Virus record (IMG/VR): IMGVR_UViG_3300025372_000012
Location: 39,501-103,500 of that record
DNA from: a virus
Lineage: Duplodnaviria > Caudoviricetes
Reading direction: 5' to 3' (one strand)
DNA: 64,000 nucleotides
Part shown: piece by piece, positions 1-64,000 of the stretch
How positions within the stretch are numbered: the stretch's first letter is position 1
Layout of the letters: every line of letters starts with the position of its first letter
Translations under genes and position numbers: made by a program
The notes under the pieces: model-generated
The model's database searches: none
What the model was told of the DNA's origin: nothing
What the model saw: the letters and a program-made list of their open reading frames with translations, nothing else

Positions 1-19
1 TTAATTTAGATCTCAATAG

Positions 20-44
20 AAAGGACTCTTCGGAGTCCTTTTTT
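20..44 (+). terminator. Intrinsic terminator with C(UUCG)G loop
   Basis: aaaggactc-ttcg-gagtccttt followed by a T-run. Confidence 0.85.
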
Positions 45-51
45 ATTATGG

Positions 52-57
52 TAAATA
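52..57 (+). promoter_or_regulatory. Putative late promoter TAAATA
   Basis: Core of the T4 late promoter TATAAATA, just after the terminator and 4 nt before ATG 62. Confidence 0.55.
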
Positions 58-61
58 TGTG

Positions 62-571
62 ATGAGCACCAAATGGTATACCCCAAATAACTTTATTCAA
101 TATGCAGAAGATGAGTCACATATTCGTTGGAATACAGCCGACTTCGAAGTTGTTAAAACATTAAACGGCGGAGTTCCTTTATCTGCACCGTTGTTACACA
201 TTGCTAGACAACCAAGAAACGATATAACAATGAAAACTTGGTATATACGTGCAACAAATTTTAATTTTCAAAATTTACCACACACAATTTCCGGAATACA
301 ATTTAAGTTTGACGTTGATAGAGTAGGTCGTGTATTTGACGAAACGATTCAATTGACCTTTAACGAAGAATTAATAGGTGAAAATAAATGTTCTATGATT
401 GTAGATCCTACACAAATATATGGAAGCGCTACTGATACGTGGAAGGTTGGAAATATTAATAGCATTGTACAAGATCCTACATTTGGAATAGTAGTAAGAT
501 TAAAAAGTCATCCTCAGTGGCCGCATAAGACTGCTCCTATTTTAAGAGGCATGGCATTGCAGATCTACTAA
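62..571 (+). CDS. Hypothetical protein, probably virion-associated
   Basis: Clean ORF (GTG 59 or ATG 62) heading the structural cluster; no family recognised. Confidence 0.7.
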   Translation: MSTKWYTPNNFIQYAEDESHIRWNTADFEVVKTLNGGVPLSAPLLHIARQPRNDITMKTWYIRATNFNFQNLPHTISGIQFKFDVDRVGRVFDETIQLTFNEELIGENKCSMIVDPTQIYGSATDTWKVGNINSIVQDPTFGIVVRLKSHPQWPHKTAPILRGMALQIY

Positions 572-602
572 ACGAATAAATACCCTAAAGGAATCTAGAA
601 TA

Positions 603-3600
603 ATGACGGGAATAAGAAAATCAGGTACACGATCATTAGCACCAACTAATGGAGCAATACAATCAAGCAGTGGTGTACCATCTTTATCACAGAAAGATAA
701 CGGCGTTACTTTAATCCTATCGTCGGCAACTCAAGTTGGCGGATACTTACAATTGGTGAACAAAACTTCACCTAACCCTGTAATTGTTTTTAAAAATAAT
801 ACACAGAACGTTGGAAATACTAACAATCCTACCGCGACTGACCCTGTTTCCATTGACCAGACAATATTCAGTAACACGGCAGAACGTCAATTAGCCGGTG
901 CATATTTTTCTGGTGGGGTAGGTATTGAGAAAGATTTAGCGGTAGGTGGATTTATCTACGGTCGTATTGCGTCTGCAAACTCTGCCACCACAAGTAGTAA
1001 TATTGTAGTTCTTAAAACAAATGAAAATGCCACTTACTATCCATTGATGACTGATAGTTCGGGTATTATTCAACAAGGTGCTAACTTATATGCTGACATT
1101 TTAAATCAAGATGCTACAGCAGGCGGTTTTAAATATAATCCGTATCTTGGAAAATTAACAACTGAAAGAATCCATGTTGACGGTACAGATAATTCTACCG
1201 GCATAACATCTGGCGCATTAGTAGTTGATGGTGGTGTAGGTATTGCATATGACCTTAACATAGGTGGCAACATATTACCCGCCGCAGCAGATGCTACAAC
1301 AATCGGTGCTGACGGTCTTGAATGGGCTGATGCATACCTTAATAAAGTATACTCAAAATTTGTTGGTAGTACAGCAAGCAACCTAACACTTGCACCGGGC
1401 GCAGGATTAACTGATGTGTTTGGTGATATACGTGTACGTGGTCAAAATCCAATTGGTACTGCTCCTATCATTACAAACACATTGTATGTTACTATGGACG
1501 GCGACGATACTAACGACGGTCGTGCTCAAGATGCTAGCCGTGCTTGCCGTACTATTGGTGGTGCAATGAAGTCACCTTACTATCAACCAGGAACACAAAT
1601 CCTTGTAAGCCCTGGTAGATATTTAGAAAACAATCCTTTAGAAATGAAGCCATATACTTCTGTTAGAGGCAGTGACATTCGTACAACATTTATTGAACCT
1701 ATTAACAAGACACAAGATTTATTCCACGTAAACAGCGGATGCTACTTAAACTACATGAACTTCTTAAACGGACGTAGTGGTCGTTTAGAAGGTGCATATG
1801 ATCAAAGATTTAACCGTGGTGCATATTGTGCAACATTTCCTCCACAAACTGGAGACAATAGAATTGACGTATTCCAATCTCCGTACATTCAAAACTGCAC
1901 AAACCAAAGTGGTCCGTGGTTAAAAGATGGAACAATGTTCTTACCGAACAACACGGTACAAGTTCCTGCGGCAGTTGGTATAGCGTCTTGGCCTGCTAAT
2001 ACAACAACCATTGTTGTTTCTATGTCAACTGGTACATTAAGTATCGGACAAAGTATCAACGTTGGTCAACAAAATCCAGGATTCTTTAATGCTCGTACAT
2101 TGTTGTTGGCCAACAAACCGTTCATTCAAAGTCAAACGGTCGCATGGGTTGATGCAACATTTAACAGCGGATCCTTTACATACGATCAGGCTAAATGTGC
2201 TCGAGACACTGGTCTAATTGTTGATGCAATTGCAACAGATATGTTGTACAATAGCACCAGCGATAGTATGTTTGCAGGTATACAATACTGGAATCAAGAT
2301 ACTTATACTGGAAATATTTCTTCAGAGATAACAGCAACCATTGCGGCTATTAATCATCTTAAAGGAATTGTATTAGGTGAGATAAGCAGTGGTAATCAAT
2401 CAGCAGTTACTACATTGTTTAACGACATAACAGGTATTTTAACATCTGGTACTTCCGGAATAACTGATCAAATAGTTTACGGCGGCCTGCCTACAACTAA
2501 TGCAACAACCGTAAACGATTATAATACATTACAAACAAATAGATCTTCTATACAAGACAGCGTTATTTCTTGGATCAACTCAACATATCCTGGATTAGAT
2601 TATAATCAAGATACCTGCCGAAGAGATACTGGTTTTATTCTAGATAGTGTATGTTTTGATTTGTTGCATGGCGGTAATGTTCAAAGTATCAAGAGCGGTG
2701 TATATTACTACGGATACAGCAACGTAAACACGTTAGCTGGAACTAATGAGGTTCCTGCGACTACAGCGGCTTACAATTTTATCAAGAGTATTATTCCTAA
2801 CATCGTCGAAGGTAACCAATTATTAAAAACTTATCAGTTCAGTGTAAGTCAAGTTACAAACTTGCCTGCTGGTACAGCGCATGAAGTTACTACGCTACAA
2901 AATAACATTGATGTCATAACTGGTATTATTAGAAATGGTCCTGACTATGCTGGACCAAAAACACCTATCAACTTAACTGAGAATACTTCTGTTGGTGTTC
3001 TTAACGCTTACAATTTATTAAAAGCTAACCTTAATTTTATCAAGGCAGAAGTTGTTGCATTCATTAATCAAACAATGAATAATTTTGATTATAACAGACA
3101 ACTTTGCTACAGAGATGCAGGTATTATTGTAGAGAACATGGCTTACGACATGACATTTGGTGGAAACCAAAAGAGTGTTGAAAGTGGTTTAGCATACTAC
3201 CGCGGCGTAACAAGTGTTATTGCTGGACAAGAAACACAGACAATAGGTGCAATTGATTATATTGGATACCTATGCAAGCTAATTGTACAAAATCAAACAT
3301 GTCCAATTTTAATTCCTCCTGCAAATATCCCTACGGCTACACAGGTAATTAACACAGCACTAACTGGTGGTGATATTGTATTGCCTTCAATTGGCAAGTT
3401 GTTTAATATTACAACTAACATTATTGAGAATGGACCAAGTGCGGCACCTGACATCTTTATTAGTACAGGTCCTGATGCCGCATTTGTCAGCGCAGAAGTA
3501 TTGTTACATGCTAATCGTACATTTATTCAAGAAAACGTTGTTAACTATATCAACTATAACTTATGCAATCCTCCTAAAGCACTTCCTTATAATCAGATTA

Positions 3601-6600
3601 AGTGTCGTAGAGATGCAGGAGTTATTCTTGATAGTGTAGCAATTGACTTGTTATTCTCAACTCCTACTAACACACAAGCTACCTTCTCTGGATTACAATA
3701 TTTTAATCAAGGCGGCTATACTGGACAAATTTCTCAAGAAATTAATCCTACAATTGATGCAGTAACATACCTAAGAGATTTAAGTGTTAAGGTTGTACAA
3801 AATATTACTACAGCCACTGATGCCTTAATCGGTGTTACTCGTTATAGCAATGGTGTTCAGACAACATCTAGCAACTATGCAAGTAGTGCAGAAGTTGCTA
3901 CGCTTCGCAGTGAATTTGGAATCATCTTAACTATACTTAACGGACAGACAACTGGATGGACTGATCAAATTGTTCCAAACGGCGGAACTGCAAGTGATTT
4001 AACCAGTGTTCAAAATACCGTAAATCTACTGCAAGAAAATAAAACTTACATGGCGCAAGAAGTTACTGCTTATGTAAATGCTAATAATCCAGGATTTACA
4101 TATTCAACAAGTACATGTCAGCGAGATGTAGGATATATTATTGATAGTTTATGTTTTGATTTACTATACGGCGGTAACCGTCAAGCAATTCAATCTGGTC
4201 TAAGTTATTACACCAGTGCAATTGATACCACGGTAATTCCTAACGAAACTACTGCTACGGTTGATGCATTTACATTTATGGGCAACGTGGCTTCTTCATT
4301 AATACAAGGTATTCCGTACACTCCTTTACAGACCAAAGTTAAACCTGTATTAACGTTACCTGCTAGTGATAGTGTAAACGCCGGAGTTGTAACAACAATT
4401 ATCAGCACAATTACAAATATTGTTGCAAATGGTCCTAGTGTAGCAGCTACACTTGTTCCTGTAACACTATCTCGTTCTACTGCAAGTGCTACAATATCTG
4501 CATTTGAAATATTAACTGCTAACCGTAACTTTATTGTAGAAGAAACTATTTCTTACTTAGACCAAACTTACAATGCTGGATCTTTCAACTATAATCAAGA
4601 ATTATGTTTTAGAGATACAGGATTAATTATTGATGCAGTAAGTCAAGATATATTACTTGGCGGCAATCGCAAGTCTATTGAAGCAGGTTTAAGTTACTGG
4701 AATCAAGGTTATAACTATGTTACAGGCCAAGAGACAACTACTACAGCGGCTATTAATTATGCTAGAGATTTAGCACTACAAGTAATTGCCAATGTGTCAG
4801 TTACTCCTGTTACTGGTACGGTGGCAACACAAGTTATTAATCCGTTCTACCAATACGGTAGCGACTATATGCCGCAACAGGCCGTTGCTCGTAACTTTAA
4901 TATTATAACTAATATCATCGAAAACGGTCCAAGCGTAACTCCGCCAGTTTACATAGGAGGCGGAATTTATCCGTTGACAGGTCCTAACGGTGATATTGTA
5001 ACGGTTGCACCTACCGTTACTTACATCAATAAAGTCTCTACAGGAACTTATGTAGTTGGTTTGAACACAAGTACTATTGGATTTGGTGATAATGCAACTA
5101 TATACTTTGGAAAAACTTACGTTTATCCTTTACAAGATCCGCAAGTCGAAGCATTGAGCTTACAATTAACTGGCAACACAAGCACTTGGAACATTCGTAA
5201 AGTTGATCCAATCGGCGCAATGGGTGGAGCATTAGTTGACGGTGCTGTAGTTAGCGATCGTAGTCCGATTCAATCGTTTGTTTTTGATGCGTTCACACAA
5301 TTGAACCAAGGCGGTATTGGTGTTAAAGTTACCAACAACGGATACGCACAGCTAGTTTCTGTGTTCACAATCTTCTGTTCAGTTGGTGTACAATGTGATA
5401 ACGGCGGTATTGCTTCTATCACAAACTCCAATTGTAACTTTGGTGATATCTCGTTGTTGGCCAAAGGCTATGGTACTAGATCGTTTAGCGGTACGGTATT
5501 CAACCCTGCATATCGTTCATACCCATTTAGCCCACAGGGCACTGATGGTAACGGAAATCCGTTACCATACTTAGACCAATTCTACCCAACAGGCTATTGG
5601 CCAAACAACGGTGGTAAAGTTGAAATATTTGTACCAGACGATGCTAATAGACCACATATTGGTCAGGTTATGGAAATTATTCCTCCAGAAGGACATGTTA
5701 ACGAACAGGGTTTCTCTGGATTCTTAAACACGCAACCTAGCACCAGCACAATTACAACAGGTACAATTAACTTATCGAGTATTGATACCACAGATGTATT
5801 TGTAGGAAATACCGTTTATATTCGAGATCAATTTGGTCGTCAATGGGACGATAATGGTGTATGGTATGCAGCCACAGGAACCGTAGTTGCCGATGTTAAC
5901 TATAACAGCATCAGTTTGAATAAATCGTTAACCAGTGGCGGCGGTGATCCTCTAAATCCAACATACTTTACAATATACTTCTGCGGAAATAGTTACTACA
6001 CCGTACAAACAAGTCAGATTGCAGATCAACCTTATGCACCTAACACTAATATCTTAAGTGCAAATAGTAATTCTTCCTATCAAGGACCTGCAACAAGTCA
6101 AATTTCTGCACACATCTCTGCTGTAAATTATCTACAAACCGTTGTTGACAAAGTTATTGCTAATATTCCTGTAACAAAAACTTCAGGAAATACTAGCACA
6201 CAAGTAATTAATGCAACCGTTGTCGGTGGAGCAGCCGCACAACCATTCATTGACTTGCGATTCAAGTACATGACTGACATTATTGGCGCCGCAAACATTA
6301 CCGCCGCTGAAGCGGTAGTTCCACAAAGTCAAATTACAACTTCAGGTACGGTTCCGACAGGTGCAGGTAATGCAGTTGTGTTGATAACCAGTAACATCGA
6401 TTTCATTGCACAAGAAGTAGCCGCTTATGTTGCAATAAATCTTGCAGGCGGGTTAGGTGACTATAACACTGACAAATGTAATCGAGATATTAAATTAATT
6501 TTACAACAACTAATTTATGATCTACAATCTGGTGGAAACTACAATAGTGTTTACAGCGGATTAAGTTATTGGAGTCGTCTGGGTACTTACCACATTGTTG

Positions 6601-6944
6601 AATTAGGTGAAGCAGTTAACCGACCAGACTTATTCCCAGACGGATCAACAGCTAACTTCTATCAACGTAGTTACATTTCAGCATCTGGTTACTTGTTCGA
6701 ATATGTAGGTGCTGGAACTAACTATGGTGCATTGCCTCAACGAGGCGTTGCTGATCCTGTACAATCTAAAGAAACCGTTCAGTTAAATGCAGGTAAAGTA
6801 TTCTTTACAAGTACTGACCAAAACGGTGACTTCCGAATTGGTCCAGGATTGGTTATTAGTCAAGCAACAGGTGTTCTAAGCGGTAGAACATTTGTACAAT
6901 CATTATATGCAAATATGACACCGTTCATATTGGCAATTGAATAA
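603..6944 (+). CDS. Giant virion structural protein (2113 aa) with beta-helix-like segments and seven helical C-x-R-D repeats
   Basis: Motifs LYVTMDGDDTNDG, SPYIQNC, AFTQLNQGGIG and FTSTDQNGDFRIG resemble large T4-like phage structural proteins; SD aagga and TAAATA upstream. Confidence 0.8.
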   Translation: MTGIRKSGTRSLAPTNGAIQSSSGVPSLSQKDNGVTLILSSATQVGGYLQLVNKTSPNPVIVFKNNTQNVGNTNNPTATDPVSIDQTIFSNTAERQLAGAYFSGGVGIEKDLAVGGFIYGRIASANSATTSSNIVVLKTNENATYYPLMTDSSGIIQQGANLYADILNQDATAGGFKYNPYLGKLTTERIHVDGTDNSTGITSGALVVDGGVGIAYDLNIGGNILPAAADATTIGADGLEWADAYLNKVYSKFVGSTASNLTLAPGAGLTDVFGDIRVRGQNPIGTAPIITNTLYVTMDGDDTNDGRAQDASRACRTIGGAMKSPYYQPGTQILVSPGRYLENNPLEMKPYTSVRGSDIRTTFIEPINKTQDLFHVNSGCYLNYMNFLNGRSGRLEGAYDQRFNRGAYCATFPPQTGDNRIDVFQSPYIQNCTNQSGPWLKDGTMFLPNNTVQVPAAVGIASWPANTTTIVVSMSTGTLSIGQSINVGQQNPGFFNARTLLLANKPFIQSQTVAWVDATFNSGSFTYDQAKCARDTGLIVDAIATDMLYNSTSDSMFAGIQYWNQDTYTGNISSEITATIAAINHLKGIVLGEISSGNQSAVTTLFNDITGILTSGTSGITDQIVYGGLPTTNATTVNDYNTLQTNRSSIQDSVISWINSTYPGLDYNQDTCRRDTGFILDSVCFDLLHGGNVQSIKSGVYYYGYSNVNTLAGTNEVPATTAAYNFIKSIIPNIVEGNQLLKTYQFSVSQVTNLPAGTAHEVTTLQNNIDVITGIIRNGPDYAGPKTPINLTENTSVGVLNAYNLLKANLNFIKAEVVAFINQTMNNFDYNRQLCYRDAGIIVENMAYDMTFGGNQKSVESGLAYYRGVTSVIAGQETQTIGAIDYIGYLCKLIVQNQTCPILIPPANIPTATQVINTALTGGDIVLPSIGKLFNITTNIIENGPSAAPDIFISTGPDAAFVSAEVLLHANRTFIQENVVNYINYNLCNPPKALPYNQIKCRRDAGVILDSVAIDLLFSTPTNTQATFSGLQYFNQGGYTGQISQEINPTIDAVTYLRDLSVKVVQNITTATDALIGVTRYSNGVQTTSSNYASSAEVATLRSEFGIILTILNGQTTGWTDQIVPNGGTASDLTSVQNTVNLLQENKTYMAQEVTAYVNANNPGFTYSTSTCQRDVGYIIDSLCFDLLYGGNRQAIQSGLSYYTSAIDTTVIPNETTATVDAFTFMGNVASSLIQGIPYTPLQTKVKPVLTLPASDSVNAGVVTTIISTITNIVANGPSVAATLVPVTLSRSTASATISAFEILTANRNFIVEETISYLDQTYNAGSFNYNQELCFRDTGLIIDAVSQDILLGGNRKSIEAGLSYWNQGYNYVTGQETTTTAAINYARDLALQVIANVSVTPVTGTVATQVINPFYQYGSDYMPQQAVARNFNIITNIIENGPSVTPPVYIGGGIYPLTGPNGDIVTVAPTVTYINKVSTGTYVVGLNTSTIGFGDNATIYFGKTYVYPLQDPQVEALSLQLTGNTSTWNIRKVDPIGAMGGALVDGAVVSDRSPIQSFVFDAFTQLNQGGIGVKVTNNGYAQLVSVFTIFCSVGVQCDNGGIASITNSNCNFGDISLLAKGYGTRSFSGTVFNPAYRSYPFSPQGTDGNGNPLPYLDQFYPTGYWPNNGGKVEIFVPDDANRPHIGQVMEIIPPEGHVNEQGFSGFLNTQPSTSTITTGTINLSSIDTTDVFVGNTVYIRDQFGRQWDDNGVWYAATGTVVADVNYNSISLNKSLTSGGGDPLNPTYFTIYFCGNSYYTVQTSQIADQPYAPNTNILSANSNSSYQGPATSQISAHISAVNYLQTVVDKVIANIPVTKTSGNTSTQVINATVVGGAAAQPFIDLRFKYMTDIIGAANITAAEAVVPQSQITTSGTVPTGAGNAVVLITSNIDFIAQEVAAYVAINLAGGLGDYNTDKCNRDIKLILQQLIYDLQSGGNYNSVYSGLSYWSRLGTYHIVELGEAVNRPDLFPDGSTANFYQRSYISASGYLFEYVGAGTNYGALPQRGVADPVQSKETVQLNAGKVFFTSTDQNGDFRIGPGLVISQATGVLSGRTFVQSLYANMTPFILAIE
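2178..6575 (+). repeat. Seven copies of a Y-x4-C-x-R-D-x-G-x-I...D-[LMI]-x2-GGN protein repeat
   Basis: Cys codons at 2196, 2616, 3105, 3603, 4116, 4605 and 6477; GGN is present in five of the seven copies. Confidence 0.9.
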
Positions 6945-6955
6945 CAGGAAAGATT

Positions 6956-7339
6956 ATGGCACAATTACCATTAAATAAATTTTTAACAAAGACAGCATTG
7001 TTATCCACTAGCACAACTGCTACGGTTTACACAGCACCGATTGGTGTAACCGCTATTGTGTTAATGGCGCAAGTTGCTAACTTAGACACAAACCCACATG
7101 CTGTAACTTTTGTTCATCATAGATACAAGACTATTCTTCCTGATGCTCAAGGATTTGGCGGACAACCGGGAAACACGGATAGCATGTTAGTTAGTCAATA
7201 TGCTATTCCGCCAAATGATGCAGGAACACCACTAAGTGGAAAATTAATCATCGAAGAATTAGATAGTATTCGTGCGTATGCAGATACAACGGGGACAATG
7301 CAACTAGTATTAAGTATACTACAGACAGCAAATAGTTAA
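6956..7339 (+). CDS. Small virion protein (beta-sandwich type)
   Basis: TVYTAP...AIVLMAQVAN pattern common in structural clusters of T4-like phages; SD agga. Confidence 0.65.
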   Translation: MAQLPLNKFLTKTALLSTSTTATVYTAPIGVTAIVLMAQVANLDTNPHAVTFVHHRYKTILPDAQGFGGQPGNTDSMLVSQYAIPPNDAGTPLSGKLIIEELDSIRAYADTTGTMQLVLSILQTANS

Positions 7340-7353
7340 TAGGACAATATATA

Positions 7354-8547
7354 ATGCCAGGATTATTAAGTGGATCAATTTTAAGATCAGGAGGCAGCGG
7401 TCAGTTTATTAAACTAGCCAATGCTATGCCACAACTTCCTGCAACTCCTAGTACAAGCACAGGCTATACACTTATAACAAGTAATAAGTTAGTAACTACC
7501 TACGCTACCAGCTTAGGTAATGTGCAATTTAATGCTGGTACAATGTATGCCAACGTTACAGGAACAAATTTACAACTAATAGGAACTGGAACTTTAGCAG
7601 TTATAGTATCTGGCGGAACTGCAACAACATCAACTAACACAGGTGCATTAATTGTAGAAGGTGGTTTAGGTGTTTGGGGTAATGCGTATGTTGGTGGTAA
7701 TTTAGTATCTACTATGTTTACAGCAACCACTGCAACAATACAAAATCTTAGTGTACAAAATTTAGATGTATATTCTACAGGCACATTCCACTTAGACTTA
7801 ATTGTAGATCAAAATGCAAATTTGTTTGGCGAATTAAATGTTGTAGGACAAGGATCTGTAAACATATCACCTGAAGCAGCCAGTGTATCTATTGAACCTA
7901 CTTTAGGCGGGTCGGTTACTATTCAACCAAGTCTGACTGGTAATATTAACAATATGATCATTGGGGCATTTGAACCTCAAGATTCATATTTTTTAAATTC
8001 CTATGCAAATAATTTTATAGGTCTTGCTACAACTTCAACTAACATTGCAGGCGGCGCACTAGGTAGTATTCCATACCAAACAAGTAGCGGAACCACTGCA
8101 TTTATCAGCATAGGTAGCACAAATACCGTATTGGTATCAAACGGAACAACTGCAACTTGGTCAAGTTCAGCAAACCTTTCTGTATCAACTGCAACTTATG
8201 CTAACAATGTTTTTGTCACATCAACATCTAGCGGAAACTACGGTGTTATGTTAAGTACTGCAACTAATGCTTACGGAAAGTTAGAAGAGGATTCATACTT
8301 TACATATAATTCTGATTATAGACAACTTTCTGTTCCTAGCATTGAAGCATCGCAGAGCATTTACAGCCGAGAAGGTAACCCTAACGAAAATAATTTATTG
8401 TATGTACCAATATCAACATTATCAATAGGAACACCCCCATCTAATCCACGCCTTGGAGATTTTTGGATCGACCCAAGTCAGGGTGCAACATTCCAGTTTA
8501 TGTTAGACGGTTCAAATAGAGTTTGGGTACAATTTACAGGACTATAA
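7354..8547 (+). CDS. Tail fibre-like protein
   Basis: Thr/Ser/Gly-rich; TGALIVEGGLG and AGGALGSIPYQT motifs; C-terminal TPPSNPRLGDFWID. Confidence 0.7.
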   Translation: MPGLLSGSILRSGGSGQFIKLANAMPQLPATPSTSTGYTLITSNKLVTTYATSLGNVQFNAGTMYANVTGTNLQLIGTGTLAVIVSGGTATTSTNTGALIVEGGLGVWGNAYVGGNLVSTMFTATTATIQNLSVQNLDVYSTGTFHLDLIVDQNANLFGELNVVGQGSVNISPEAASVSIEPTLGGSVTIQPSLTGNINNMIIGAFEPQDSYFLNSYANNFIGLATTSTNIAGGALGSIPYQTSSGTTAFISIGSTNTVLVSNGTTATWSSSANLSVSTATYANNVFVTSTSSGNYGVMLSTATNAYGKLEEDSYFTYNSDYRQLSVPSIEASQSIYSREGNPNENNLLYVPISTLSIGTPPSNPRLGDFWIDPSQGATFQFMLDGSNRVWVQFTGL

Positions 8548-8556
8548 GAGTAGAAT

Positions 8557-9741
8557 ATGTCATCAATATTTCCATCAAATCCGCAAACAGGCGATAAGTT
8601 TATTGTAGGAACCACAACATACCAGTGGACAGGCTATGCTTGGATTAAAGTAAATGAAACTACTCAGTTAACGAACCTTACTCTACAGAATTTAACTGCT
8701 ACAAATTCTATTGTAATCACATCAGCCACTAATGCTGTTAGCACCGTATCAGGTGCATTTCAGGTTGTTGGTGGTGTAGGTATAGGAAAAGATGTATGGA
8801 TTGGCGGTACGGTCCACATTGCAAATACATCAACTATTGCAAATGCAGATATTATAACAACCGCAACATTGGCTCAGTATGTTAAACAACCACTATTTGT
8901 TGCAGGAACTGACACGGTCATTACTACATCTACAGCAGGATATATAGAAACCGTAACAATTTGGAACACAAGTACTCTACAGAGTGTAACAGATAGAGGA
9001 AATGTTACTACAGATTCTATCAAAATTCTCAATGCAACCAGTGCGACATCTACTACAACAGGTGCATTAGTTGTAACAGGTGGCATTGCCGCAGGCGGCG
9101 ACTTATGGTTAGGTGGCACAATTTATAGTGCAGGCGTTCCTGTTATTACAACTTCATCACTTATAAATTCTTTCACAGCTGGTGCTGATATTAAAATTGT
9201 ATCAACAGCGTCCTTAACGGGTCAAGTGTTATTAATTTCTAACACTTCTACACTTGAAACCGTTACAAGCCGCGGTAATAGTACTGATTACCAGGTATTT
9301 TTTACAAATACTACAGAGTCTATATCAAGTAGTACAGGTGCAGTAGTTATCAGCGGCGGTCTAGGAGTAGCAAAACGTATAAACAGCGAAAGTATTCAAA
9401 TCGCTGACACCGTGATGGATTCTGGACAAATTCTGGTAAATACAACTGATACAACGGTAATAGATATGTATCCGACAACACAATATAGGTCGGCAAAGTA
9501 TCTAATACAAATAGATGATGGAACTGGGCCTTCTGCAAATTTTGAAACTATCGAAATTTTGTTGTTGATTGATAACAATAAAACGGTATACGCCACAGAG
9601 TACGCAGTTCTTACATCGAATGGAGAATTAGGTGAGTTTGCGGCGGATGTGCAAAATGACAATATGTTGAGATTATATTTTACGGCATATCAAGCATCAA
9701 ACAAATCATTGAGGATTTTTAGAACTGGAATGACGGTTTAA
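8557..9741 (+). CDS. Tail fibre-like protein
   Basis: Three GAxxVxGG repeats; C-terminal YRSAKYLIQ...TEYA domain. Confidence 0.7.
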   Translation: MSSIFPSNPQTGDKFIVGTTTYQWTGYAWIKVNETTQLTNLTLQNLTATNSIVITSATNAVSTVSGAFQVVGGVGIGKDVWIGGTVHIANTSTIANADIITTATLAQYVKQPLFVAGTDTVITTSTAGYIETVTIWNTSTLQSVTDRGNVTTDSIKILNATSATSTTTGALVVTGGIAAGGDLWLGGTIYSAGVPVITTSSLINSFTAGADIKIVSTASLTGQVLLISNTSTLETVTSRGNSTDYQVFFTNTTESISSSTGAVVISGGLGVAKRINSESIQIADTVMDSGQILVNTTDTTVIDMYPTTQYRSAKYLIQIDDGTGPSANFETIEILLLIDNNKTVYATEYAVLTSNGELGEFAADVQNDNMLRLYFTAYQASNKSLRIFRTGMTV

Positions 9742-9757
9742 CTAAGGAATAAAGAGT

Positions 9758-12700
9758 ATGGCACTAACATCGATCACTAAAGACTTTGTCATAAAAGGCG
9801 GAGCGACCACTGAAGGCGTAAGTTTTGTAACGTCTTCAACGGCACAAACCGGCACGCTACAGGTTAATGGTGGTGCTGCAATTGCAAAAAACTTAATTGT
9901 AGGAACAACAGCAACTATTTGGGGTGCAACCAACTTAAACGGTAACTTAATTGTTTCAGGTTACACCCAAGCAGGGTTACTGAGTGCTACACAATTTACA
10001 GCAACTAACTCAGTTATTACAAACAACGAATCCGTTGGCGGAGTATTTACAGCAACTGGTTCTGCTTTCTTTGGTAATACTTTAAACGTAACAGGTAACG
10101 CAGTATTCAACGGTTCAGTTAATACATTTAGTGGTGCGGTATTTGTCACAGGAACAAACATTCTTACCGTAGGTACAGGCGCAACAACATTAGGTGGTAC
10201 ATTAAGTGTTGCAGGTGTTACATCAATAACAAATAATACCGCAGCAACAACAGGCGGCGCTGGTGCGTTAGTAGTTACAGGTGGTGAATACATTGGCGGC
10301 AACTTAATCGTCATGAGTACCGCAGTAAGTACAGGTACTACATCAAGTAACGCTTTGTACATTGCAGGTGGTATTGGTGTTGATAAAGGTGGTATGTTTG
10401 GTGGTCCAGTAACATTCCGTGACACCGTAACATTTAACGGTACTAGCACATACGTATTTTCTACAAATACATACTACACTGACAACATTATTGAATTACA
10501 TGTACCGCCAACTGGTGTGTATGGTACATGGGCCAGCGATGATGGTAAAGACATTGGTCTACGTTTCCACTATTACGGTAGTGGTGCAGATCAAAACGCG
10601 GCACTTGTTCTAGCAGATGATACAAAATATCTAGAATGGTACGGTACTGGTGCTGAAGCATCGAATGGTGTATTCAGCTCAGCAACATACGGCACATTTA
10701 AAACTGGTAACATTATCTTAAAAGGTATCACTAATGCTACAAATACTACTAGTGGTACTTTACAGGTAGCCGGTGGTGTTGGTGTTGGTCTTGATGTTTA
10801 TGCTGGCGGTAACGTAGGTGGCGGAACATTACAAGGTCGCAACCTAACAACATCGTCAGGATTGTTATTATCTGATGCAAGCGGTAACGTTGTTAACAGC
10901 CCTGTTACATACAACTACTCAACTGGTCGTATGGTTGGTACTGCTGATTATAGCAATACCGCAACAAATATCACAGGTGGTGCAGCTGGAAGTATTCCTT
11001 ATCAAACAGCAGCCGGCCAAACAACTATGTTGGCCGTTGGTACCAACGGTTACATTTTAACGGTATCGGGTGGAAACCCATCTTGGACAGCAGTAAACAA
11101 CTTGACTGCTGGTCTTGCAACAACAGCAACTAACATTGCAGGCGGTTTAAAAGATCAAATAGCATACCAAAGTGCTCCTGGACAGACATCTTTTAACGCA
11201 GGTTTAACATTTAACGGCACAATATTTACTACCACTAACATTGTTGTTAGTAATAACGCAAACGCAACTGGATATAACAACGGTACAGGTGCCTTACAAG
11301 TAGTAGGTGGAGCAGCCGTTGCACAAGACTTGTGGGTTGGTGGTAACATTAACTTACAAGGTAGCTTATATCTAAAAGGCGTTGGTCTTGATCAAATTAC
11401 AGGTACTACTGGTACATTTGTTAACGTATTAATTACTGGAACAAATGCAACATATAGTTCAACATCTGGTGCATTACAAATAACCGGTGGGGTAGGTATT
11501 GGCGGCGGATTGTTTGTTGCTGGTATTGCTACTGCGACAACATTAAGTGTCACAAGTTACTCAACATTAGGTGGTGGAGCAACAATAAATGCCGCAACCG
11601 TAACCAATACTTTAAGTGTTACTGGTTTAACATCACTAAACGGTGGCGCAACTATCAGCGCATTAACCGTTACTAATGCAGCTACCGTAGGAACATCGTT
11701 AGCGGTAACTGGCTTATCGAGCCTTAACGGTGGTGCCACAATTAGTGCGGCTACCGTAACTACTACGCTTGGTGTAACTGGTTTAACATCACTAAACGGT
11801 GGTGCTACAATCAGTGCTACAACAATTACAGGTGCAGCAACCGTAGGAACATCGTTAGCGGTAACTGGTTTAACATCATTAAATGGTGGTGCTACAATCA
11901 GTGCGGCTACCGTAACTACTACTTTAGGTGTAACCGGTTTAACATCATTAAATGGTGGCGCAACTATCAGTGCTACTACCGTTACTGGGGCAGCTACCGT
12001 TGGAACAACATTAGGTGTTACTGGTTTAACATCATTAAATGGTGGTGCTACAATCAGTGCGGCAACGGTTACAAGTACATTACTTGTCAACGGAACTGCT
12101 CCGTCATTGGGTGCATCTAACGCAGGTGCAATACAAACAACCGGTGGTGTAGGTATTGCTAAAGATTTATATGTAGCTTCTACTGCAACTATTGCTGGTA
12201 TAACTTATAGCACTAACACAACTCCTACATTAGGTTCTGCAACAGCAGGTGCAATACAAACAACTGGTGGTGTAGGTATTGCTAAAGATTTATACGTTGG
12301 CACAACTGCTACAATAGGTGGAAACCTTACGGTTACAGGTAACGAAACGGTTACAGGATTCTTAAGTGCTAACGGTGGTGCTACTCTAAGCGCCGCAACG
12401 GTAACTAACAACTTAACGGTAAGCGGAAATGAAACCGTAACAGGTTATAGTTCACTAAACGGTGGTGCTACAATCAGTGCCGCTACCGTAACAAACGGAT
12501 TAACCGTTGGTACAACATTAGGTGTAACCGGTGTAACTACATTAAGTACGGTTAACGCTACTACAGCATCTATTACAAACTTAACGGTTACAGGAACTGC
12601 AAGTTTACCAAGTACGATTACATTGAGTAACTTGACGGTAACTAACTTAACGGTTTCAAATAACGAAACAATTGGCAATAACTTGTTAGTTTCTAACTTG

Positions 12701-13234
12701 TTTACAGCAACAATGGCTGCTACATTGGGTAGTACATTGGCTGTTACAGGTATTGCTAACTTCAACAGCACACAAGATAGTAACGCAACTAACAATGGTT
12801 CTATTGTTACAGCAGGCGGTGTTGGCATTGCTAAGAACTTGGTAGTTGGTATTGCGGCAACAATCGGTAGTGTAAGCACACAAACCGTAGTTCCAGCAAT
12901 TTATACTAACAACAGCTTGTATTCAAGTTATACCAGCGGTTATATTGTAACCAACAGCCAGATTAACTTGGACACATACAGCGCAAGTGCTTATAGAACT
13001 GCAAAATACTTGGTTCAAGTAGTTGACAATACTAAGATCCACGTTGAAGAAATTTTAGTATTCCATGATGGTACAAACGTTTACCTAACTGAATATGCCA
13101 TAGCAACAAGTCAAGGTGAATTAGGTACATTTGATGCTAACTTAACTGGTGGTACCGTTACGCTAACATTCACTGCTAACTATACTCCAACAAACATGAC
13201 TATCAAGATGAATAGAACAACAATTACCTTATAA
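9758..13234 (+). CDS. Long fibre/adhesin-like protein with tandem repeats
   Basis: 1158 aa, Thr/Gly/Ala-rich; VTGLTSLNGGATISA repeats; C-terminal YRTAKYLVQ...TEYA domain. Confidence 0.75.
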   Translation: MALTSITKDFVIKGGATTEGVSFVTSSTAQTGTLQVNGGAAIAKNLIVGTTATIWGATNLNGNLIVSGYTQAGLLSATQFTATNSVITNNESVGGVFTATGSAFFGNTLNVTGNAVFNGSVNTFSGAVFVTGTNILTVGTGATTLGGTLSVAGVTSITNNTAATTGGAGALVVTGGEYIGGNLIVMSTAVSTGTTSSNALYIAGGIGVDKGGMFGGPVTFRDTVTFNGTSTYVFSTNTYYTDNIIELHVPPTGVYGTWASDDGKDIGLRFHYYGSGADQNAALVLADDTKYLEWYGTGAEASNGVFSSATYGTFKTGNIILKGITNATNTTSGTLQVAGGVGVGLDVYAGGNVGGGTLQGRNLTTSSGLLLSDASGNVVNSPVTYNYSTGRMVGTADYSNTATNITGGAAGSIPYQTAAGQTTMLAVGTNGYILTVSGGNPSWTAVNNLTAGLATTATNIAGGLKDQIAYQSAPGQTSFNAGLTFNGTIFTTTNIVVSNNANATGYNNGTGALQVVGGAAVAQDLWVGGNINLQGSLYLKGVGLDQITGTTGTFVNVLITGTNATYSSTSGALQITGGVGIGGGLFVAGIATATTLSVTSYSTLGGGATINAATVTNTLSVTGLTSLNGGATISALTVTNAATVGTSLAVTGLSSLNGGATISAATVTTTLGVTGLTSLNGGATISATTITGAATVGTSLAVTGLTSLNGGATISAATVTTTLGVTGLTSLNGGATISATTVTGAATVGTTLGVTGLTSLNGGATISAATVTSTLLVNGTAPSLGASNAGAIQTTGGVGIAKDLYVASTATIAGITYSTNTTPTLGSATAGAIQTTGGVGIAKDLYVGTTATIGGNLTVTGNETVTGFLSANGGATLSAATVTNNLTVSGNETVTGYSSLNGGATISAATVTNGLTVGTTLGVTGVTTLSTVNATTASITNLTVTGTASLPSTITLSNLTVTNLTVSNNETIGNNLLVSNLFTATMAATLGSTLAVTGIANFNSTQDSNATNNGSIVTAGGVGIAKNLVVGIAATIGSVSTQTVVPAIYTNNSLYSSYTSGYIVTNSQINLDTYSASAYRTAKYLVQVVDNTKIHVEEILVFHDGTNVYLTEYAIATSQGELGTFDANLTGGTVTLTFTANYTPTNMTIKMNRTTITL
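11560..12080 (+). repeat. Tandem repeat array, alternating 87/69-nt units (156-nt superperiod)
   Basis: TGL(T/S)SLNGGATISA units start at 11621, 11708, 11777, 11864, 11933 and 12020. Confidence 0.9.
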
Positions 13235-13252
13235 TATTTGGTAATAACTTTA

Positions 13253-13278
13253 AAAATAGGGTCTTCGGACCCTATTTT
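13253..13278 (+). terminator. Intrinsic terminator with C(UUCG)G loop
   Basis: aaaatagggtc-ttcg-gaccctatttt. Confidence 0.85.
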
Positions 13279-13306
13279 GTTTTGTAAAACTGATTTTACC
13301 GTTTGG

Positions 13307-13314
13307 TATAAATA
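13307..13314 (+). promoter_or_regulatory. T4-type late promoter TATAAATA
   Basis: Exact consensus between the terminator and ORF 13357. Confidence 0.7.
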
Positions 13315-13356
13315 ACACTATTATAGCCAATTGGTGGAAAGGGAAACTAAAGGGCA

Positions 13357-16290
13357 ATGTCAAATCACGCCGACTTCAAAGTCAAGAACGGCTTGGTGGT
13401 TAATACCACTGCGTCATTTTTGTCAACTATTACTTCAACGAGCACCGTAACCGGTGCTGTTATAATCTCTGGCGGTGTTGGTATTGCCAAAGATGTTTTC
13501 ATTGGTGGAAACATTGTCGGTTACGGTACTATCGTAGCTGGCGGCGTTAGAACAACAAGCACAAGCACTCCTCCTTCTAATCCAACCGTCGGTGACATAT
13601 GGTATAATACATTAACTGATGATATCTACCGTTACACTTCCGATGGTTCAAATGCTTATTGGTTAGATATTACAGGACCAACGGTAGCTAATGCATCGGG
13701 TAGTAGCACTTATGTAACTTCTACAGGTAGTAGTAATGTTGTAATTGTAGGAGGAACTGGTACGGTTGTAACTACTTCAACTGGTGCAACAAATATCTGG
13801 GTCAATAATAACGTTGTTGCCACGTTAACTGACTCACAAACATTAACCAATAAAACATTAACAAGCCCTACAATTACTGACGGTGTATTTCAAAATACAT
13901 TTTCTATAGGAACACAGGTATTTTATCCACACGATAATGGGTTTAGTGTAAACGAAAACTTTGACATCACTAATCAAGGTAGTCAATCTAATTTTACAGG
14001 ATATCATTTTGCGTCAGGTACTGGAAAAAATGGAACAGCATTTACACTGGCACGCTCAGGGTATTTTACAGATGGCTTTGGTATTACAGGTGATTCTAAT
14101 AATAATAATTTTGTTATAGGATCAGAGACATCTAACACCGACTTTCTATTCAAGAAAGGCGTTGGTATGCCGTTTGATGTTAGTGGCGGCACAACTATTT
14201 TTACAATTAATAGAACCGGAAGTATAGTATTAACCAATGACATTGTTGGAACAACTACCCAAAATGTGTTCAACACTGGAACTACCAGTGTTAACTTTGC
14301 AGGATCTGCAACTACTATAAACATAGGTGCAGTCACTGGCGTAACAAGCGTTAATAACAGATTAAATGTAGGTAGTGGAGCAAGTATTACCGGAACCGTG
14401 ACTGCAACGACATTTGTTGGTAATTTAACAGGAACTGCAACTACTGCTACTACAGCAACTAATGCAGGATACGCATATTCTTTCAATACAACCACCGTAG
14501 TTACATCAGCAACTACATTATATAATACCGGTAATCAAGTAGCCCTAAACAGCAACGGAACTATGACGTTCCCATCCAACAAAATAGATGCTGGCTCTAA
14601 CATCGCAGGACTATGGAGTAGTAGTCAATCTGCATTAGTATGGCGTGTCAGTGGACCGGGCAGCGCAGGACAGCCATTACAATCTGTAGTTACCGTGTCG
14701 TCAGGTAGTGTTACTATTGGTACAGCTACTGGATTATTAGCCGGCCCTAACACAGCAGAGAATTGGGTGTTTGATATTTTTGGTAATATAACATTCCCTG
14801 ATAGTACAATACAAACAACAGCATTTACAGGTACTGCAACTACTGCAACTTATGCACAGACGGTATTAGGTTCTACTCAAACAGCCATTACTAGTTTAGG
14901 TACATTGACTAGATTAAATGTAAGTGGTATTGTTACTGCTACAAACTTTGTTGGTACACTAACTACAGCTCAGCAACCTAACATTACTAGCGTTGGTACA
15001 TTAACTGGTCTATCATCTACCGGTACTATATCTGTAAACTATACTCCTGCTACTACGATAGGACAGGCAATAGTAGCTACAGGTAAAGACACCCTCGGTG
15101 GTACAGGCTACTTTGACTTCTTAAGAGCTACTAACAATACTTCAGGTGGTGCTAACGGAACTAAAACATTCCGTATAGACAATACTGGCACATTTCAAAT
15201 ATTAAACAATGCATACAATGCTACGATATTCTCAGTTACTGATAATGGTTACATTGCAATTAATCAAGCATCTGGTGCAACAAATGGCATACCCGTTAAT
15301 AACGGTATAGCAATGAACAATAATAGTTACATCTTTGATGATGGTAACTATCATATCACATCTAAGTCTGGTAGTATTTGGATCAATGCCAACGACGGAA
15401 GCTCGGTAAACATAAACACACAGGTACCGTCAGGTACTACACCTGGGGGCATGGTAGTTCAAGGTGCTGTTCAAAGTCAAGGATCTGGTACGGCTGCTAC
15501 ATCATTCATATCAGGTATAGGTGCCTATAGCGGTATCGCATTACAGATGTCGCCAAACTCAAGTGGTGCGGCTAACCAAGCTATTCGTGATACATCAAGT
15601 GCGGCCAGCACTATGTACTTTGATGTTAACACTGGCGGCACCGCTAACGGAACATTCAAGTGGAGATCTAGTAATTCCTTTACAGAATTAATGGTCCTTA
15701 ACTCTACCTCACTTAATGTCAACAAACAAATGTTAATTGGTGGCGGTAGTCAAAGTGCGTATGTTACCATTAACGGAACTAACTCTTACAATGCTAACGG
15801 ACCCTACGGATACTTGTCCGGCAGCGGTGCGGGCAATATTGGCAGTGGTGGTAGTACAGGTAATGTAAGTTGGTCGTTATATTGTAATGGACGTATTCAA
15901 AGTAATGAAGTTGACGTTACTTCAGACGAACGATTAAAAGACATACAAGGAACTATTCCTTTAGATATGGCTATAAAGTTTGTCAAAGGCATAGACGGTA
16001 TTCTATATACTTGGAAACCAGGATTTGGTGATGATGGTGTAAAATCTGGATTTGGAGCGCAGAGCGTACATAAAGCAGGTTTTGATCATATGGTTGCTCC
16101 TGTGCCAAATGATCGTGTAGAAGGTTCAACTGATGCAGATGGATTTACAAGTCCAGATAAGGCACAATTAACTTTGAATTATCAAGAGGCTATTCCATAC
16201 CATCACGAAGTTATTAAACACCTTCTAGATCGTATAGAACAATTAGAAAATATTGTTGCTAGTTTAACAACAGATAAAAATGTAGGATAA
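13357..16290 (+). CDS. Tail fibre with C-terminal S74 intramolecular chaperone
   Basis: TSDERLKDI...GFGAQSV...LNYQEAIP followed by a coiled coil; N-terminal DFKVKNGL. Confidence 0.8.
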   Translation: MSNHADFKVKNGLVVNTTASFLSTITSTSTVTGAVIISGGVGIAKDVFIGGNIVGYGTIVAGGVRTTSTSTPPSNPTVGDIWYNTLTDDIYRYTSDGSNAYWLDITGPTVANASGSSTYVTSTGSSNVVIVGGTGTVVTTSTGATNIWVNNNVVATLTDSQTLTNKTLTSPTITDGVFQNTFSIGTQVFYPHDNGFSVNENFDITNQGSQSNFTGYHFASGTGKNGTAFTLARSGYFTDGFGITGDSNNNNFVIGSETSNTDFLFKKGVGMPFDVSGGTTIFTINRTGSIVLTNDIVGTTTQNVFNTGTTSVNFAGSATTINIGAVTGVTSVNNRLNVGSGASITGTVTATTFVGNLTGTATTATTATNAGYAYSFNTTTVVTSATTLYNTGNQVALNSNGTMTFPSNKIDAGSNIAGLWSSSQSALVWRVSGPGSAGQPLQSVVTVSSGSVTIGTATGLLAGPNTAENWVFDIFGNITFPDSTIQTTAFTGTATTATYAQTVLGSTQTAITSLGTLTRLNVSGIVTATNFVGTLTTAQQPNITSVGTLTGLSSTGTISVNYTPATTIGQAIVATGKDTLGGTGYFDFLRATNNTSGGANGTKTFRIDNTGTFQILNNAYNATIFSVTDNGYIAINQASGATNGIPVNNGIAMNNNSYIFDDGNYHITSKSGSIWINANDGSSVNINTQVPSGTTPGGMVVQGAVQSQGSGTAATSFISGIGAYSGIALQMSPNSSGAANQAIRDTSSAASTMYFDVNTGGTANGTFKWRSSNSFTELMVLNSTSLNVNKQMLIGGGSQSAYVTINGTNSYNANGPYGYLSGSGAGNIGSGGSTGNVSWSLYCNGRIQSNEVDVTSDERLKDIQGTIPLDMAIKFVKGIDGILYTWKPGFGDDGVKSGFGAQSVHKAGFDHMVAPVPNDRVEGSTDADGFTSPDKAQLTLNYQEAIPYHHEVIKHLLDRIEQLENIVASLTTDKNVG

Positions 16291-16293
16291 AAA

Positions 16294-16857
16294 ATGAGTT
16301 ACCCATTAAATCCAACAAACGGACAAACAGCATTACTGAACGGAATAACATATTCTTTTAGTACCAGCACACAAGCATGGACTCGTGTTGCTCAGTCAGT
16401 GACTGCTACTATTAGTCTATTTATATCAGGAACCACTCCATCGACTAGTCAGACTACAGGTGCATTGGTTGTTGCGGGAGGTGTTGGTATCGGCGGTAGT
16501 TTATATGCCGGCTCAATATATTCTAACGGTGTGTTAATTGGTACAAACGCAGGCAGTGCAACTACTTCAACAAACTTAAATGGCGGTTTAGCCGGATACG
16601 TTCCGTATCAATTGGCTCCAAGCGTTACTACATTAACAAATCAGTTAGTCTACGATGGTACATATCTAAACGTAAACAACAATAAAGTACTAACTACTGC
16701 TAGTGTTTTTGGACAGGCAGGTATTAGTGTAGGAACAACAGCTACCGGATCTGTTTATATAGCATTTATACCGGGGGCTCAAGGTCTTACAGCAGACTTT
16801 GGATTATTAAGTGAAACAACAGGCGCAGTTACTTTTGACTGGGGCTCATTAGCATAA
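16294..16857 (+). CDS. Short fibre-associated protein
   Basis: YPLNPTNGQ N-terminus, TGALVVAGGVGIGG motif, C-terminal DFG/DWG. Confidence 0.65.
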   Translation: MSYPLNPTNGQTALLNGITYSFSTSTQAWTRVAQSVTATISLFISGTTPSTSQTTGALVVAGGVGIGGSLYAGSIYSNGVLIGTNAGSATTSTNLNGGLAGYVPYQLAPSVTTLTNQLVYDGTYLNVNNNKVLTTASVFGQAGISVGTTATGSVYIAFIPGAQGLTADFGLLSETTGAVTFDWGSLA

Positions 16858-16869
16858 GAGAATAAAAAT

Positions 16870-19800
16870 ATGTCAACACAAGTACAATGGAAAAGAGGGA
16901 CTACAGCACAGAATAACACCTACACAGGTGCTGTTGGTGAGATTGTAGTCGATACACAATTAAAGCAACTGCGATTACATGATGGTGTTACACAAGGCGG
17001 TGTAATTATCGGTAGTACATCGATTACGGTATCAACAGCCACTAACTTGGCAGGCGGAACAGCTGGTCAAATTCCTTATCAAACAGCCGCAGGTGCAACT
17101 AGTTTCTTTGGTGCAGGTACCGCAGGTAGTGTATTAGTAAGTTACGGATCAACAGGTACTCCTACATTCCAAAATACATTAACATTGGCAGGAACAACAG
17201 CCGCAACATCTAGTCAAACAGGTGCATTGGTTGTTGCAGGTGGCGTCGGCATTGGCGGTTCATTGTACGTAGGTGGCGACCTATACGTTGACGGTACACA
17301 AACAATTTTAAACAGCACCAACATTCAAACTGGTGACAAAGTTGTTTATATGAGCACATCAAGCGCAACAGCATTAGCCGCAATTAATAGTGGTATTGCT
17401 ATTGGGCCTACCACAGGTGTTTATGCAAGTTTATTATTTGACGGTGTAGCAAACTGGAAATCAGTTGGCGGATTACTACCAAATGCTGATGCAACTTATA
17501 ACTTAGGTAGCACATCATTACGTTGGGCTAGCCTAGCAGTTAGTGGTAACGTTACTGCTACTACTTTTGTTGGTAACTTAACAGGAAATATTACTGGCGC
17601 TGGCACCGGTAACATCGTATATCAAAGTGCTAACAACACAACAAGTTTCTTAAGTACAGGTACAACTGGACAATTATTAGTAGCAGCCGGCGGCGCACCT
17701 GTATGGACAAATACAAGCAGTATCTATGTTTATCGTTCTACATTAGCTGACTTGGCTACTACTGCAACAAACGCAGGAACTGCATACGCAACAATTGCTA
17801 CGTTATCAACCGGTACTGGATTCTATGGCGGATCATTTAACGGATCAACAAACCAAACTTGGTCGTTAAACACAGCTACATTAATGACCACAGCGGTTAA
17901 CGTTGTTGGCGGAGCCGCTGGTAGTTTACCTTATCAAACTGCCGCTGGTGCAACAACAATGTTGAGTTTAGGTTCCACCGGCTATGTTCTAACAGCAGGA
18001 GCAAGTGCTCCTCAATGGACTGCAATTAGTGGATTAAGTGCAGGTCTTGCAACAACAGCAACTAACATTGCTGGTGGTGCTGCGGGAAGTTTACCTTATC
18101 AAACTGCCGCAGGTGCAACAACCATGTTGGCTTTGGGAACGCTTAACAGCGTATTGACTGCAGGTTCGAGTTCTCCTACTTATGTATCACAAGTACTAGC
18201 AGGTAATGGAACTGCAAGTTATACACAGGCTACAGGACAAAGTCTTGTTGTTACTGGTGGTGGCTTAGGTGTTACTGGTAATAGTTACTTTTTAAACAAC
18301 TTAGGCATTGGTGGTTCTTTATATATCACAGGTGACTTGTATGTAGACGGAACACAAACCGTTGTCAACTCAAACGTGATTAGCAGTGGTGATAAAGCCC
18401 TTGTTCTAAGTACAGGCTCAACTACCGCTGCATTAGCATCAAGTGCTGGTTTATATATTGGAGCAACTAGTGCAACCAGCTATGCAAGTTTAACTTTTGA
18501 CGGATCTACTAACTGGGTAGTTGGCGGAAGCTCTGCAACTAACTTAAAATCTGCAGGATTAATTGTTAGCGGTCTAACTGGTTATATGTATGCCAATGGA
18601 TCAGGTGTAGTAACAGCGGCAACAACTATTCCAAACGCAGGCCTTGCTAATAGCTCTATCACCGTTACAGCCGGCACTGGTTTAACAGGCGGTGGCTCTG
18701 TATCATTAGGTGGTTCTACTACATTAACATTAAACACAGCAACTTTAATGGCTACTAGTGTATTAGCATTTACTGCAAATACTGCAACTAATGCCGCTAC
18801 TGCTTATTCAACAATCGCTACACTATCAACAGGTACTGGATTCTATGGTGGTTCTTTTAACGGAAGTACTGCACAAACTTGGTCGTTGAATACTGCAACA
18901 TTAATGACTACATCTGTAAACTTAGCAGGTGGTTTAGCAGGTCAATTTGCATATCAAACAGCCGCAGGAGCAACAGCATTCGTAAGCACTGGAAGTATGT
19001 ATGTTTACCGTGCAACCATGTCTGATAGTGCAAGTGGTAGCGCAGGTAGTGTTGCTAATGCTTTAACTATTGGCACTGGATTAATTGGCACAAGTAGTAC
19101 CTTTAACGGATCAGCCGCAGTTACCGTTAGTTTGAATACTGCTACATTAATGGCAACGTCAGTATTGGCACAAACAGCAACTACAGCAACTAGTGCTGCT
19201 ACGGCATATTCAACTATTGCTTCACTAACAGCAGGTACTGGCTTAAGCGGTACTGCATTTAATGGATCAACAGCACAAACATGGACACTGAATACTGCTA
19301 CATTGATGGCTAATGCGGTAACTGCTATTAACTTAGCAGGCGGTGTTGCTGGTGCAGTTCCTTATCAATCTGCCGCAGGTACAACTTTATTCTCAGCGGC
19401 AGGTAGCGCGGGTCAAATATTGGTAAGCGGCGGAACAAGTGCTCCTGTCTATTCAAGTAACATAACATTAAACAACTTTACTGCTTCAACTATTGTTGTA
19501 ACCAGCACAGCAAATAGTACAAGTTCTTATAGTGCTAACGCACTTTATGTAGCAGGTGGTATTGGTGGTAATTCAGGATTTAACATCAACGGTAACGGTT
19601 ACTTAAACGGAAACTTAACCGTTAACGGTACTATCACTGGTACTAATGCTGTACTTACCGTTAACCAAGTTACTGCTACTAGCGGTGTGTTCTACGGTGA
19701 TTCAACAGGTAACGGCGCATTGTATGCTGGTGTATCAAATTATACACCTTTTGGCCAGACAATGATTCAGGCCACTGGTAACTTAAACAACTACATGGAG

Positions 19801-22452
19801 GTTAATGTACAAAACGTTAACGCAGGAGCAAAGGCTTCGACTGATATTGTTGCCAGTGCAGATAACGTTACACTAAGTTCTGCCTATATTGATATGGGTA
19901 TTGCTAGCAGTACGTTTGACGGTAGTCAGCTATATAGCTTAGGACAAACCGTTGGACCAAATGATGGTTATTTGATGGTTGGTCAAAATGCTACAGCAGG
20001 TTTAGGTGATTTAGTATTTGGTACACTAACCAGTGGTACACAGATGCGTTTTGTTGTTGGTCCAGGAATATCAACAACAATTACTAACGCCTATATTGCA
20101 ATGACCGTTAACCCGGCGACTACACAAGTAAATTCAACTAACACTGGTGTGTTAACGGTCAATGGTGGTCTAGGTGTAGCCGGTGGTGGTTACTTTAGCG
20201 GAATTGTAACTGCTACTACATTTGTTGGCGCATTTAGCGGTACGGTTACAGGAACTGCATCAACCGCAACCAATGCGGCAACAGCATATTCGACTATCGG
20301 TACTCTATCAACTGGTACTGGATTCTATGGTGGATCATTTAATGGATCAACAAACCAAACTTGGTCGTTAAACACAGCCACATTGATGGCAACATCAGTA
20401 TTGGCATTTACTGCAACCAATGCGGCTACTGCTTACTCAACTATTGCTTCATTAACAGCAGGTACTGGTTTAAGTGGTACAGCATTTAATGGAAGCGCCG
20501 CACAAACATGGACGTTGAATACTGCAACGTTGATGACTACAGCAGTCAACATTACAGGTGGAGCGAACGGTAGTTTGTTATATCAAAGCGGCGCTAACGC
20601 AACAACTGCATTGGCTATTGGTACAAACGGTTACGTATTGACCAGTAATGGTACTACCCCTCAATGGGCAGCAGCCAGCGGGGTTACGGCAGGTAATGCA
20701 ACTAACGCTGCCAACGTAGCCACCGTAGCACAAAATAGTAACGCAACATACTATCCGGTATTTGTCAATGCCAACAATGCTTCAAGTGCTAACATGGCCT
20801 TGTACACTTCAAGTACATTTAGCATTAACCCTGCTACGGGTCAGTATAATATTGGTGGTAGTTTATATGTTACTGGTGATTTGTACGTCGATGGTACACA
20901 AACCGTTGTTAACTCAAACGTGATTAGCAGTGGTGATAAGGCTTTAGTTTTAAGTACAGGGTCAAGTAATGCATCATTAGCATCAAACGCTGGTTTATAC
21001 ATTGGTGCAACCAGTGCAACCAGCTATGCAAGTTTAACATTTGACGGATCTTCTAACTGGGTAGTCGGTGGTGCTAATGCAACTGGTATTAAGTCCGGAG
21101 CATTAACCGTAACAGGCCTAACTGGTTATATGTATGCAAACGGATCTGGTGCTGTAACTGCGGCTACTACAATTCCTAACGCTGGGCTTGCTAATAGCTC
21201 TATTACCGTTACAGCAGGAACCGGTTTAAGTGGCGGTGGAGCAGTATCACTTGGCAGCTCAGTTACATTAAGCAACGCAGGTGTAACCAGCGCGGTGGCA
21301 GGTTATGGTATTGCAGTTAGTGGTGCAACTGGTGCTGTTACAATCAGCGCTTCTACTGCATCTTTATATGTATATCGTGCAACAATGGCTGATAGTGCAA
21401 GTGGATCTGCAGGTAGCGTTGCTAACTCATTAACGGCAGGTGCTGGTTTAACAGGATCATCGTTTAACGGTAGTGCGGCAGTTACATGGACTTTGAACAC
21501 TGCTACATTGATGCAGACATCTGTAAACTTAGGCAGCGGTGCTGGTGGTAGTATTCCGTATCAATCGGCTGCTAACACAACTGCATTCTTAGGTATTGGT
21601 ACTAGTGGGTATGTATTAACCAGTAACGGTAGTGTTCCTACATGGACGGCTGCATCAAGTGTTACTGCTGGTGCTACATCAGGTACATTAACTGCTGGTA
21701 CTGGTTTAAGCGGAACAGCATTTAACGGTAGTGCAAACGTTACATGGACTAACGCAGGTGTTACAAGTAATGTTGCAGGCACAGGTATTAGCGTTAGTGG
21801 TGCAACAGGTGCTGTTACCATTACAAACACTGGTGTAACATCATTGGCAGCTGGTACAGGTATTAGCGTATCTGGATCAACAGGTGGTGTAACCGTTACC
21901 AACTCAGGTGTTACTAGTGCGGTAGCAGGTACAGGTGTAAGTGTAAGTGGTGCAACTGGTGCAGTAACATTCAGTATTGGACAAGCAGTTGCTACTAGTT
22001 CGGCTGTAACTTTTGGTAGTATTAACGTTGGTAGTGCAAGCGGTGCAACAACTGGACAGATTAACGCAAGCGGCGAAATTACAGCATATAGTTCAGATCG
22101 TCGATTAAAAACGAATGTAAGAACTATTGACAATGCTGTAGATAAAGTGTTAAAATTAAACGGTATTATATACAATTGGAATGAATTAGCAAATCAATTA
22201 GTAGGTTACGATACCTCTATTGATGTTGTTGGTTTGTTTGCACAAGATGTAGAAGAAGTTTTACCACAAGCTGTTAAGCCGGCTCCGTTTGATATAGAAG
22301 ACGGACAAAGCAAATCAGGAGAAAACTACTTAACCGTTCAGTACGAGAAAGTAGTTCCATTATTAGTTGAGGCAATTAAAGAACAACAAGCTACTATAGA
22401 AGCTCTAATGACAGAGATTCGAAATATTAAGGACCAATTGGGTAATAAATAA
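16870..22452 (+). CDS. Long tail fibre with Mtd-N-like N-terminus and S74 chaperone
   Basis: QVQWKRGTT...FTG-like YTGAVGEIVVDT...HDGVTQGG; C-terminal YSSDRRLKTN...GLFAQDV...VQYEKVVPLLVEAIKE. Confidence 0.85.
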   Translation: MSTQVQWKRGTTAQNNTYTGAVGEIVVDTQLKQLRLHDGVTQGGVIIGSTSITVSTATNLAGGTAGQIPYQTAAGATSFFGAGTAGSVLVSYGSTGTPTFQNTLTLAGTTAATSSQTGALVVAGGVGIGGSLYVGGDLYVDGTQTILNSTNIQTGDKVVYMSTSSATALAAINSGIAIGPTTGVYASLLFDGVANWKSVGGLLPNADATYNLGSTSLRWASLAVSGNVTATTFVGNLTGNITGAGTGNIVYQSANNTTSFLSTGTTGQLLVAAGGAPVWTNTSSIYVYRSTLADLATTATNAGTAYATIATLSTGTGFYGGSFNGSTNQTWSLNTATLMTTAVNVVGGAAGSLPYQTAAGATTMLSLGSTGYVLTAGASAPQWTAISGLSAGLATTATNIAGGAAGSLPYQTAAGATTMLALGTLNSVLTAGSSSPTYVSQVLAGNGTASYTQATGQSLVVTGGGLGVTGNSYFLNNLGIGGSLYITGDLYVDGTQTVVNSNVISSGDKALVLSTGSTTAALASSAGLYIGATSATSYASLTFDGSTNWVVGGSSATNLKSAGLIVSGLTGYMYANGSGVVTAATTIPNAGLANSSITVTAGTGLTGGGSVSLGGSTTLTLNTATLMATSVLAFTANTATNAATAYSTIATLSTGTGFYGGSFNGSTAQTWSLNTATLMTTSVNLAGGLAGQFAYQTAAGATAFVSTGSMYVYRATMSDSASGSAGSVANALTIGTGLIGTSSTFNGSAAVTVSLNTATLMATSVLAQTATTATSAATAYSTIASLTAGTGLSGTAFNGSTAQTWTLNTATLMANAVTAINLAGGVAGAVPYQSAAGTTLFSAAGSAGQILVSGGTSAPVYSSNITLNNFTASTIVVTSTANSTSSYSANALYVAGGIGGNSGFNINGNGYLNGNLTVNGTITGTNAVLTVNQVTATSGVFYGDSTGNGALYAGVSNYTPFGQTMIQATGNLNNYMEVNVQNVNAGAKASTDIVASADNVTLSSAYIDMGIASSTFDGSQLYSLGQTVGPNDGYLMVGQNATAGLGDLVFGTLTSGTQMRFVVGPGISTTITNAYIAMTVNPATTQVNSTNTGVLTVNGGLGVAGGGYFSGIVTATTFVGAFSGTVTGTASTATNAATAYSTIGTLSTGTGFYGGSFNGSTNQTWSLNTATLMATSVLAFTATNAATAYSTIASLTAGTGLSGTAFNGSAAQTWTLNTATLMTTAVNITGGANGSLLYQSGANATTALAIGTNGYVLTSNGTTPQWAAASGVTAGNATNAANVATVAQNSNATYYPVFVNANNASSANMALYTSSTFSINPATGQYNIGGSLYVTGDLYVDGTQTVVNSNVISSGDKALVLSTGSSNASLASNAGLYIGATSATSYASLTFDGSSNWVVGGANATGIKSGALTVTGLTGYMYANGSGAVTAATTIPNAGLANSSITVTAGTGLSGGGAVSLGSSVTLSNAGVTSAVAGYGIAVSGATGAVTISASTASLYVYRATMADSASGSAGSVANSLTAGAGLTGSSFNGSAAVTWTLNTATLMQTSVNLGSGAGGSIPYQSAANTTAFLGIGTSGYVLTSNGSVPTWTAASSVTAGATSGTLTAGTGLSGTAFNGSANVTWTNAGVTSNVAGTGISVSGATGAVTITNTGVTSLAAGTGISVSGSTGGVTVTNSGVTSAVAGTGVSVSGATGAVTFSIGQAVATSSAVTFGSINVGSASGATTGQINASGEITAYSSDRRLKTNVRTIDNAVDKVLKLNGIIYNWNELANQLVGYDTSIDVVGLFAQDVEEVLPQAVKPAPFDIEDGQSKSGENYLTVQYEKVVPLLVEAIKEQQATIEALMTEIRNIKDQLGNK
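18307..21270 (+). repeat. 420-nt internal duplication (18307-18726 and 20851-21270) plus shorter repeated modules
   Basis: IGGSLY(I/V)TGDLYVDGTQTVVNSNVISSGDKALVLSTGS...IPNAGLANSSITVTAGTGL occurs twice; GTGFYGGSFNGST starts at 17812, 18832 and 20314. Confidence 0.9.
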
Positions 22453-22492
22453 CACAAGTTAATCATTAATTTTAGTATAACCAAATTAGACC

Positions 22493-22500
22493 TATAAATA
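22493..22500 (+). promoter_or_regulatory. T4-type late promoter TATAAATA
   Basis: Exact consensus upstream of SD aggag and GTG 22517. Confidence 0.7.
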
Positions 22501-22516
22501 TCCAGGAGACTATAGA

Positions 22517-22717
22517 GTGGCGTCAGTTTTACCAGCAACAGGAAATGCAATTACCATGGGGAGAGTGTATACGGCGTATACTAATGCGGCTCCAACTGCT
22601 GGTACCAACATTAAACTTAGTGCTACTCTAGGTGCTAATTACGGTGGTAAAGTTGCAGGAACTCAAATTAGTTTCTCCTCAACATTTGGCGGTAAAACTG
22701 CACCATACACATATTAA
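22517..22717 (+). CDS. Small fibre-tip/adhesin-N-like protein
   Basis: LPATGNAITM...ISFSSTFGG resembles small proteins that follow S74-type fibres; strong SD. Confidence 0.55.
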   Translation: MASVLPATGNAITMGRVYTAYTNAAPTAGTNIKLSATLGANYGGKVAGTQISFSSTFGGKTAPYTY

Positions 22718-22728
22718 ACGGATTAACA

Positions 22729-23193
22729 ATGAGTTTAGATATTGAACATTTGCTAGAAATAGCAAGCACTCGGGTCAGTAAATGGGAACTAGACACTATT
22801 GTCTGGAATGACAGAATGTCAAACCCTACAACATTGGTAAATTTTCTAACAAGAATTAAAGAGTTAGAAGTTACTCAAACTACAGATGCTGATGCCCAAG
22901 AATTAGCAATTCTTCAAGAATTGGCAAATGAAATGGATCAAGACGAGTGCGAACAATTACTATCGGGCGACGACGAAATAGTAAAACAGCGTTTCATAGA
23001 AGAATTAGCAAGACAGGGTGCATTAGAAACTCTTTGTAATAATGCATTGAGCATAGATACTATGGAAAAAATGTGCAAACTAAGTCCTAATGATTTTATT
23101 TTAGCCGCAAAACGCAGTCAAGATTTAATTAATTCTATTCAAGAATTAGTAATTCAAGGCGAAACATTAAGTAGCGAAATGGCTGGAGCATGA
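22729..23193 (+). CDS. Hypothetical acidic helical protein
   Basis: 154-aa ORF overlapping the next gene (ATGA). Confidence 0.7.
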   Translation: MSLDIEHLLEIASTRVSKWELDTIVWNDRMSNPTTLVNFLTRIKELEVTQTTDADAQELAILQELANEMDQDECEQLLSGDDEIVKQRFIEELARQGALETLCNNALSIDTMEKMCKLSPNDFILAAKRSQDLINSIQELVIQGETLSSEMAGA

Positions 23194-23843
23194 CAAAAAG
23201 CGTATTTGCTTCTAGCCAGTGGTCGCTTAAAAAATCAAAACTGGCAGTTCTAGTACCTTGTCGTGATACATTACATAGTGCATTCAGCAAGTGTCTTGTA
23301 GAACTTGTAAAATTAAACACAATGAACGGTTTAGATACTCATGTTATCTATGATTCTAGTACCGTTTTACTAACGCAACGCGAACGTCTTGCATTAGAAG
23401 CCAAAGCAATTGGCGCAGAATATATGCTATGGTTAGATAGTGACATGGTGTTTCCTGCAACAACTGCACTCAGGTTGTTAGCACATAAGAAACCTGTTGT
23501 GGCTGCAAACTATGTACGTCGCCAACCCCCATTCAAAGGTGTTGCTTATACTAAAATTGGCGACTGGGAAAATCCTGTACCATTTGAAGCACAAGATGAC
23601 CTAGTTGAAATTGAAGGGATAGGTATGGGATGCATGTTAGTAAAAACCAGCGTCCTTGATGAAATTGCTAGACCATATTTTGAGTTTGGATGGACACCTG
23701 AAAGCGATGACTGGTTAGGAGAAGACATGTACTTCTGTCAGAAGATTGCCCAAGCAGGGCATTCTATATATTTAGACACAACACTAAGTATGGAAACTAG
23801 ACACTTAGGAACATGGGCATTTGGTCCTGACTTAATCGAGTAA
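23190..23843 (+). CDS. GT-A fold (GT2-like) glycosyltransferase
   Basis: LWLDSDM DxD motif, GMGCMLV, GEDMYFC. Confidence 0.8.
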   Translation: MTKSVFASSQWSLKKSKLAVLVPCRDTLHSAFSKCLVELVKLNTMNGLDTHVIYDSSTVLLTQRERLALEAKAIGAEYMLWLDSDMVFPATTALRLLAHKKPVVAANYVRRQPPFKGVAYTKIGDWENPVPFEAQDDLVEIEGIGMGCMLVKTSVLDEIARPYFEFGWTPESDDWLGEDMYFCQKIAQAGHSIYLDTTLSMETRHLGTWAFGPDLIE

Positions 23844-24281
23844 GTCTAACAATAGTTCTAATTTAGCTCTAATAACTTTATTACCAAAGCTGGCTTTAAG
23901 TCCTTGATGCAAGGGTTTAGGCCAGTTCTCATAACTACACCATGCATATCCGCTGTGTTCTTCATTTAGCTGAGGAATAAATTCTTCATCAACCATAACA
24001 ACGTAGGTATTGTATTGAAAGTTTTGATCGTTACTTGTAAACAATTCTAAAGGAATTGTCTTTTTAATTTCAGTAACTTTTCCTATTTCTTCTTCTATCT
24101 CTCTTTTAAGAGCTTCGAACGGTGTAGCGTCTGTAGGTTCTTTACGCCCGCCTACCAAGCCCCAAGTACCCGCAGTACGACCTTGTGTGCGTAGTAGAAA
24201 CAAAAAACGCTTTGTATTTTTTGCTAGAAATAAACCACCGCTTGCGATGATTTGTTGCGAATTTAAAGTACTATTCTCCAT
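23832..24281 (-). CDS. NUDIX hydrolase
   Basis: Nudix box GGRKEPTD...ALKREIEEEIG. Confidence 0.9.
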   Translation of the reverse strand: MENSTLNSQQIIASGGLFLAKNTKRFLFLLRTQGRTAGTWGLVGGRKEPTDATPFEALKREIEEEIGKVTEIKKTIPLELFTSNDQNFQYNTYVVMVDEEFIPQLNEEHSGYAWCSYENWPKPLHQGLKASFGNKVIRAKLELLLDLLD

Positions 24282-25639
24282 GCGTCCTTGTCGTAGATGC
24301 CTTCAAAACTCTTACTCCAGGACTCACCGTCCCACTTGTATTGAATGCCTGTATAAATGTTAGTTATATAGGTAATCGATGTTGCTGCCTGAGAATTGAA
24401 AACAATAGACCACGCACTTCCGTTCCATTCTATAATATCATTGGCGTTTGCTGAAAAACTACTATGGTCACCGTTTAACCAAGCAGACGGCCCATTTGTA
24501 GAATCTGCAGATATATTTTCTAATATTAGATATCTAGTGCCTGCTGTTGGATCGTTAGGATTAAATGTTTCTGGATTAACGATAGCATCTACCGTACCCC
24601 TACCTGATATTACGGTATTTGTAGGAATAGTATCTGTGTCTATATTTAAAAGCATTCTACGTTCGTCGAATGGATCTAAACTTACAAAAGCAACAACTTC
24701 ATTTCCGTCGGGCTTCATTAATCTTAATTGTGTTAAGTTTGCTCTAAATTGTCCGGGATATAAATCTAATAATTTTCTCCATGATACCGTATGATCAGGC
24801 ATAGAATCTAATGTCGAATCTGTGTCTATTTCGTTTTTAACAATGCTAGCAACATTGTCTAGTACCAGTAATTCAAAGTTTCCAGGAGAAATAACCGTTT
24901 TAGCAACTTGATTTCCTAGCCCATTGTAAACTGCTTCAATGCTATCGTACTCAGATGCAATAGTACCAGGTTCGTTACTAAACACATTGGCAATAATTTT
25001 TGTAATAACACCCATACGTTTAACTTTAGCAGGTGGTGTGATCCAAATTGGTGTTTCAAATGTAAGTGTACAAATATCTATATCTTGATTAGCACCTTGT
25101 GGCACCTGTCGGCTGGTCCAATTAGTTTGTTTTAGGTATAAAACCGTTAGACTGGTCCAGTCTACATAATTGTCCGTGGTCTGTAATTCCATTGCAGGAT
25201 TGAAAAAATATGCAAGTTGTTCGATAATTTGCAACTTTTGATCAGTGTTAGTTGTCCATATATCTGTACTGAATGTTAGTTTATATGGTGCAGGCATAAT
25301 ACGTTCAACCGTATAACCTAGCCCTTGTGTATTCAGGTACTCTCCTGTTACTTCGTCAAATTCTCTTTCTCTAATCTGTACCTTACTTACAAATGTTGGT
25401 TCTTGTAATCTAGATTGTTCGTAATCTAAACCTTTGATATAACATGCAATAAATGGAGCACTCGGTAATGTGTTTTCACTATTTTTCTTTAATAACGCAG
25501 AGGCTTGACGACTAGGGTCTCCGTACATTACTGGAACTTGAATAATTTTTCCGTTACCATCTTTGTAACTAAAATTACTCATAACTCGCATAAATTGTGT
25601 CAAGTATCTACGTACTTGTCCGTCATAGAACCAATCCAT
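24263..25639 (-). CDS. gp15: Tail completion/sheath stabiliser (gp15-like) with C-terminal extension
   Basis: WFYDGQVRRY...VPVMYG...PAPYKLTF...QKLQIIEQL...FNP pattern. Confidence 0.65.
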   Translation of the reverse strand: MDWFYDGQVRRYLTQFMRVMSNFSYKDGNGKIIQVPVMYGDPSRQASALLKKNSENTLPSAPFIACYIKGLDYEQSRLQEPTFVSKVQIREREFDEVTGEYLNTQGLGYTVERIMPAPYKLTFSTDIWTTNTDQKLQIIEQLAYFFNPAMELQTTDNYVDWTSLTVLYLKQTNWTSRQVPQGANQDIDICTLTFETPIWITPPAKVKRMGVITKIIANVFSNEPGTIASEYDSIEAVYNGLGNQVAKTVISPGNFELLVLDNVASIVKNEIDTDSTLDSMPDHTVSWRKLLDLYPGQFRANLTQLRLMKPDGNEVVAFVSLDPFDERRMLLNIDTDTIPTNTVISGRGTVDAIVNPETFNPNDPTAGTRYLILENISADSTNGPSAWLNGDHSSFSANANDIIEWNGSAWSIVFNSQAATSITYITNIYTGIQYKWDGESWSKSFEGIYDKDAWRIVL

Positions 25640-25640
25640 C

Positions 25641-26843
25641 TTAATTGTCCGCCTTTGGTTTTAGTGCCTTACTCAGTGCTTGTCGTTCTACAATAACCTG
25701 ACCACTAACGGTACTTGTATTTGTATTGTTAACAAAACTTGATTTTTGTGTTTCTCTAATTGCTGATCCTACGAAAGTTCCAGTTGATACATCTTGAGTA
25801 CCAAACTGGTTCATGGTCATACGCACACCCTGTTCATATAAGTTCCAACGTTTGCCATCGTATCTAAAAAGTGCATTAGGTAAGTAATCTGATCTTAGAT
25901 AAAATTGACCAACTTGTGGATCAGTAGGAAATACTATTCCTGATCCAAATATTGCACCGTTAGGTGGAACGCCGTTTCCGTTGTTTGAAGATACGTAAAC
26001 ATTTCCCTTAGGAGTTTGTAATATAATACTGGCATCTAGTTTATCAGAACTTGCATCGTCAATAGTATCTGACGCAGATTCATAATCAATTAATCCGTTA
26101 GCATCTGTAGGAATAACAAAGAAACTATTTTTGTCGTAACCACTCAGTGGCGCATCTTGATTTGCTTGTTCAACGATTTGATTATTAATTTCAATGCTCT
26201 TATTGTATGTGCTCAACAAATCTCTTAGGGTGCTACCGTCTCCTGCACCGCTATCTTGATTAAGAATCTGACTAAATTCTTGACTATCAACAAGAGGTTG
26301 ACATTTAGCACGAAGTAAATGGGGATACCAAGTTTGACTAAACCCATTTGTAGGACGGCTAACATCTGTAACTACATAGAATCTTTTCAATGCAACTAGG
26401 CTATCATCCAATGCATACTCGTCTTTTAAGTGTGGTAGTTCTAAAACATCTCCGGGCATGATTTTACGGGTTAATGTGTCTACACATCCACGCAAATGAA
26501 AGTGCATCATTATATTGTCGTTGCTTAAAAATAAGCCAAACTGGCTTAAATTAAAATCTAAGTCCTGCATGGTATAGATACCACGAAGCACATATACATC
26601 GGGTTCGTAGTTTCTATCACGGTTTTCCATGAACAACACATCTTGTATACCTAATTCTGGTATAGGGGCTGTGCTATTATTAGGAGTAGTTGGAGTAGAC
26701 TCTCCTGCGGCAGGATCAACAGGACCTAGGTATTTGTGTACAAAAATATCTGTACCTCCAACCTGGAATTGTTCGTTGATAATGCGATCCAGAAATCTAA
26801 AATCTGGGCCTTTTTCTGGTTTATAGAGTGATAAGCGTGGCAT
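25641..26843 (-). CDS. gp14: Neck protein (gp14-like)
   Basis: LSQFGLFL and GDVLELP motifs; sits between gp13-like and gp15-like genes. Confidence 0.55.
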   Translation of the reverse strand: MPRLSLYKPEKGPDFRFLDRIINEQFQVGGTDIFVHKYLGPVDPAAGESTPTTPNNSTAPIPELGIQDVLFMENRDRNYEPDVYVLRGIYTMQDLDFNLSQFGLFLSNDNIMMHFHLRGCVDTLTRKIMPGDVLELPHLKDEYALDDSLVALKRFYVVTDVSRPTNGFSQTWYPHLLRAKCQPLVDSQEFSQILNQDSGAGDGSTLRDLLSTYNKSIEINNQIVEQANQDAPLSGYDKNSFFVIPTDANGLIDYESASDTIDDASSDKLDASIILQTPKGNVYVSSNNGNGVPPNGAIFGSGIVFPTDPQVGQFYLRSDYLPNALFRYDGKRWNLYEQGVRMTMNQFGTQDVSTGTFVGSAIRETQKSSFVNNTNTSTVSGQVIVERQALSKALKPKADN

Positions 26844-26850
26844 GGTCTTG

Positions 26851-26856
26851 TATTTA
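26851..26856 (-). promoter_or_regulatory. Putative late promoter TAAATA
   Basis: tattta on the + strand, 7 nt from ATG 26843; overlaps the HNH stop codon. Confidence 0.55.
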
Positions 26857-27492
26857 TTGAACTATAGACTTACAATTATCTCCGTGCCATCGTATATAAT
26901 TCCCTCCGGTAACTTCTTTTTCACAATGCGGACATTTATTTTTAACGCGAGTTTTTGCTCGATCTTTAATTTTTTTAAGAGTTTCTTCTGAATGCCGTTT
27001 TCCTTGATTCCATGTTCCTACTATTGAAGCAGCTTTTTTCCTTTTTTCAGATATTAATTGACGTTCTTCGTTAGTTCTAGGAATTCCCTTATTCCATGGT
27101 ATTTTTCCTGTATTTGCTCTGGAGATCTTTTTCTTTGTTTCGTTTGATGTTATTACACCTTTTCTTAACGAGCCGTAACATAATCTTAATGATTCGTATG
27201 TACGCGAATTAGGAATATATCGTTCTTGTTTTGGTGACCCTTTAACAAGCATTCTCCAAAATGCTTGTTTCATTTTTATTAAATTATTACCATCAAGCAT
27301 CTTAGTTAATAACCAATGGCAGATAAAGTGTTCTCTTGCTGTCAACCGAACTAGGTTTGTTTTTAAATTTGATCCACCTAATGATCTTGGAATAATATGA
27401 TGTTTTTCAGAGTAACCATTTGTCAATTGTCGTTGGATACCCCTATTGATAATTTGATAATACACTCGAGTGTATTTGTTAACTAAATACAT
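26854..27492 (-). mobile_element. Free-standing HNH homing endonuclease with NUMOD3-like repeats
   Basis: EKHHIIPRSLGGSN...LVRLTAREHFICHWLL; ETKKKIS, PWNKG and HSEETLKKI; C-terminal CPHC. Confidence 0.9.
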
Positions 27493-27550
27493 TGCTGATG
27501 CTCCTTGTAGCGTTAGAGTAGTTAGGGATTGCCGTCCCGTGAACTACAAC

Positions 27551-27565
27551 TATTTATAATAAATA
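27551..27565. promoter_or_regulatory. Back-to-back late promoters (TATAAATA on -, TAAATA on +)
   Basis: tatttataataaata between the divergent HNH and gp13-like genes. Confidence 0.65.
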
Positions 27566-27571
27566 TCAATT

Positions 27572-28330
27572 ATGACCGATAACGAATTAGAACGCCAACC
27601 AGTTATAGAATATATACAGAACATGCTCGGCGACGGTCTTGTTGACGTTGAGCTAGATCCTAAGCATTACAATACCGCTATAGATCGTGCCCTAAACAAA
27701 TTTAGACAACGCAGTTCTAACAGCGTTGAAGAAAGCTACGGGTTTTTAACCCTGCAAGTTGATGTAAACGAATACATTCTTCCTAAAGAAGTTATGGATG
27801 TTCGTCAGCTATTCCGTCGCAGTATCGGATCACGTAGTGGTGGAGGCGAAGGCGGAACTTTATTTGAACCGTTCAACTTAGCCTATTCCAATACTTATTT
27901 GTTAGCAAGTTCTAACATGGGCGGTTTAGCAACTTACTATTCTTTTGCAAGTTATCAAAAGCAAGTAGGTAAAATGTTTGGTAGTGATATTAATTTCACA
28001 TTCAATAGAACCACTAAACTATTAACAATTATGCAACGTCCTAGAGCAGAAGAAGAACTTTTATTATGGATGTATAACTATCGTCCCGACTTCAACCTGC
28101 TTCAAGACCCTCAAGCAAGCCAGTGGTTGCGTGACTATAGTCTAGCTACCTGCAAGATTATGTTAGGTGAAGCTCGTGAAAAATTTGGAACTATTACTAG
28201 TCCACAGGGAAGCACAACACTAAACGGCCAAGCCCTTAAAGGTGAAGGCAAAGCTGAGATCGAAACACTAGAATTAGATCTTGTAAACTACAAAGACGGT
28301 GGAAGCCCACTAACTTTTGTAATTGGCTAA
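27572..28330 (+). CDS. gp13: Neck/head-tail adaptor (gp13-like)
   Basis: LGDGLVDVELD...WLRDYSLATCKIMLGEAREKF...TTLNG. Confidence 0.75.
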   Translation: MTDNELERQPVIEYIQNMLGDGLVDVELDPKHYNTAIDRALNKFRQRSSNSVEESYGFLTLQVDVNEYILPKEVMDVRQLFRRSIGSRSGGGEGGTLFEPFNLAYSNTYLLASSNMGGLATYYSFASYQKQVGKMFGSDINFTFNRTTKLLTIMQRPRAEEELLLWMYNYRPDFNLLQDPQASQWLRDYSLATCKIMLGEAREKFGTITSPQGSTTLNGQALKGEGKAEIETLELDLVNYKDGGSPLTFVIG

Positions 28331-28337
28331 AAAATAT

Positions 28338-28366
28338 TTGACAGGGTAATCTAAATGTAATAAATT
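28338..28366 (+). promoter_or_regulatory. Sigma70-like promoter
   Basis: TTGACA-17 nt-TAAATT upstream of the dNMP kinase. Confidence 0.5.
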
Positions 28367-28389
28367 ATAGTATCACGTTAGGAGATGCT

Positions 28390-29064
28390 ATGATTATAGG
28401 TTTCGTTGGATTTATTGGTTCAGGCAAAGATACTGCCGCAGATTATTTGGTTAACTTTCACGGATTCCGACGAGACTCATTTGCTAACACATTAAAAGAC
28501 GCGGTTTCAGCTGTATTTGGTTGGGACCGCGTTCTACTGGAAGGGCGTACTAAAGAAGCCCGTGAATGGCGCGAGCAAGTGGATGCTTGGTGGGCAGAAC
28601 GCCTGGATATGCCACACTTGACGCCACGTTGGATTCTGCAATACTGGGGTACAGAAGTTTGCCGTCATGGATTCCACGATGACATATGGATTGCCAGTTT
28701 AGAAAATAGAATCCGTAAAACCAAAGACAATATTGTTATTTCAGATGTTCGTTTTCCAAATGAGATTAAAGCGATTCATAATGCAGGAGGCATTGTTGTT
28801 CGTGTAAAACGTGGAGATGATCCTGAATGGTATGATGCCGCAGTTAGTGCAAACAAAGGCCCTGAAGGAAATTCTACATGGAGCCTAAGTAGACTCAAGT
28901 TAGAAAAGTTAGGAATCCACGCTAGCGAAACAGCATGGGTCGGTGGCAACATTGATCATATCGTAAGTAACGATGCTAGTATTGATGAACTATTTGCACA
29001 AATTAGAAATCTAATTCCTAATACATTATCTACAGAAGTGCAAGTTGCATTAGACTTAATTTAA
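28390..29064 (+). CDS. gp1: Deoxynucleoside monophosphate kinase (T4 gp1-like)
   Basis: GFIGSGKDT P-loop, TPRWILQYWGTE, ISDVRFPNE. Confidence 0.9.
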   Translation: MIIGFVGFIGSGKDTAADYLVNFHGFRRDSFANTLKDAVSAVFGWDRVLLEGRTKEAREWREQVDAWWAERLDMPHLTPRWILQYWGTEVCRHGFHDDIWIASLENRIRKTKDNIVISDVRFPNEIKAIHNAGGIVVRVKRGDDPEWYDAAVSANKGPEGNSTWSLSRLKLEKLGIHASETAWVGGNIDHIVSNDASIDELFAQIRNLIPNTLSTEVQVALDLI

Positions 29065-29396
29065 AAATCTGGACGCAGGTCTCCCTGTTTCCATTTAACG
29101 CCTTCCTTCTGTAAGGTACGTTGACAATTGGCACATATTGTTTTAAGATTTGTGTATCTACAATTTGTTAAATTGCCGTCGATGTGAAATACATCAAATA
29201 CATCCGAGTGTGCAGATTTAAACCCGCACTTGTCGCACACTGATTTTTTTACATATCCTTTCAATGCCCAGAGAGGATTCCCGTCTGTTCTATTTCTAGA
29301 ACAATGATCGCATACTGATCTGTAGTAGGGCCTACCTTCCTTATAATAGTTAACAGCAACAGGTCTTTTTTGACACTTTTTACATAATTTTCTCAT
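29061..29396 (-). CDS. Zn-binding HNH-like protein
   Basis: Four CxxC pairs and HIDGNLTN...NLKTICANC; ATG 29396 preferred. Confidence 0.7.
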   Translation of the reverse strand: MRKLCKKCQKRPVAVNYYKEGRPYYRSVCDHCSRNRTDGNPLWALKGYVKKSVCDKCGFKSAHSDVFDVFHIDGNLTNCRYTNLKTICANCQRTLQKEGVKWKQGDLRPDF

Positions 29397-29496
29397 CTGG
29401 CCGCCCTTTTTGTGCCCTTTTCTTCTTGTATTTAACCACGCTTTTTTACCATGGATGACTAAATACAACAAAGTAAATCCACTAAGGAGTTTGAAG

Positions 29497-32451
29497 ATGG
29501 CAACATTACAATCACCAGGCGTAAGCGTATCAGTTATAGATGAAAGTTTCTATACCCCCGCAGGCGCCGGCACCGTTCCAATGATTTTTGTAGCAACTGA
29601 GCAAGACAAAATGAATGGCTCAGGAACAGGAACAGCACAAGGTACAACAGCAGCCAACGCAGGTAAGGTTTGGGTAATTACCAGCCAACGCGATTTAGCC
29701 GATACATTTGGTACACCATATTTTGAAACAGATGCAGAAGGCAATCCCGTACACGCAGGCGAGTTAAACGAATATGGCCTACAAGCCGCATACAGCGCAC
29801 TAGGTGTAAGCTCTAAAGCATATATTGTTCGTGCAGATGTAAATACCGCAGAATTAATTCCTTCTGCTTCAGTTCCTGGCGGAACACCTGTTAACGGTAC
29901 ATACTGGGTTAATACAGGCGATACAAAATTTGGTATCGAAGAATGGAATGCAACTTCTAGAAAGTTCACCGTAAAAACTCCACTAATTATTGATAACAAC
30001 AATTTTAATAGTGACTTTGATGCCGACGGCGGTTATCCTAGCAGCCTATTTGGTTCTGTCGGAAGTTACGCTTTTGTAATAACCAGCGACAACGATTATA
30101 ACTATGCACAGGGTCTTTATTATAGAGCATCCGGTGGTTGGACATACGTCGAAGACGGTTTTGACAGCGGCAAGAAAGTTCGCCTAAGTCCTCATTATGA
30201 TTATCCTGACTATACTAGCACAGGTTTAAATGCCGCAACAGGTAGTATTTGGATTAAAACAACAAGCCCTGCTGGCGGTGCCAACTGGGATGTAAAAGTT
30301 TATAGCTCAACATCCGGAACATGGAATAAAGTTAATGCTCCAGTATTCACATCTACAAACGCAGCCATTGCTGGTTTAGATTCAGTAGGTGGCGGCGCAA
30401 ACATTCCTTTAGGATCTGTGTTTGTCGAAGCTGATCCTGATCAAGGATATGGCGCAGATTTTAGACTACAAATTCGTTATAAATCTGCACCTACAACAAT
30501 TACCGTAGCAAGTGCTGCTACTTTAAGTTCTTCTAGTGCATTTAATATTAGAGAAACATTAGCCGACGGAACATACGGATCACCGGTATCAATATCACTT
30601 GGTGGATCTGGCTCAACACCGTTAGGTCAAACAATTGCTGCCGCTATTAACAATGCTTCAGGATTGGTAAATGTTACAGCAACTTGGGATGGTACATTAC
30701 ATAGATTAACAATTACACACGCATTAGGCGGTGACTTTGAAATCGAACAAACTAGCCAACAACCGTTCATCACTATAGGTTTAATAGGTGACGGCAGTGT
30801 TGCCAACTTCTACACAGCACCAGGAAATTCTTCATATGATTATGTAGCGTCTAACTGGAAGCCATTAGTATACGAAGCACAAAATACTGCACCTACTACA
30901 CTACCTGACGACGCACAATTATGGTTTGGTAACAATTTAGATGCAGACATCTTATATAACACCGGCCTAGTTTGGGAAGGTTATAAGACTGCATTCTCTA
31001 GCACAGACCCATTAGGTCCTACGGTAGATGCAACAATGCCGACTACACAACAAGACGGTGTAACTGCACTTGTCAACGGTGATATTTGGATTGATACATC
31101 TATGCCTGATCAATACGGCAAGAACATTTATGTTTATGACGGTAGTAATTGGATCCTACAAGATGTAACAGATCACGTTACACCTAACGGATGGGTATTT
31201 GCTGATGCACGTTGGAGTACTAACGGTGCTGACGATATGCATGTTGTTACATCAATTGCAGACTTACTAGTAAGCAATTATGTAGACCCAGATTGTCCTG
31301 ATCCTCGTTTATACCCACGTGGTACACGTTTGTTCAACACTCGTCGTAGTGGCAATAACGTTAAAAAGTATCACAAAGGTTACATAGATACTACAGGTGT
31401 AAACCCACGCCAAAGCAATGCATCTATGTCAAGTTATGCTCCAGATCGTTGGGTAACTGCAAGTCCTAACGATGAGAATAATGTTGGAACATTTGGTCGT
31501 TTAGCACAACGTAGTGTAGTAGTTAAATCATTGAAAGCGATGGTAACTGCAAATACTGACATCCGTGATACAGATACATTGAACTTCAATATCATTGCTT
31601 GCCCAGGTTATCAAGAATTGATGCAAGATATGGTTGCGTTCAATACTGACATCGGATTAACAGCGATTGTGTTAGGTGATACACCATTCCGCTTACCAGC
31701 AACTGGAACTGCACTTAACAACTACGGATTTAACACAGCAAATTCCGTTGATAACAATGATATTTCTGCAGTCACATACGACACAGGTTTAGCAATGTTC
31801 TATCCAAGTGGTTATACAAATGACAACTTAGGAAACAATATTGTTGTTCCACCAAGTCACATGATGATTCGTACATTGATCAATAACGACAACAAGAGTT
31901 ACTTATGGTTTGCTCCAGCAGGTACACGTCGTGGTGTTATTGACAACGTAAGTAGTGTAGGTTATGTTGATGGTCAAACAGGTGAATTTAAGACAGCTAG
32001 CCTACACCAAGGACTACGCGATGTTTTACAAACAACTGGTATTAACATCAACCCAATTGCAACACTACCAGGCGTTGGTATTGTTAACATGGGACAAAAG
32101 ACACGAGCACATGCTGCTAGTGCCTTAGATAGAATTAACGTAAGTCGTTTAGTTGCATATCTACGTAGACAACTAAGTGTTCTTGCAAAACCGTTCTTGT
32201 TTGAACCAAACGATTCACAAACACGTCATGAAGTTAAAGCGGCAGTTGATTCATTGCTAACTGAGTTAGTACATCAACGTGCTTTATACGACTTCTTAGT
32301 TGTATGTGATAATTCAAACAATACACCTGCAAGAATTGATCGTAGTGAATTGTGGATCGATATCGCAATTGAGCCAGTTAAGGCTGTAGAGTTTATCTAC
32401 ATTCCATTACGTATATTGAACACAGGTGCTATTAAAGCACTAAGCAAATAA
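29497..32451 (+). CDS. gp18: Tail sheath protein
   Basis: LQSPGVSVSVIDES, WFAPAGTRRG, ALDRINVSRL, FEPND, KAVEFIYIP; SD aaggag before ATG 29497; TAAATA at 29460. Confidence 0.95.
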   Translation: MATLQSPGVSVSVIDESFYTPAGAGTVPMIFVATEQDKMNGSGTGTAQGTTAANAGKVWVITSQRDLADTFGTPYFETDAEGNPVHAGELNEYGLQAAYSALGVSSKAYIVRADVNTAELIPSASVPGGTPVNGTYWVNTGDTKFGIEEWNATSRKFTVKTPLIIDNNNFNSDFDADGGYPSSLFGSVGSYAFVITSDNDYNYAQGLYYRASGGWTYVEDGFDSGKKVRLSPHYDYPDYTSTGLNAATGSIWIKTTSPAGGANWDVKVYSSTSGTWNKVNAPVFTSTNAAIAGLDSVGGGANIPLGSVFVEADPDQGYGADFRLQIRYKSAPTTITVASAATLSSSSAFNIRETLADGTYGSPVSISLGGSGSTPLGQTIAAAINNASGLVNVTATWDGTLHRLTITHALGGDFEIEQTSQQPFITIGLIGDGSVANFYTAPGNSSYDYVASNWKPLVYEAQNTAPTTLPDDAQLWFGNNLDADILYNTGLVWEGYKTAFSSTDPLGPTVDATMPTTQQDGVTALVNGDIWIDTSMPDQYGKNIYVYDGSNWILQDVTDHVTPNGWVFADARWSTNGADDMHVVTSIADLLVSNYVDPDCPDPRLYPRGTRLFNTRRSGNNVKKYHKGYIDTTGVNPRQSNASMSSYAPDRWVTASPNDENNVGTFGRLAQRSVVVKSLKAMVTANTDIRDTDTLNFNIIACPGYQELMQDMVAFNTDIGLTAIVLGDTPFRLPATGTALNNYGFNTANSVDNNDISAVTYDTGLAMFYPSGYTNDNLGNNIVVPPSHMMIRTLINNDNKSYLWFAPAGTRRGVIDNVSSVGYVDGQTGEFKTASLHQGLRDVLQTTGININPIATLPGVGIVNMGQKTRAHAASALDRINVSRLVAYLRRQLSVLAKPFLFEPNDSQTRHEVKAAVDSLLTELVHQRALYDFLVVCDNSNNTPARIDRSELWIDIAIEPVKAVEFIYIPLRILNTGAIKALSK

Positions 32452-32461
32452 GGAGCATTAA

Positions 32462-33100
32462 ATGCCAATCGCAAGTTTATCAAGATTTTCAGTTCCGCTA
32501 GATACAGACCAAAGCGCAAGTAGCCAAGGCTTGTTAATGCCAAAATTACCGTATCGCTTTAGAGTGGTGCTGGTTGACTTTGGTGTAGGCGGAGCTCCGG
32601 CAACTGAATTAACAAAACAAGTTGCTACCGTAGATCGTCCAAAACCAAGTTTTGAAGAAATCAAACTAGACGTTTATAACAGCGTAGTAAAATTAGCTGG
32701 AAAACCAAAGTTTGACGATATCAAGCTGAAGATTCGTGACGATATGACCAACTTAGTTACAAACAAAGTCGGTGAACAAATGCAGAAGCAATTTGACTTC
32801 TTCGAACAAGCCAGTGCTGCATCTGGTCTAGATTATAAGTTCACAACTTATATCGAAATATTAGATGGTGGTAACGGTGCATACGCTCCGGTTCCATTAG
32901 AAACTTTTGAATTGCAAGGATGCTGGATTAAATCAGTAGCCTACGATGGCGGTGACTATTCTAAATCTACTGAAGCACTAAACATTGAATTAACAATCTG
33001 TTATGACAATGCACTACAAACGGTTGGTATTAACGGAGGCCTAGTTGGTCTTGGTACACCAGTCGGACGTACGGTAGGTACTACAGCTATCGGTAGTTAA
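32462..33100 (+). CDS. gp19: Tail tube protein
   Basis: Directly follows the sheath; YRFRV...LAGKP...LQGCWI...ICYDNA. Confidence 0.85.
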   Translation: MPIASLSRFSVPLDTDQSASSQGLLMPKLPYRFRVVLVDFGVGGAPATELTKQVATVDRPKPSFEEIKLDVYNSVVKLAGKPKFDDIKLKIRDDMTNLVTNKVGEQMQKQFDFFEQASAASGLDYKFTTYIEILDGGNGAYAPVPLETFELQGCWIKSVAYDGGDYSKSTEALNIELTICYDNALQTVGINGGLVGLGTPVGRTVGTTAIGS

Positions 33101-33118
33101 TACAATACTAACACGATC

Positions 33119-33145
33119 AAGCCCGGTTTTTTCCGGGCTTTTTTT
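33119..33145 (+). terminator. Intrinsic terminator
   Basis: aagcccgg-tttttt-ccgggctt followed by a T-run. Confidence 0.85.
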
Positions 33146-33149
33146 GTGG

Positions 33150-33157
33150 TATAAATA
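33150..33157 (+). promoter_or_regulatory. T4-type late promoter TATAAATA
   Basis: Exact consensus 5 nt before ATG 33163. Confidence 0.7.
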
Positions 33158-33162
33158 ATAAT

Positions 33163-34206
33163 ATGAGTGATCCATTTTATAAATTTTTGTCAAGCTCGGG
33201 TGGGTATAAGAGTTACGCACACGCATCTGGTGTATACCTAGGAAATAAACTTGCTAGAGCCCCTAAACTTGGGTTCATGTATTTTGTGTCATTCACACTT
33301 AACACATCTGCAATTATAGACACTCAATGGTGGGAAAGATATAAACAAGATCTAGGATTTTTAGTTAAGAAGATAGATCTTCCTAAATTTAAAATTACCA
33401 CTGAAACTTTAAACCAGTACAATAGAAAGACTAACGTACAAACAAAATTAACATACGAGCCGATTACCGTAGAATTTCACGACGACAATAGTGAAATTAC
33501 AAACGGCTTATGGAAAAATTATTACAAATATTATTTTGCAGATAGTAACTATACCAGTGCAGGAGAATTTGATAATATTGCATTCGGTGATTCAAAATAT
33601 GGTGTACAAGATTATGCATACGGATTAAGCAACGGAAGTCAAGATCCTTTCTTTGCCAGTATCGATATATTTGTATTACATCAAGGAAGATTTACTCAAA
33701 TAAGCATTGCCAATCCTTTAATAACATCTTGGGAACACGACGATGTTGAACAGAAGGAAGGCACTAAAATAATGCAAAATAAAATGACGGTTGCCTATGA
33801 CAACGTGGCATACTATCAAGGTGCTATCGAAGCTGATGATAAAGCATCAAGTTATAATGCATTTTATTACGATAATGTACCCGGCAGTATTGGGCAAGGT
33901 AATCAAAATACTGCACCTACTCTTACAGGAGTGTTTGGCGGGCAAAATGAACCATCACCCGAACCTATTCCTGCATACCCTACACCTGTACCGCCAGGTT
34001 TGAGTATGAGTCAAATGGATAAAATGGCAGCGCTATCTGCTCCTGCATATCCTACTCCGCAGCCTATCGGAGCTGGAACATTTGGATTAACTAGCCAGCG
34101 ACCACCGGGATTACTTAGCGGCATAAGTCTATGGTATGGATATGGCGGTCTCCATGGTACGGGAGTAGTTAATGCAGGACCAGTTAGACTTGTATTGAAG
34201 AAATAA
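33163..34206 (+). CDS. Tube-fold baseplate protein (gp48/gp54-like)
   Basis: LVKKIDLPKF...NQYNRK...YEPITVEFHDD is a tube-like pattern. Confidence 0.6.
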   Translation: MSDPFYKFLSSSGGYKSYAHASGVYLGNKLARAPKLGFMYFVSFTLNTSAIIDTQWWERYKQDLGFLVKKIDLPKFKITTETLNQYNRKTNVQTKLTYEPITVEFHDDNSEITNGLWKNYYKYYFADSNYTSAGEFDNIAFGDSKYGVQDYAYGLSNGSQDPFFASIDIFVLHQGRFTQISIANPLITSWEHDDVEQKEGTKIMQNKMTVAYDNVAYYQGAIEADDKASSYNAFYYDNVPGSIGQGNQNTAPTLTGVFGGQNEPSPEPIPAYPTPVPPGLSMSQMDKMAALSAPAYPTPQPIGAGTFGLTSQRPPGLLSGISLWYGYGGLHGTGVVNAGPVRLVLKK

Positions 34207-34207
34207 T

Positions 34208-34567
34208 ATGTATAATAATATCCCAGCTAGTAATACATCTAATCCTGCGGCGACAGCATATAACAATGCGTACACAAGACCGCTTCAGTTAGAAACTAAT
34301 ACGTACAATCTGTTAAAAGGATTCTTTGAATCAAAAGGATTTGATAAAACTGCCGCTGAAACTATTGCAGTTACATTTATCAGACAAGCAACACAGGATG
34401 GGTATAATCCATTAGATGTACTAACAACACTAAAAGGATTTGATCAATTAAAGTTAAACGATGTTATAACACAGGTGTTGAACTATAATAGATTTAAAAC
34501 AAGTTATCTAGGCAACAGCACAGGCTTTGCTCCATTCACTCCAGTAGCAAGAAATATTGCAGTATGA
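34208..34567 (+). CDS. Hypothetical protein
   Basis: 119-aa ORF coupled to both neighbours. Confidence 0.7.
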   Translation: MYNNIPASNTSNPAATAYNNAYTRPLQLETNTYNLLKGFFESKGFDKTAAETIAVTFIRQATQDGYNPLDVLTTLKGFDQLKLNDVITQVLNYNRFKTSYLGNSTGFAPFTPVARNIAV

Positions 34568-35007
34568 GTTTAAAATTTGCACAGAATTTTTATAAAATAA
34601 AAAACCCAAAAAAATATATAGGGACTAAAGAACCTTATTATCGTAGCGGTTGGGAACAGACATTCATGATGTTCTGCGACAACAATCCTGCAATTTTAGA
34701 ATGGGCAAGTGAACCTGTTAAAATTCCGTATCGAGATCCGTTGACTGGAAAACAGACGGTGTATGTTCCAGATTTCTTAATTAAGTACATTGATCGAAAT
34801 CAAAAAAATCATGTAGAGATGATCGAGATTAAACCAGCAAAACAACAGCTATTAGAAAAAGTTGGTAAAAATCCATATGACCAAGCCCAGTATGTTAAAA
34901 ATATGGCAAAGTGGGAATCAGCAAACATATGGTGCAAAAGCAGGGGAATAAAATTTCGTGTAATTAACGAGTCTGATATTTTCCATAATCCAGGTAAAAA
35001 GCGATAA
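34564..35007 (+). CDS. gp4: Head completion nuclease (gp4-like, TnsA-N fold)
   Basis: NPKKYIG...YRSGWE...WASE...YVPDF...IEIKP. Confidence 0.85.
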   Translation: MSLKFAQNFYKIKNPKKYIGTKEPYYRSGWEQTFMMFCDNNPAILEWASEPVKIPYRDPLTGKQTVYVPDFLIKYIDRNQKNHVEMIEIKPAKQQLLEKVGKNPYDQAQYVKNMAKWESANIWCKSRGIKFRVINESDIFHNPGKKR

Positions 35008-35015
35008 GTAATATT

Positions 35016-35495
35016 ATGACAAAAAAATTAGAAGAAGTTTTTAATTTACCTACTGAGCCTGTGATAGAACCTACCGCAGAAGATGCCGCACCGCAGCCTA
35101 TTATTAATCTAGAAGAAAAGCTAGAAGAGTTTGATAAAATTGCTGCCGCATTGCCCCGAGTAAAAGGACTAGGTGATATGGCAGACGGAGAACTCGATGC
35201 CTTGGCAGACAAAGCAGAAAAAGCCTATGACGACCTAATGGATCTAGGTATGAATGTAGAAGCACGATATGGTGCTAGAATGTTCGAAGTAGCCGCACAA
35301 ATGATGAATGCCGCTATTGTTGCTAAAACTAATAAAATTGATAAGAAACTAAAGATGGTTGATTTACAATTGAAAAAGTTAGCAATAGACAAAAAACACG
35401 GGAACGAAGGCGCTAACGAAACCGTAGAAGGCGAAGGATATATACTTACAGACCGTAATAGCATCCTAGAAAAACTTAAGAATTTGAATAAATAA
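35016..35495 (+). CDS. Probable terminase small subunit
   Basis: Helical protein with ARMFEVA motif, lying upstream of the large terminase. Confidence 0.5.
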   Translation: MTKKLEEVFNLPTEPVIEPTAEDAAPQPIINLEEKLEEFDKIAAALPRVKGLGDMADGELDALADKAEKAYDDLMDLGMNVEARYGARMFEVAAQMMNAAIVAKTNKIDKKLKMVDLQLKKLAIDKKHGNEGANETVEGEGYILTDRNSILEKLKNLNK

Positions 35496-35501
35496 AACAC
35501 T

Positions 35502-36098
35502 ATGAAATCATTCAAAGAACACCTATCAGAATCTATTGCTTCTAAGAAACACGAGTTTCGCGTTAAAGTCGCTGGAACTTTTTCTAAAGAGCAAGAAGAA
35601 AAATTAAAGACCATGCTTGAGCGTTATCAAGTAGATGCGTTTAAAAAGGTAGGTACTACACCTATCCAAGCACTTCCGTTAGACTTTCCACAAGTTAGAA
35701 ATTGTGAAGTTAACATTTACGAAGTTACACTTGATTATCCTACTACTCAACAAGAGCTTACAGAATATATCAGTAGTGGTTTAGGAATCAATAAACAAAA
35801 CTTAGCAGTTCGCCGTCCAGGTGAACCAAGTGAAGAATACCAACATGATGAGCCAAAGCGTGAAGGCGCTCTTTTAAATGATCCAGATTATAAAGAAGCA
35901 GGTAGTCCTAAATTTGAAGACTACTATGGCACAAAATATAATACCGCGTTTGTTAAAGAACTAAACGATCTATTAAAACTAGAACGTAAGGCACGTGGAG
36001 AAGTAATTCCTACAGAAGGTGCCGCAAAATTTAATACTGATACTACAGACACTCAAGAAAGTCTATTAAAGTTTCAGGCACAGGACCTAAGGAAATAA
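35502..36098 (+). CDS. Hypothetical head-internal-like protein
   Basis: N-terminus MKSFKEHLSE resembles the T4 capsid-targeting sequence. Confidence 0.6.
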   Translation: MKSFKEHLSESIASKKHEFRVKVAGTFSKEQEEKLKTMLERYQVDAFKKVGTTPIQALPLDFPQVRNCEVNIYEVTLDYPTTQQELTEYISSGLGINKQNLAVRRPGEPSEEYQHDEPKREGALLNDPDYKEAGSPKFEDYYGTKYNTAFVKELNDLLKLERKARGEVIPTEGAAKFNTDTTDTQESLLKFQAQDLRK

Positions 36099-36100
36099 TT

Positions 36101-36991
36101 ATGCAAATGATCGATGTAATGAAGCGTTTAGCAGAACTAGATGCTAAAAACCCGCAAGTGGTTAAAGAAAATACCAATGTAGCAGAATGCGGCCCAATGG
36201 GCATGATGGGCGGTATGCCTGGAATCCACACTCCTGCAAGCATTAACATGACAGCAGATAGTGGTAGCGAACTAACAGGAATGTTACGTGACATCATGCA
36301 ACTTGCTGGTGTTCATAAAGTTGAACCAGAACATTTAGGTGTTGAACACGAACCTATGCAACTAATGCCAGAACCTGGTGTTGCAGTTGGTCCAGCTATT
36401 GCAGAGCCAATGGGCGGTGCTGACGATATGCGTTCTGTATTAGATAAACTAAATCCAGAACCAGCCGGTGACGACGCTGGTGATGAAACTGGTGACGAAG
36501 CTGGCGGAGAAGAAATTGGTCCGTTCCAAGGCGATGACGAAGGTCCTCAAACTGGTGACGAAGAAGGTGAAGAAGAGGATGATGAGGAAGAGGAAGAAAC
36601 TGATGAAGGTCAGTATGACAACACTCCTGCAGATCCTAATAAAGCAAATCCATTTGACTCTAACGAATTTGCCAATCATGAAAATCCATCCGGTGGTGGT
36701 GAAACTAGCAATGGAGAAAAACGCCAAAGCAATCTTCCAACTGCTACATTTGAAGCATTGATGAAAGAGTACAAACAATTCATCGGTGAAGATGAAGAAG
36801 AAACCGACGAAGGCATTATGGACAAAGCCAAAGCGTTTGGTAAAAAAGTTCTAGATAAAGTTGGACACGGCGACGACGAAGAAATGATCAAGGACCTACA
36901 GAAGAAAGCTGGTGTTCCTCAAACTGGTAAAAAGCCAGAGAAAGCCAACGAAAGTATGGATGACATTTTAAAATTAGCAGGTTTAAAGTAA
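36101..36991 (+). CDS. Acidic prohead-core/scaffold-like protein
   Basis: Asp/Glu-rich; ends ESMDDILKLAGLK. Confidence 0.6.
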   Translation: MQMIDVMKRLAELDAKNPQVVKENTNVAECGPMGMMGGMPGIHTPASINMTADSGSELTGMLRDIMQLAGVHKVEPEHLGVEHEPMQLMPEPGVAVGPAIAEPMGGADDMRSVLDKLNPEPAGDDAGDETGDEAGGEEIGPFQGDDEGPQTGDEEGEEEDDEEEEETDEGQYDNTPADPNKANPFDSNEFANHENPSGGGETSNGEKRQSNLPTATFEALMKEYKQFIGEDEEETDEGIMDKAKAFGKKVLDKVGHGDDEEMIKDLQKKAGVPQTGKKPEKANESMDDILKLAGLK

Positions 36992-37005
36992 TTTAACCCT
37001 TAACC

Positions 37006-37034
37006 AAAATAGCCCCCGATGGGGCTATTTTTTT
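37006..37034 (+). terminator. Intrinsic terminator
   Basis: aaaatagcccc-cgat-ggggctatttt followed by Ts. Confidence 0.85.
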
Positions 37035-37048
37035 CAGTAAATAAAGAT

Positions 37049-38626
37049 ATGGCAGCAGATAATAAACTAATTAAGACAGCACACACTACTCAGAAGTTTA
37101 CTGAGGAAGATATTGCAAACTTATTAAAGTGTCAAGATCCAGTAACTGGTTCTGAATTTTTTCTTGACAATTACTTCTTTATTCAACACCCTACACAGGG
37201 TAAGATACAATATCAAGCGTTTGAATACCAACGTGAGCTATTAAAGAGCTACAACGGGCATAGATTCAGCGTTAATATGCTTGGGCGCCAGATGGGTAAG
37301 ACCACAACAGCCGTAGGCTATTTGCTATGGTATGCTATGTTCGTACCTGATAGCACAATCCTTATCTCGGCGCACAAATACACAGGTGCTCAGGAAATTA
37401 TGCAACGTCTACGTTACGCATATGAAACCTGCCCTGACTGGATACGTGCAGGTGTTACAAGTTATAACAAACAAAGTATTGAATTCGATAACGGTTCACG
37501 TATTGTAGCGCAGACAACTACAGAAACAACAGGTCGTGGTATGTCTGTATCTTTACTATATTGTGACGAGTTTGCCTACGTTGAACCCAACATTGCTGTC
37601 GAATTCTGGACATCTATTTCGCCTACACTAGCAACTGGTGGTAAAGCGATTATCACATCAACTCCTAACTCAGACGAAGATCAGTTTGCCTTAATCTGGA
37701 AAGAAGCAAACAAGCGCCTTGACGAGTTCGGTAACACAACAGAACTAGGTAAGAACGGTTTTTATCCTTACATGGCTGTTTGGAGTCAACATCCTGATCG
37801 TGACGAAGTGTGGGCTAACGAAGAACGTAGTCGTGTTGGCGAAGAACGATTCCGTCGTGAACACGAATGTGAATTCTTAGTCTTTGACGAAACTCTAATT
37901 AGCAGTATTAAATTAGCAGGTATGGAGGGCAAAGAACCTATTATTAAAATGGGTCAATGCCGCTGGTATAAAAAGATCAACCCTAAAAATACATACCTAG
38001 TTGCACTAGATCCTAGCTTAGGTACAGGTGGAGACCCTGCAGGTATTCAAATCCTTGAACTTCCTAGTTTTAATCAAGTAGGAGAGTGGCATCACAACCT
38101 AACACAAATTCAAGGACAGGCTAGAATATTACGAGATATCTGTCAGTATATTTCTGATGAATGTAGTAAAAAAGGTGTAACGCCTAGTATCTATTACAGC
38201 GTAGAAAATAACGCAGTTGGTGAAGCAGCATTAGTTGCTATCAACGAAATAGGTGAAGAAAGTATTCCAGGACTATTCTTAAGCGAACCTATACGTAAAG
38301 GGCATGTTCGTAGATATCGTAAAGGATTCTATACAACACATGCGGCTAAAATCTCAGCTTGTGCTAAATTAAAACACTTGATCGAAAGCAATAGATTAGA
38401 AATTAATTCTAAAGCATTGATATCAGAACTCAAAGCCTATATTGCAAAAGGCTTAGGATTTGAAGCAAAAACTGGACAACATGACGACTTAGTTAGTTCT
38501 ATGTTATTAGCAGTACGCATGGCTATGGTGTTACAAGACTGGGATCCGGCAGTTTACGACAAAATGCGAGAAGAGCGAGAAGACGAATGGGTCATGCCCT
38601 TGCCTGTTTATGTTAGCTCATTTTAA
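37049..38626 (+). CDS. gp17: Terminase large subunit
   Basis: Walker A GRQMGKTT, Walker B LLYCDEFAY, ITSTPN, nuclease ALDPS and HDDLV; the 37019 start lies inside the terminator, so ATG 37049 is preferred. Confidence 0.95.
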   Translation: MAADNKLIKTAHTTQKFTEEDIANLLKCQDPVTGSEFFLDNYFFIQHPTQGKIQYQAFEYQRELLKSYNGHRFSVNMLGRQMGKTTTAVGYLLWYAMFVPDSTILISAHKYTGAQEIMQRLRYAYETCPDWIRAGVTSYNKQSIEFDNGSRIVAQTTTETTGRGMSVSLLYCDEFAYVEPNIAVEFWTSISPTLATGGKAIITSTPNSDEDQFALIWKEANKRLDEFGNTTELGKNGFYPYMAVWSQHPDRDEVWANEERSRVGEERFRREHECEFLVFDETLISSIKLAGMEGKEPIIKMGQCRWYKKINPKNTYLVALDPSLGTGGDPAGIQILELPSFNQVGEWHHNLTQIQGQARILRDICQYISDECSKKGVTPSIYYSVENNAVGEAALVAINEIGEESIPGLFLSEPIRKGHVRRYRKGFYTTHAAKISACAKLKHLIESNRLEINSKALISELKAYIAKGLGFEAKTGQHDDLVSSMLLAVRMAMVLQDWDPAVYDKMREEREDEWVMPLPVYVSSF

Positions 38627-38638
38627 CTAAATATACAC

Positions 38639-40552
38639 ATGAAAGCAATCCAAATAATCAGTCAAGACCTATTCGACAAAGTTCGCAGCCGTTTCAGTAA
38701 TTTAGAAATGGGTGACGAAACTGGCGCAGTAACTATTGATCCTGCAGAAGCACGTTTCTTTGATTTTGATTTTGTACATGAGGATGTAAATCTTGGTCGT
38801 GTTAGTATCAGCTTAAATGAACTAGGAAGTTTAAAAGTTTATTACAGCCAAGGCATTACAGAAAATCAAGATGATCCTGCAAAGAAAACTTGGTATAGTT
38901 TCCTAAGAGAAATGCGTTTCTTTGCTATGCGTAGACTACTACGTTTTGATACACGTGACATTGCTAAAACAAATCTTGATAAGAATGATTTTCAGCACCT
39001 TGCTACTACGCAAGGCACTAAGGAAGAACCCGAAATGAATACAATGAACGAATCCAGATGGAATCACAAAAGTACTAAAAAGACTAGCCGTGCTGTAAAA
39101 GGACAAACAGAAGTTATTGTTCGCCATAGCCAAGCAGTTGACGAAATGTATCCAGGCGCACGTAGCCAACGTAAAAACATCAAGGCAATTTTTATTCAAA
39201 ACAAAGACGGCGAACGTTTCAAGTATCCTTTTATACATCCGGCAGGTGCGTTCGCAATGGCACAACACGTTGATCATGGCGGTGCACCACATGATCCAGC
39301 AGGCAAAGCAATTATCAAAATGAGCGAACAAATTGCTCAACTACAAGAATTTCAACGTAAAATAAGTCGCTCTACTCTTCACGACGACGCAACAGGAATT
39401 ACAGAACGTGCCATAGGCCGATTACAAGAATTAAAAGCAAGAGTAGAAGCATTAGGCAAACGTCACCATTATGAAGCATGGGTTGCTGAAATGACCGGTC
39501 AACCAGAAGCCGGTGACGATATTATGGAACTAGATGCTGTTACTATGGAGCAGTATAAACAAGCATTTACACAAACAAGTTTTCAAGAAGAACTGGCAGG
39601 TTACTTCCCACTACTTCACACAATTATGAGTGAAACAAATACAATAGATCTTGAATCTTATGTAAAAGAAGAAAGTGATATTTGTCCAGATTGCAAAGAA
39701 GATCCTTGTGTATGTGACAATCATGCAAAGAAAGAAAGTGCATTTGAAGAATTTGAAAATTGGGCAGAAGCTGTTGAACAAGGTAAATTAACCGACGACG
39801 AAATCGAAGCATTGAAGCAAGCGTTGGCAGCATTACCACAAGGTCCCGATGGTCCAGAATTAGAACTAGGACCAAACGGTGACACAGCATGGCAATTCTT
39901 TAGTGGACTAGGTTTAGACGATGGCGACTTAGAGAAGAAACTAGAAGCCGCTGCCGAACTAGATCCAGAAACTGATCCAGTAGAAGTTATGGCATTATGG
40001 GCAAAAGATCATTATCCAGAACTATTAGTGGCATTGGGCATCAGCGGTGAGGAACAACCACCTGCCGAAGCGCCACCTGCTCCTGAACAACCAACTGCCG
40101 AAAATGAAGAAAACAAAGGGCGTGAGCAAATGATGCCAACACGCGAAGGCATTGTTAAAGAAGTTGCTAAAATTGTTAAGAGTTTTTATAATGCAGACAA
40201 TCCAGAAGTTGGTCCATTCCGTGGCGGCGAAGGCATTGCTCTTGATTGCAAAAAGAAAATTGCAGAGAAGTTTGGAGATCAAGCCGGTACATTTGCAGAA
40301 GAAATGGCTGGTAAATTCATCGAAAAACTAACACAAGAATGGCAACAAAAACACGGACACGTTGCCAACGGTCACGGTGATGATGGGCTGGCACGTTTAA
40401 AAGAACTTGTTGGTAATATCAAAACTAAGGTAGAAGGTATCGGCGACCGTGGTAACGGCGGTGCAGACTTTAACAACAACATTATGTCTGCAGAAGAAAG
40501 TATTTTACCAGAAATGGCTGAAATCTTAAAGTTATCCGGATTGGCAAAATAA
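38639..40552 (+). CDS. Large acidic hypothetical protein, possibly head-internal
   Basis: 637 aa; TAAATA 5 nt upstream; CPDCKEDPCVC cluster; ends EILKLSGLAK. Confidence 0.7.
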   Translation: MKAIQIISQDLFDKVRSRFSNLEMGDETGAVTIDPAEARFFDFDFVHEDVNLGRVSISLNELGSLKVYYSQGITENQDDPAKKTWYSFLREMRFFAMRRLLRFDTRDIAKTNLDKNDFQHLATTQGTKEEPEMNTMNESRWNHKSTKKTSRAVKGQTEVIVRHSQAVDEMYPGARSQRKNIKAIFIQNKDGERFKYPFIHPAGAFAMAQHVDHGGAPHDPAGKAIIKMSEQIAQLQEFQRKISRSTLHDDATGITERAIGRLQELKARVEALGKRHHYEAWVAEMTGQPEAGDDIMELDAVTMEQYKQAFTQTSFQEELAGYFPLLHTIMSETNTIDLESYVKEESDICPDCKEDPCVCDNHAKKESAFEEFENWAEAVEQGKLTDDEIEALKQALAALPQGPDGPELELGPNGDTAWQFFSGLGLDDGDLEKKLEAAAELDPETDPVEVMALWAKDHYPELLVALGISGEEQPPAEAPPAPEQPTAENEENKGREQMMPTREGIVKEVAKIVKSFYNADNPEVGPFRGGEGIALDCKKKIAEKFGDQAGTFAEEMAGKFIEKLTQEWQQKHGHVANGHGDDGLARLKELVGNIKTKVEGIGDRGNGGADFNNNIMSAEESILPEMAEILKLSGLAK

Positions 40553-40583
40553 ACCACATTATTGCAGCCTTTTAGGTTGCAGG

Positions 40584-40629
40584 TATAAATAAAAGTGCGT
40601 ATAGTTATCTATATGCACTTTTTCTTTTT
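40584..40629 (+). promoter_or_regulatory. TATAAATA promoter followed by a hairpin and U-run in the gp32 leader
   Basis: aaagtgcgtatag-ttat-ctatatgcacttt then tttcttttt. Confidence 0.6.
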
Positions 40630-40683
40630 AGTCAGTTGGCTTTAAAGGAATGGCACATAAAATTATTATTAAGGAAAATCATT

Positions 40684-41682
40684 ATGGCAACTTTAGCAGA
40701 AATTCGCGCAAAACTTCAAGCATCATCTCAACAAAACACCGGTAGCGCAGGCGGTGGAGACAACGCAATTTACCCTCACTGGAACATGCCAGAAGGTTCA
40801 ACTACAACGGTTCGATTCCTTCCTGATGCAGACCCAAACAACACTTTTTTCTGGATTGAACGTGCAATGATCAAATTGCCTTTCGCCGGTGTCAAAGGTG
40901 AAACAAACTCTAAACCAGTTACCGTACAAGTCCCTTGTATGGAAATGTGGGGTGAGACATGCCCAATTCTAACAGAAGTTCGTCCATGGTTCAAAGATAA
41001 ATCTTTAGAAGACATGGGTCGTAAGTACTGGAAGAAGAAGTCTTACTTGTTCCAAGGTTTTGTTGGTGACAGCAAACTACAAGAAGACAAAACACCAGAA
41101 AATCCAATCCGTCGATTCATCATCGGCAGTCAGATTTTCAACATCGTCAAGAACGCCTTGATGGATAGTGAAATTGAAGAATTGCCAACAGACTATGTTC
41201 GTGGTTTGGACTTCAAAATTGCTAAAACATCTAAAGGTGGCTATGCTGACTATTCTACATCAACTTGGGCTCGTCGTGAACGTGCTTTGAGCGATGCAGA
41301 AAATGCGGCAATCGCACAGCATGGATTGTTTGATTTGAAGAGCTTCTTGCCTAAGAAGCCAGGTGATGTTGAACTCAAAGTCATGAAAGAAATGTTCGAA
41401 GCGTCAGTTGACGGCGAGGCATTTGACATGGATCGTTGGGGTCAATATTTCAAACCAGACGGTATGAAGGGTAACTTCAACGGCAATGCTCCAACACAGG
41501 CAAGTACACCAACTCCGGCAGCTCGTCCAGCACCAGCAGCCGCACCAGTTGATGAAGACGACGCCCCTTTTGAGACAGCGGCTCCTGCCGCAGAACCAGC
41601 AGCCGCTCCGGCAGCAACAGGTGACGCAGGATCTCGTGCCGCAGACATCATTGCGATGATCCGTAATCGTCAAAAGCAATAA
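40684..41682 (+). CDS. gp32: Single-stranded DNA-binding protein (gp32-like)
   Basis: VRFLPD, CPIL, YWKKKSY, GLDFKIAK...GGYADY; SD aagga before ATG 40684. Confidence 0.85.
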   Translation: MATLAEIRAKLQASSQQNTGSAGGGDNAIYPHWNMPEGSTTTVRFLPDADPNNTFFWIERAMIKLPFAGVKGETNSKPVTVQVPCMEMWGETCPILTEVRPWFKDKSLEDMGRKYWKKKSYLFQGFVGDSKLQEDKTPENPIRRFIIGSQIFNIVKNALMDSEIEELPTDYVRGLDFKIAKTSKGGYADYSTSTWARRERALSDAENAAIAQHGLFDLKSFLPKKPGDVELKVMKEMFEASVDGEAFDMDRWGQYFKPDGMKGNFNGNAPTQASTPTPAARPAPAAAPVDEDDAPFETAAPAAEPAAAPAATGDAGSRAADIIAMIRNRQKQ

Positions 41683-41695
41683 TTAGGAGTTGAGC

Positions 41696-42760
41696 ATGGC
41701 AAAATCCTTTGATATTTCAAAGTTTCGTAAATCTATCACCAAGTCTATCGACGGCTTAGGTATTGGGTTTAACGATCCTACAGACTGGATATCAACAGGT
41801 AACTATGCTTTGAATTATCTTATCAGCGGTGACTTCTACAAAGGAGTTCCGCTGGGTAAGGTAACCGTGTTTGCTGGTGAATCTGGTGCAGGTAAATCAT
41901 ATATTTGCTCCGGAAACATCATTAAGGCAGCACAGGAACAAGGCATCTATGTTATTTTAGTTGATTCCGAAAACGCTCTTGATCAGAAGTGGCTTGAAGA
42001 CCTCGGTGTCGATACAAGCGATGAAAAACTTCTAAAACTCAACATGGCTATGATTGACGATGTGGCAAAAACCATTTCCGAATTCATGAAAGAGTACAAA
42101 GTTATGCCCGAGGAAAGCCGTCCTAAGGTATTGTTTGTAATTGACTCTTTAGGTATGTTGTTGACTCCAACTGATGTGAATCAGTTCGAAGCAGGTGAGA
42201 TGAAAGGTGACATGGGCCGTAAGCCTAAAGCACTTACATCACTTGTTCGTAATTGTGTAAACATGTTTGGTTCTTGGAATGTAGGGTTAGTTGCTACTAA
42301 TCACACATACGCAAGCCAAGATATGTTTGACCCTGATGACAAAATTAGCGGTGGACAAGGTTTCATTTATGCAAGCTCTATTGTTGTTGCTATGCGTAAG
42401 TTGAAATTGAAAACAGATGCAGACGGTAACAAAACTTCCGAAGTGCATGGTATTCGTAGTGCTTGTAAGATTATGAAAACACGTTATGCAAAACCTTTTG
42501 AGTCAGTACAAGTTGAAATTCCATATTCAACAGGTATGAGCCCACATAGCGGTTTAGTTGATTTGTTTGAAGCCAAAGGTATGTTGAAGAAAGAAGGCAA
42601 TAGTCTTGTTTACACAACAGCTGACGGTGAAATTATCAAGCAATTCCGTAAAGCATGGGAACGTAACGAAAAAGATGGTTTAAATATCATCATGACAGAT
42701 ATTTCTAAAAATGGTATGGCTGTCGAAACTCCGGCAGTAGCTGAGACTGAGGAAGAATAA
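41696..42760 (+). CDS. uvsX: RecA-like recombinase
   Basis: AGESGAGKS, VDSENAL, VIDSLG, TNHTY, SGGQG. Confidence 0.92.
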   Translation: MAKSFDISKFRKSITKSIDGLGIGFNDPTDWISTGNYALNYLISGDFYKGVPLGKVTVFAGESGAGKSYICSGNIIKAAQEQGIYVILVDSENALDQKWLEDLGVDTSDEKLLKLNMAMIDDVAKTISEFMKEYKVMPEESRPKVLFVIDSLGMLLTPTDVNQFEAGEMKGDMGRKPKALTSLVRNCVNMFGSWNVGLVATNHTYASQDMFDPDDKISGGQGFIYASSIVVAMRKLKLKTDADGNKTSEVHGIRSACKIMKTRYAKPFESVQVEIPYSTGMSPHSGLVDLFEAKGMLKKEGNSLVYTTADGEIIKQFRKAWERNEKDGLNIIMTDISKNGMAVETPAVAETEEE

Positions 42761-43005
42761 TGGAAGAAGATCTAATCATTGAAATTTGGGATGTTTTTAA
42801 AGAATATATCCCTGATAAAAATAAAGAAACGGCAGCTTCTCATTTCATTGATATGCTTATTGGTAAAGATGTTGAGCCAAGTGTTATTAAAGGGTTATCT
42901 GGATATGACACTCATCTCGACGAAGCCATCGAATTGGCATTTGCCGACGACATAGAAGATGAATTGGAAGATGATGATTGGGATTACAACGAAGACGAGG
43001 ATTAA
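42760..43005 (+). CDS. Small acidic hypothetical protein
   Basis: 81 aa, TAATG overlap with uvsX. Confidence 0.7.
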   Translation: MEEDLIIEIWDVFKEYIPDKNKETAASHFIDMLIGKDVEPSVIKGLSGYDTHLDEAIELAFADDIEDELEDDDWDYNEDED

Positions 43006-43008
43006 TCC

Positions 43009-43464
43009 ATGTCTTGGTATGCTAAAGTCTCGAAGGACATAGCACATCTCCCAGGTTGTTTAGATTATTTTTACAACGAGATCGAAGAAGCAAAAAAAGA
43101 GGTCAAAATCTACGGAAACGTGGAGAAGGCCTCTGCTTCTTTACCGGGTATTGTTGAACATAGGTTTAATCAACTTCAGGAAATCGAAGCTGTCCTCGAA
43201 TATCTTAACATCGAGTTAAGAAGAATTAAATCCAAAGCATTTCGTAAGTATCTCGAAAGCTATCAACGTGCTCTCAGTTCAAGAGATGCTGAAAAATTTG
43301 CTGAAGGTGAAGCAGATGTAGTTGATATGGAAAAAATTATCAATGAATTTGCTATGTTGCGTAACCAATGGCTGGGCATTGTTAAAGGACTTGATATCAA
43401 GCAATGGCAATTAGGTAATATTATTAAATTGAGAGCCGCAGGGCTTGAAGATATTAGTCTATGA
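43009..43464 (+). CDS. uvsY: Recombination mediator
   Basis: FRKYLESYQRALSSRDAEKF...KGLDIKQWQL...LRAAGLED. Confidence 0.85.
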   Translation: MSWYAKVSKDIAHLPGCLDYFYNEIEEAKKEVKIYGNVEKASASLPGIVEHRFNQLQEIEAVLEYLNIELRRIKSKAFRKYLESYQRALSSRDAEKFAEGEADVVDMEKIINEFAMLRNQWLGIVKGLDIKQWQLGNIIKLRAAGLEDISL

Positions 43465-43473
43465 GTGTATAAT
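43445..43473 (+). promoter_or_regulatory. Sigma70-like promoter
   Basis: TTGAAG-17 nt-TATAAT; ATG 43480 falls at the expected +1. Confidence 0.6.
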
Positions 43474-43479
43474 AGTACT

Positions 43480-44652
43480 ATGAACATTGAAGATTTGATG
43501 ATTGCACTGATTTATTCCAACATTAAGAAGAATGATTGGGATACTAAACTTGGTTATAGCTTTTATGACCAAATTAGCCGTGGGTCCGGTTTCACAGAAA
43601 AACAAAGTAACCTGGCAATTAAAATTCTTAGCCGGCATCATATGGCACTGAGTGTGGCTCTTAACAAAAATATTGCTCCATTCCTCGAAAATCCGGTATT
43701 TCGACTACCTATACGTAAAATTAGTGAATCAAAACAATTAAGCGTAGTGGAGCATTCTCAGCATGGCAGAGTGATTAAGGCAATATTTCCTTACAATGAG
43801 AAAACGGTTGAGAATATTAGAAAAAATCGAGACTCAATAGGATCAGCAGTTTGGGACAAAGAGGAAAAATGTTGGTTTTTTGCCCTAAACGAAGAAAGCA
43901 TCAAATTTTTGAGAGATTTAGATAATTTCGGAACAGACGAAATGTTTCAAAATTATGTTTCTCAAATAAAATCAATTGAAGACGAGTTAGAAAATCATAT
44001 ACCAATGTTGGTAATTGAAGACGGTATGCCAAAATTGAAAAATTGTGCCTCATCAGTGCCTATCCTTGAAACAACTGATATTTTGACCTCAATTTTTGAG
44101 GCAAGAAAACGTGGAATTTTTACATGGGACGACACTATCTCTAATTTTTTAGATAGCGACGAAGTTGATCCTCTCACAAGAGATTTCTTAAAAGCCGATC
44201 CCAGTAAGGAAACAGGGCTGGATAAGGATTTACACCAAATTTCTGAATTTTCCGCCATTGTCAAGCACCTACTGCCTATACTGGTTGTAATCCCCGGTGG
44301 TAACGAATTAGAGACAATGAAAATTTCTTGCGAATTTTTGACCAATTTAGGAATTGCCAACGACGAGATGAGTGTGCTGTTTAGACTGCCTTCTACTACC
44401 CATGAAAATTTCAATAATTTTGTGAAATTTAATGAATTGAATTCACCAATTTCTGAAAAAACTAAAGTAGTCTTCGTCAGTAGCAAAATGCCTAAGCCTG
44501 TGTTAAAATCTAAAATTAAATTTCATAGTTCATTGAATTTAGGTTACAGCAACGTGCATTACACTATGAGAAATTTCTTGAAAAATCAGGAAAATTCACT
44601 GATTTATACAAAAGAAAAAGAAATAAGGAATATTAAGTTTGGGTTCATGTAA
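43480..44652 (+). CDS. Hypothetical protein with HARP-like segment
   Basis: FPYNEKTVENIRK...WDKEEKCWFF; overlaps the uvsW start. Confidence 0.65.
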   Translation: MNIEDLMIALIYSNIKKNDWDTKLGYSFYDQISRGSGFTEKQSNLAIKILSRHHMALSVALNKNIAPFLENPVFRLPIRKISESKQLSVVEHSQHGRVIKAIFPYNEKTVENIRKNRDSIGSAVWDKEEKCWFFALNEESIKFLRDLDNFGTDEMFQNYVSQIKSIEDELENHIPMLVIEDGMPKLKNCASSVPILETTDILTSIFEARKRGIFTWDDTISNFLDSDEVDPLTRDFLKADPSKETGLDKDLHQISEFSAIVKHLLPILVVIPGGNELETMKISCEFLTNLGIANDEMSVLFRLPSTTHENFNNFVKFNELNSPISEKTKVVFVSSKMPKPVLKSKIKFHSSLNLGYSNVHYTMRNFLKNQENSLIYTKEKEIRNIKFGFM

Positions 44653-46099
44653 AATTATCATTAAGGATGAGGTGAATGTTAAGATAGAAAATTTAGATCT
44701 TGACACACGCAAAGCCTTGGTTAAAAAGTTTAAGTACGAAGACCCGACTGCCCGCTTCAGACCAGCCTATAAATTAGGTCGTTGGGATGGATCAGTTAGT
44801 TTCTTCGGTCTCGGCGGTACTACCTATCTAAGTATGTTACCACAAGTGTTAGAATTTCTTGAGATGAGAAATTTCTACATTGAATTGGAAGATAATCGAG
44901 TTCCTGTGAACTTAGATTTTGAACAAATTTCTGAGGATTTTTGGGGTGAAAAAACGTGGCCTGTAGGACATCGATTTGCTGGTGAATATATTAGGTTGCG
45001 TGATGACCAAGTTGAAGTTATCAATAAATTTTTAGAAAATCCTCAATGTATTCAAGAAATTGCCACAGGATTTGGTAAGACAATTACAACTGCAACATTG
45101 GCAAAAATTTGTGAAAAATATGGTCGGACCGTATGTATTGTTCCTAACAAAAGTCTTGTTGAACAGACAGAAGAAGACTTTATTAACTGCGGATTAGATG
45201 TCGGTGTTTACTATGGAGATAGAAAAAATCTCGATAAAACACACACTATTTGTACTTGGCAAAGTCTCAATATTTTAGACAAAAATTCCAAAGATATTGG
45301 CGAAGAAGAACTGCTAACTTTGGCAGAATTATTGGACGGTGTTCAATGTGTTATGGTTGACGAAGTCCATATGGCTAAGGCAGAAGTGCTAAAGAATTTG
45401 TTAACAAGAAATTTATCTAACGCACCTATTCGTTGGGGATTAACTGGAACCGTACCTAAGGCAGATCATGAATTTCAAAGCATTCGGGCAAGTTTAGGAG
45501 AAGTTGTTCACCGTGTTAAGGCACATGAATTACAGGAAAAAGGCATCCTAAGCGATTGTCATGTTAACATCGTTCAGACTGCCGAATGGAAAGAATTTAG
45601 CGGGTACCCCGAAGAGTTAAAATTCCTGGTCACTGATAAAGATCGAATGACCTATATTGGTAATTTAATTAACGGTATTGCAGAAACAGGTAACACATTG
45701 GTTTTAGTTGATAGAATTGAATGTGGACAATTTTTACAAACACAATTAACAGACTCTGTATTCATATCAGGTTCTGTAAAGACAAAAGACAGAAAGACAG
45801 AATATGACGAAGTTAAAACTGCTGACAACAAGATTATTGTGGCGACTTACGGTGTGGCCGCTGTGGGTATTAATGTGCCCCGCATTTTTAATCTGGTTAT
45901 GGTTGAGCCCGGAAAGAGCTTTACAAGGGTTATACAGAGCATTGGGCGCGGCATTCGAAAAGCAGACGACAAAGACTTTGTACAAATTTGGGACCTCACG
46001 GCATCTACAAAATACGCGAAGAGGCATCTTACAGAACGTAAGAAGTTCTATAAAGAAGCGAAGTATCCATTCACAATTGAAAAAGTAAAATATATATAA
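44639..46099 (+). CDS. uvsW: SF2 DNA helicase
   Basis: ATGFGKT, DEVH, GLTGT, QSIGRGIR. Confidence 0.9.
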   Translation: MGSCKIIIKDEVNVKIENLDLDTRKALVKKFKYEDPTARFRPAYKLGRWDGSVSFFGLGGTTYLSMLPQVLEFLEMRNFYIELEDNRVPVNLDFEQISEDFWGEKTWPVGHRFAGEYIRLRDDQVEVINKFLENPQCIQEIATGFGKTITTATLAKICEKYGRTVCIVPNKSLVEQTEEDFINCGLDVGVYYGDRKNLDKTHTICTWQSLNILDKNSKDIGEEELLTLAELLDGVQCVMVDEVHMAKAEVLKNLLTRNLSNAPIRWGLTGTVPKADHEFQSIRASLGEVVHRVKAHELQEKGILSDCHVNIVQTAEWKEFSGYPEELKFLVTDKDRMTYIGNLINGIAETGNTLVLVDRIECGQFLQTQLTDSVFISGSVKTKDRKTEYDEVKTADNKIIVATYGVAAVGINVPRIFNLVMVEPGKSFTRVIQSIGRGIRKADDKDFVQIWDLTASTKYAKRHLTERKKFYKEAKYPFTIEKVKYI

Positions 46100-46602
46100 T
46101 GCAAATTTTAACCTTAGAAAATAAAACGTTTTATCTTAACGATCTTCCAGAGGAAATTGAAGAAGATTTGCGATTCTCTGTTTTAGACAATAGCGATAGT
46201 TCTAACCCGGATCATTTCTTTATTCCTTTAATCTTTTTAGAATCGTTTACTGGACCAGCTGTGGTACTAAAAATTGGACCACACGAACTCACTATGCCAC
46301 TTGATTGGTGTACAATTGTCGGAGACCCGGAAGGTCCTGATATGGAAATACTACCGTTGACAAGCCTTAATGATAGAGGATTTAGAACATTTTGTTTTAA
46401 TCCCATTAGTGGCTTTAGACCAGAGTTTTTAGATATTGACATCGTAGATGTCTACCAAGATGTTAAATGGTATTTCCCTAAAATGAAGCCGGGTCAATTA
46501 CTTTGTACACCACTTCATGCTGGTCCTGAACCTCTATGTGCATACTTTGTCAAAGAAGTTAGCCGACAAAGTGAATTGGTGGATTATACTAAGTGTTGGT
46601 AA
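46099..46602 (+). CDS. Hypothetical protein
   Basis: 167-aa ORF, TAATG-coupled to uvsW. Confidence 0.75.
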   Translation: MQILTLENKTFYLNDLPEEIEEDLRFSVLDNSDSSNPDHFFIPLIFLESFTGPAVVLKIGPHELTMPLDWCTIVGDPEGPDMEILPLTSLNDRGFRTFCFNPISGFRPEFLDIDIVDVYQDVKWYFPKMKPGQLLCTPLHAGPEPLCAYFVKEVSRQSELVDYTKCW

Positions 46603-46603
46603 T

Positions 46604-46870
46604 ATGGGATCGTTAACTCCTGGCACAACCTATGTCTATGAGCATGTCGATGGCGTTACATACGCTCGTGAATCTGGCGCACCTGTTAACACACGAGTAG
46701 AGATAGGTCGCACTATAGAGCGTACAGCATTTGATAGAGAACTTAGAGAAACGTTGATCTGGAAGGATATACATCTTGCCGCAAAGACCAATCCTACTTT
46801 ACAAGCTGCCATAGATCGTGTTAAAATTATATATCACTTGAGTAAAAGAAATGGCAACAGCGAAACTTGA
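46604..46870 (+). CDS. Hypothetical protein
   Basis: ATG 46604 just after the upstream stop. Confidence 0.65.
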   Translation: MGSLTPGTTYVYEHVDGVTYARESGAPVNTRVEIGRTIERTAFDRELRETLIWKDIHLAAKTNPTLQAAIDRVKIIYHLSKRNGNSET

Positions 46871-47315
46871 TATTAAACGTGAACTAAATGGCGTAGATCG
46901 TAAACAATATGATTTCTACGATAATCTCACAGATGAAGAAAAGAAAGCATTTAGTCCATATATACTAATGCGTTATACCAGCAACGTACAAGGTGATAGA
47001 GATATTCAAGAATGGTTTCTTGAAATGACAAATGAATGTGTCAATAAGAATCATTGGGATCTAAGCAAGAACCATAAAGCATTATTGTGGAAGTTATTTG
47101 CTGCTACAGGTGCAGGAGTAAACTGCTACCATCCTTATTTGGCAGCAGGTAAAAAAGAAAAAGCAAACAAGATAGAAAAATTATTAGCAGAACTATATCC
47201 AGCAATGAAGATGGAAGATATTAAAATAATGGCTTCTATGATGGATAAATCAGACAAAGAAGAATTGTTTGACAAGATGGGGTTTGATAAGAAACAACGG
47301 AAAGAATACGAGTGA
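46851..47315 (+). CDS. Possible clamp-loader small subunit (gp62-like)
   Basis: FSPYILMRYTS...NE pattern and size; weak similarity. Confidence 0.45.
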   Translation: MATAKLDIKRELNGVDRKQYDFYDNLTDEEKKAFSPYILMRYTSNVQGDRDIQEWFLEMTNECVNKNHWDLSKNHKALLWKLFAATGAGVNCYHPYLAAGKKEKANKIEKLLAELYPAMKMEDIKIMASMMDKSDKEELFDKMGFDKKQRKEYE

Positions 47316-48007
47316 TAGCATTAGTGGATCAACCTTATAAATGTGTACATTGTAATAAGAGCTTCATGCAGGAGAAGACTCTTGTTGCTCATATGTGTGA
47401 GCGCAAACGCCGGGCTTTACAAAAAAACGAGAAGCGTGTTCAAGCAGGTTACATGGCGTTTAATCGTTGGTGGCAACTTGCACAAAATGCTAAAAAATTA
47501 AAAACATACGACGAATTCTGTGACACATCTTACTACAATGCATTTGTTAAATTTGGTAGTTTTGTCAACAATGTTAATCCTATCTATCCTGAGAAGTTTA
47601 TAGACTACGTTATCAAAAGTGGTGTCAAATTAGACCATTGGTGTAGGGATGAATTGTATGATCAATATTTGGTTGAGATGTTAAAAGTCGAACCTGTTGA
47701 AAGCGCAGTCCAAAGGTCTTTACAAACAATGATGGAATGGGGAGAAGAGCATCGTGCAGAATTTGCACATTACTTCAACTATGTAAGTCTCAACAAAGCA
47801 GTATACGATATCAAAAACGGCATGATCAGTCCGTGGGTTATTTTAAATACCGTATCCGGAAAAGAAATGGTACAAAAAATGAGCGATGAACAATTAAATA
47901 TGATTTCAACATCGTTCGATGTACCTTTTTGGCTTCGTAAATTTAAAGAAATTCCTGCCGACGTCGCTCTGGTAAAAGAGATATGCCGGGAAGTTGGCAT
48001 AAAATGA
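47312..48007 (+). CDS. Zn-finger-containing hypothetical protein
   Basis: YKCVHCNKSFMQEKTLVAHMC at the N-terminus. Confidence 0.7.
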   Translation: MIALVDQPYKCVHCNKSFMQEKTLVAHMCERKRRALQKNEKRVQAGYMAFNRWWQLAQNAKKLKTYDEFCDTSYYNAFVKFGSFVNNVNPIYPEKFIDYVIKSGVKLDHWCRDELYDQYLVEMLKVEPVESAVQRSLQTMMEWGEEHRAEFAHYFNYVSLNKAVYDIKNGMISPWVILNTVSGKEMVQKMSDEQLNMISTSFDVPFWLRKFKEIPADVALVKEICREVGIK

Positions 48008-48315
48008 ATCCGAATATAAAAAAAGAATTTGAAGAACAATTTGGGGCAAGAGTTGAACCTGGGCATCGAACATTTCGTCGTCCGATAGCGGTGCCTAATT
48101 GGTCTGCCTATAATATAGGTGATATGAACATGAGTACAGAAATTATTCCGTCGTTGACTATTCATATAAGTGAAGAAGAATTTGAACATATGACACAATA
48201 CATGCCGGGTAGAATAATTAGAGAAAGAAACATGAGAGAAGATATTCCTGCACTGAAGAAAGCATGGGATAACTATCAATTATTACTAAAATTGTGTAGT
48301 GGAGATTATTACTGA
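48004..48315 (+). CDS. Hypothetical protein
   Basis: ATGA-coupled ORF. Confidence 0.65.
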   Translation: MNPNIKKEFEEQFGARVEPGHRTFRRPIAVPNWSAYNIGDMNMSTEIIPSLTIHISEEEFEHMTQYMPGRIIRERNMREDIPALKKAWDNYQLLLKLCSGDYY

Positions 48316-48500
48316 TGAACATAGTAAAAGAAGGAAGTTGTTGGTGGGGCGGCGACTCTAAAAAATTTATAGTTCTTGCTGTTATAGAACAAGAAGGAAA
48401 TACTTGGGTGCATTACCGTGACGATGGTAACGAATCACCTAAAGAATATAGTTGTTATCTAGAAAGTTTTCTAAGTAGATTTATTGAGGTACCAAAATGA
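48315..48500 (+). CDS. Small hypothetical protein
   Basis: 61 aa; SD ggag; coupled on both sides. Confidence 0.65.
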   Translation: MNIVKEGSCWWGGDSKKFIVLAVIEQEGNTWVHYRDDGNESPKEYSCYLESFLSRFIEVPK

Positions 48501-48856
48501 CAAGATTAACTGGTTACGTTGAAAAAGGTTGGGGACACGAATATATTTTTGCCACCAATGACAAGTATTGCGGAAAAATAATGAAGTTTAATAAAGACGC
48601 AAAATTTAGTATGCATTTTCACTCAGAGAAAGATGAGACATGGTTTGTATTGAGTGGTAAATTTATTGTTAAATGGATTGATACCGTAACAGCTGACCAC
48701 TACGAACAAGAATTAAACGTAAACGACACGTGGCACAACCCTCCATTTTTCCCTCATCAGGTTATTTGTGTAGAAGAAGGTGCCCTTATCGAAGTTAGTA
48801 CTCCCGATAGTATAGCAGACAATTATCGAGTTGCTAAGGGAGATAGTCAAAAGTGA
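48497..48856 (+). CDS. Cupin sugar isomerase-like protein (M6P/D-lyxose isomerase type)
   Basis: KGWGHE...SMHFHSEKDETWFVLSG...PH...EVST. Confidence 0.8.
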   Translation: MTRLTGYVEKGWGHEYIFATNDKYCGKIMKFNKDAKFSMHFHSEKDETWFVLSGKFIVKWIDTVTADHYEQELNVNDTWHNPPFFPHQVICVEEGALIEVSTPDSIADNYRVAKGDSQK

Positions 48857-49626
48857 AAATATTAATCACAGGGTATAAAGGATTTATCGGGCAGAATCTA
48901 ACAGAATTCTTAAAAGATCACGAGCTTTCTTTTTACGAACCTGGAGATGATTTACCCTTGGTAAATGGACTAGATTGGGTAATTCACCTAGGGGCATTGA
49001 CATCTACAACTGAAAAAAATGTAGGACTAGTGTTAGATCACAATTACGATTTTAGTAGATGGTTAGTAAATGAATGTCTAAAACATAAAGTTAACTTTCA
49101 ATATTCTAGCTCTGCAAGTGTGTATGGACAAAGTAAAAATTTCAACGAAAGTGCTCCTGTAAACCCACAAAGCCCTTACGCATGGAGTAAGTACCTCTTT
49201 GATAGATATATTACAAATTTAGCAGGTGGTTGGCCTATTAAAGTGCAAGGCTTTAGGTACTTCAACGTGTACGGACCTTACGAAGATCATAAAGGCGACC
49301 AAGCAAGTCCTTATTATAAATTTGAGAAACAGGCCAAAGAAAATGGTGTTATAAAGTTATTCGAAGGCAGTGATAAATTTTTTAGAGACTTTGTTCCAGT
49401 TGAAACCGTTTGTAAAATACACAAACATTTTTTAAGTGTTCCTGATACAGGTATCTGGAATGTGGGAACTGGTATAGCTACATCTTTTGAAAGTGTAGCA
49501 CGTTCGATAGCTGATAAGTATTCAGCACGTATAGAATATATTCCAATGCCGGAAAGTTTAAAAGGTCAGTATCAAGAATACACCTGCGCCGATGTAACTT
49601 TATTAAAGACCTACTATAATATATGA
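48853..49626 (+). CDS. hldD: ADP-L-glycero-D-manno-heptose 6-epimerase-like SDR
   Basis: TGYKGFIG, HLGALTSTTE, YSSSASVYG, YAWSK, FRYFNVYGPYEDHKG, RDFV, YQEYTCAD. Confidence 0.85.
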   Translation: MKILITGYKGFIGQNLTEFLKDHELSFYEPGDDLPLVNGLDWVIHLGALTSTTEKNVGLVLDHNYDFSRWLVNECLKHKVNFQYSSSASVYGQSKNFNESAPVNPQSPYAWSKYLFDRYITNLAGGWPIKVQGFRYFNVYGPYEDHKGDQASPYYKFEKQAKENGVIKLFEGSDKFFRDFVPVETVCKIHKHFLSVPDTGIWNVGTGIATSFESVARSIADKYSARIEYIPMPESLKGQYQEYTCADVTLLKTYYNI

Positions 49627-50015
49627 AAATATTTGTCAACGGAACTTTTGATATTTTACATCGTGGGCATCTTGAAATGCTCGAGTATGCAAAAAGCCTC
49701 GGTGTTTATTTGTTAGTTGCTATTGACACAGACAGAAGAGTACAAGAGTTAAAAGGTCTGACTCGGCCTATCAACAATCAATACGATAGGCAGTTTTTTT
49801 TAAAAAAATTAAGATCAGTTGACGATGTTTGGTTTTTTAATAGCGAAGAAGAATTAGAATATATCTTAGAATCCTATAGACCCGATATCATGGTTAAAGG
49901 TAGTGACTACAGAGATAAGCCTATTGTAGGATCTCAATATTGTAAAGAAATAAAATTTTATGAGCACACAGGACATTCTACAACGGGACTCATTCAACGT
50001 ATTACTAATAGGTGA
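49623..50015 (+). CDS. hldC: Heptose-1-phosphate nucleotidyltransferase-like (HldE domain II)
   Basis: NGTFDILHRGH, LKGxxRPIN, VKGSDY, GHSTT. Confidence 0.8.
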   Translation: MKIFVNGTFDILHRGHLEMLEYAKSLGVYLLVAIDTDRRVQELKGLTRPINNQYDRQFFLKKLRSVDDVWFFNSEEELEYILESYRPDIMVKGSDYRDKPIVGSQYCKEIKFYEHTGHSTTGLIQRITNR

Positions 50016-50736
50016 TAGTTGTATCGACGAGTATAAAATTGGAACCATTGATAGGTTAAGTCCTGAAGCCCCAGTACCTGTAATTAAAATTGTCGAAACA
50101 GAAGTTGTGCCAGGAATGGCATCTAACGTCAAAAAGAACTTCGAAAATCTCGGCGTATATGTAGACTTTATAACAAACACTGAAGAAATTAAAAAGACTC
50201 GCTATATAGACAAACGTTCTGGTCAGCACATGTTGCGAGTCGATAGCGAACCTAAAATTACTTCTTGGAATGAACAGACCCCGGCACCGTTTGATCAGTA
50301 TGATGTAGTTGTTGTCAGCGACTACAACAAAGGTTTCTTAACCTATGAGAATATAGAACATATTCTTAAATCGGTTAAGTGTCCAGTATTCATTGATACT
50401 AAGAAAACACAACTAGCCGACATAAGTGCCGGACATGCCTACTTTAAAATTAACGAGCTCGAATCAAAGAACGCTAGAAGTATTCCGAGCAATCTGATTA
50501 TAACTATGGGCGACAGAGGTGCATACTATAATGGACAAATATTTACAACTACCCCTGTAGAAGTTACCGATGTTTGCGGCTGCGGAGATACTTTTTTGGC
50601 TGCATTGGCCGTCCAATATCTATATACAAAAAGCATAGAAAAAAGTATAATGTTTGCTAATGCCGCGGCGGGAATTACCGTAAAACATAGAGGAAACTAT
50701 GCACCGTCATATGACGAAATTAGGAAATTAAAATGA
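49960..50736 (+). CDS. hldA: Heptose-7-phosphate kinase-like PfkB protein (HldE domain I)
   Basis: IGDSCIDEY...RLSPEAPVPV, SDYNKG, DVCGCGDTF. Confidence 0.85.
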   Translation: MSTQDILQRDSFNVLLIGDSCIDEYKIGTIDRLSPEAPVPVIKIVETEVVPGMASNVKKNFENLGVYVDFITNTEEIKKTRYIDKRSGQHMLRVDSEPKITSWNEQTPAPFDQYDVVVVSDYNKGFLTYENIEHILKSVKCPVFIDTKKTQLADISAGHAYFKINELESKNARSIPSNLIITMGDRGAYYNGQIFTTTPVEVTDVCGCGDTFLAALAVQYLYTKSIEKSIMFANAAAGITVKHRGNYAPSYDEIRKLK

Positions 50737-51437
50737 TACTAGAAAAAGCCGACAACGTAAACCCAGATACATATTGCTACGAAACCTCAATCCAATTCAG
50801 TGAGGATTTTTGTAAAAGATTGTTAGCTGACATTTTAAAAGATCCAAGTTTTCTTATGCAACGTAAAAAATATTTGGATCCTACTAAGCACCTTGATGAG
50901 ATTTTTGAAAAATTAAACTTTTTTGAAAAAAAGCAATTCATGAGAAGGATGCATCAGTACCAAGAGAAATACAAAGATAAAACTTTAATTGATTTTACAC
51001 AATACTTTATTCCTCCCGATCTTGAAGAAGAATTTAATAGCCTTGTGCCACAATGGCTAAAGGATATTGCACCCGGCGAACCTAGAGTAGGTGTGCAACT
51101 TAGCTCGGGCGGAGATTATCTACTTCCTCATAAAGGACATCAACGACAAAGTTCGTTGTTTATGTTGCTACAAGGCAACGGAGAAGAAACACATTGGTAT
51201 CGAGAAACGGGAGAGTTTGAAGTTTATGATTTCTTTCGTGTGCCCGATCTAAACAATATCGAAACAATTGTAAGAGCGCAACTACAACCATTTAAATGGA
51301 CATTGTTTAATCACAAGGCGTGGCATAGCGTCCATAACTTTACACCAAGAGGTCTGCGTATTAATATTGGAATAGATTTCGATAGCGTTCCAGCTGAAGA
51401 ATTGCTTAAAATAGTAAAAGAACACGAGAGTAAATAA
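50733..51437 (+). CDS. Fe(II)/2OG-oxygenase-like protein with HxG motif
   Basis: LPHKGHQR...THWY...FNHKAWHSV...LRINI fits the DSBH layout. Confidence 0.6.
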   Translation: MILEKADNVNPDTYCYETSIQFSEDFCKRLLADILKDPSFLMQRKKYLDPTKHLDEIFEKLNFFEKKQFMRRMHQYQEKYKDKTLIDFTQYFIPPDLEEEFNSLVPQWLKDIAPGEPRVGVQLSSGGDYLLPHKGHQRQSSLFMLLQGNGEETHWYRETGEFEVYDFFRVPDLNNIETIVRAQLQPFKWTLFNHKAWHSVHNFTPRGLRINIGIDFDSVPAEELLKIVKEHESK

Positions 51438-52009
51438 TGCCCGATATTGACATCGACTTTGCGGATAGAACAAAGATTTTGGACATCATAAAACATGTTC
51501 CTGCCACTATTTTGGAAAAAGGTGTCAACAAGAAACATAACACAGGCGTTTATAGTAGTAGTATCCCTGTAAATCCTCTAACAGGTAATGCAAGTATAGA
51601 TTACAGAGAAGCGGAAGACCGTGGATACTTTAAGATAGATTTTTTGAACGTGGGCATTTACAAAGATGTCCAAAGTGAAGAACATCTAACTCGACTACTT
51701 AACCAGGAACCGTTATGGGATCTATTATTGGAAGACGAATTCACGAACAACCTGTTTCACGTGAATGGACATGGGATGATCTTAAGGCAGATGAAGCCAA
51801 AAAGTATCGAGGAATTAGCCGCTGTGTTGGCAGTGATTCGCCCGGCAAAGCGATACTTGATTGGGCAAGATTGGTCCGTTGTGAAGAACGAAGTTTGGCA
51901 GAAACCCGCCGGAGATGAGTATTATTTTAAGAAGGCCCATGCAATAGCCTATGCGGCTGCTATTGTGGTGCAGATGAATCTTATCTGCGAAGGAATTAGT
52001 TCCGAGTAG
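51437..52009 (+). CDS. Miniature DnaE (Pol III alpha) palm-like protein
   Basis: PDIDIDF, KHNTGV, FKIDFL, LAVIRP and FKKAHAIAYA in DnaE order within 190 aa. Confidence 0.85.
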   Translation: MPDIDIDFADRTKILDIIKHVPATILEKGVNKKHNTGVYSSSIPVNPLTGNASIDYREAEDRGYFKIDFLNVGIYKDVQSEEHLTRLLNQEPLWDLLLEDEFTNNLFHVNGHGMILRQMKPKSIEELAAVLAVIRPAKRYLIGQDWSVVKNEVWQKPAGDEYYFKKAHAIAYAAAIVVQMNLICEGISSE

Positions 52010-52379
52010 TTCTCGGACTACGAACTAATTGTATCAGTTTTCTTTTAATACGTTTTTCGGCAATTTCGCTTAAATTGACCGTAGGACCGAATACTAGTTC
52101 TATATCCTTGCTGTTGAATGTCTTTATTGCATACCTAAATAATTGCATTTCTTTCTTAAGGAAAATGTTGATAGGTATCTTTCTGTTACTTTCCCACCAC
52201 CAAACTTCGCCCATTTCTAAGAAGATTTTACGTTCTTCTTCCGTTTTAATTTTAGAAATGTCGTATATACTGGTAACGAAATTATCTAGGTTGATAATAA
52301 TACCTACGTATTCTGTATCGTTGCTTTTGACGCATGATACAAAAGGATAGTTAGATTGGAAAGCACTGGGTGAAATCAT
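51996..52379 (-). CDS. Hypothetical protein
   Basis: 127 aa with WWWESNRKIPINIFL. Confidence 0.7.
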   Translation of the reverse strand: MISPSAFQSNYPFVSCVKSNDTEYVGIIINLDNFVTSIYDISKIKTEEERKIFLEMGEVWWWESNRKIPINIFLKKEMQLFRYAIKTFNSKDIELVFGPTVNLSEIAEKRIKRKLIQLVRSPRTTRN

Positions 52380-52398
52380 TATTCAATAAATAGTCAAT

Positions 52399-53241
52399 AT
52401 GCAAAATTTACCAATCTATTTATATTCTAATACACTCGACGTTATATTAGATTTGGACCCAACCGTTAGAGGAGTCAACCGAGTTATGTATCAACGCGAC
52501 TTAAAAATACAAAAAGGTATTAAAAATAAAGTCCGCATTCAGTTTAAGAATAGCGATCAAAAACGTATTCCTATCAGTCAAAGTGATGTATACGTATTTT
52601 CTTTGTTTGATGCAACTAGCCAACGTCTGCTATTAGAAAAGCAACTGACTATCCTAGATGACGGAACAACTCTTGCAACTAGAGGTTTGGCAGAGCTTGC
52701 ACTATCCGAAAGCGACACTATGGACTTAGATGTTAGCAATTACCAGTTCAGTGTGAAATATTTAGATCCAACTGATGGTACATATTTGCCCGCATATAGC
52801 AATACCTACTATGGTGTTCCTGGATTCTTAACCGTTGCCCAAGATGTTTATCCTGTATTACAACCTAGCCAAGAAGTAGTAGCATTTGAAAGAGTATACA
52901 ACGACAGCACTAGATTATACGAGCATAGAAGCGGAAACATTTATGCTTACCCGGAATACAACAGCAACACAGCATTACATACCGCAGCCGCTTATATGAC
53001 AAATTTTAACGGCACAATCAAAATTGAAGGCACATTGTATAATACTCCTGCAACCTTCAATCGATATGTAACCATTACCACTCAACACTACACCAATTTT
53101 ACCGGAATAGATTATTTCAACTTTAACGGTATTTTTAGTTATGTCCGTTTCACATACATACCAGATACAGCTCCCGGAGGATTTAATAATGACGATCCTT
53201 CCTTCTACGGTTCATTTGACAAAGTCCTGTATAGATGCTAA
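52399..53241 (+). CDS. Hypothetical beta-rich late protein, possibly virion
   Basis: TAAATA at 52387, 6 nt before ATG; IQFKNSDQK. Confidence 0.7.
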   Translation: MQNLPIYLYSNTLDVILDLDPTVRGVNRVMYQRDLKIQKGIKNKVRIQFKNSDQKRIPISQSDVYVFSLFDATSQRLLLEKQLTILDDGTTLATRGLAELALSESDTMDLDVSNYQFSVKYLDPTDGTYLPAYSNTYYGVPGFLTVAQDVYPVLQPSQEVVAFERVYNDSTRLYEHRSGNIYAYPEYNSNTALHTAAAYMTNFNGTIKIEGTLYNTPATFNRYVTITTQHYTNFTGIDYFNFNGIFSYVRFTYIPDTAPGGFNNDDPSFYGSFDKVLYRC

Positions 53242-53244
53242 AAT
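53216..53244 (+). promoter_or_regulatory. Sigma70 promoter with extended -10
   Basis: TTGACA-17 nt-(TGc)TAAAAT; GTG 53251 falls at the expected +1. Confidence 0.7.
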
Positions 53245-53250
53245 AAGAGT

Positions 53251-54234
53251 GTGAATGAAATACTCTCTACACTCTTAGCATTACTCCCACCGAATCGTAA
53301 AAATACTTCGGGCGGTTGGGTAAGTTTCAACGCTGTCTGTTGCCACCATAGAGGTGAAAAGCCAGACACACGCAAACGCGGCGGTATAAAAACTGACAAC
53401 GATGCTTGGACATATCATTGCTTCAATTGTGGATATAAAGCAGGATGGTCGCCTGGTAAACTATTAAGTTCAAATACAAAACAACTATTCAAATGGTTAG
53501 GACTCAGTGACACTGATGTGGGCAAATTAGGTCTTGTTGCACTCAAACATCAGGAAAATATGCCCAATGTGGCGAAGGCCCTAAACTTCACGCTTAATGA
53601 AATCGCCCTACCAGAAGACAGCAAAAAGTTAATCGATTGGATTAACGAGGGAGTAGATGTAACCGACATAGTCGAATATCTTTTAAACAGAGGTATGGAT
53701 ATAGACTGGTATGATTGGATGTGGTCGCCTGCACCTGGATACAAAGATAGAATACTTATACCATTTTACCAAGATGGAAAGGTAGTTGGTTACACTGGAC
53801 GTAAAATCACAGAAGGTAAACCTAAGTATCTAACAGACAGCCAAAGCGGTTATGTTTTTAACTTAGATCGTCAGGTCCGTGATAGAGAATATGTGATAGT
53901 TGTAGAAGGTCAATTTGATGCCATCGCCATAGACGGTGCTGCCATAATGACCAACGAGCCTAACGACACCCAGGTTGCTAGATTGCAGGCACTGGGTAGA
54001 GAAATTATATGTGTGCCTGACAAAGATCTGCCCGGTGCTAAGATGCTCAAACATGCTATCAAAAATAATTGGAGCGTGAGTTTACCGCCATGGGGTGACG
54101 ATGTCAAAGACGTTGCAGATGCTGTAAAGAAATACGGCAGGCTATATACGCTAACCACAATCTTGCACTACAGGGTGTCGGGAGAGATAAAAATAAATCT
54201 ACTGAAGAAAAAATTAGAAGGCCTAAATGAATAA
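53251..54234 (+). CDS. gp61: DNA primase
   Basis: Zn domain (CCHH...HCFNC), YTGR...PKY, TOPRIM VEGQFDA, PDKD, KDVAD. Confidence 0.9.
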   Translation: MNEILSTLLALLPPNRKNTSGGWVSFNAVCCHHRGEKPDTRKRGGIKTDNDAWTYHCFNCGYKAGWSPGKLLSSNTKQLFKWLGLSDTDVGKLGLVALKHQENMPNVAKALNFTLNEIALPEDSKKLIDWINEGVDVTDIVEYLLNRGMDIDWYDWMWSPAPGYKDRILIPFYQDGKVVGYTGRKITEGKPKYLTDSQSGYVFNLDRQVRDREYVIVVEGQFDAIAIDGAAIMTNEPNDTQVARLQALGREIICVPDKDLPGAKMLKHAIKNNWSVSLPPWGDDVKDVADAVKKYGRLYTLTTILHYRVSGEIKINLLKKKLEGLNE

Positions 54235-55690
54235 ACCAAACTACGACTATGAAATGCAAAAATTGTATCTTGAGATGTTTCTCAGTGATGCAGAAACCTT
54301 TGTCCGCTGTCAAAATATTTTTGATCATGAAAACTTTGATCAACGACTACAAGATGCCGCAGAATTTATTAACAAGTATGTTGATGAATACAAAGTTATG
54401 CCCGAGGCAAATATTGTCAATGCGGCAACAAAGAGTCAATTTAATCCCGTACCATTGCCTAGAGAAAACTATGATTGGTTAATGAACGAATTTGAGGACT
54501 TTAGTCGTCACAAGGGATTAGAACGTGCGATTATTAAATCAAGCGATTTGTTAGAAGCAGGAGATTATGGACCTGTTGAAAAGCTGATCAAAGATGCTAT
54601 CCAGATCAGTTTGAATAAGGATATGGGTACAGACTACTTTGAATCTCCTAGAGAACGATTGACTAAACTTAAGGATGGAAACGGGCAGATTTCAACAGGA
54701 TGGCCTAGCATTGATAAGAAACTTTATGGCGGGTTTAACCGCGGTGAGTTGAATATTTTCTGTGCAGGATCTGGCGGTGGTAAGAGTTTGTTCTTAGCAA
54801 ACTTAGGAGTAAACTGGGCACTAGCGGGCTTGAATGTAATCTACTTAACTTTCGAACTTTCGGAAGGTTTAGTGTCTATGCGCTTGGATAGTATGACAAC
54901 GGGCATTGGTACTAGGGACATCTTCCGCAACATTGACGATGTTGAATTAAAGGTTAAAATGTTGCAAAAACGCTCAGGAAACCTTCAAGTTAAGTATATG
55001 CCTAGTGGGAAAAATTGTAACGATATTCGAGCCTATTTGAAGGAATATCAGGTCAAAACAGGTCGAAAACCAGACGTTTTGTTAATAGATTACCTCGATT
55101 TGATGATGCCTTTATCTGTGAAGGTATCGCCCAGCGATCTGTTCGTAAAAGACAAATATGTGTCGGAAGAGATCCGTAACTTGGCTATGGAAACACAATG
55201 TATTACGGTAACAGCTAGTCAGCTTAACCGATCAGCAGTTGAAGAAATTGAGTTCGATCACAGCCATATTTCAGGCGGGTTGAGTAAGATTATGACAGCA
55301 GATAACGTGATCGGTATCTTTACGAGCAGGGCTATGAAAGAGCGTGGACGTTATCAAATCCAATTTATGAAGACACGTTCTAGCTCAGGTGTAGGACAAA
55401 AAGTCGACTTAGAGTTTAACTTAGATACATTACGTATCAGCGACCTAGGCGACGAGGATGACAATAATTACAGCGGTAATAACAATAACAAACCTCAGAG
55501 TCCGGCAGGGGGTGCGTATGCTAACTTAAAACGTACCAGCACCGTTAGCACTACAACTGATCCCGAAACTGGAGAAATTCGAGACGTTGATCCTAAACAA
55601 GGAATGAACATTAAGGCACCAGCAACTAAACCTAATAGTGCTCCGCTGATGAGATCAATGTTGAATAATTTAAATCCTGAAAAAGATTAA
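54227..55690 (+). CDS. gp41: Replicative DnaB-like helicase
   Basis: AGSGGGKS, TFELSE, IDYLDLM, TASQLNR. Confidence 0.92.
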   Translation: MNKPNYDYEMQKLYLEMFLSDAETFVRCQNIFDHENFDQRLQDAAEFINKYVDEYKVMPEANIVNAATKSQFNPVPLPRENYDWLMNEFEDFSRHKGLERAIIKSSDLLEAGDYGPVEKLIKDAIQISLNKDMGTDYFESPRERLTKLKDGNGQISTGWPSIDKKLYGGFNRGELNIFCAGSGGGKSLFLANLGVNWALAGLNVIYLTFELSEGLVSMRLDSMTTGIGTRDIFRNIDDVELKVKMLQKRSGNLQVKYMPSGKNCNDIRAYLKEYQVKTGRKPDVLLIDYLDLMMPLSVKVSPSDLFVKDKYVSEEIRNLAMETQCITVTASQLNRSAVEEIEFDHSHISGGLSKIMTADNVIGIFTSRAMKERGRYQIQFMKTRSSSGVGQKVDLEFNLDTLRISDLGDEDDNNYSGNNNNKPQSPAGGAYANLKRTSTVSTTTDPETGEIRDVDPKQGMNIKAPATKPNSAPLMRSMLNNLNPEKD

Positions 55691-55692
55691 TT

Positions 55693-57240
55693 GTGTTTCA
55701 TGTTTTACTTTTCTCAGATATCTATAGACCACTGCATGGAAAAGGCATGGGCGTATACCGCTTGGCCAATCACTTACGCAACTCAGGATATCGAGTAAAA
55801 GTTATTCACGGATTTTGTAAACTTACAGACATTGAATTTTATGACTTGTGTGATACGTTTGTCACAGAAGAAACGTTGATGATAGGTGTAGGTGCTACCG
55901 TCTTAGCAAATTTAGAAGACTCGAATTTCTTTGGCATCGATAGCAGTTCTGCTAGAAATAGATTTACAATAATAAAAGAAAAGTACCCAGCAGTAAAATT
56001 ATGCCTAGGTGGCGCTCAGGCTACGGGCGCTACCGATACATATCTTCAAAACTTTAATTATTTTGATTATGTAATCAAAGGACAAGGAGAAAATGTAACC
56101 GTAGCCTTGTTGGATCATTTAAGCAAAGGTTCCAAATTAATATCTACTACGGTTACTCGTCCACGGATACTATCTGATAAAACTTATCCATTTGAAGATT
56201 TTAATACAACCGTTAATTTTTTCAATGCTGATGATGCAATACAACACGGAGAAGCACTGCCTATCGAACTTGCTAGAGGCTGTATCTTTAAATGTAAATT
56301 CTGTGGATACGACCTCGTAGGTAAGAAATTAGGCGACTACACCAAACCTGCTGATCTAATTCGTGCAGAACTATTATCCAATTACAATCAATGGGGCACT
56401 ACTGATTACTATGTTGCAGATGAAACTATCAATGACAGCATAGAAAAGGTAGACATGCTGTTAGAAAGTGTACAGGGATTACCTTTCAAACCTACGTTCG
56501 GAGGATTTCTAAGACTTGACCTTATTTGGAAATTTCCAGAGATGGCACAAAAGTTATTAGACTGGGGATTAGAGGCATGTAGTTTTGGAATTGAAACTAT
56601 CAATGATGCCAGTGGTCGTGCTGTAGGCAAAGGTCTGGGTCGTAAACGTATAGAACAAACATTGCAACATTTGAGGGATGTATGGGGAGACCATGTATTT
56701 GTCAATGCCAGTTTCATCTTAGGACTCAAACACGATACACACGCTACAGCACTTGAATTGGATGAATGGATTGGTGATATGTATCAACGTAGGTTGTTGC
56801 ATGAGGTATTCGTAAAACCTTTATATATCATGCCTCAAACAAGACTAAGCATATTAGATAAAGATTTCCTAGAACATGGATATACCGTAATGCCTTCGGA
56901 TCAGGCAAAGGTAGTTTCAGATAGAACTAGAACCGTGGTACAAGAAGATTGTGTGATTTGGAAGACCAAAGAATATGATTTTGTTACAGCAACCTATGAT
57001 GCTGATATCATACATAAAAAATATAACGGTATGAAGGTATGCAAAGGACGTATCGGCAAACACAATTTTGCGTTTGTGAAATCCCTATTACCCGCAGAGC
57101 ATAAAAGACAATTATTAAATTGTCAAATAAACGATCAACCGTTTACCGGAATGTCAGTTAAAGAAACTGAAGACTATATAAGCAGTTTAGATCGAGCACA
57201 CTTTGCTCGTTATATAAACTTAGTTAAAACCAAGCGTTGA
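55693..57240 (+). CDS. B12-binding-domain radical SAM enzyme
   Basis: ELARGCIFKCKFC, DETIND, FGIET, SFILGL; N-terminal LGGA...GQGE domain. Confidence 0.85.
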   Translation: MFHVLLFSDIYRPLHGKGMGVYRLANHLRNSGYRVKVIHGFCKLTDIEFYDLCDTFVTEETLMIGVGATVLANLEDSNFFGIDSSSARNRFTIIKEKYPAVKLCLGGAQATGATDTYLQNFNYFDYVIKGQGENVTVALLDHLSKGSKLISTTVTRPRILSDKTYPFEDFNTTVNFFNADDAIQHGEALPIELARGCIFKCKFCGYDLVGKKLGDYTKPADLIRAELLSNYNQWGTTDYYVADETINDSIEKVDMLLESVQGLPFKPTFGGFLRLDLIWKFPEMAQKLLDWGLEACSFGIETINDASGRAVGKGLGRKRIEQTLQHLRDVWGDHVFVNASFILGLKHDTHATALELDEWIGDMYQRRLLHEVFVKPLYIMPQTRLSILDKDFLEHGYTVMPSDQAKVVSDRTRTVVQEDCVIWKTKEYDFVTATYDADIIHKKYNGMKVCKGRIGKHNFAFVKSLLPAEHKRQLLNCQINDQPFTGMSVKETEDYISSLDRAHFARYINLVKTKR

Positions 57241-57778
57241 CTTGATACTTAGCGGCTTTGTCTAATACTGATCGCCATTGATCAGGACCTTCGCCATCAA
57301 ACACTGATTCTATTGTTGCGGGAGTTATTTCAAACTTCATAGGATCTTCTTTTTCCCTAGGGTTTAACATCCTATCAAGTCTACCATCGCTCCATATCCA
57401 ATAACCTGCACAAGCTCTAAAATGTTCGGGTCCTTCGCCTCTAGCAATAGCGGCCAGCACACTTATATCGTTGGTTACGCTGATTTCATCGCTCATCTTA
57501 ACGGTACTTAACCCTTTCCAATCATTGCTATGAATTACATGGATCTTGTTAGTGTTCATATTTCCGCCATACCATAACTGAGCATTTTTATCGAAGTCCA
57601 TTCCTAGATTTTGCGCTACGGTCTGTAGATCTATATCTTCTAATGGGTTGTTTATTTGTAACCCAATTGCTACATCGGCAGTATGATTAGCTACAAGTAT
57701 TACGCTTCTGCTAAGTTCATCACGAGGATTGTTTGGGTTAGCAACTAATAAGTATCCGGGGTATCGTTTCTTTGTCAT
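57224..57778 (-). CDS. YqgE/AlgH (DUF179) family protein
   Basis: LLVANP...RSVIL...GLQINNP...WYGG...AGYWIW..G.L. Confidence 0.8.
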   Translation of the reverse strand: MTKKRYPGYLLVANPNNPRDELSRSVILVANHTADVAIGLQINNPLEDIDLQTVAQNLGMDFDKNAQLWYGGNMNTNKIHVIHSNDWKGLSTVKMSDEISVTNDISVLAAIARGEGPEHFRACAGYWIWSDGRLDRMLNPREKEDPMKFEITPATIESVFDGEGPDQWRSVLDKAAKYQVNAWF

Positions 57779-57787
57779 AATCAACTT

Positions 57788-57804
57788 TATTTACCGCATA
57801 AATA
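57788..57804. promoter_or_regulatory. Divergent TAAATA promoter pair
   Basis: tattta at 57788-93 and taaata at 57799-804. Confidence 0.55.
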
Positions 57805-57810
57805 TTCTAT

Positions 57811-58503
57811 ATGATTCAAAATGAATACGCAAAACCCGTAGAATACAATACCGTACTTAATCCTGCATTGTGGGATCACAATCGCTTAAAAAGTGATGTG
57901 CGTGGTGCGCTTATTGGCATGGCTGAAGATTTCAAAGAGTTTGTTGGAGTGCCGTTTCGTGTGCTGGATGTTGTGATCACAGGCGGCAACGTTAATTACA
58001 ACTATACAAAACACAGCGACATTGACCTGCATCTAATTGCAGACTTTGATCAAGTAGTCTGTGATCGAGAAGTAGCCGAGTTGTTTGATAGTAAACGTTT
58101 ACTATACAAACGCCAATACGACCTTAGTATCAAAGGTATTCCTGTAGAACTTTACATAGAAGATCATCGTATGCCCGCAGTTAGCGCGGGTAGTTACAGC
58201 ATTCTAAAGGGTAAATGGATTAATACACCCAATAAGAACCTGCCCGAGTACAATGAAAAAGAGCTAGCGCATTGGGTCAAAGTTTGGACAAAAATTCTTG
58301 GCCAAGCAGTAAAAACAGGCCATTTACAAACCTGTAGAAAGGCGCTACAATTATTACGTACCTATCGCAAACAAGGGCTAAAAACACCAGCAGGTGAATT
58401 TAGTATTCCAAACCTAGTTTACAAGAGTCTGCGTAACGACCACATTATACAAAGTATTACTCTGCTTGTTGATAGATTACACGATCAAGAACTAAGCATA
58501 TGA
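57811..58503 (+). CDS. Pol-beta-superfamily nucleotidyltransferase
   Basis: ITGGNVNYNYTKHSDIDLHL...VELYIE. Confidence 0.75.
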   Translation: MIQNEYAKPVEYNTVLNPALWDHNRLKSDVRGALIGMAEDFKEFVGVPFRVLDVVITGGNVNYNYTKHSDIDLHLIADFDQVVCDREVAELFDSKRLLYKRQYDLSIKGIPVELYIEDHRMPAVSAGSYSILKGKWINTPNKNLPEYNEKELAHWVKVWTKILGQAVKTGHLQTCRKALQLLRTYRKQGLKTPAGEFSIPNLVYKSLRNDHIIQSITLLVDRLHDQELSI

Positions 58504-59054
58504 ACAAAAAACCAACCCTATATCTAGACATGGATGGTGTCCTAGCAGACTTTGACACCGCTGCCCGAGCTCTAATCAGAGCCACAAAAGAAGAACAATT
58601 AGAGGCACAGCAAACTGGACGCTGGCCCGATCACAAATGGCGTCAAATCGCTGACCGTGAACACTTTTACGCAGAACTGCCTAAGATGCCTTTGGCAGAT
58701 GAATTGGTAGAGCTGGCCGTAAAGTTCCGTGATAACCTAGAATACGATGTTAAGATTCTCACAGCCATTCCACACAACAACGACATGCATGAAGCGTTTC
58801 ATGACAAAGTTGATTGGATGAATCAGCATTATGGGCAATATGGATTCCGTGTACATTTTGGTCCATACAGCGAAGACAAACAACATCATTGTACATCCAG
58901 TGATGACATCCTAGTAGATGACCGTACCAGCAACTGCAACGAATGGCGCAAGGCCGGAGGTACAGCAGTACAGGTCAAACCTGGTCAGTATCGACAGGCA
59001 CTAATTGAACTAGAAGTCTTGTTTAGAGAATTACTCACCCTGACTCTGATCTGA
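58500..59054 (+). CDS. HAD 5'(3')-deoxyribonucleotidase-like protein
   Basis: YLDMDGVLADF, ILTA, K, ILVDDR. Confidence 0.85.
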   Translation: MNKKPTLYLDMDGVLADFDTAARALIRATKEEQLEAQQTGRWPDHKWRQIADREHFYAELPKMPLADELVELAVKFRDNLEYDVKILTAIPHNNDMHEAFHDKVDWMNQHYGQYGFRVHFGPYSEDKQHHCTSSDDILVDDRTSNCNEWRKAGGTAVQVKPGQYRQALIELEVLFRELLTLTLI

Positions 59055-59492
59055 GTATAGGTAGTTTACCGTATCTCCATTGACACGCCACTCTTGAGCT
59101 CCATTGTTTAGATGGAAACGGCGTGCCATGTCAGTTGGGGGACTTAATGTTACAAACTCCTTGACACTTGAACGGGTACGTTTGATGTAGTTAACAGCCT
59201 GACGAATCAACTTGCGTCCTGCACCAGCTTTATAACTCCAAATGGTATAAAACACAGCAGTGGTGATATCACTTATAGGTTCACGTGCTAATTCCAACAC
59301 ATCAGCGGGAGTAAAGTCTCTATAGGCCACACATACCACAGCCTCGGGCTCTAGTGTGTCATTGTGCTGTAGTACTAAAACTTCTGTATCCGGACCAACT
59401 CTAAAAGATGCGGGAATCTCAACTCGTACTGGATCATCAGCTAACAAGTTGATCAGGGGATCTTGCAATGAAGTTATGGAATAGAGAGGCAT
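59031..59492 (-). CDS. GNAT-like protein
   Basis: FYTIWSYKAGAGRKLI...TLSP...ARRFHLNNGA. Confidence 0.6.
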   Translation of the reverse strand: MPLYSITSLQDPLINLLADDPVRVEIPASFRVGPDTEVLVLQHNDTLEPEAVVCVAYRDFTPADVLELAREPISDITTAVFYTIWSYKAGAGRKLIRQAVNYIKRTRSSVKEFVTLSPPTDMARRFHLNNGAQEWRVNGDTVNYLYSDQSQGE

Positions 59493-59557
59493 ATACTAAC
59501 ACCATGGTAATATATGCTTACTTATCTCTTTTGCTAAAGAAAGTTGAGATATAATGG

Positions 59558-59815
59558 TTAAGGCTGACCCCAACGTAAAAGGAATAGGGTAGTATCCTTG
59601 TCCCGAGCAAAACTCACTGAGCACAAGTGACTTTGATGCAGAGTCCACATTGACCAAACCCATGCCACATAGTGCGGTCCAATGCTGTGATCCAACCAAT
59701 CTTCTATGCGGTACACACTTTCTACCCAATCCGGCTGTCCGTTTCTTTCGATCAAAGGCCAGGGTACTACAGCTCTATAGGGCAGTTCCAAAGGATGATC
59801 GTTGAGCATTCTCAT
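59558..59815 (-). CDS. Hypothetical protein
   Basis: Ends FARDKDTTLFLLRW; TAAATA (59821-26, - strand) 5 nt before ATG 59815. Confidence 0.65.
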   Translation of the reverse strand: MRMLNDHPLELPYRAVVPWPLIERNGQPDWVESVYRIEDWLDHSIGPHYVAWVWSMWTLHQSHLCSVSFARDKDTTLFLLRWGQP

Positions 59816-59870
59816 GAATTTATTTACTATGTTTAACATAAATAGTTATACCAAAAACTGGAGAAACAAA

Positions 59871-60146
59871 ATGAGCTATACACTAAGAATTTACGGTGCA
59901 GATTCTGCAAGTCCCACAGATACCGAATTCGAAGATCTGCCCAGTTTGTACGGCAGTATTTTTGACAATTTCGATCCTTCGAGCCCGCCGACCATGTCTG
60001 TGAAAGTGGGTGTCAATTTAGACTATGGATATGCTGTTTTTGACAACGAACGAGATGTTTGTATCAACAGCAAGAACGCCGCACAAGTTGGTTACACAAA
60101 AGAAGATCCCGAGCAGCCAGAAGGCCCAACTACGAGATCCATATAA
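59871..60146 (+). CDS. Hypothetical protein
   Basis: SD ggag; TAAATA at 59839. Confidence 0.65.
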   Translation: MSYTLRIYGADSASPTDTEFEDLPSLYGSIFDNFDPSSPPTMSVKVGVNLDYGYAVFDNERDVCINSKNAAQVGYTKEDPEQPEGPTTRSI

Positions 60147-60215
60147 TCTGCATCACATACACATGGCTCAGACTTGTCATATAGTCTGAGCCATTGTTTT
60201 AAATATAGTGCATAT

Positions 60216-60932
60216 ATGACAAAATCCACAGATCAACTATCCAAGCCTGTAGCCATAACGGTCAGCACCAATTACAGCGACATACTGCCCTTTGTTATAG
60301 ATCACAATCTCGAATATTTTGATCATTGGTTCATAGTGACCAGTGAAGACGATCTCGCTACACAAGAAATTATAAAAGCAAAAAACAGCGATCGCATCAC
60401 CATGCTGTTTTGGAAATTCCGTTACTTCGATCACGATCCAGTCAAGAATGTGCCCTTTGAGCGCTACTTTGACAAGGGCGGTGCTATACAAATGGCACAG
60501 CATCAAGCCTGTCTACGCTTCCCCTATCATTGGCATTTGGTCATGGACACTGACATTTTAATACGCAGTCAACGAGATCTAATGACCACACATCTTTGGG
60601 ATCGTCAAATCTACGGTCCCAGAGCCAGATTAGACTATAGAAGCCTGTCCGAGTATCGCCAAGGTATCATACACAGAAAGTATTGGGGTGATGATGTAGA
60701 GCCCCAGATCATAGGATTCTTTCAACTATACAGGCCCTGGGGTGTACCTACCATGCCCTTTTATCGAGTCAGTGTGGACAGCAATTGGTGCGATAATGAA
60801 TTCACTGACCTTTGGCCCAAAGAACATCAAGTATTGTTGAACATCACGGTAGATCACTTGGGCTACCATGACACAGATACACTATGTACACACCATGGTA
60901 GGATTTTGGGAGTAGGGTTTCATTTGACCTAG
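60216..60932 (+). CDS. GT-A fold glycosyltransferase-like protein
   Basis: ITVSTNYSD, FDKGGAI, VMDTDI DxD, GFFQLY, HLG. Confidence 0.7.
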   Translation: MTKSTDQLSKPVAITVSTNYSDILPFVIDHNLEYFDHWFIVTSEDDLATQEIIKAKNSDRITMLFWKFRYFDHDPVKNVPFERYFDKGGAIQMAQHQACLRFPYHWHLVMDTDILIRSQRDLMTTHLWDRQIYGPRARLDYRSLSEYRQGIIHRKYWGDDVEPQIIGFFQLYRPWGVPTMPFYRVSVDSNWCDNEFTDLWPKEHQVLLNITVDHLGYHDTDTLCTHHGRILGVGFHLT

Positions 60933-61015
60933 CCCAAGGCTGGCGAAGCCAGTCGCGCGGTAAAAAAAGCAAATTTTTTCACCCAATTAAACACCAAGTT
61001 ATTCAGCTTAGATTT

Positions 61016-61792
61016 TCAGCTTAGATCTATGCCCCTGGCCAGCATATCGGGCATCAAATATTCATCAACCCACCACTCATTGGTCCTGGGTCCAGGATGA
61101 AAATTCCCCCGTAGGCCCAAATCACGTGCTTGATCATGATCCAATACATGTCCCCAAGCTCTAATTGTGCCCCACTGCTCGGGTCTCATCAAATAGGCAT
61201 AGTACTCTAGTACAGGACAACTCCACATGTTACGCACACTCATGCTGAGATAGTTCAAATACTCACGTACATGATGTTCATTGGCAATCCAGTGTCCCCC
61301 AAAGTTAGTGGGCTGAGCATTCCACGATCCCCAATTCCACGTGTCCAAATTTCCCCTAAGTTCAGTGAGTCTATGCATACCGGGCCATACATATATGACA
61401 GCTCTGGGTCTAACTCCAGCTGAGTATAGAATATTGCTGTTGATCCACTGAAACATATCATCCGTGGCACCCTGCCCCAGATTTATAACTGGGCATCCTG
61501 TACGCTGACTGAGTACGTGTGCCATAGTATCACTATCATCTAAACCACAGCCAAACACATAACTGCATCCAAACATCAGTATACTACGAGCCCAATCTAT
61601 AGTGTCAAACTCTGGACACCGATAACTTTGGCTGTTTAAACCATAGTGTACAGATTTATGGCGCCATGGCCAATCCTCAGGTTGTGCAATGAGGTTATGC
61701 TCATATAGCTCACGACTATCGGGACCGCAGAATTCGCTGTCCATGGTGTGTCCGTGCCAAGAGTTCTTAAGTAGTTGTATGCTAGAGGTCAT
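61016..61792 (-). CDS. SGNH-hydrolase-like protein
   Basis: FGCSYVFGCG, INLGQGA, HPG; true start may be ATG 61744. Confidence 0.65.
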   Translation of the reverse strand: MTSSIQLLKNSWHGHTMDSEFCGPDSRELYEHNLIAQPEDWPWRHKSVHYGLNSQSYRCPEFDTIDWARSILMFGCSYVFGCGLDDSDTMAHVLSQRTGCPVINLGQGATDDMFQWINSNILYSAGVRPRAVIYVWPGMHRLTELRGNLDTWNWGSWNAQPTNFGGHWIANEHHVREYLNYLSMSVRNMWSCPVLEYYAYLMRPEQWGTIRAWGHVLDHDQARDLGLRGNFHPGPRTNEWWVDEYLMPDMLARGIDLS

Positions 61793-61819
61793 TATATGTG
61801 GGCAAAAAAAATTTGTAAA
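61791..61819 (-). promoter_or_regulatory. Sigma70-like promoter with A/T tracts upstream
   Basis: TTTACA-17 nt-TATAAT on the - strand. Confidence 0.5.
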
Positions 61820-62146
61820 AAAATTTTTAAAATCTAAGATCTAAGAATCGGTGAAGTTTTTACGCTAGTTACGCTAATGTAGTTTCTGGAAAAGTAATCC
61901 AGCAGTAGTATTCTAATAGTAGATCATCAAACATAGTGGGAATTCCTATAATGAACATATTTAAGAAACGGTTCACGGACCCGGTCTATATATAGGGCAA
62001 AAAAATTGCCGCGCAAATTTTAGTGGTTTTCAAGATCTTTGAGTGGGGTGATCTACTCTAACACCATGGTTTTTTATGGTGGGAATTTTGAAAGAAAGAG
62101 GTTGAAACGTACGGCATGCAGCTATAGCACTTTAGCATTACAAAAT

Positions 62147-62187
62147 AAAAAAGCACCTGACCACCCTCCCCAGGTCGCCAGGTGCAA
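62147..62187 (-). terminator. Terminator of the leftward early genes
   Basis: gcacctg...caggtgc stem followed by TTTTTT on the - strand. Confidence 0.65.
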
Positions 62188-62198
62188 TGCCCACGCTG

Positions 62199-62459
62199 TC
62201 AATCCTCTATGTCCACTGCGTCCCACCGTTCCTCATTGATGTCGAACCCTTCTTGCTCTAGCTCTGCTACAGCTTCGTTGAAGGCATCCTGGATGTTCCA
62301 CACTGCTGTGGCCACACGCTTGTCCTTGTGTCTAGTGGCTAGGTTACTGCCCTTTTGATATACTAGCCAAAGGTGCTGTTCACAATAGCTACGGCCCTTG
62401 ACCACAACGCACCCGCAGGGCATGATGCTATCGCCCATATATGTACATGTATCAGTCAT
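62199..62459 (-). CDS. Small Cys/His-containing hypothetical protein
   Basis: CTYMG...CGC...SYCEQH; SD aagga. Confidence 0.65.
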   Translation of the reverse strand: MTDTCTYMGDSIMPCGCVVVKGRSYCEQHLWLVYQKGSNLATRHKDKRVATAVWNIQDAFNEAVAELEQEGFDINEERWDAVDIED

Positions 62460-62655
62460 TGCTATTATCCTTACGTTCTGCCCTTAGGCGTTCTACTTCT
62501 TCTGCTACATAGGACAGCGTCTCTGTCCTGGATAGGTGTTCACTGGCCCAGAACAGGGCTATGATACACCAGAACTGCCATGAGTCCCAGCGGCACTCCA
62601 AGCCCTGATCTAACAGGTAGCCTAGAGTGCTGTAGAGTGCTATACGGGCTATCAT
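62452..62655 (-). CDS. Small putative membrane protein
   Basis: Hydrophobic, Trp-rich; ATG 62655 overlaps the ATPase stop. Confidence 0.6.
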   Translation of the reverse strand: MIARIALYSTLGYLLDQGLECRWDSWQFWCIIALFWASEHLSRTETLSYVAEEVERLRAERKDNSND

Positions 62656-63533
62656 GCTCGTTTCATACAGGTAGTTGCCGCCATAGCTTTCCACATTTGG
62701 GGGAATGCCTTACGCAGGTCTGCAATCTTGAGCACCATACGCAGGCTGAGCTCACGCAGACGATCCTTGTTGGCACTGATGAAGTCCAAGACTTCTACTT
62801 TGGTAACTTCTTCAAACTCATAGCGATCCAACATGCCCTTTTGAACGATGTTGTTGATCCACAGCATCTTCTCACGCTGAGTATCCATGTCCAAGTCCAT
62901 GTAGTGGCAACGGCTTTCCAGAGCGTCCAAGTGGCTACGGAGCTTCTTTGAACGAACGTGCTCAAACTTGATGTTGGTGATAAAGATAGCGGCACCCTTG
63001 AACTCGAAGCGATCTGGAATGCCTTCTGAGCGCAGGATTCGGCTGTCAGTGTTCCAGCTGATGAAACGACGGGGACTTGAGTCCAGGGCGCCCTTGAGAA
63101 TGTTCAAGCTCAGTTCTTCTTGCAGGATGTCGTCGCAGTCATCAAACACCAGAACATGCTTTGAGTCAGAGAACTCGTAGAGCTTAGAGTAGAGTCCAAT
63201 GCTGGACATGGCACCCTTGACAACTTCAAACTTGGGTTTGCGCTCGCCCAAGGTGTCAAAGAGTCCGTCCTTTTGCAGTACTGCTTCAACGTTGTGGCTC
63301 TTGCCCACGCCTGGAGGGCCACTGACGATCATAGCACGAACATCACCGCGTTTGACTGCCTTGGTCATCTCAGTGAGAATGTCAAAGCGCTCATTCAAGC
63401 GATTGAGGATTGCTTCGTCAGACTCAGTGGCAATTGCGGCTTCTTTGGCTTTGATTGCATCAGTGTCAAACTCAATAACGTGACTGGTTGTGATAGCCTT
63501 GGAAGGCTTGCGAGCGGCGGAGGTACGTGCCAT
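62652..63533 (-). CDS. AAA+ / P-loop ATPase
   Basis: GPPGVGKS, LVFDDCD, IFITN, ALESR. Confidence 0.85.
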   Translation of the reverse strand: MARTSAARKPSKAITTSHVIEFDTDAIKAKEAAIATESDEAILNRLNERFDILTEMTKAVKRGDVRAMIVSGPPGVGKSHNVEAVLQKDGLFDTLGERKPKFEVVKGAMSSIGLYSKLYEFSDSKHVLVFDDCDDILQEELSLNILKGALDSSPRRFISWNTDSRILRSEGIPDRFEFKGAAIFITNIKFEHVRSKKLRSHLDALESRCHYMDLDMDTQREKMLWINNIVQKGMLDRYEFEEVTKVEVLDFISANKDRLRELSLRMVLKIADLRKAFPQMWKAMAATTCMKRA

Positions 63534-63565
63534 TTGTGTTTCCTTTAGTGTGTTGCGAAGTATGT

Positions 63566-63594
63566 ATTATAACACCAATAGGGCCTGTTGTCAA
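63566..63594 (-). promoter_or_regulatory. Consensus sigma70 early promoter within a stem-loop
   Basis: TTGACA-17 nt-TATAAT; -35 flanked by atagggc/gccctat. Confidence 0.85.
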
Positions 63595-63613
63595 GCCCTA
63601 TCAGTCTTACTTA

Positions 63614-63961
63614 TTAATCCAAACGCGAGCCTGCGTAGCAAGACTCTAACCCCAACTTAGTGCGGAGCACCTCTGCGTAGGCTTCTGCACCTGCTTCCAG
63701 GATGCCCACAGATTGCACACCTGCCTTGCTGGGATTCCATAATTGCAGTGCGCCGTCCCAGCTCTTGCGGAAGCCTGCTGAAGCCAATGCCTTGCCCAGT
63801 TTAGAGTTACTACGGACCTTGTAGACGTTGACCCAAGCAAAGCCACAAGCGTCACGATCACCATACTTCTGGAGTGCTTCTTTAGCGGCTGTACGGGCTT
63901 GGATGCCAGCTTCGTTGAGTGCGTCTTGTACGGCTTCTAGGTTAAATGCTAGTGCAGTCAT
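63614..63961 (-). CDS. Hypothetical early protein
   Basis: ACGFAWV...SRLD; SD aaggag. Confidence 0.75.
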   Translation of the reverse strand: MTALAFNLEAVQDALNEAGIQARTAAKEALQKYGDRDACGFAWVNVYKVRSNSKLGKALASAGFRKSWDGALQLWNPSKAGVQSVGILEAGAEAYAEVLRTKLGLESCYAGSRLD

Positions 63962-63987
63962 TTAGTGCTCCTTAGTGCGTTGTTGAT

Positions 63988-64000
63988 GTATGTATTATAA
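63988..64000 (-). promoter_or_regulatory. Second early promoter, -10 part only (cut by window edge)
   Basis: TTATAATACATAC is identical to the 63560-63572 copy. Confidence 0.65.

Follow-up and report, generated by a model that had tools for sequence, protein, structure and literature searches.

A jumbo phage sequence free of ACWGT and the probable role of host restriction

Genes of the window and identity of the phage

The window analyzed here is a 64-kb stretch of a 103,500-bp viral contig (G000) and carries structural, packaging, and nuclease genes. A plus-strand structural ORF of 1158 aa (9758..13234) includes a stretch rich in Thr-Val pairs, and the large terminase gene (37019..38626, plus strand) served as the marker by which relatives were gathered and placed. 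Between them lie three nuclease-like genes, namely a minus-strand GIY-YIG/NUMOD3 homing endonuclease (26854..27492; phrog_655, 1.8e-49; NUMOD3), a small, Cys-rich, HNH-like ORF of 136 aa on the same strand (29061..29471; a weak HNH_3 match, E 0.0013), and, near the terminase on the plus strand, a TnsA-like PD-(D/E)xK endonuclease of 147 aa (34564..35007; PF08722, 4.5e-23).

The contig belongs to an uncultured freshwater jumbo T4-like myovirus, which is probably lytic. By large terminase, its closest cultured relatives are Pseudomonas phage PA5oct (54% identity), Atu_ph07 and Phosso (48-49%), and the Rak2-like group (42%), all of them distant, and it resembles these jumbo myoviruses in its T4-like portal, capsid, sheath, gp32-like single-stranded DNA-binding protein, and UvsX. 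A megablast search with 20 kb against 50,697 phage records returned no match, and no tRNA genes were found in G000. A second contig of 128 kb, G002, has no overlap with G000, maps to the complementary part of a complete relative, and shares the absence of ACWGT described below; from this common signature and complementary synteny, the two non-overlapping sequences probably belong to the same phage. CheckV completeness is 29% for G000 and 31% for G002, estimates that imply a genome of about 350-400 kb and place about 40% of it outside both contigs.

Selective loss of ACAGT and ACTGT from DNA

The pentanucleotides ACAGT and ACTGT, together written ACWGT, are missing from the whole window (1..64000), and likewise from the 39.5 kb of G000 upstream of it and from G002. 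A first-pass annotation made by eye had proposed this complete absence and a deficit of about 100 or more sites, and exact counting bears out both. The window holds zero matches on both strands, where 100 dinucleotide-preserving shuffles gave a mean of 181.4 (sd 10.2), a figure that counts every site once per strand and so corresponds to about 91 sites; a maximal-order Markov model predicts 74.0 ACAGT and 54.0 ACTGT. These are the only two missing among the 1024 possible 5-mers, the next lowest counts being 3, and the 4-mers embedded in them are plentiful (ACAG 374, CAGT 215, ACTG 298, and CTGT 148). Over the whole of G000 the Markov expectation is about 200 sites (106.7 + 93.9) against none observed, a further Markov estimate is 208.5, and 200 synonymous-codon shuffles gave 227.6 ± 9.5 with a minimum of 197, although these were run within 83 crude longest-ORF calls, so that the codon-context counts given below are approximate. 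Both contigs together, 231.8 kb, contain no site against 402 ± 14.5 in 100 codon shuffles. The counts are thus nowhere near expectation, and the Markov, shuffle, and codon-shuffle expectations rule out shorter k-mers, dinucleotides, or codon usage as the cause.

Total loss of a word in one record, in a trait that relatives do not share, is itself suspicious, and could mean that sequencing, base-calling, assembly, or data processing had erased or miscalled it. Such an artefact is so improbable as to be negligible. Four metagenome runs from other samples and other years (X3, X4, X5, and X6) assemble near-identical contigs, which shows that the absence does not stem from one data set; in X3 and X4, neither of which is flagged as a possible source, the contig pieces are 713-4381 nt long, span 25000-44525, and show 0-7 differences. 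The second record, G002, carries the same signature, and reading frames are intact (96% coding, with ORFs of up to 3933 aa). The replacements are synonymous and varied, unlike one systematic miscall: 41 ACWGT sites of a sister locus (L001) correspond to many different words here, with changes at all five positions. None of 40 listed population variants creates a site (a further 211 lie outside this count), which is uninformative as only 0.44 would be expected.

The removal is silent. Threonine is encoded by ACA or ACT in 79% of cases, yet all 181 Thr-Val pairs use ACC or ACG, as the first-pass annotation had noticed for the pairs it checked. Its own examples lie in the structural ORF, in which every Thr-Val is written ACC-GTN or ACG-GTN, with GCAACCGTA at 11837 and TTAACGGTT at 12581 and 12647; 24 ACSGT words fall within 11600-12700. 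It had also remarked that serine after a NAC codon is written AGC, and AGT indeed occurs in 0 of 124 such positions, despite making up 33% of serine codons overall. Cysteine after NAC is TGC in 7/7, glutamine in the A|CAR|T context is CAA in 93/93, and leucine in the A|Leu|T context is never CTG (0/162). Elimination therefore operates through synonymous choice in all three frames and on both coding strands, and it extends to non-coding DNA, where 15.4 kb of G000 and G002 contain no site against about 33 expected. The absence of both words from genes of either strand (62 plus-strand and 21 minus-strand ORFs) indicates that recognition is symmetric and acts at the level of DNA.

MazF-type toxins are known to recognize five-base motifs in RNA, and selection on RNA, for example by a host toxin-type endoribonuclease cutting ACAGU or ACUGU in phage transcripts, is a conceivable source of such a pattern. 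It is nevertheless very improbable here, because one RNA motif would spare its reverse complement in sense strands, and both words are missing from sense strands in both gene orientations as well as from the non-coding DNA.

The avoided word is narrowly defined. One-mismatch neighbors of ACWGT have observed-to-expected ratios of 0.99-1.48, and the S-centered words are abundant, with 110 ACCGT and 119 ACGGT in the window (229 ACSGT in total). The Type II enzymes HpyCH4III, Tsp4CI, and TaaI recognize ACNGT and accept any central base; their target resembles ACWGT in being a five-base symmetric site with the same AC..GT outer bases, but ACSGT is enriched over both contigs (649 vs. 366 expected, a ratio of 1.77), and the agent must consequently tell W from S at the center; the first-pass annotation had already argued from the abundance of ACSGT that the site is not ACNGT. 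Together these data support strong selection on DNA against exactly ACWGT, not ACNGT, in agreement with the initial reading of the sequence. Two longer palindromes are also depleted in G000 and G002, with GTGCAC nearly gone (1 vs. 32 expected) and TGCGCA entirely so (0 vs. 19 expected).

Avoided palindromes and nucleases among relatives

Avoidance of ACWGT is confined to this lineage. The word is kept in 319 of 320 related loci, the sole exception (L187) belonging to G002, and the complete relative G001 has 866 sites against 915 expected. In 21.6 kb of the L001-type locus there are 48 ACWGT sites. A search for a third ACWGT-free genome piece, made with the ribonucleotide reductase of G001, found none among 80 loci. 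In place of ACWGT, many relatives have purged AGCT, GCWGC, CATG, GCGC, and other short palindromes. A terminase tree of 107 rows, comprising this genome and 106 related loci, each 10 kb or longer, contains 35 rows (34 of the 106 related loci) with at least one purged 4- or 5-mer palindrome and requires at least 26 state changes, and the avoided motif changes over short distances between sister lineages. Among the nearest relatives, L001, L085, and L086 lack AGCT (0 observed vs. 47, 40, and 51 expected, respectively) and L002 lacks GCGC (0 vs. 15); GCWGC is fully purged in L005, L088, L116, and other sister lineages. Several of these palindromes are sites of known Type II enzymes. The W-centered words GTWAC and CTWAG have also been fully purged within the clade, and we know of no enzyme for either.

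The first-pass annotation had left the choice between a host defense and a nuclease of the phage that attacks host DNA, and it had named the three nucleases of the window as candidates. The likewise purged classical restriction palindromes of relatives favor the first branch, and the three named genes drop out as causes, since none tracks ACWGT avoidance among 108 distinct related loci with a length of 10 kb or more. The homing endonuclease is sporadic, being present in 8 of the 108, and strain-variable, with loose ends at 26843-27548 in other runs. The HNH-like gene (57/108) and the TnsA-like gene (homologs in 97/108) are core genes of the clade and are present irrespective of the motif avoided, or of whether any is. 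The best 30 of the 97 TnsA-like homologs, at 64-86% identity, include avoiders of AGCT, GCGC, and GCWGC as well as non-avoiders.

An ACWGT-specific phage nuclease that degrades host DNA, with the phage's own genome protected by having zero sites instead of by modification, might still be encoded by an ORF that lacks annotation or within the roughly 40% of the genome outside both contigs, and the clade's mosaic of palindromes would then reflect a family of phage "attack" nucleases undergoing rapid diversification. Both contigs encode several nucleases and many unannotated ORFs, and self-protection would need avoidance, given that no protective methyltransferase was found in them. Either form of this proposal is nonetheless unlikely. 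No restriction-endonuclease family was matched in either contig (Pfam, NCBIfam, and PADLOC), the TnsA-like and HNH-like genes are core to relatives with normal ACWGT, and homing endonucleases are sporadic. At least three unrelated purged words (ACWGT, GTGCAC, and TGCGCA) would require several phage nucleases, and motif switching between close sister lineages is what host switches would give.

Host restriction as the probable agent

The absence of ACWGT is probably a case of restriction-site avoidance driven by a Type II-like enzyme of the host that cuts this site; we infer both the nature of the agent, a restriction enzyme, and its origin in the host. Such an endonuclease would cut unmethylated ACWGT and distinguish W from S at the center, so that every site would lower the survival odds of injected DNA. 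Single site-destroying substitutions, synonymous or non-coding, would then have been fixed one by one, down to zero sites. Enzymes specific for GTGCAC and TGCGCA are probably also present in that host or host range. No DNA methyltransferase or restriction-modification component was found in the ORFs of G000 and G002 (232 kb; Pfam, NCBIfam, and PADLOC), which fits a passive strategy, and a search of G000, G001, and G002 for DpdA/TGT, as used in 7-deazaguanine DNA modification, found none.

A classic example of site avoidance is the GATC-free staphylococcal phage K. The architecture NNWNN is likewise familiar from the W-centered Type IIP enzymes EcoRII and BstNI (CCWGG), AvaII (GGWCC), TseI and ApeKI (GCWGC), and TfiI (GAWTC), all of which differ from ACWGT in their outer dinucleotides. 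A five-base site with W at its center typically belongs to a homodimeric Type IIP enzyme, and this counts against an agent that reads just one of the asymmetric words ACAGT and ACTGT, whichever strand it lies on. As the two words are reverse complements, such an agent would leave a pattern identical to that of the palindrome in sequence data, and a Type IIS or Type III enzyme, a single-strand DNA-targeting defense, or another system outside restriction-modification could be imagined in that role. We consider it unlikely, because the words purged together with ACWGT here, and those purged in relatives, are true palindromes, and because Rusinov et al. 2018 (PMC6286503) describe avoidance of Type III sites as very rare and that of Type I and IIG sites as not observed.

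Avoidance of a host Type II-like enzyme agrees with further results of the same survey, in which avoidance is found mostly at orthodox Type II sites in non-temperate phages and (almost) complete elimination of sites in about a tenth of viral genomes. As in the lytic dsDNA phages treated by Rusinov et al. 2018 (PMC6286503), a short symmetric word has been wholly eliminated from a large, apparently non-temperate phage, silently, in a lineage-specific manner, and along with several other words. The present case differs in that no published cognate enzyme was found for ACWGT, in the jumbo size and uncultured status of the phage, and in the removal of about 400 expected sites. Main-text searches across 8.4 million papers and preprints turned up no ACWGT-specific enzyme or methylation motif, in line with the first-pass annotation, which knew of none. 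The phenomenon is therefore of a known kind, with a target that is apparently undescribed.

If host restriction is indeed the agent, the phage genome preserves in negative the target of a DNA-cutting enzyme, ACWGT with W strictly required, and points to a new Type II specificity in a freshwater bacterium that has not been cultured. The fingerprint of ACWGT, GTGCAC, and TGCGCA could tie the jumbo phage to its host via metagenomic methylation data. The fast-changing mosaic of purged palindromes in this environmental jumbo-phage clade would likewise constitute a natural record of restriction arms races between phages and hosts, and the clade is possibly a route to enzyme specificities without cultivation.

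Several leads toward the host were followed in sequence data, none of them to a usable result. A lineage-specific TctC-like gene reached at best 33% identity in a Polynucleobacter metagenome-assembled genome (MAG) and a search of 300 genomes sampled from that MAG's class gave no match at E<=1e-30. Relatives of the terminase occur at 57-64% identity in six MAGs assigned to Polynucleobacter, Legionellales, Aquiluna, Lishizhenia, Chitinophaga, and Crocinitomicaceae, a mixture of taxa. For an AlgH-like protein of the phage, the nearest atlas clusters are viral.

Complete absence of ACWGT

The palindrome ACWGT (ACAGT/ACTGT), which the first-pass annotation had judged by eye to be wholly avoided, has an exact count of 0 on both strands of the window versus a mean of 181.4 both-strand matches (sd 10.2; ~91 sites) in 100 dinucleotide-preserving shuffles. 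At a G+C content of 39.7%, the window holds 110 copies of ACCGT and 119 of ACGGT, and the 4-mers embedded in ACWGT are present in 148-374 copies each. Every other 5-mer occurs at least three times, and a maximal-order Markov model, which predicts 74.0 copies of ACAGT and 54.0 of ACTGT, ranks these two absent words as the most strongly depleted 5-mers. Neither word occurs in the whole 103,500-bp record, G000, whose final 64 kb form the window and where 106.7 and 93.9 would be expected. Synonymous-codon shuffling, the other control proposed in that annotation, was applied within each of 83 ORFs of G000 (called greedily by length, 96% coding) and gave 227.6 ± 9.5 ACWGT sites over 200 shuffles, with a minimum of 197. 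Words one mismatch away are not depleted (observed/expected 0.99-1.48). Because shuffle, Markov, and neighbor-word counts all point the same way, the absence is real and extreme, and shorter words or codon usage do not account for it.

A sequencing or assembly artefact was also excluded, both by near-identical contigs from independent runs and by the diversity of replacements in the nearest relative. Words from a 10-kb stretch of the window are present in 15 freshwater metagenome runs, two of which are possibly the source, and four other runs were compared over 20 kb. Within positions 25000-44525, run X3 (2012) contains pieces 1053-4381 nt long that show 0-7 differences, and those of run X4, 713-1701 nt long, show 0-1; none of 40 listed population variants creates ACWGT, which is uninformative since only 0.44 would be expected. 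In an 18.5-kb alignment to the nearest relative, locus L001 (79.5% nucleotide identity), its 41 ACWGT sites correspond to many different words in this phage, with changes at all five positions, and the 39 AGCT sites that this phage has there are, reciprocally, all altered in L001, a pattern unlike a systematic miscall.

A second contig and the fate of lost sites

A search of viral contigs with the family-B DNA polymerase from G001, a complete 322.5-kb relative, recovered 80 loci, of which one, L187, lacked ACWGT (0 versus 29 expected). Its whole record, G002 (128,309 bp), has 0 ACWGT versus 199 expected, and again only ACAGT and ACTGT are missing among 5-mers; observed/expected counts are 0/13.8 for GTGCAC, 0/8.9 for TGCGCA, and 187/365 for AGCT. 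No overlap with G000 was found by megablast. G000 proteins are collinear with ~122-236 kb of G001, and G002 proteins map to the complementary ~261-322 kb and 7-35 kb, without overlap; CheckV completeness is 29% and 31%, respectively. This shared signature and synteny, rather than overlap, suggest that G002 is another portion of this phage's genome or of that of a very close phage. Combined (231.8 kb), the two have 0 ACWGT versus 402 ± 14.5, with GTGCAC (1 versus 32), TGCGCA (0 versus 19), and AAGCTT (6 versus 75) nearly absent and AGCT (416 versus 815), GCWGC (201 versus 380), and CTGCAG (24 versus 76) partly depleted. The roughly twofold shortage of AGCT and GCWGC could be what is left of an earlier regime, now fading, or could reflect weaker present selection.

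Thr is encoded by ACC (109) or ACG (72) in every one of the 181 Thr-Val pairs, as the first-pass annotation had sensed from the pairs it checked, yet 79% of all Thr codons are ACA or ACT; Ser after NAC, which that annotation saw written as AGC, is AGT in 0 of 124 cases versus 33% of Ser codons overall. Cys following NAC is TGC in 7/7, and between a preceding A and a following T, Gln is CAA in 93/93 and Leu is CTG in 0/162. Both orientations are represented among the ORFs of G000 (62 +, 21 -), and neither word appears on the sense strand of either set; the 15.4 kb of G000 and G002 that is non-coding has none versus ~33 expected from base composition. Selection thus acts on double-stranded DNA, symmetrically and with proteins unaltered, and this strand symmetry speaks against a single RNA-level motif as the target, which is disfavored. 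A large share of lost sites has become ACSGT (ACCGT/ACGGT), enriched 1.77-fold in the two contigs (649 versus 366 expected), so the agent must distinguish W from S at the central position. The nearest known specificity, ACNGT (HpyCH4III, Tsp4CI, TaaI), is excluded for the same reason, as the earlier reading had argued from abundant ACSGT.

Relatives and their purged palindromes

Matches to PHROGs, Pfam, and NCBIfam identify G000 as a T4-like myovirus, with portal gp20, capsid gp23, prohead protease, a 1013-aa sheath, tube, baseplate, and large terminase, along with gp32-like SSB, UvsX, helicases, primase, SbcCD-like proteins, and giant fiber ORFs. The large terminase shares 54% identity with its counterpart in Pseudomonas jumbo phage PA5oct, with farther matches to Atu_ph07, Phosso, and the Rak2-like group; megablast of 20 kb found no nucleotide-level match among 50,697 phage records. 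The giant ORFs encode 3933 aa without a Pfam match (G000 354-12155, -) and, with tail-fiber-like matches, 2113 aa (window 603-6944, +) and 1860 aa (window 16870-22452, +).

ACWGT avoidance was found in none of 80 viral and 80 metagenome loci recovered by terminase and none of 80 recovered by ribonucleotide reductase. L001, whose TerL is 96% identical, carries 48 sites over 21.6 kb, and G001 has 866 versus 915 expected. Many relatives have instead fully purged other palindromes (observed/expected), including AGCT (L001 0/47, L086 0/51, L085 0/40; also L057, L130, L138, L146, and others), GCWGC (L005 0/21, L116 0/31, L115 0/36, and others), CATG (L064 0/53), GCGC (L002 0/15), ACGT (L212 0/27), CTAG (L227 0/36), GTAC (L310 0/32), and the W-centered GTWAC (L208 0/23) and CTWAG (L231 0/23, L242 0/13). 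CGCG, TGCA, and TCGA are also purged among the related loci L001-L360. In a midpoint-rooted FastTree phylogeny of TerL (107 rows: this genome and 106 related loci no shorter than 10 kb), one or more 4/5-mer palindromes have been purged in 35 rows, the state changes number 26 or more, and this genome is sister to AGCT-free L001, adjoining GCGC-free L002 and AGCT-free L085/L086. Purges turn over rapidly in this clade.

G002 (pieces L251-L256) is very rich in auxiliary genes, including CsgG/CsgF curli secretion parts, a TctC-like binding protein, CHASE2-cyclase, ClpP, ClpS, a ClpB-like ATPase, DnaJ, peptide deformylase, Hsp20, ferritin, PhoH, UvdE, five fatty-acid desaturase-like ORFs, several B12-binding radical SAM proteins, and Asp/Arg hydroxylases. 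Further genes of G002 (L251:2640-3828; L253:2368-3552 and 6435-7007; L254:13285-14112; L255:6393-6899) comprise heme oxygenase and ferredoxin-dependent bilin reductase, as well as GTP cyclohydrolase I, 6-pyruvoyl-tetrahydropterin synthase-like, QueC-like, and radical SAM proteins of a 7-deazaguanine-type pathway; TGT/DpdA was not found in G000, G001, or G002. A window cluster (48497-50736, +) of a cupin, an ADP-glyceromanno-heptose 6-epimerase-like protein (TIGR02197, 2.7e-66, under the cut-off), and a heptose-7-phosphate kinase-like PfkB protein suggests a phage-borne heptose pathway. Together with CsgG/CsgF, TctC, and the proteobacterial hosts of cultured relatives, these genes are consistent with a Gram-negative freshwater host; all attempts at sharper host assignment were without success.

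Candidate agents

The ACWGT pattern bears every testable hallmark of restriction-site avoidance, which Rusinov et al. (2018, PMC6286503) report mainly for orthodox Type II sites and non-temperate phages. Of the two sources proposed by the first-pass annotation, host defense or the phage's own nuclease, the former is the most likely: the host would make a Type II-like endonuclease that recognizes ACWGT, as well as enzymes for GTGCAC and TGCGCA. Because ACAGT and ACTGT are reverse complements, an enzyme that reads just one of them, as an asymmetric word on whichever strand carries it, would produce an identical pattern; this alternative is rated lower. Literature searches of main texts did not find ACWGT as a whole word, together with methyltransferases or restriction, or at the beginning of a longer word in a methylation context, and as a mere substring it belonged, among the matches listed, to degenerate primers; restriction site avoidance combined with jumbo phage was likewise not found. 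The absence is a very strong signal, clean at the DNA level; phenomena of this kind are well known, and the target word is apparently undescribed.

A phage-encoded ACWGT nuclease is improbable, even though ~40% of the phage genome lies outside G000 and G002 and many ORFs lack annotation. Pfam, NCBIfam, and PADLOC detected no DNA methyltransferase or restriction-endonuclease family in the ORFs of the two contigs; the nucleases detected were SegE-type GIY-YIG, further homing endonucleases, UvdE, SbcCD-like, TnsA-like PD-(D/E)xK, and small HNH-like proteins. Across 108 distinct related loci, each 10 kb or longer, homologues of the TnsA-like gene occur in 97 and of the HNH-like gene in 57, whatever motif is avoided or none, and those of a GIY-YIG/NUMOD3 homing endonuclease (window 26854-27492, -) occur in eight. 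This distribution does not follow ACWGT avoidance and rules out all three genes as determinants; none of the candidates named earlier (at 26854, 29061, and 34564) tracks it. The homing endonuclease gene is strain-variable, as contigs from other runs break or diverge at window 26843-27548. The 5' 62 bases of the longest sheath ORF (29410-32451, +), which begins at TTG, lie within the conserved HNH-like ORF (window 29061-29471, -), and the real sheath start is probably further downstream than 29410.

Follow-up and report, generated by a model that had tools for sequence, protein, structure and literature searches.

The window, i.e., the whole stretch of 64,000 nucleotides of viral DNA analysed here, comes from a record that is itself a 103.5 kb fragment, 29% complete. 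At positions 51437 to 52009 it carries a 190-aa ORF, the product of which is referred to below as the C-half. The features within and around this ORF on which the analysis draws are as follows:

51435..51439, plus strand: TAATG stop/start overlap leading from an upstream 234-aa ORF (50733..51437) into the C-half gene (ORF read)
51437..52009, plus strand: C-half gene of a split mini Pol III, 190 aa (ORF, phrog_11778 profile, AF2 model)
51443..51451, plus strand: metal-binding DxD pair, encoded as D3-I4-D5 (equivalent to D401/D403 of E. coli; 2hnh alignment; invariant in 81/81 and 80/80)
51632..51640, plus strand: KxD motif, encoded as K66-I67-D68, in which D68 is the third catalytic Asp (equivalent to K553/D555 of E. 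coli; profile alignment)
51839..51844, plus strand: fingers motif, encoded as R135-P136 (equivalent to R639-P640 of E. coli; profile alignment, conservation)
51926..51955, plus strand: codons of F164-A173 (FKKAHAIAYA), the fingers helix equivalent to E. coli F756-A765, with H168 equivalent to H760 (profile alignment)
51996..52379, minus strand: convergent 127-aa ORF, phrog_11637, function unknown (E 2.7e-33)
53251..54234, plus strand: DnaG-like primase (phrog_47, E 1.2e-40)
54227..55690, plus strand: DnaB/gp41-like helicase (phrog_19, E 5.8e-70; DnaB_C, E 4.9e-16)

The initial annotation of this locus had described an intact, miniature DnaE that begins at PDIDIDF and is TAATG-coupled to the gene upstream, and these observations on the 190-aa ORF are confirmed. 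Its translation opens with MPDIDIDF, and any N-terminal extension is ruled out by an in-frame TAA two codons upstream of the ATG (51431-51433), which leaves no upstream room in frame. The coupling holds as well, since the TAA of the 234-aa ORF (51435-51437) shares a nucleotide with the ATG of the C-half gene (51437-51439). At the other end, the chain terminates 17 residues past FKKAHAIAYA.

The C-half gene sits in a replication/recombination module; that is, besides the primase and the DnaB-like helicase, the window encodes a gp32-like SSB, UvsX, UvsY and a UvsW-like helicase, together with tail sheath and terminase. The gene probably comes from the Rak2/121Q/PA5oct/Atu_ph07-like (group 2.2) jumbo myoviruses, and its surroundings recur in relatives: the primase is found downstream of the C-half in 68 of 80 related loci, and the 127-aa ORF, the 3' end of which overlaps the C-half gene by 14 nt, lies directly downstream on the minus strand in 76 of 80 environmental loci, with the same arrangement in the cultured phages 121Q, Phosso and PAC2 in both cases. 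Atlas gave no usable lead for the 127-aa ORF (best score 0.78). A PolB, for which the initial annotation had suggested a search, is present as a frame of 825-1013 aa in all three cultured relatives (two frames in PAC2) and in two of three environmental relatives; none was found in the record that contains the window (103.5 kb, 29% complete). The main text of the PA5oct omics paper does not contain 'DNA polymerase' and hence offers no expression timing.

The profile of phrog_11778, the family to which the Phosso product named 'DnaE-like DNA polymerase III alpha' in GenBank also belongs, covers the C-half over its full length (E 2.6e-68; residues 3-186 on positions 8-194 of the 197 in the profile), a sequence match that is far above chance. 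Pfam returned only PF17657 (finger), whose 16.7 bits fall short of the required 22, and no match to PF07733 (DNA_pol3_alpha). Relatives of the C-half occur in 96 cultured-phage records (93 of these with at least 80% coverage) and in at least 571 IMG/VR stretches, and 443 cluster representatives match the family at E <= 1e-3; the window's copy is at most 86% identical to the other IMG/VR copies and about 54% identical to that of the nearest cultured phage. Four motifs follow one another along the chain, KKHNTG (residues 32-37), FKIDFL (65-70), IRPAK (134-138) and FKKAHAIAYA (164-173). This is the order that had been proposed (KHxxG, KIDFL, IRP, FKKAHAIAYA), with the correction that only H34 and G37 of KHxxG are conserved (in at least 90% of 80 diverse members) and the lysine is not. 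When mapped onto E. coli Pol III alpha, D3 and D5 correspond to D401 and D403 in a phmmer alignment to 2hnh (residues 399-406), and family-profile alignments pair K66 and D68 with K553 and D555 (2hnh residues 539-641), R135-P136 with R639-P640 and, in domain 2 of the alignment, F164..H168..Y172 with F756..H760..Y764. All three catalytic aspartates (D3, D5 and D68) are retained, as had been claimed from the letters of the sequence.

Among these are also the residues that vary least. D3, D5, K66 and D68 are invariant in 81/81 close relatives and in 80/80 diverse members; among the latter, which share 33-61% identity, they and P136 make up the sole invariant columns, with R135, K165 and H168 each at least 90% conserved. 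The 81 close relatives have 46 invariant positions, including R135, P136, F164, K165, H168 and Y172. The dN/dS (Nei-Gojobori) across homologues, another check named in the initial annotation, came to 0.106 in the median and to no more than 0.226 in any pair, over the 1098 usable of 3240 pairs among these 81 relatives, which points to purifying selection. Complete ORFs are 186-195 aa long in 80/80 close relatives, and the loci that look odd are intact variants (MDxDxDF, PDIDIDL, KIDLL), one variant with a Leu start being clipped by the end of the stored stretch. For 66 of 80 loci, M(P)DxDxDF is where the longest ORF opens (60 MPD and six MD); in the remaining 14 it begins 5-33 residues earlier or at a Leu, which is probably a TTG start.

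The AF2 model of the C-half (pLDDT 96.7, pTM 0.88) superposes, over 188 of the 190 modelled residues, on residues 461-841 of Thermus Pol III alpha (3e0d_A; VIA Z 9.7, rmsd 3.8) and, over 185 aligned residues, on residues 400-781 of the E. coli enzyme (Z 8.9, rmsd 4.2), with the caveat that Pol III alpha structures memorised by the predictors may have shaped structure and complex predictions alike. The top 16 rows of the VIA ranking are all DnaE/PolC, with the next row at Z 3.5, and the top 16 Foldseek matches are all C-family. The 190 aa cover about 381 residues of the full enzyme, in agreement with the earlier statement that intervening domains had been removed, and the structural alignment stops near residue 781 of the 1160 of E. 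coli Pol III alpha. Judged by sequence and model, the C-half comprises a shortened fingers segment and, of the palm, the part that binds metal.

The initial annotation had further predicted a separate small gene carrying GRGS elsewhere in the genome, and relatives bear this out. Such a gene (the N-half, 169-177 aa) is present in all three complete cultured relatives (121Q, Phosso and PAC2), where its product ends G(V/L)GRGSSVASY...EFL(N/K/KW), followed by the stop; it is also found on four of five large environmental contigs (161-177 aa with the cultured relatives included), the single contig without it being 42% complete. The two genes are never adjacent, lying 30-224 kb apart. The N-half occurs in 101 phage records with genus tallies equal to those of the C-half records and, among the matches listed, 27 of 40 C-half records (of 96) recur in 60 N-half records (of 101). 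In IMG/VR, 80/80 N-halves are 155-171 aa long, contain GxGRGS and stop directly after (E/D)FLR. The separate N-half passes PF07733 (E 4.7e-12), and hhalign places its residues 81-167 on positions 294-402 of a full-length DnaE (probability 96.4%), in which MPDIDVDF comes six residues past the aligned segment; the break is therefore clean, at one shared site. In the window's own record, PF07733, PF00136, PF02811, PF00929 and the N-half protein found no match across the 103.5 kb, and these misses are uninformative because the record is 29% complete; with the C-half starting at MPDIDIDF and PF02811 among the profiles that found nothing there, no PHP domain was seen either. The reading of the C-half as one half of a split minimal C-family polymerase, as put forward initially, is supported.

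Prediction of the complex, a further check that had been suggested, was run on the same-genome pair of a relative, the C-half of which is 70% (tblastn) or 69% (alignment) identical to that of the window. The score was 0.92 in three of three runs, compared to 0.01 for the best control; of 80 solved complexes, 58 attain the mark used, as do 2 of 110 mismatched pairs. The three runs share at least 98% of contacts, with a partner pLDDT of at least 92, and in the model residues 6-8 of the C-half contact residues 133-134 of the N-half, beside GRGS. The predicted complex supports the view that the N- and C-half bind each other, with the proviso that the pass may reflect likeness rather than be independent evidence because intact relatives have solved structures.

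Natural fusions of the two halves also exist, albeit rarely. Three clusters of single-chain N+C proteins (375-376 aa, mutual identity 78-81%) have a common junction and a common C-terminus, and PF07733 spans the junction. The AF2 model of the fused form (pLDDT 83.6) gave Z 21.2 to Pol III alpha (DnaE) with 323 residues aligned and Z 19.8 to PolC, the next-nearest folds after the C-family being CCA-adding enzymes, TUTases and Rel at Z <4. The fused forms come from protein records alone, on contigs of 2.4-5.9 kb: their DNA was not found in IMG/VR, and a metagenome scan returned only three distant matches, none a fusion among the two identified (one is an ordinary split C-half; the two others match across residues 106-205, one of them (L182) being a full-length bacterial DnaE). 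Because no fusion DNA was recovered, the reading frame and context of these forms are known only from protein records. By their placement among the separate halves they are likely secondary fusions, graded no higher because the tree was a quick one with a midpoint root (enclosing nodes with SH-aLRT 82-94); its 'split' label for P0154-P0162 is based only on length and start, and a few N-half tail residues are smeared in one joint alignment of fused forms with halves.

We favor the hypothesis that the gene encodes the C-terminal unit of a two-piece minimal Pol III alpha, the pair most likely being an auxiliary template-directed DNA polymerase. Catalytic activity, DNA as the substrate and the biological role are what we infer; homology, residue mapping, conservation, purifying selection, co-occurrence, fusions and the predicted fold and interface were computed. 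Under this hypothesis, the 190-aa chain would give the carboxylates D3, D5 and D68, the lysine K66 and cut-down fingers (R135-P136; F164..H168..Y172), and the N-half of ~160-177 aa would give the nucleotide-phosphate loop with GxGRGS as well as the initial half of the Pol-beta-like palm. The chains would join non-covalently, with the DxD strand of the C-half packing on the N-half strand before GRGS, to rebuild a single nucleotidyltransferase active site. The resulting core of ~360 residues would be without most of the palm-to-fingers intermotif sequence and without anything beyond the fingers helix, i.e., without what we take, from the domain boundaries, to be the PHP, thumb, beta-clamp-binding, HhH and OB parts of DnaE. 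Coexisting with a T4-like PolB replisome, the pair may serve in short-patch synthesis, repair or primer extension beside the primase-helicase; a replicative role is not required, since relatives have a full PolB replicase. It is also possible, at somewhat less than an even chance, that the pair is a self-sufficient, catalytically active DNA polymerase and, at ~360 residues, the smallest in the C family, with a dedicated job in the PolB-based T4-like replisome (primer extension next to the primase-helicase, or gap filling in recombination-dependent replication). In DnaE, the thumb, the beta-binding domain and the HhH grip duplex DNA and the clamp, and stable templated synthesis is not assured because the core is without these parts; neither biochemical evidence for activity of the split mini Pol III nor a published primer-extension assay of it was found in the literature searched.

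Alternatively, the N+C pair might be an active Pol-beta-fold nucleotidyltransferase other than a template-directed DNA polymerase (e.g., a terminal transferase, an RNA/primer tailing enzyme or a nucleotide-product synthase with only the catalytic core of Pol III alpha). The compression of ~381 enzyme residues into 190, with most of the intermotif and post-fingers-helix sequence absent, would suit such an enzyme, as would the PolB replicase already present in relatives and the appearance of CCA-adding enzymes, TUTases and Rel as the nearest folds after the C-family, at Z <4 only as opposed to the Z of 21.2 of the fused model to Pol III alpha. However, the fingers motifs are kept and conserved (R135-P136; F164, K165, H168, Y172), the fingers part is named a DNA-template-binding subdomain by Iyer et al. 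(PMC7824862), and the replication/recombination module surrounds the gene in 68-76 of 80 loci; we regard this alternative as unlikely. Far less probable is that the C-half acts without the N-half, alone or docked on a host protein (e.g., as a decoy of host Pol III), as might be imagined from two genes that are 30-224 kb apart and never adjacent, and from an own record, 29% complete, without the partner. Against this, the genes co-occur in 3/3 cultured genomes and 4/5 large contigs (the one miss being the 42%-complete contig), natural N+C fusions exist, the GRGS loop of the active site is absent from the C-half, and no segment of it aligned to DnaE outside residues 400-781, the range outside which the clamp-, tau- and epsilon-binding regions of DnaE fall.

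In cyanobacteria, dnaE is split over two distant loci and joined by a trans-splicing intein, and this precedent of a naturally split C-family polymerase gene could suggest that the two phage products are likewise joined after translation by a split intein. But no Hint/intein family was detected in the N-half, the C-half or the fused form with a cut-off as loose as E <= 1, the N-half stops right after the homologous ...EFL(R/N/K) segment in 80/80 loci and so has no room for a typical N-intein, and among the C-halves only the five longest ORFs, with 25-33 extra residues, approach the size of a C-intein, the window's own being without an extension; the split point, between the GRGS and DxD palm segments, and the size differ from the cyanobacterial case too, and we give joining by an intein next to no credence. 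Nor is there an appreciable chance that the ORF is what decay has left of a phage dnaE that was once full-length, the kind of variable-length fragment the initial annotation had considered, even with 190 aa compared to >1000 for DnaE and with weak Pfam scores. This explanation was rejected on the uniform length of 186-195 aa (80/80) and the dN/dS values (median 0.106, maximum 0.226); in addition, 46 positions are invariant in 81/81 relatives, the catalytic residues stay invariant down to 33% identity, and the fold is confidently predicted (pLDDT 96.7).

Iyer, Anantharaman, Krishnan, Burroughs and Aravind (2021, Viruses 13:63; PMC7824862) have already described such a split minimal Pol III from jumbo phages of group 2.2, and the initial interpretation of the C-half as part of such an enzyme is correct and not new. 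Within this family the gene in the window is unexceptional: it shares with the described system the full-length profile match, the split point and the replication-module context and, in relatives, the distant partner gene and the coexisting PolB. The present analysis contributes quantitative support, through the invariant catalytic residues, the dN/dS of ~0.1, the one shared break point, the at least 571 environmental copies, the confident fold and the predicted interface, as well as the observation of natural single-chain fusions; no mention of the 375-aa single-chain forms was found in the available portion of Iyer et al. 2021 (PMC7824862).

With bacterial DnaE/PolC, the phage form shares a homologous Pol-beta-like palm, the DxD...KxD carboxylates and the fingers motifs; the bacterial enzymes, however, have 1000-1400 residues in one chain, compared to ~360 in two for the phage form, which is without ~87 residues between DxD and KxD and ~88 between RP and FxKxH of bacterial DnaE, has nothing after the fingers helix and occurs together with a PolB, not as the sole replicase. 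A functional precedent is offered by Pol X of African swine fever virus, a Pol-beta-fold polymerase cut to the nucleotidyltransferase fold and a fingers subdomain (PMC11646218), which illustrates that so stripped a core is compatible with activity as a repair polymerase; that enzyme is of the X family, a single chain and of known activity, whereas the phage enzyme is of the C family, in two chains and of putative activity. If active, the N+C pair would define the minimal catalytic core of the family of polymerases by which bacterial chromosomes are copied, with one active site assembled from two separately encoded chains, and a virus in which a C-family enzyme works alongside a family B replicase is relevant to the origin of two unrelated replicase lineages; these three points were raised already in 2021. 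If the pair were indeed a self-sufficient polymerase, the 375-aa fusions would put a minimal Pol III directly at the disposal of structural and mechanistic studies. Iyer et al. (PMC7824862) propose that C-family polymerases grew from such a core, and under the same condition the fusions could serve to test this growth against shrinkage from full DnaE.

Finally, the window's copy is no different in kind from the group 2.2 split minimal Pol III alpha, apart from being preceded by the extra 234-aa ORF. A counterpart of this ORF was found at this place in 0/80 related loci and, by this distribution, it is not a conserved partner of the C-half. As a side observation, the 234-aa ORF has a sub-threshold 2OG-Fe(II) oxygenase lead in Atlas (0.89).

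The 190-aa ORF described here (C-half) is close to certain to be the C-terminal unit of the split minimal DNA polymerase III alpha (Pol III alpha) family, the other unit of which (N-half) is a separate gene carrying the GRGS motif. The C-half and the genes around it in the window are:

47312-48007: conserved C2H2 zinc-finger gene, upstream of the C-half
48497-50736, plus strand: sugar-nucleotide cassette (cupin, NAD-dependent epimerase, cytidylyltransferase-like protein, PfkB kinase)
50733-51437, plus strand: 234-aa ORF, TAATG-coupled to the C-half
51437-52009, plus strand: C-half, 190 aa, starting MPDIDIDF
51996-52379, minus strand: convergent 127-aa ORF (phrog_11637), overlapping the C-half 3' end by 14 nt

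As the initial annotation had described, the ORF is intact, with MPDIDIDF, KKHNTG, FKIDFL, IRPAK and FKKAHAIAYA in this order, and is TAATG-coupled, its ATG overlapping the TAA of the 234-aa ORF; a longer N-terminus is excluded because an in-frame stop lies two codons upstream. The C-half covers the whole 197-position profile of phrog_11778 ('DNA polymerase', E 2.6e-68), and the Pfam finger domain PF17657 scores 16.7 bits on it, under the cut-off of 22. By alignment, D3/D5 correspond to D401/D403 of E. coli Pol III alpha, K66/D68 to K553/D555, R135-P136 to R639-P640, and F164/K166/H168/Y172 to F756/K758/H760/Y764; we take D401, D403 and D555 to be the catalytic carboxylates of the E. coli enzyme and H760 to be its proposed steric gate. 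Relatives are widespread: tblastn finds the C-half in 96 cultured-phage records (93 with at least 80% query coverage, all below 60% identity), including Atu_ph07, Phosso, PA5oct and their kin, and 121Q/PBECO4/RaK2-like phages of Escherichia, Klebsiella, Salmonella, Erwinia, Xanthomonas and Yersinia, annotated as anything from 'hypothetical' up to 'DnaE-like DNA polymerase III alpha'. IMG/VR holds at least 571 relatives, and 443 of 1.84 billion cluster representatives, searched exhaustively, match at E <= 1e-3. One representative of 233 aa (P0123), probably a disrupted or chimeric copy, aligns with the C-half across residues 6-113 before running on into unrelated sequence.

The AF2 model of the C-half is very confident (pLDDT 96.7, pTM 0.88), and its best 16 Foldseek matches in the PDB are all C-family polymerases. 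VIA-align places 188 of the 190 residues on Thermus Pol III alpha 461-841 (Z 9.7, rmsd 3.8), with Z 8.9 against E. coli 400-781 and 9.4 against PolC, the next unrelated row being at Z 3.5; by these aligned ranges, the 190 residues stretch across about 381 residues of the complete enzyme. The spacing from DxD to KxD is 63 residues in the mini form vs. 150 in a full-length bacterial DnaE (L182, 1160 aa), and that from RP to FxKxH is 29 vs. 117 in E. coli Pol III alpha numbering, deletions that, judging by domain boundaries, presumably remove the thumb and part of the fingers. Unlike full-length DnaE, the mini form also has nothing past the fingers helix.

Conservation was assessed on a close set comprising the window and 80 IMG/VR loci (73 distinct proteins; pairwise identity 56-100%, median 70%, for 78 of the rows). 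The homologues are not variable-length fragments, since all 80 complete ORFs encode 186-195 aa (one further copy ends at the edge of its stored stretch). Forty-six positions are invariant in 81/81 sequences, including D3, D5, D7, K66, D68, R135, P136, K138, F164, K165, H168 and Y172, and among 80 diverse members (33-61% identity) invariance is limited to the columns D3, D5, K66, D68 and P136; hence the aspartates D3, D5 and D68 are retained in every close and every diverse member. Variants occur at the start (MDxDxDF without the Pro in six copies, PDIDIDL in one) and as KIDLL in three copies, none of which alters an Asp. The median dN/dS ratio (Nei-Gojobori; 1098 usable pairs out of 3240) is 0.106, the 5-95% range being 0.065-0.169 and the highest value 0.226. 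A decaying fragment, as another reading of this gene, is ruled out by the uniform length, the low dN/dS and the invariant catalytic residues.

The separate small GRGS gene that the initial annotation predicted elsewhere in the genome exists in the complete cultured jumbo-phage relatives 121Q, Phosso and PAC2 and in four of five large environmental contigs, the single contig lacking it being 42% complete. In the three cultured phages, PF07733 matches a second time (profile positions about 16-97 of 260) at a distance from the C-half, in an ORF of 169-177 aa that ends in ...G(V/L)GRGSSVASY...(L/F)D..EFL(N/K/KW) and then stops; it is annotated as 'DNA polymerase III alpha subunit' in 121Q (gp56) and as 'DnaE-like DNA polymerase III alpha' in Phosso. 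In IMG/VR, the N-half loci encode 155-171 aa with GxGRGS and a stop directly after (E/D)FLR in 80/80 cases. N-half residues 81-167 align by hhalign with positions 294-402 of a reference DnaE (probability 96.4%), and in that DnaE only the six residues NPERVT separate the equivalent segment from MPDIDVDF; the break is thus a single, clean and common cut within the palm. Neither half contains a detectable intein or Hint family. Roughly the first 80 residues of the N-half (encoded, for instance, by DNA segment L102:1501-1740) lack any equivalent in the DnaE alignment, diverge between phage groups and are modelled poorly in the fusion protein described below; even so, several of them are predicted to contact the C-half in the complex model.

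The N-half gene adjoins a GroES-like gene and a clamp loader in annotated cultured relatives. In 121Q about 30 kb separate it from the C-half, in PAC2 43 kb, in Atu_ph07 182 kb and in Phosso 224 kb; on environmental contigs from closer relatives of the window the distance is about 158-180 kb. Phage records with the N-half number 101, and their genus tallies nearly equal those of the C-half (N-half/C-half: Escherichia 34/34, Salmonella 8/8, Erwinia 8/8, Xanthomonas 4/4, Yersinia 4/4); the extra records include at least one ordinary full-length phage dnaE. A family B polymerase (PolB), also proposed as a search target, is present in all three cultured relatives and in two of three environmental relatives, a 100%-complete genome among them. 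Neither the N-half nor PolB was found in the window's own record (103.5 kb, estimated 29% complete), where both would fall outside the fragment given the distances of about 160-180 kb in the closest relatives.

Single-chain proteins joining the two halves also exist in nature. Three cluster representatives (P0108, P0152 and P0153; 375-376 aa, 78-81% mutual identity), from separate contigs and sources, share one junction and one C-terminus, and consist of an N-half with GVGRGSS, a nine-residue linker and a C-half; their N-terminal part matches the Phosso N-half (BLASTP E 2e-24), and the PF07733 match spans the junction. A quick maximum-likelihood tree (midpoint root) groups them in a single clade (SH-aLRT 100) within the stand-alone C-halves (enclosing nodes 82-94), a placement that suggests a single secondary fusion event. 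The AF2 fusion model (pLDDT 83.6; confident for 81-180 and 191-375, poor for 1-80 and the linker) fits the intact Pol III alpha as a single body when superimposed (Z 21.2, rmsd 3.8, 323 residues aligned), with fourteen C-family rows at Z of at least 13.5, followed by CCA-adding enzymes, TUTases and Pol beta at Z below 4.

For the separate halves, we modelled the complex of a same-genome pair from an IMG/VR relative (G003, C-half 70% identical to the window's), with a separate alignment per chain. It scored 0.92 in three of three runs vs. 0.01 for the best control, a mark attained by 58/80 solved complexes and 2/110 mismatched pairs, although this pass may mirror likeness to known structures because intact relatives of the enzyme have been solved. 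Contacts agree across runs by at least 98%, partner pLDDT is at least 92, and the predicted interface places C-half residues 6-8 (the DxD strand) on N-half W133-G134, directly before GRGS. The prediction supports binding of the halves. Co-occurrence, the natural fusions and this model, all computational, bear on whether the two work together, and the N-half and C-half are likely to form a heterodimer.

The observation of the initial annotation is confirmed, and its inference that the C-half is one half of a split minimal C-family polymerase is supported, along with the predicted separate GRGS gene. The pair is likely to have an active nucleotidyltransferase site, considering the invariant carboxylates and Lys, the conserved GRGS loop and the strong purifying selection. 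The pair may have a non-replicative or untemplated role, as the duplex-gripping parts are lost from the mini form and PolB is also present. On the other hand, the fingers motifs have been retained, Pol III alpha is matched far better than template-independent nucleotidyltransferases are, and the C-half gene lies within a replication/recombination module, all of which favor template-directed DNA synthesis, the best reading in our view and one toward which we lean modestly. Further, ASFV Pol X, a Pol-beta-fold core with only the nucleotidyltransferase fold and a fingers subdomain, is a working repair polymerase (PMC11646218), and by analogy the stripped core could still be a repair polymerase.

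The split minimal Pol III has been described for group 2.2 jumbo phages, and the window's C-half, being a normal member of that family, is not novel. In the accessible text of Iyer et al. 2021 (PMC7824862), the enzyme is found alongside PolB, is proposed to cooperate possibly with it on one strand or in repair, and may model an ancestral enzyme; that text makes no mention of single-chain fusions. In the literature searched, no other paper was found that combines jumbo phages with a split, minimal DNA polymerase III, the word 'jumbo' is absent from two later polymerase surveys, and no biochemical study was found, with most subscription journals, and supplements, outside the search.

The surroundings of the C-half are conserved among 80 environmental (IMG/VR) loci, with the C2H2 zinc-finger gene (phrog_11058) upstream in 74, the convergent phrog_11637 ORF directly downstream on the minus strand in 76, and, further downstream, a virion protein in 72 and a primase in 68; 121Q, Phosso and PAC2 show the same gene order. 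The phrog_11637 protein could be a functional partner of the C-half. The sugar-nucleotide cassette, whose cytidylyltransferase-like protein belongs to phrog_7878 (heptose kinase/adenylyltransferase-like), occupies the interval from the zinc-finger gene to the C-half, where its genes occur in only 11-19 of the 80 loci. The 234-aa ORF is at the equivalent place in none of the 80, and neither Pfam nor PHROGs has a family for it; in the Atlas it falls into clusters of phage proteins only, where the lead to 2OG-Fe(II) oxygenases (0.89) stays below threshold.

More broadly, the window encodes a tail fibre, sheath, tube, terminase, gp32-like SSB, UvsX, UvsY, a UvsW-like helicase, a DnaG-like primase and a DnaB/gp41-like helicase, a gene set that indicates a T4-related jumbo myovirus. 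Between UvsY and the UvsW-like helicase lies a 395-aa ORF (43465-44649, plus strand) without a Pfam or PHROG match; the equivalent position in 121Q holds a 272-aa 'DNA polymerase exonuclease subunit' (DnaQ-like), and no RNase_T/DnaQ match occurs across the window's whole own record. Directly 3' of the replicative helicase, a 515-aa protein (55693-57240, plus strand), matching no PHROG family, carries a radical SAM domain (E 3.1e-09) and a B12-binding domain below the Pfam cut-off. Finally, a homing-endonuclease gene (26854-27492, minus strand; phrog_655, E 1.8e-49) lies amid the tail and virion structural genes.
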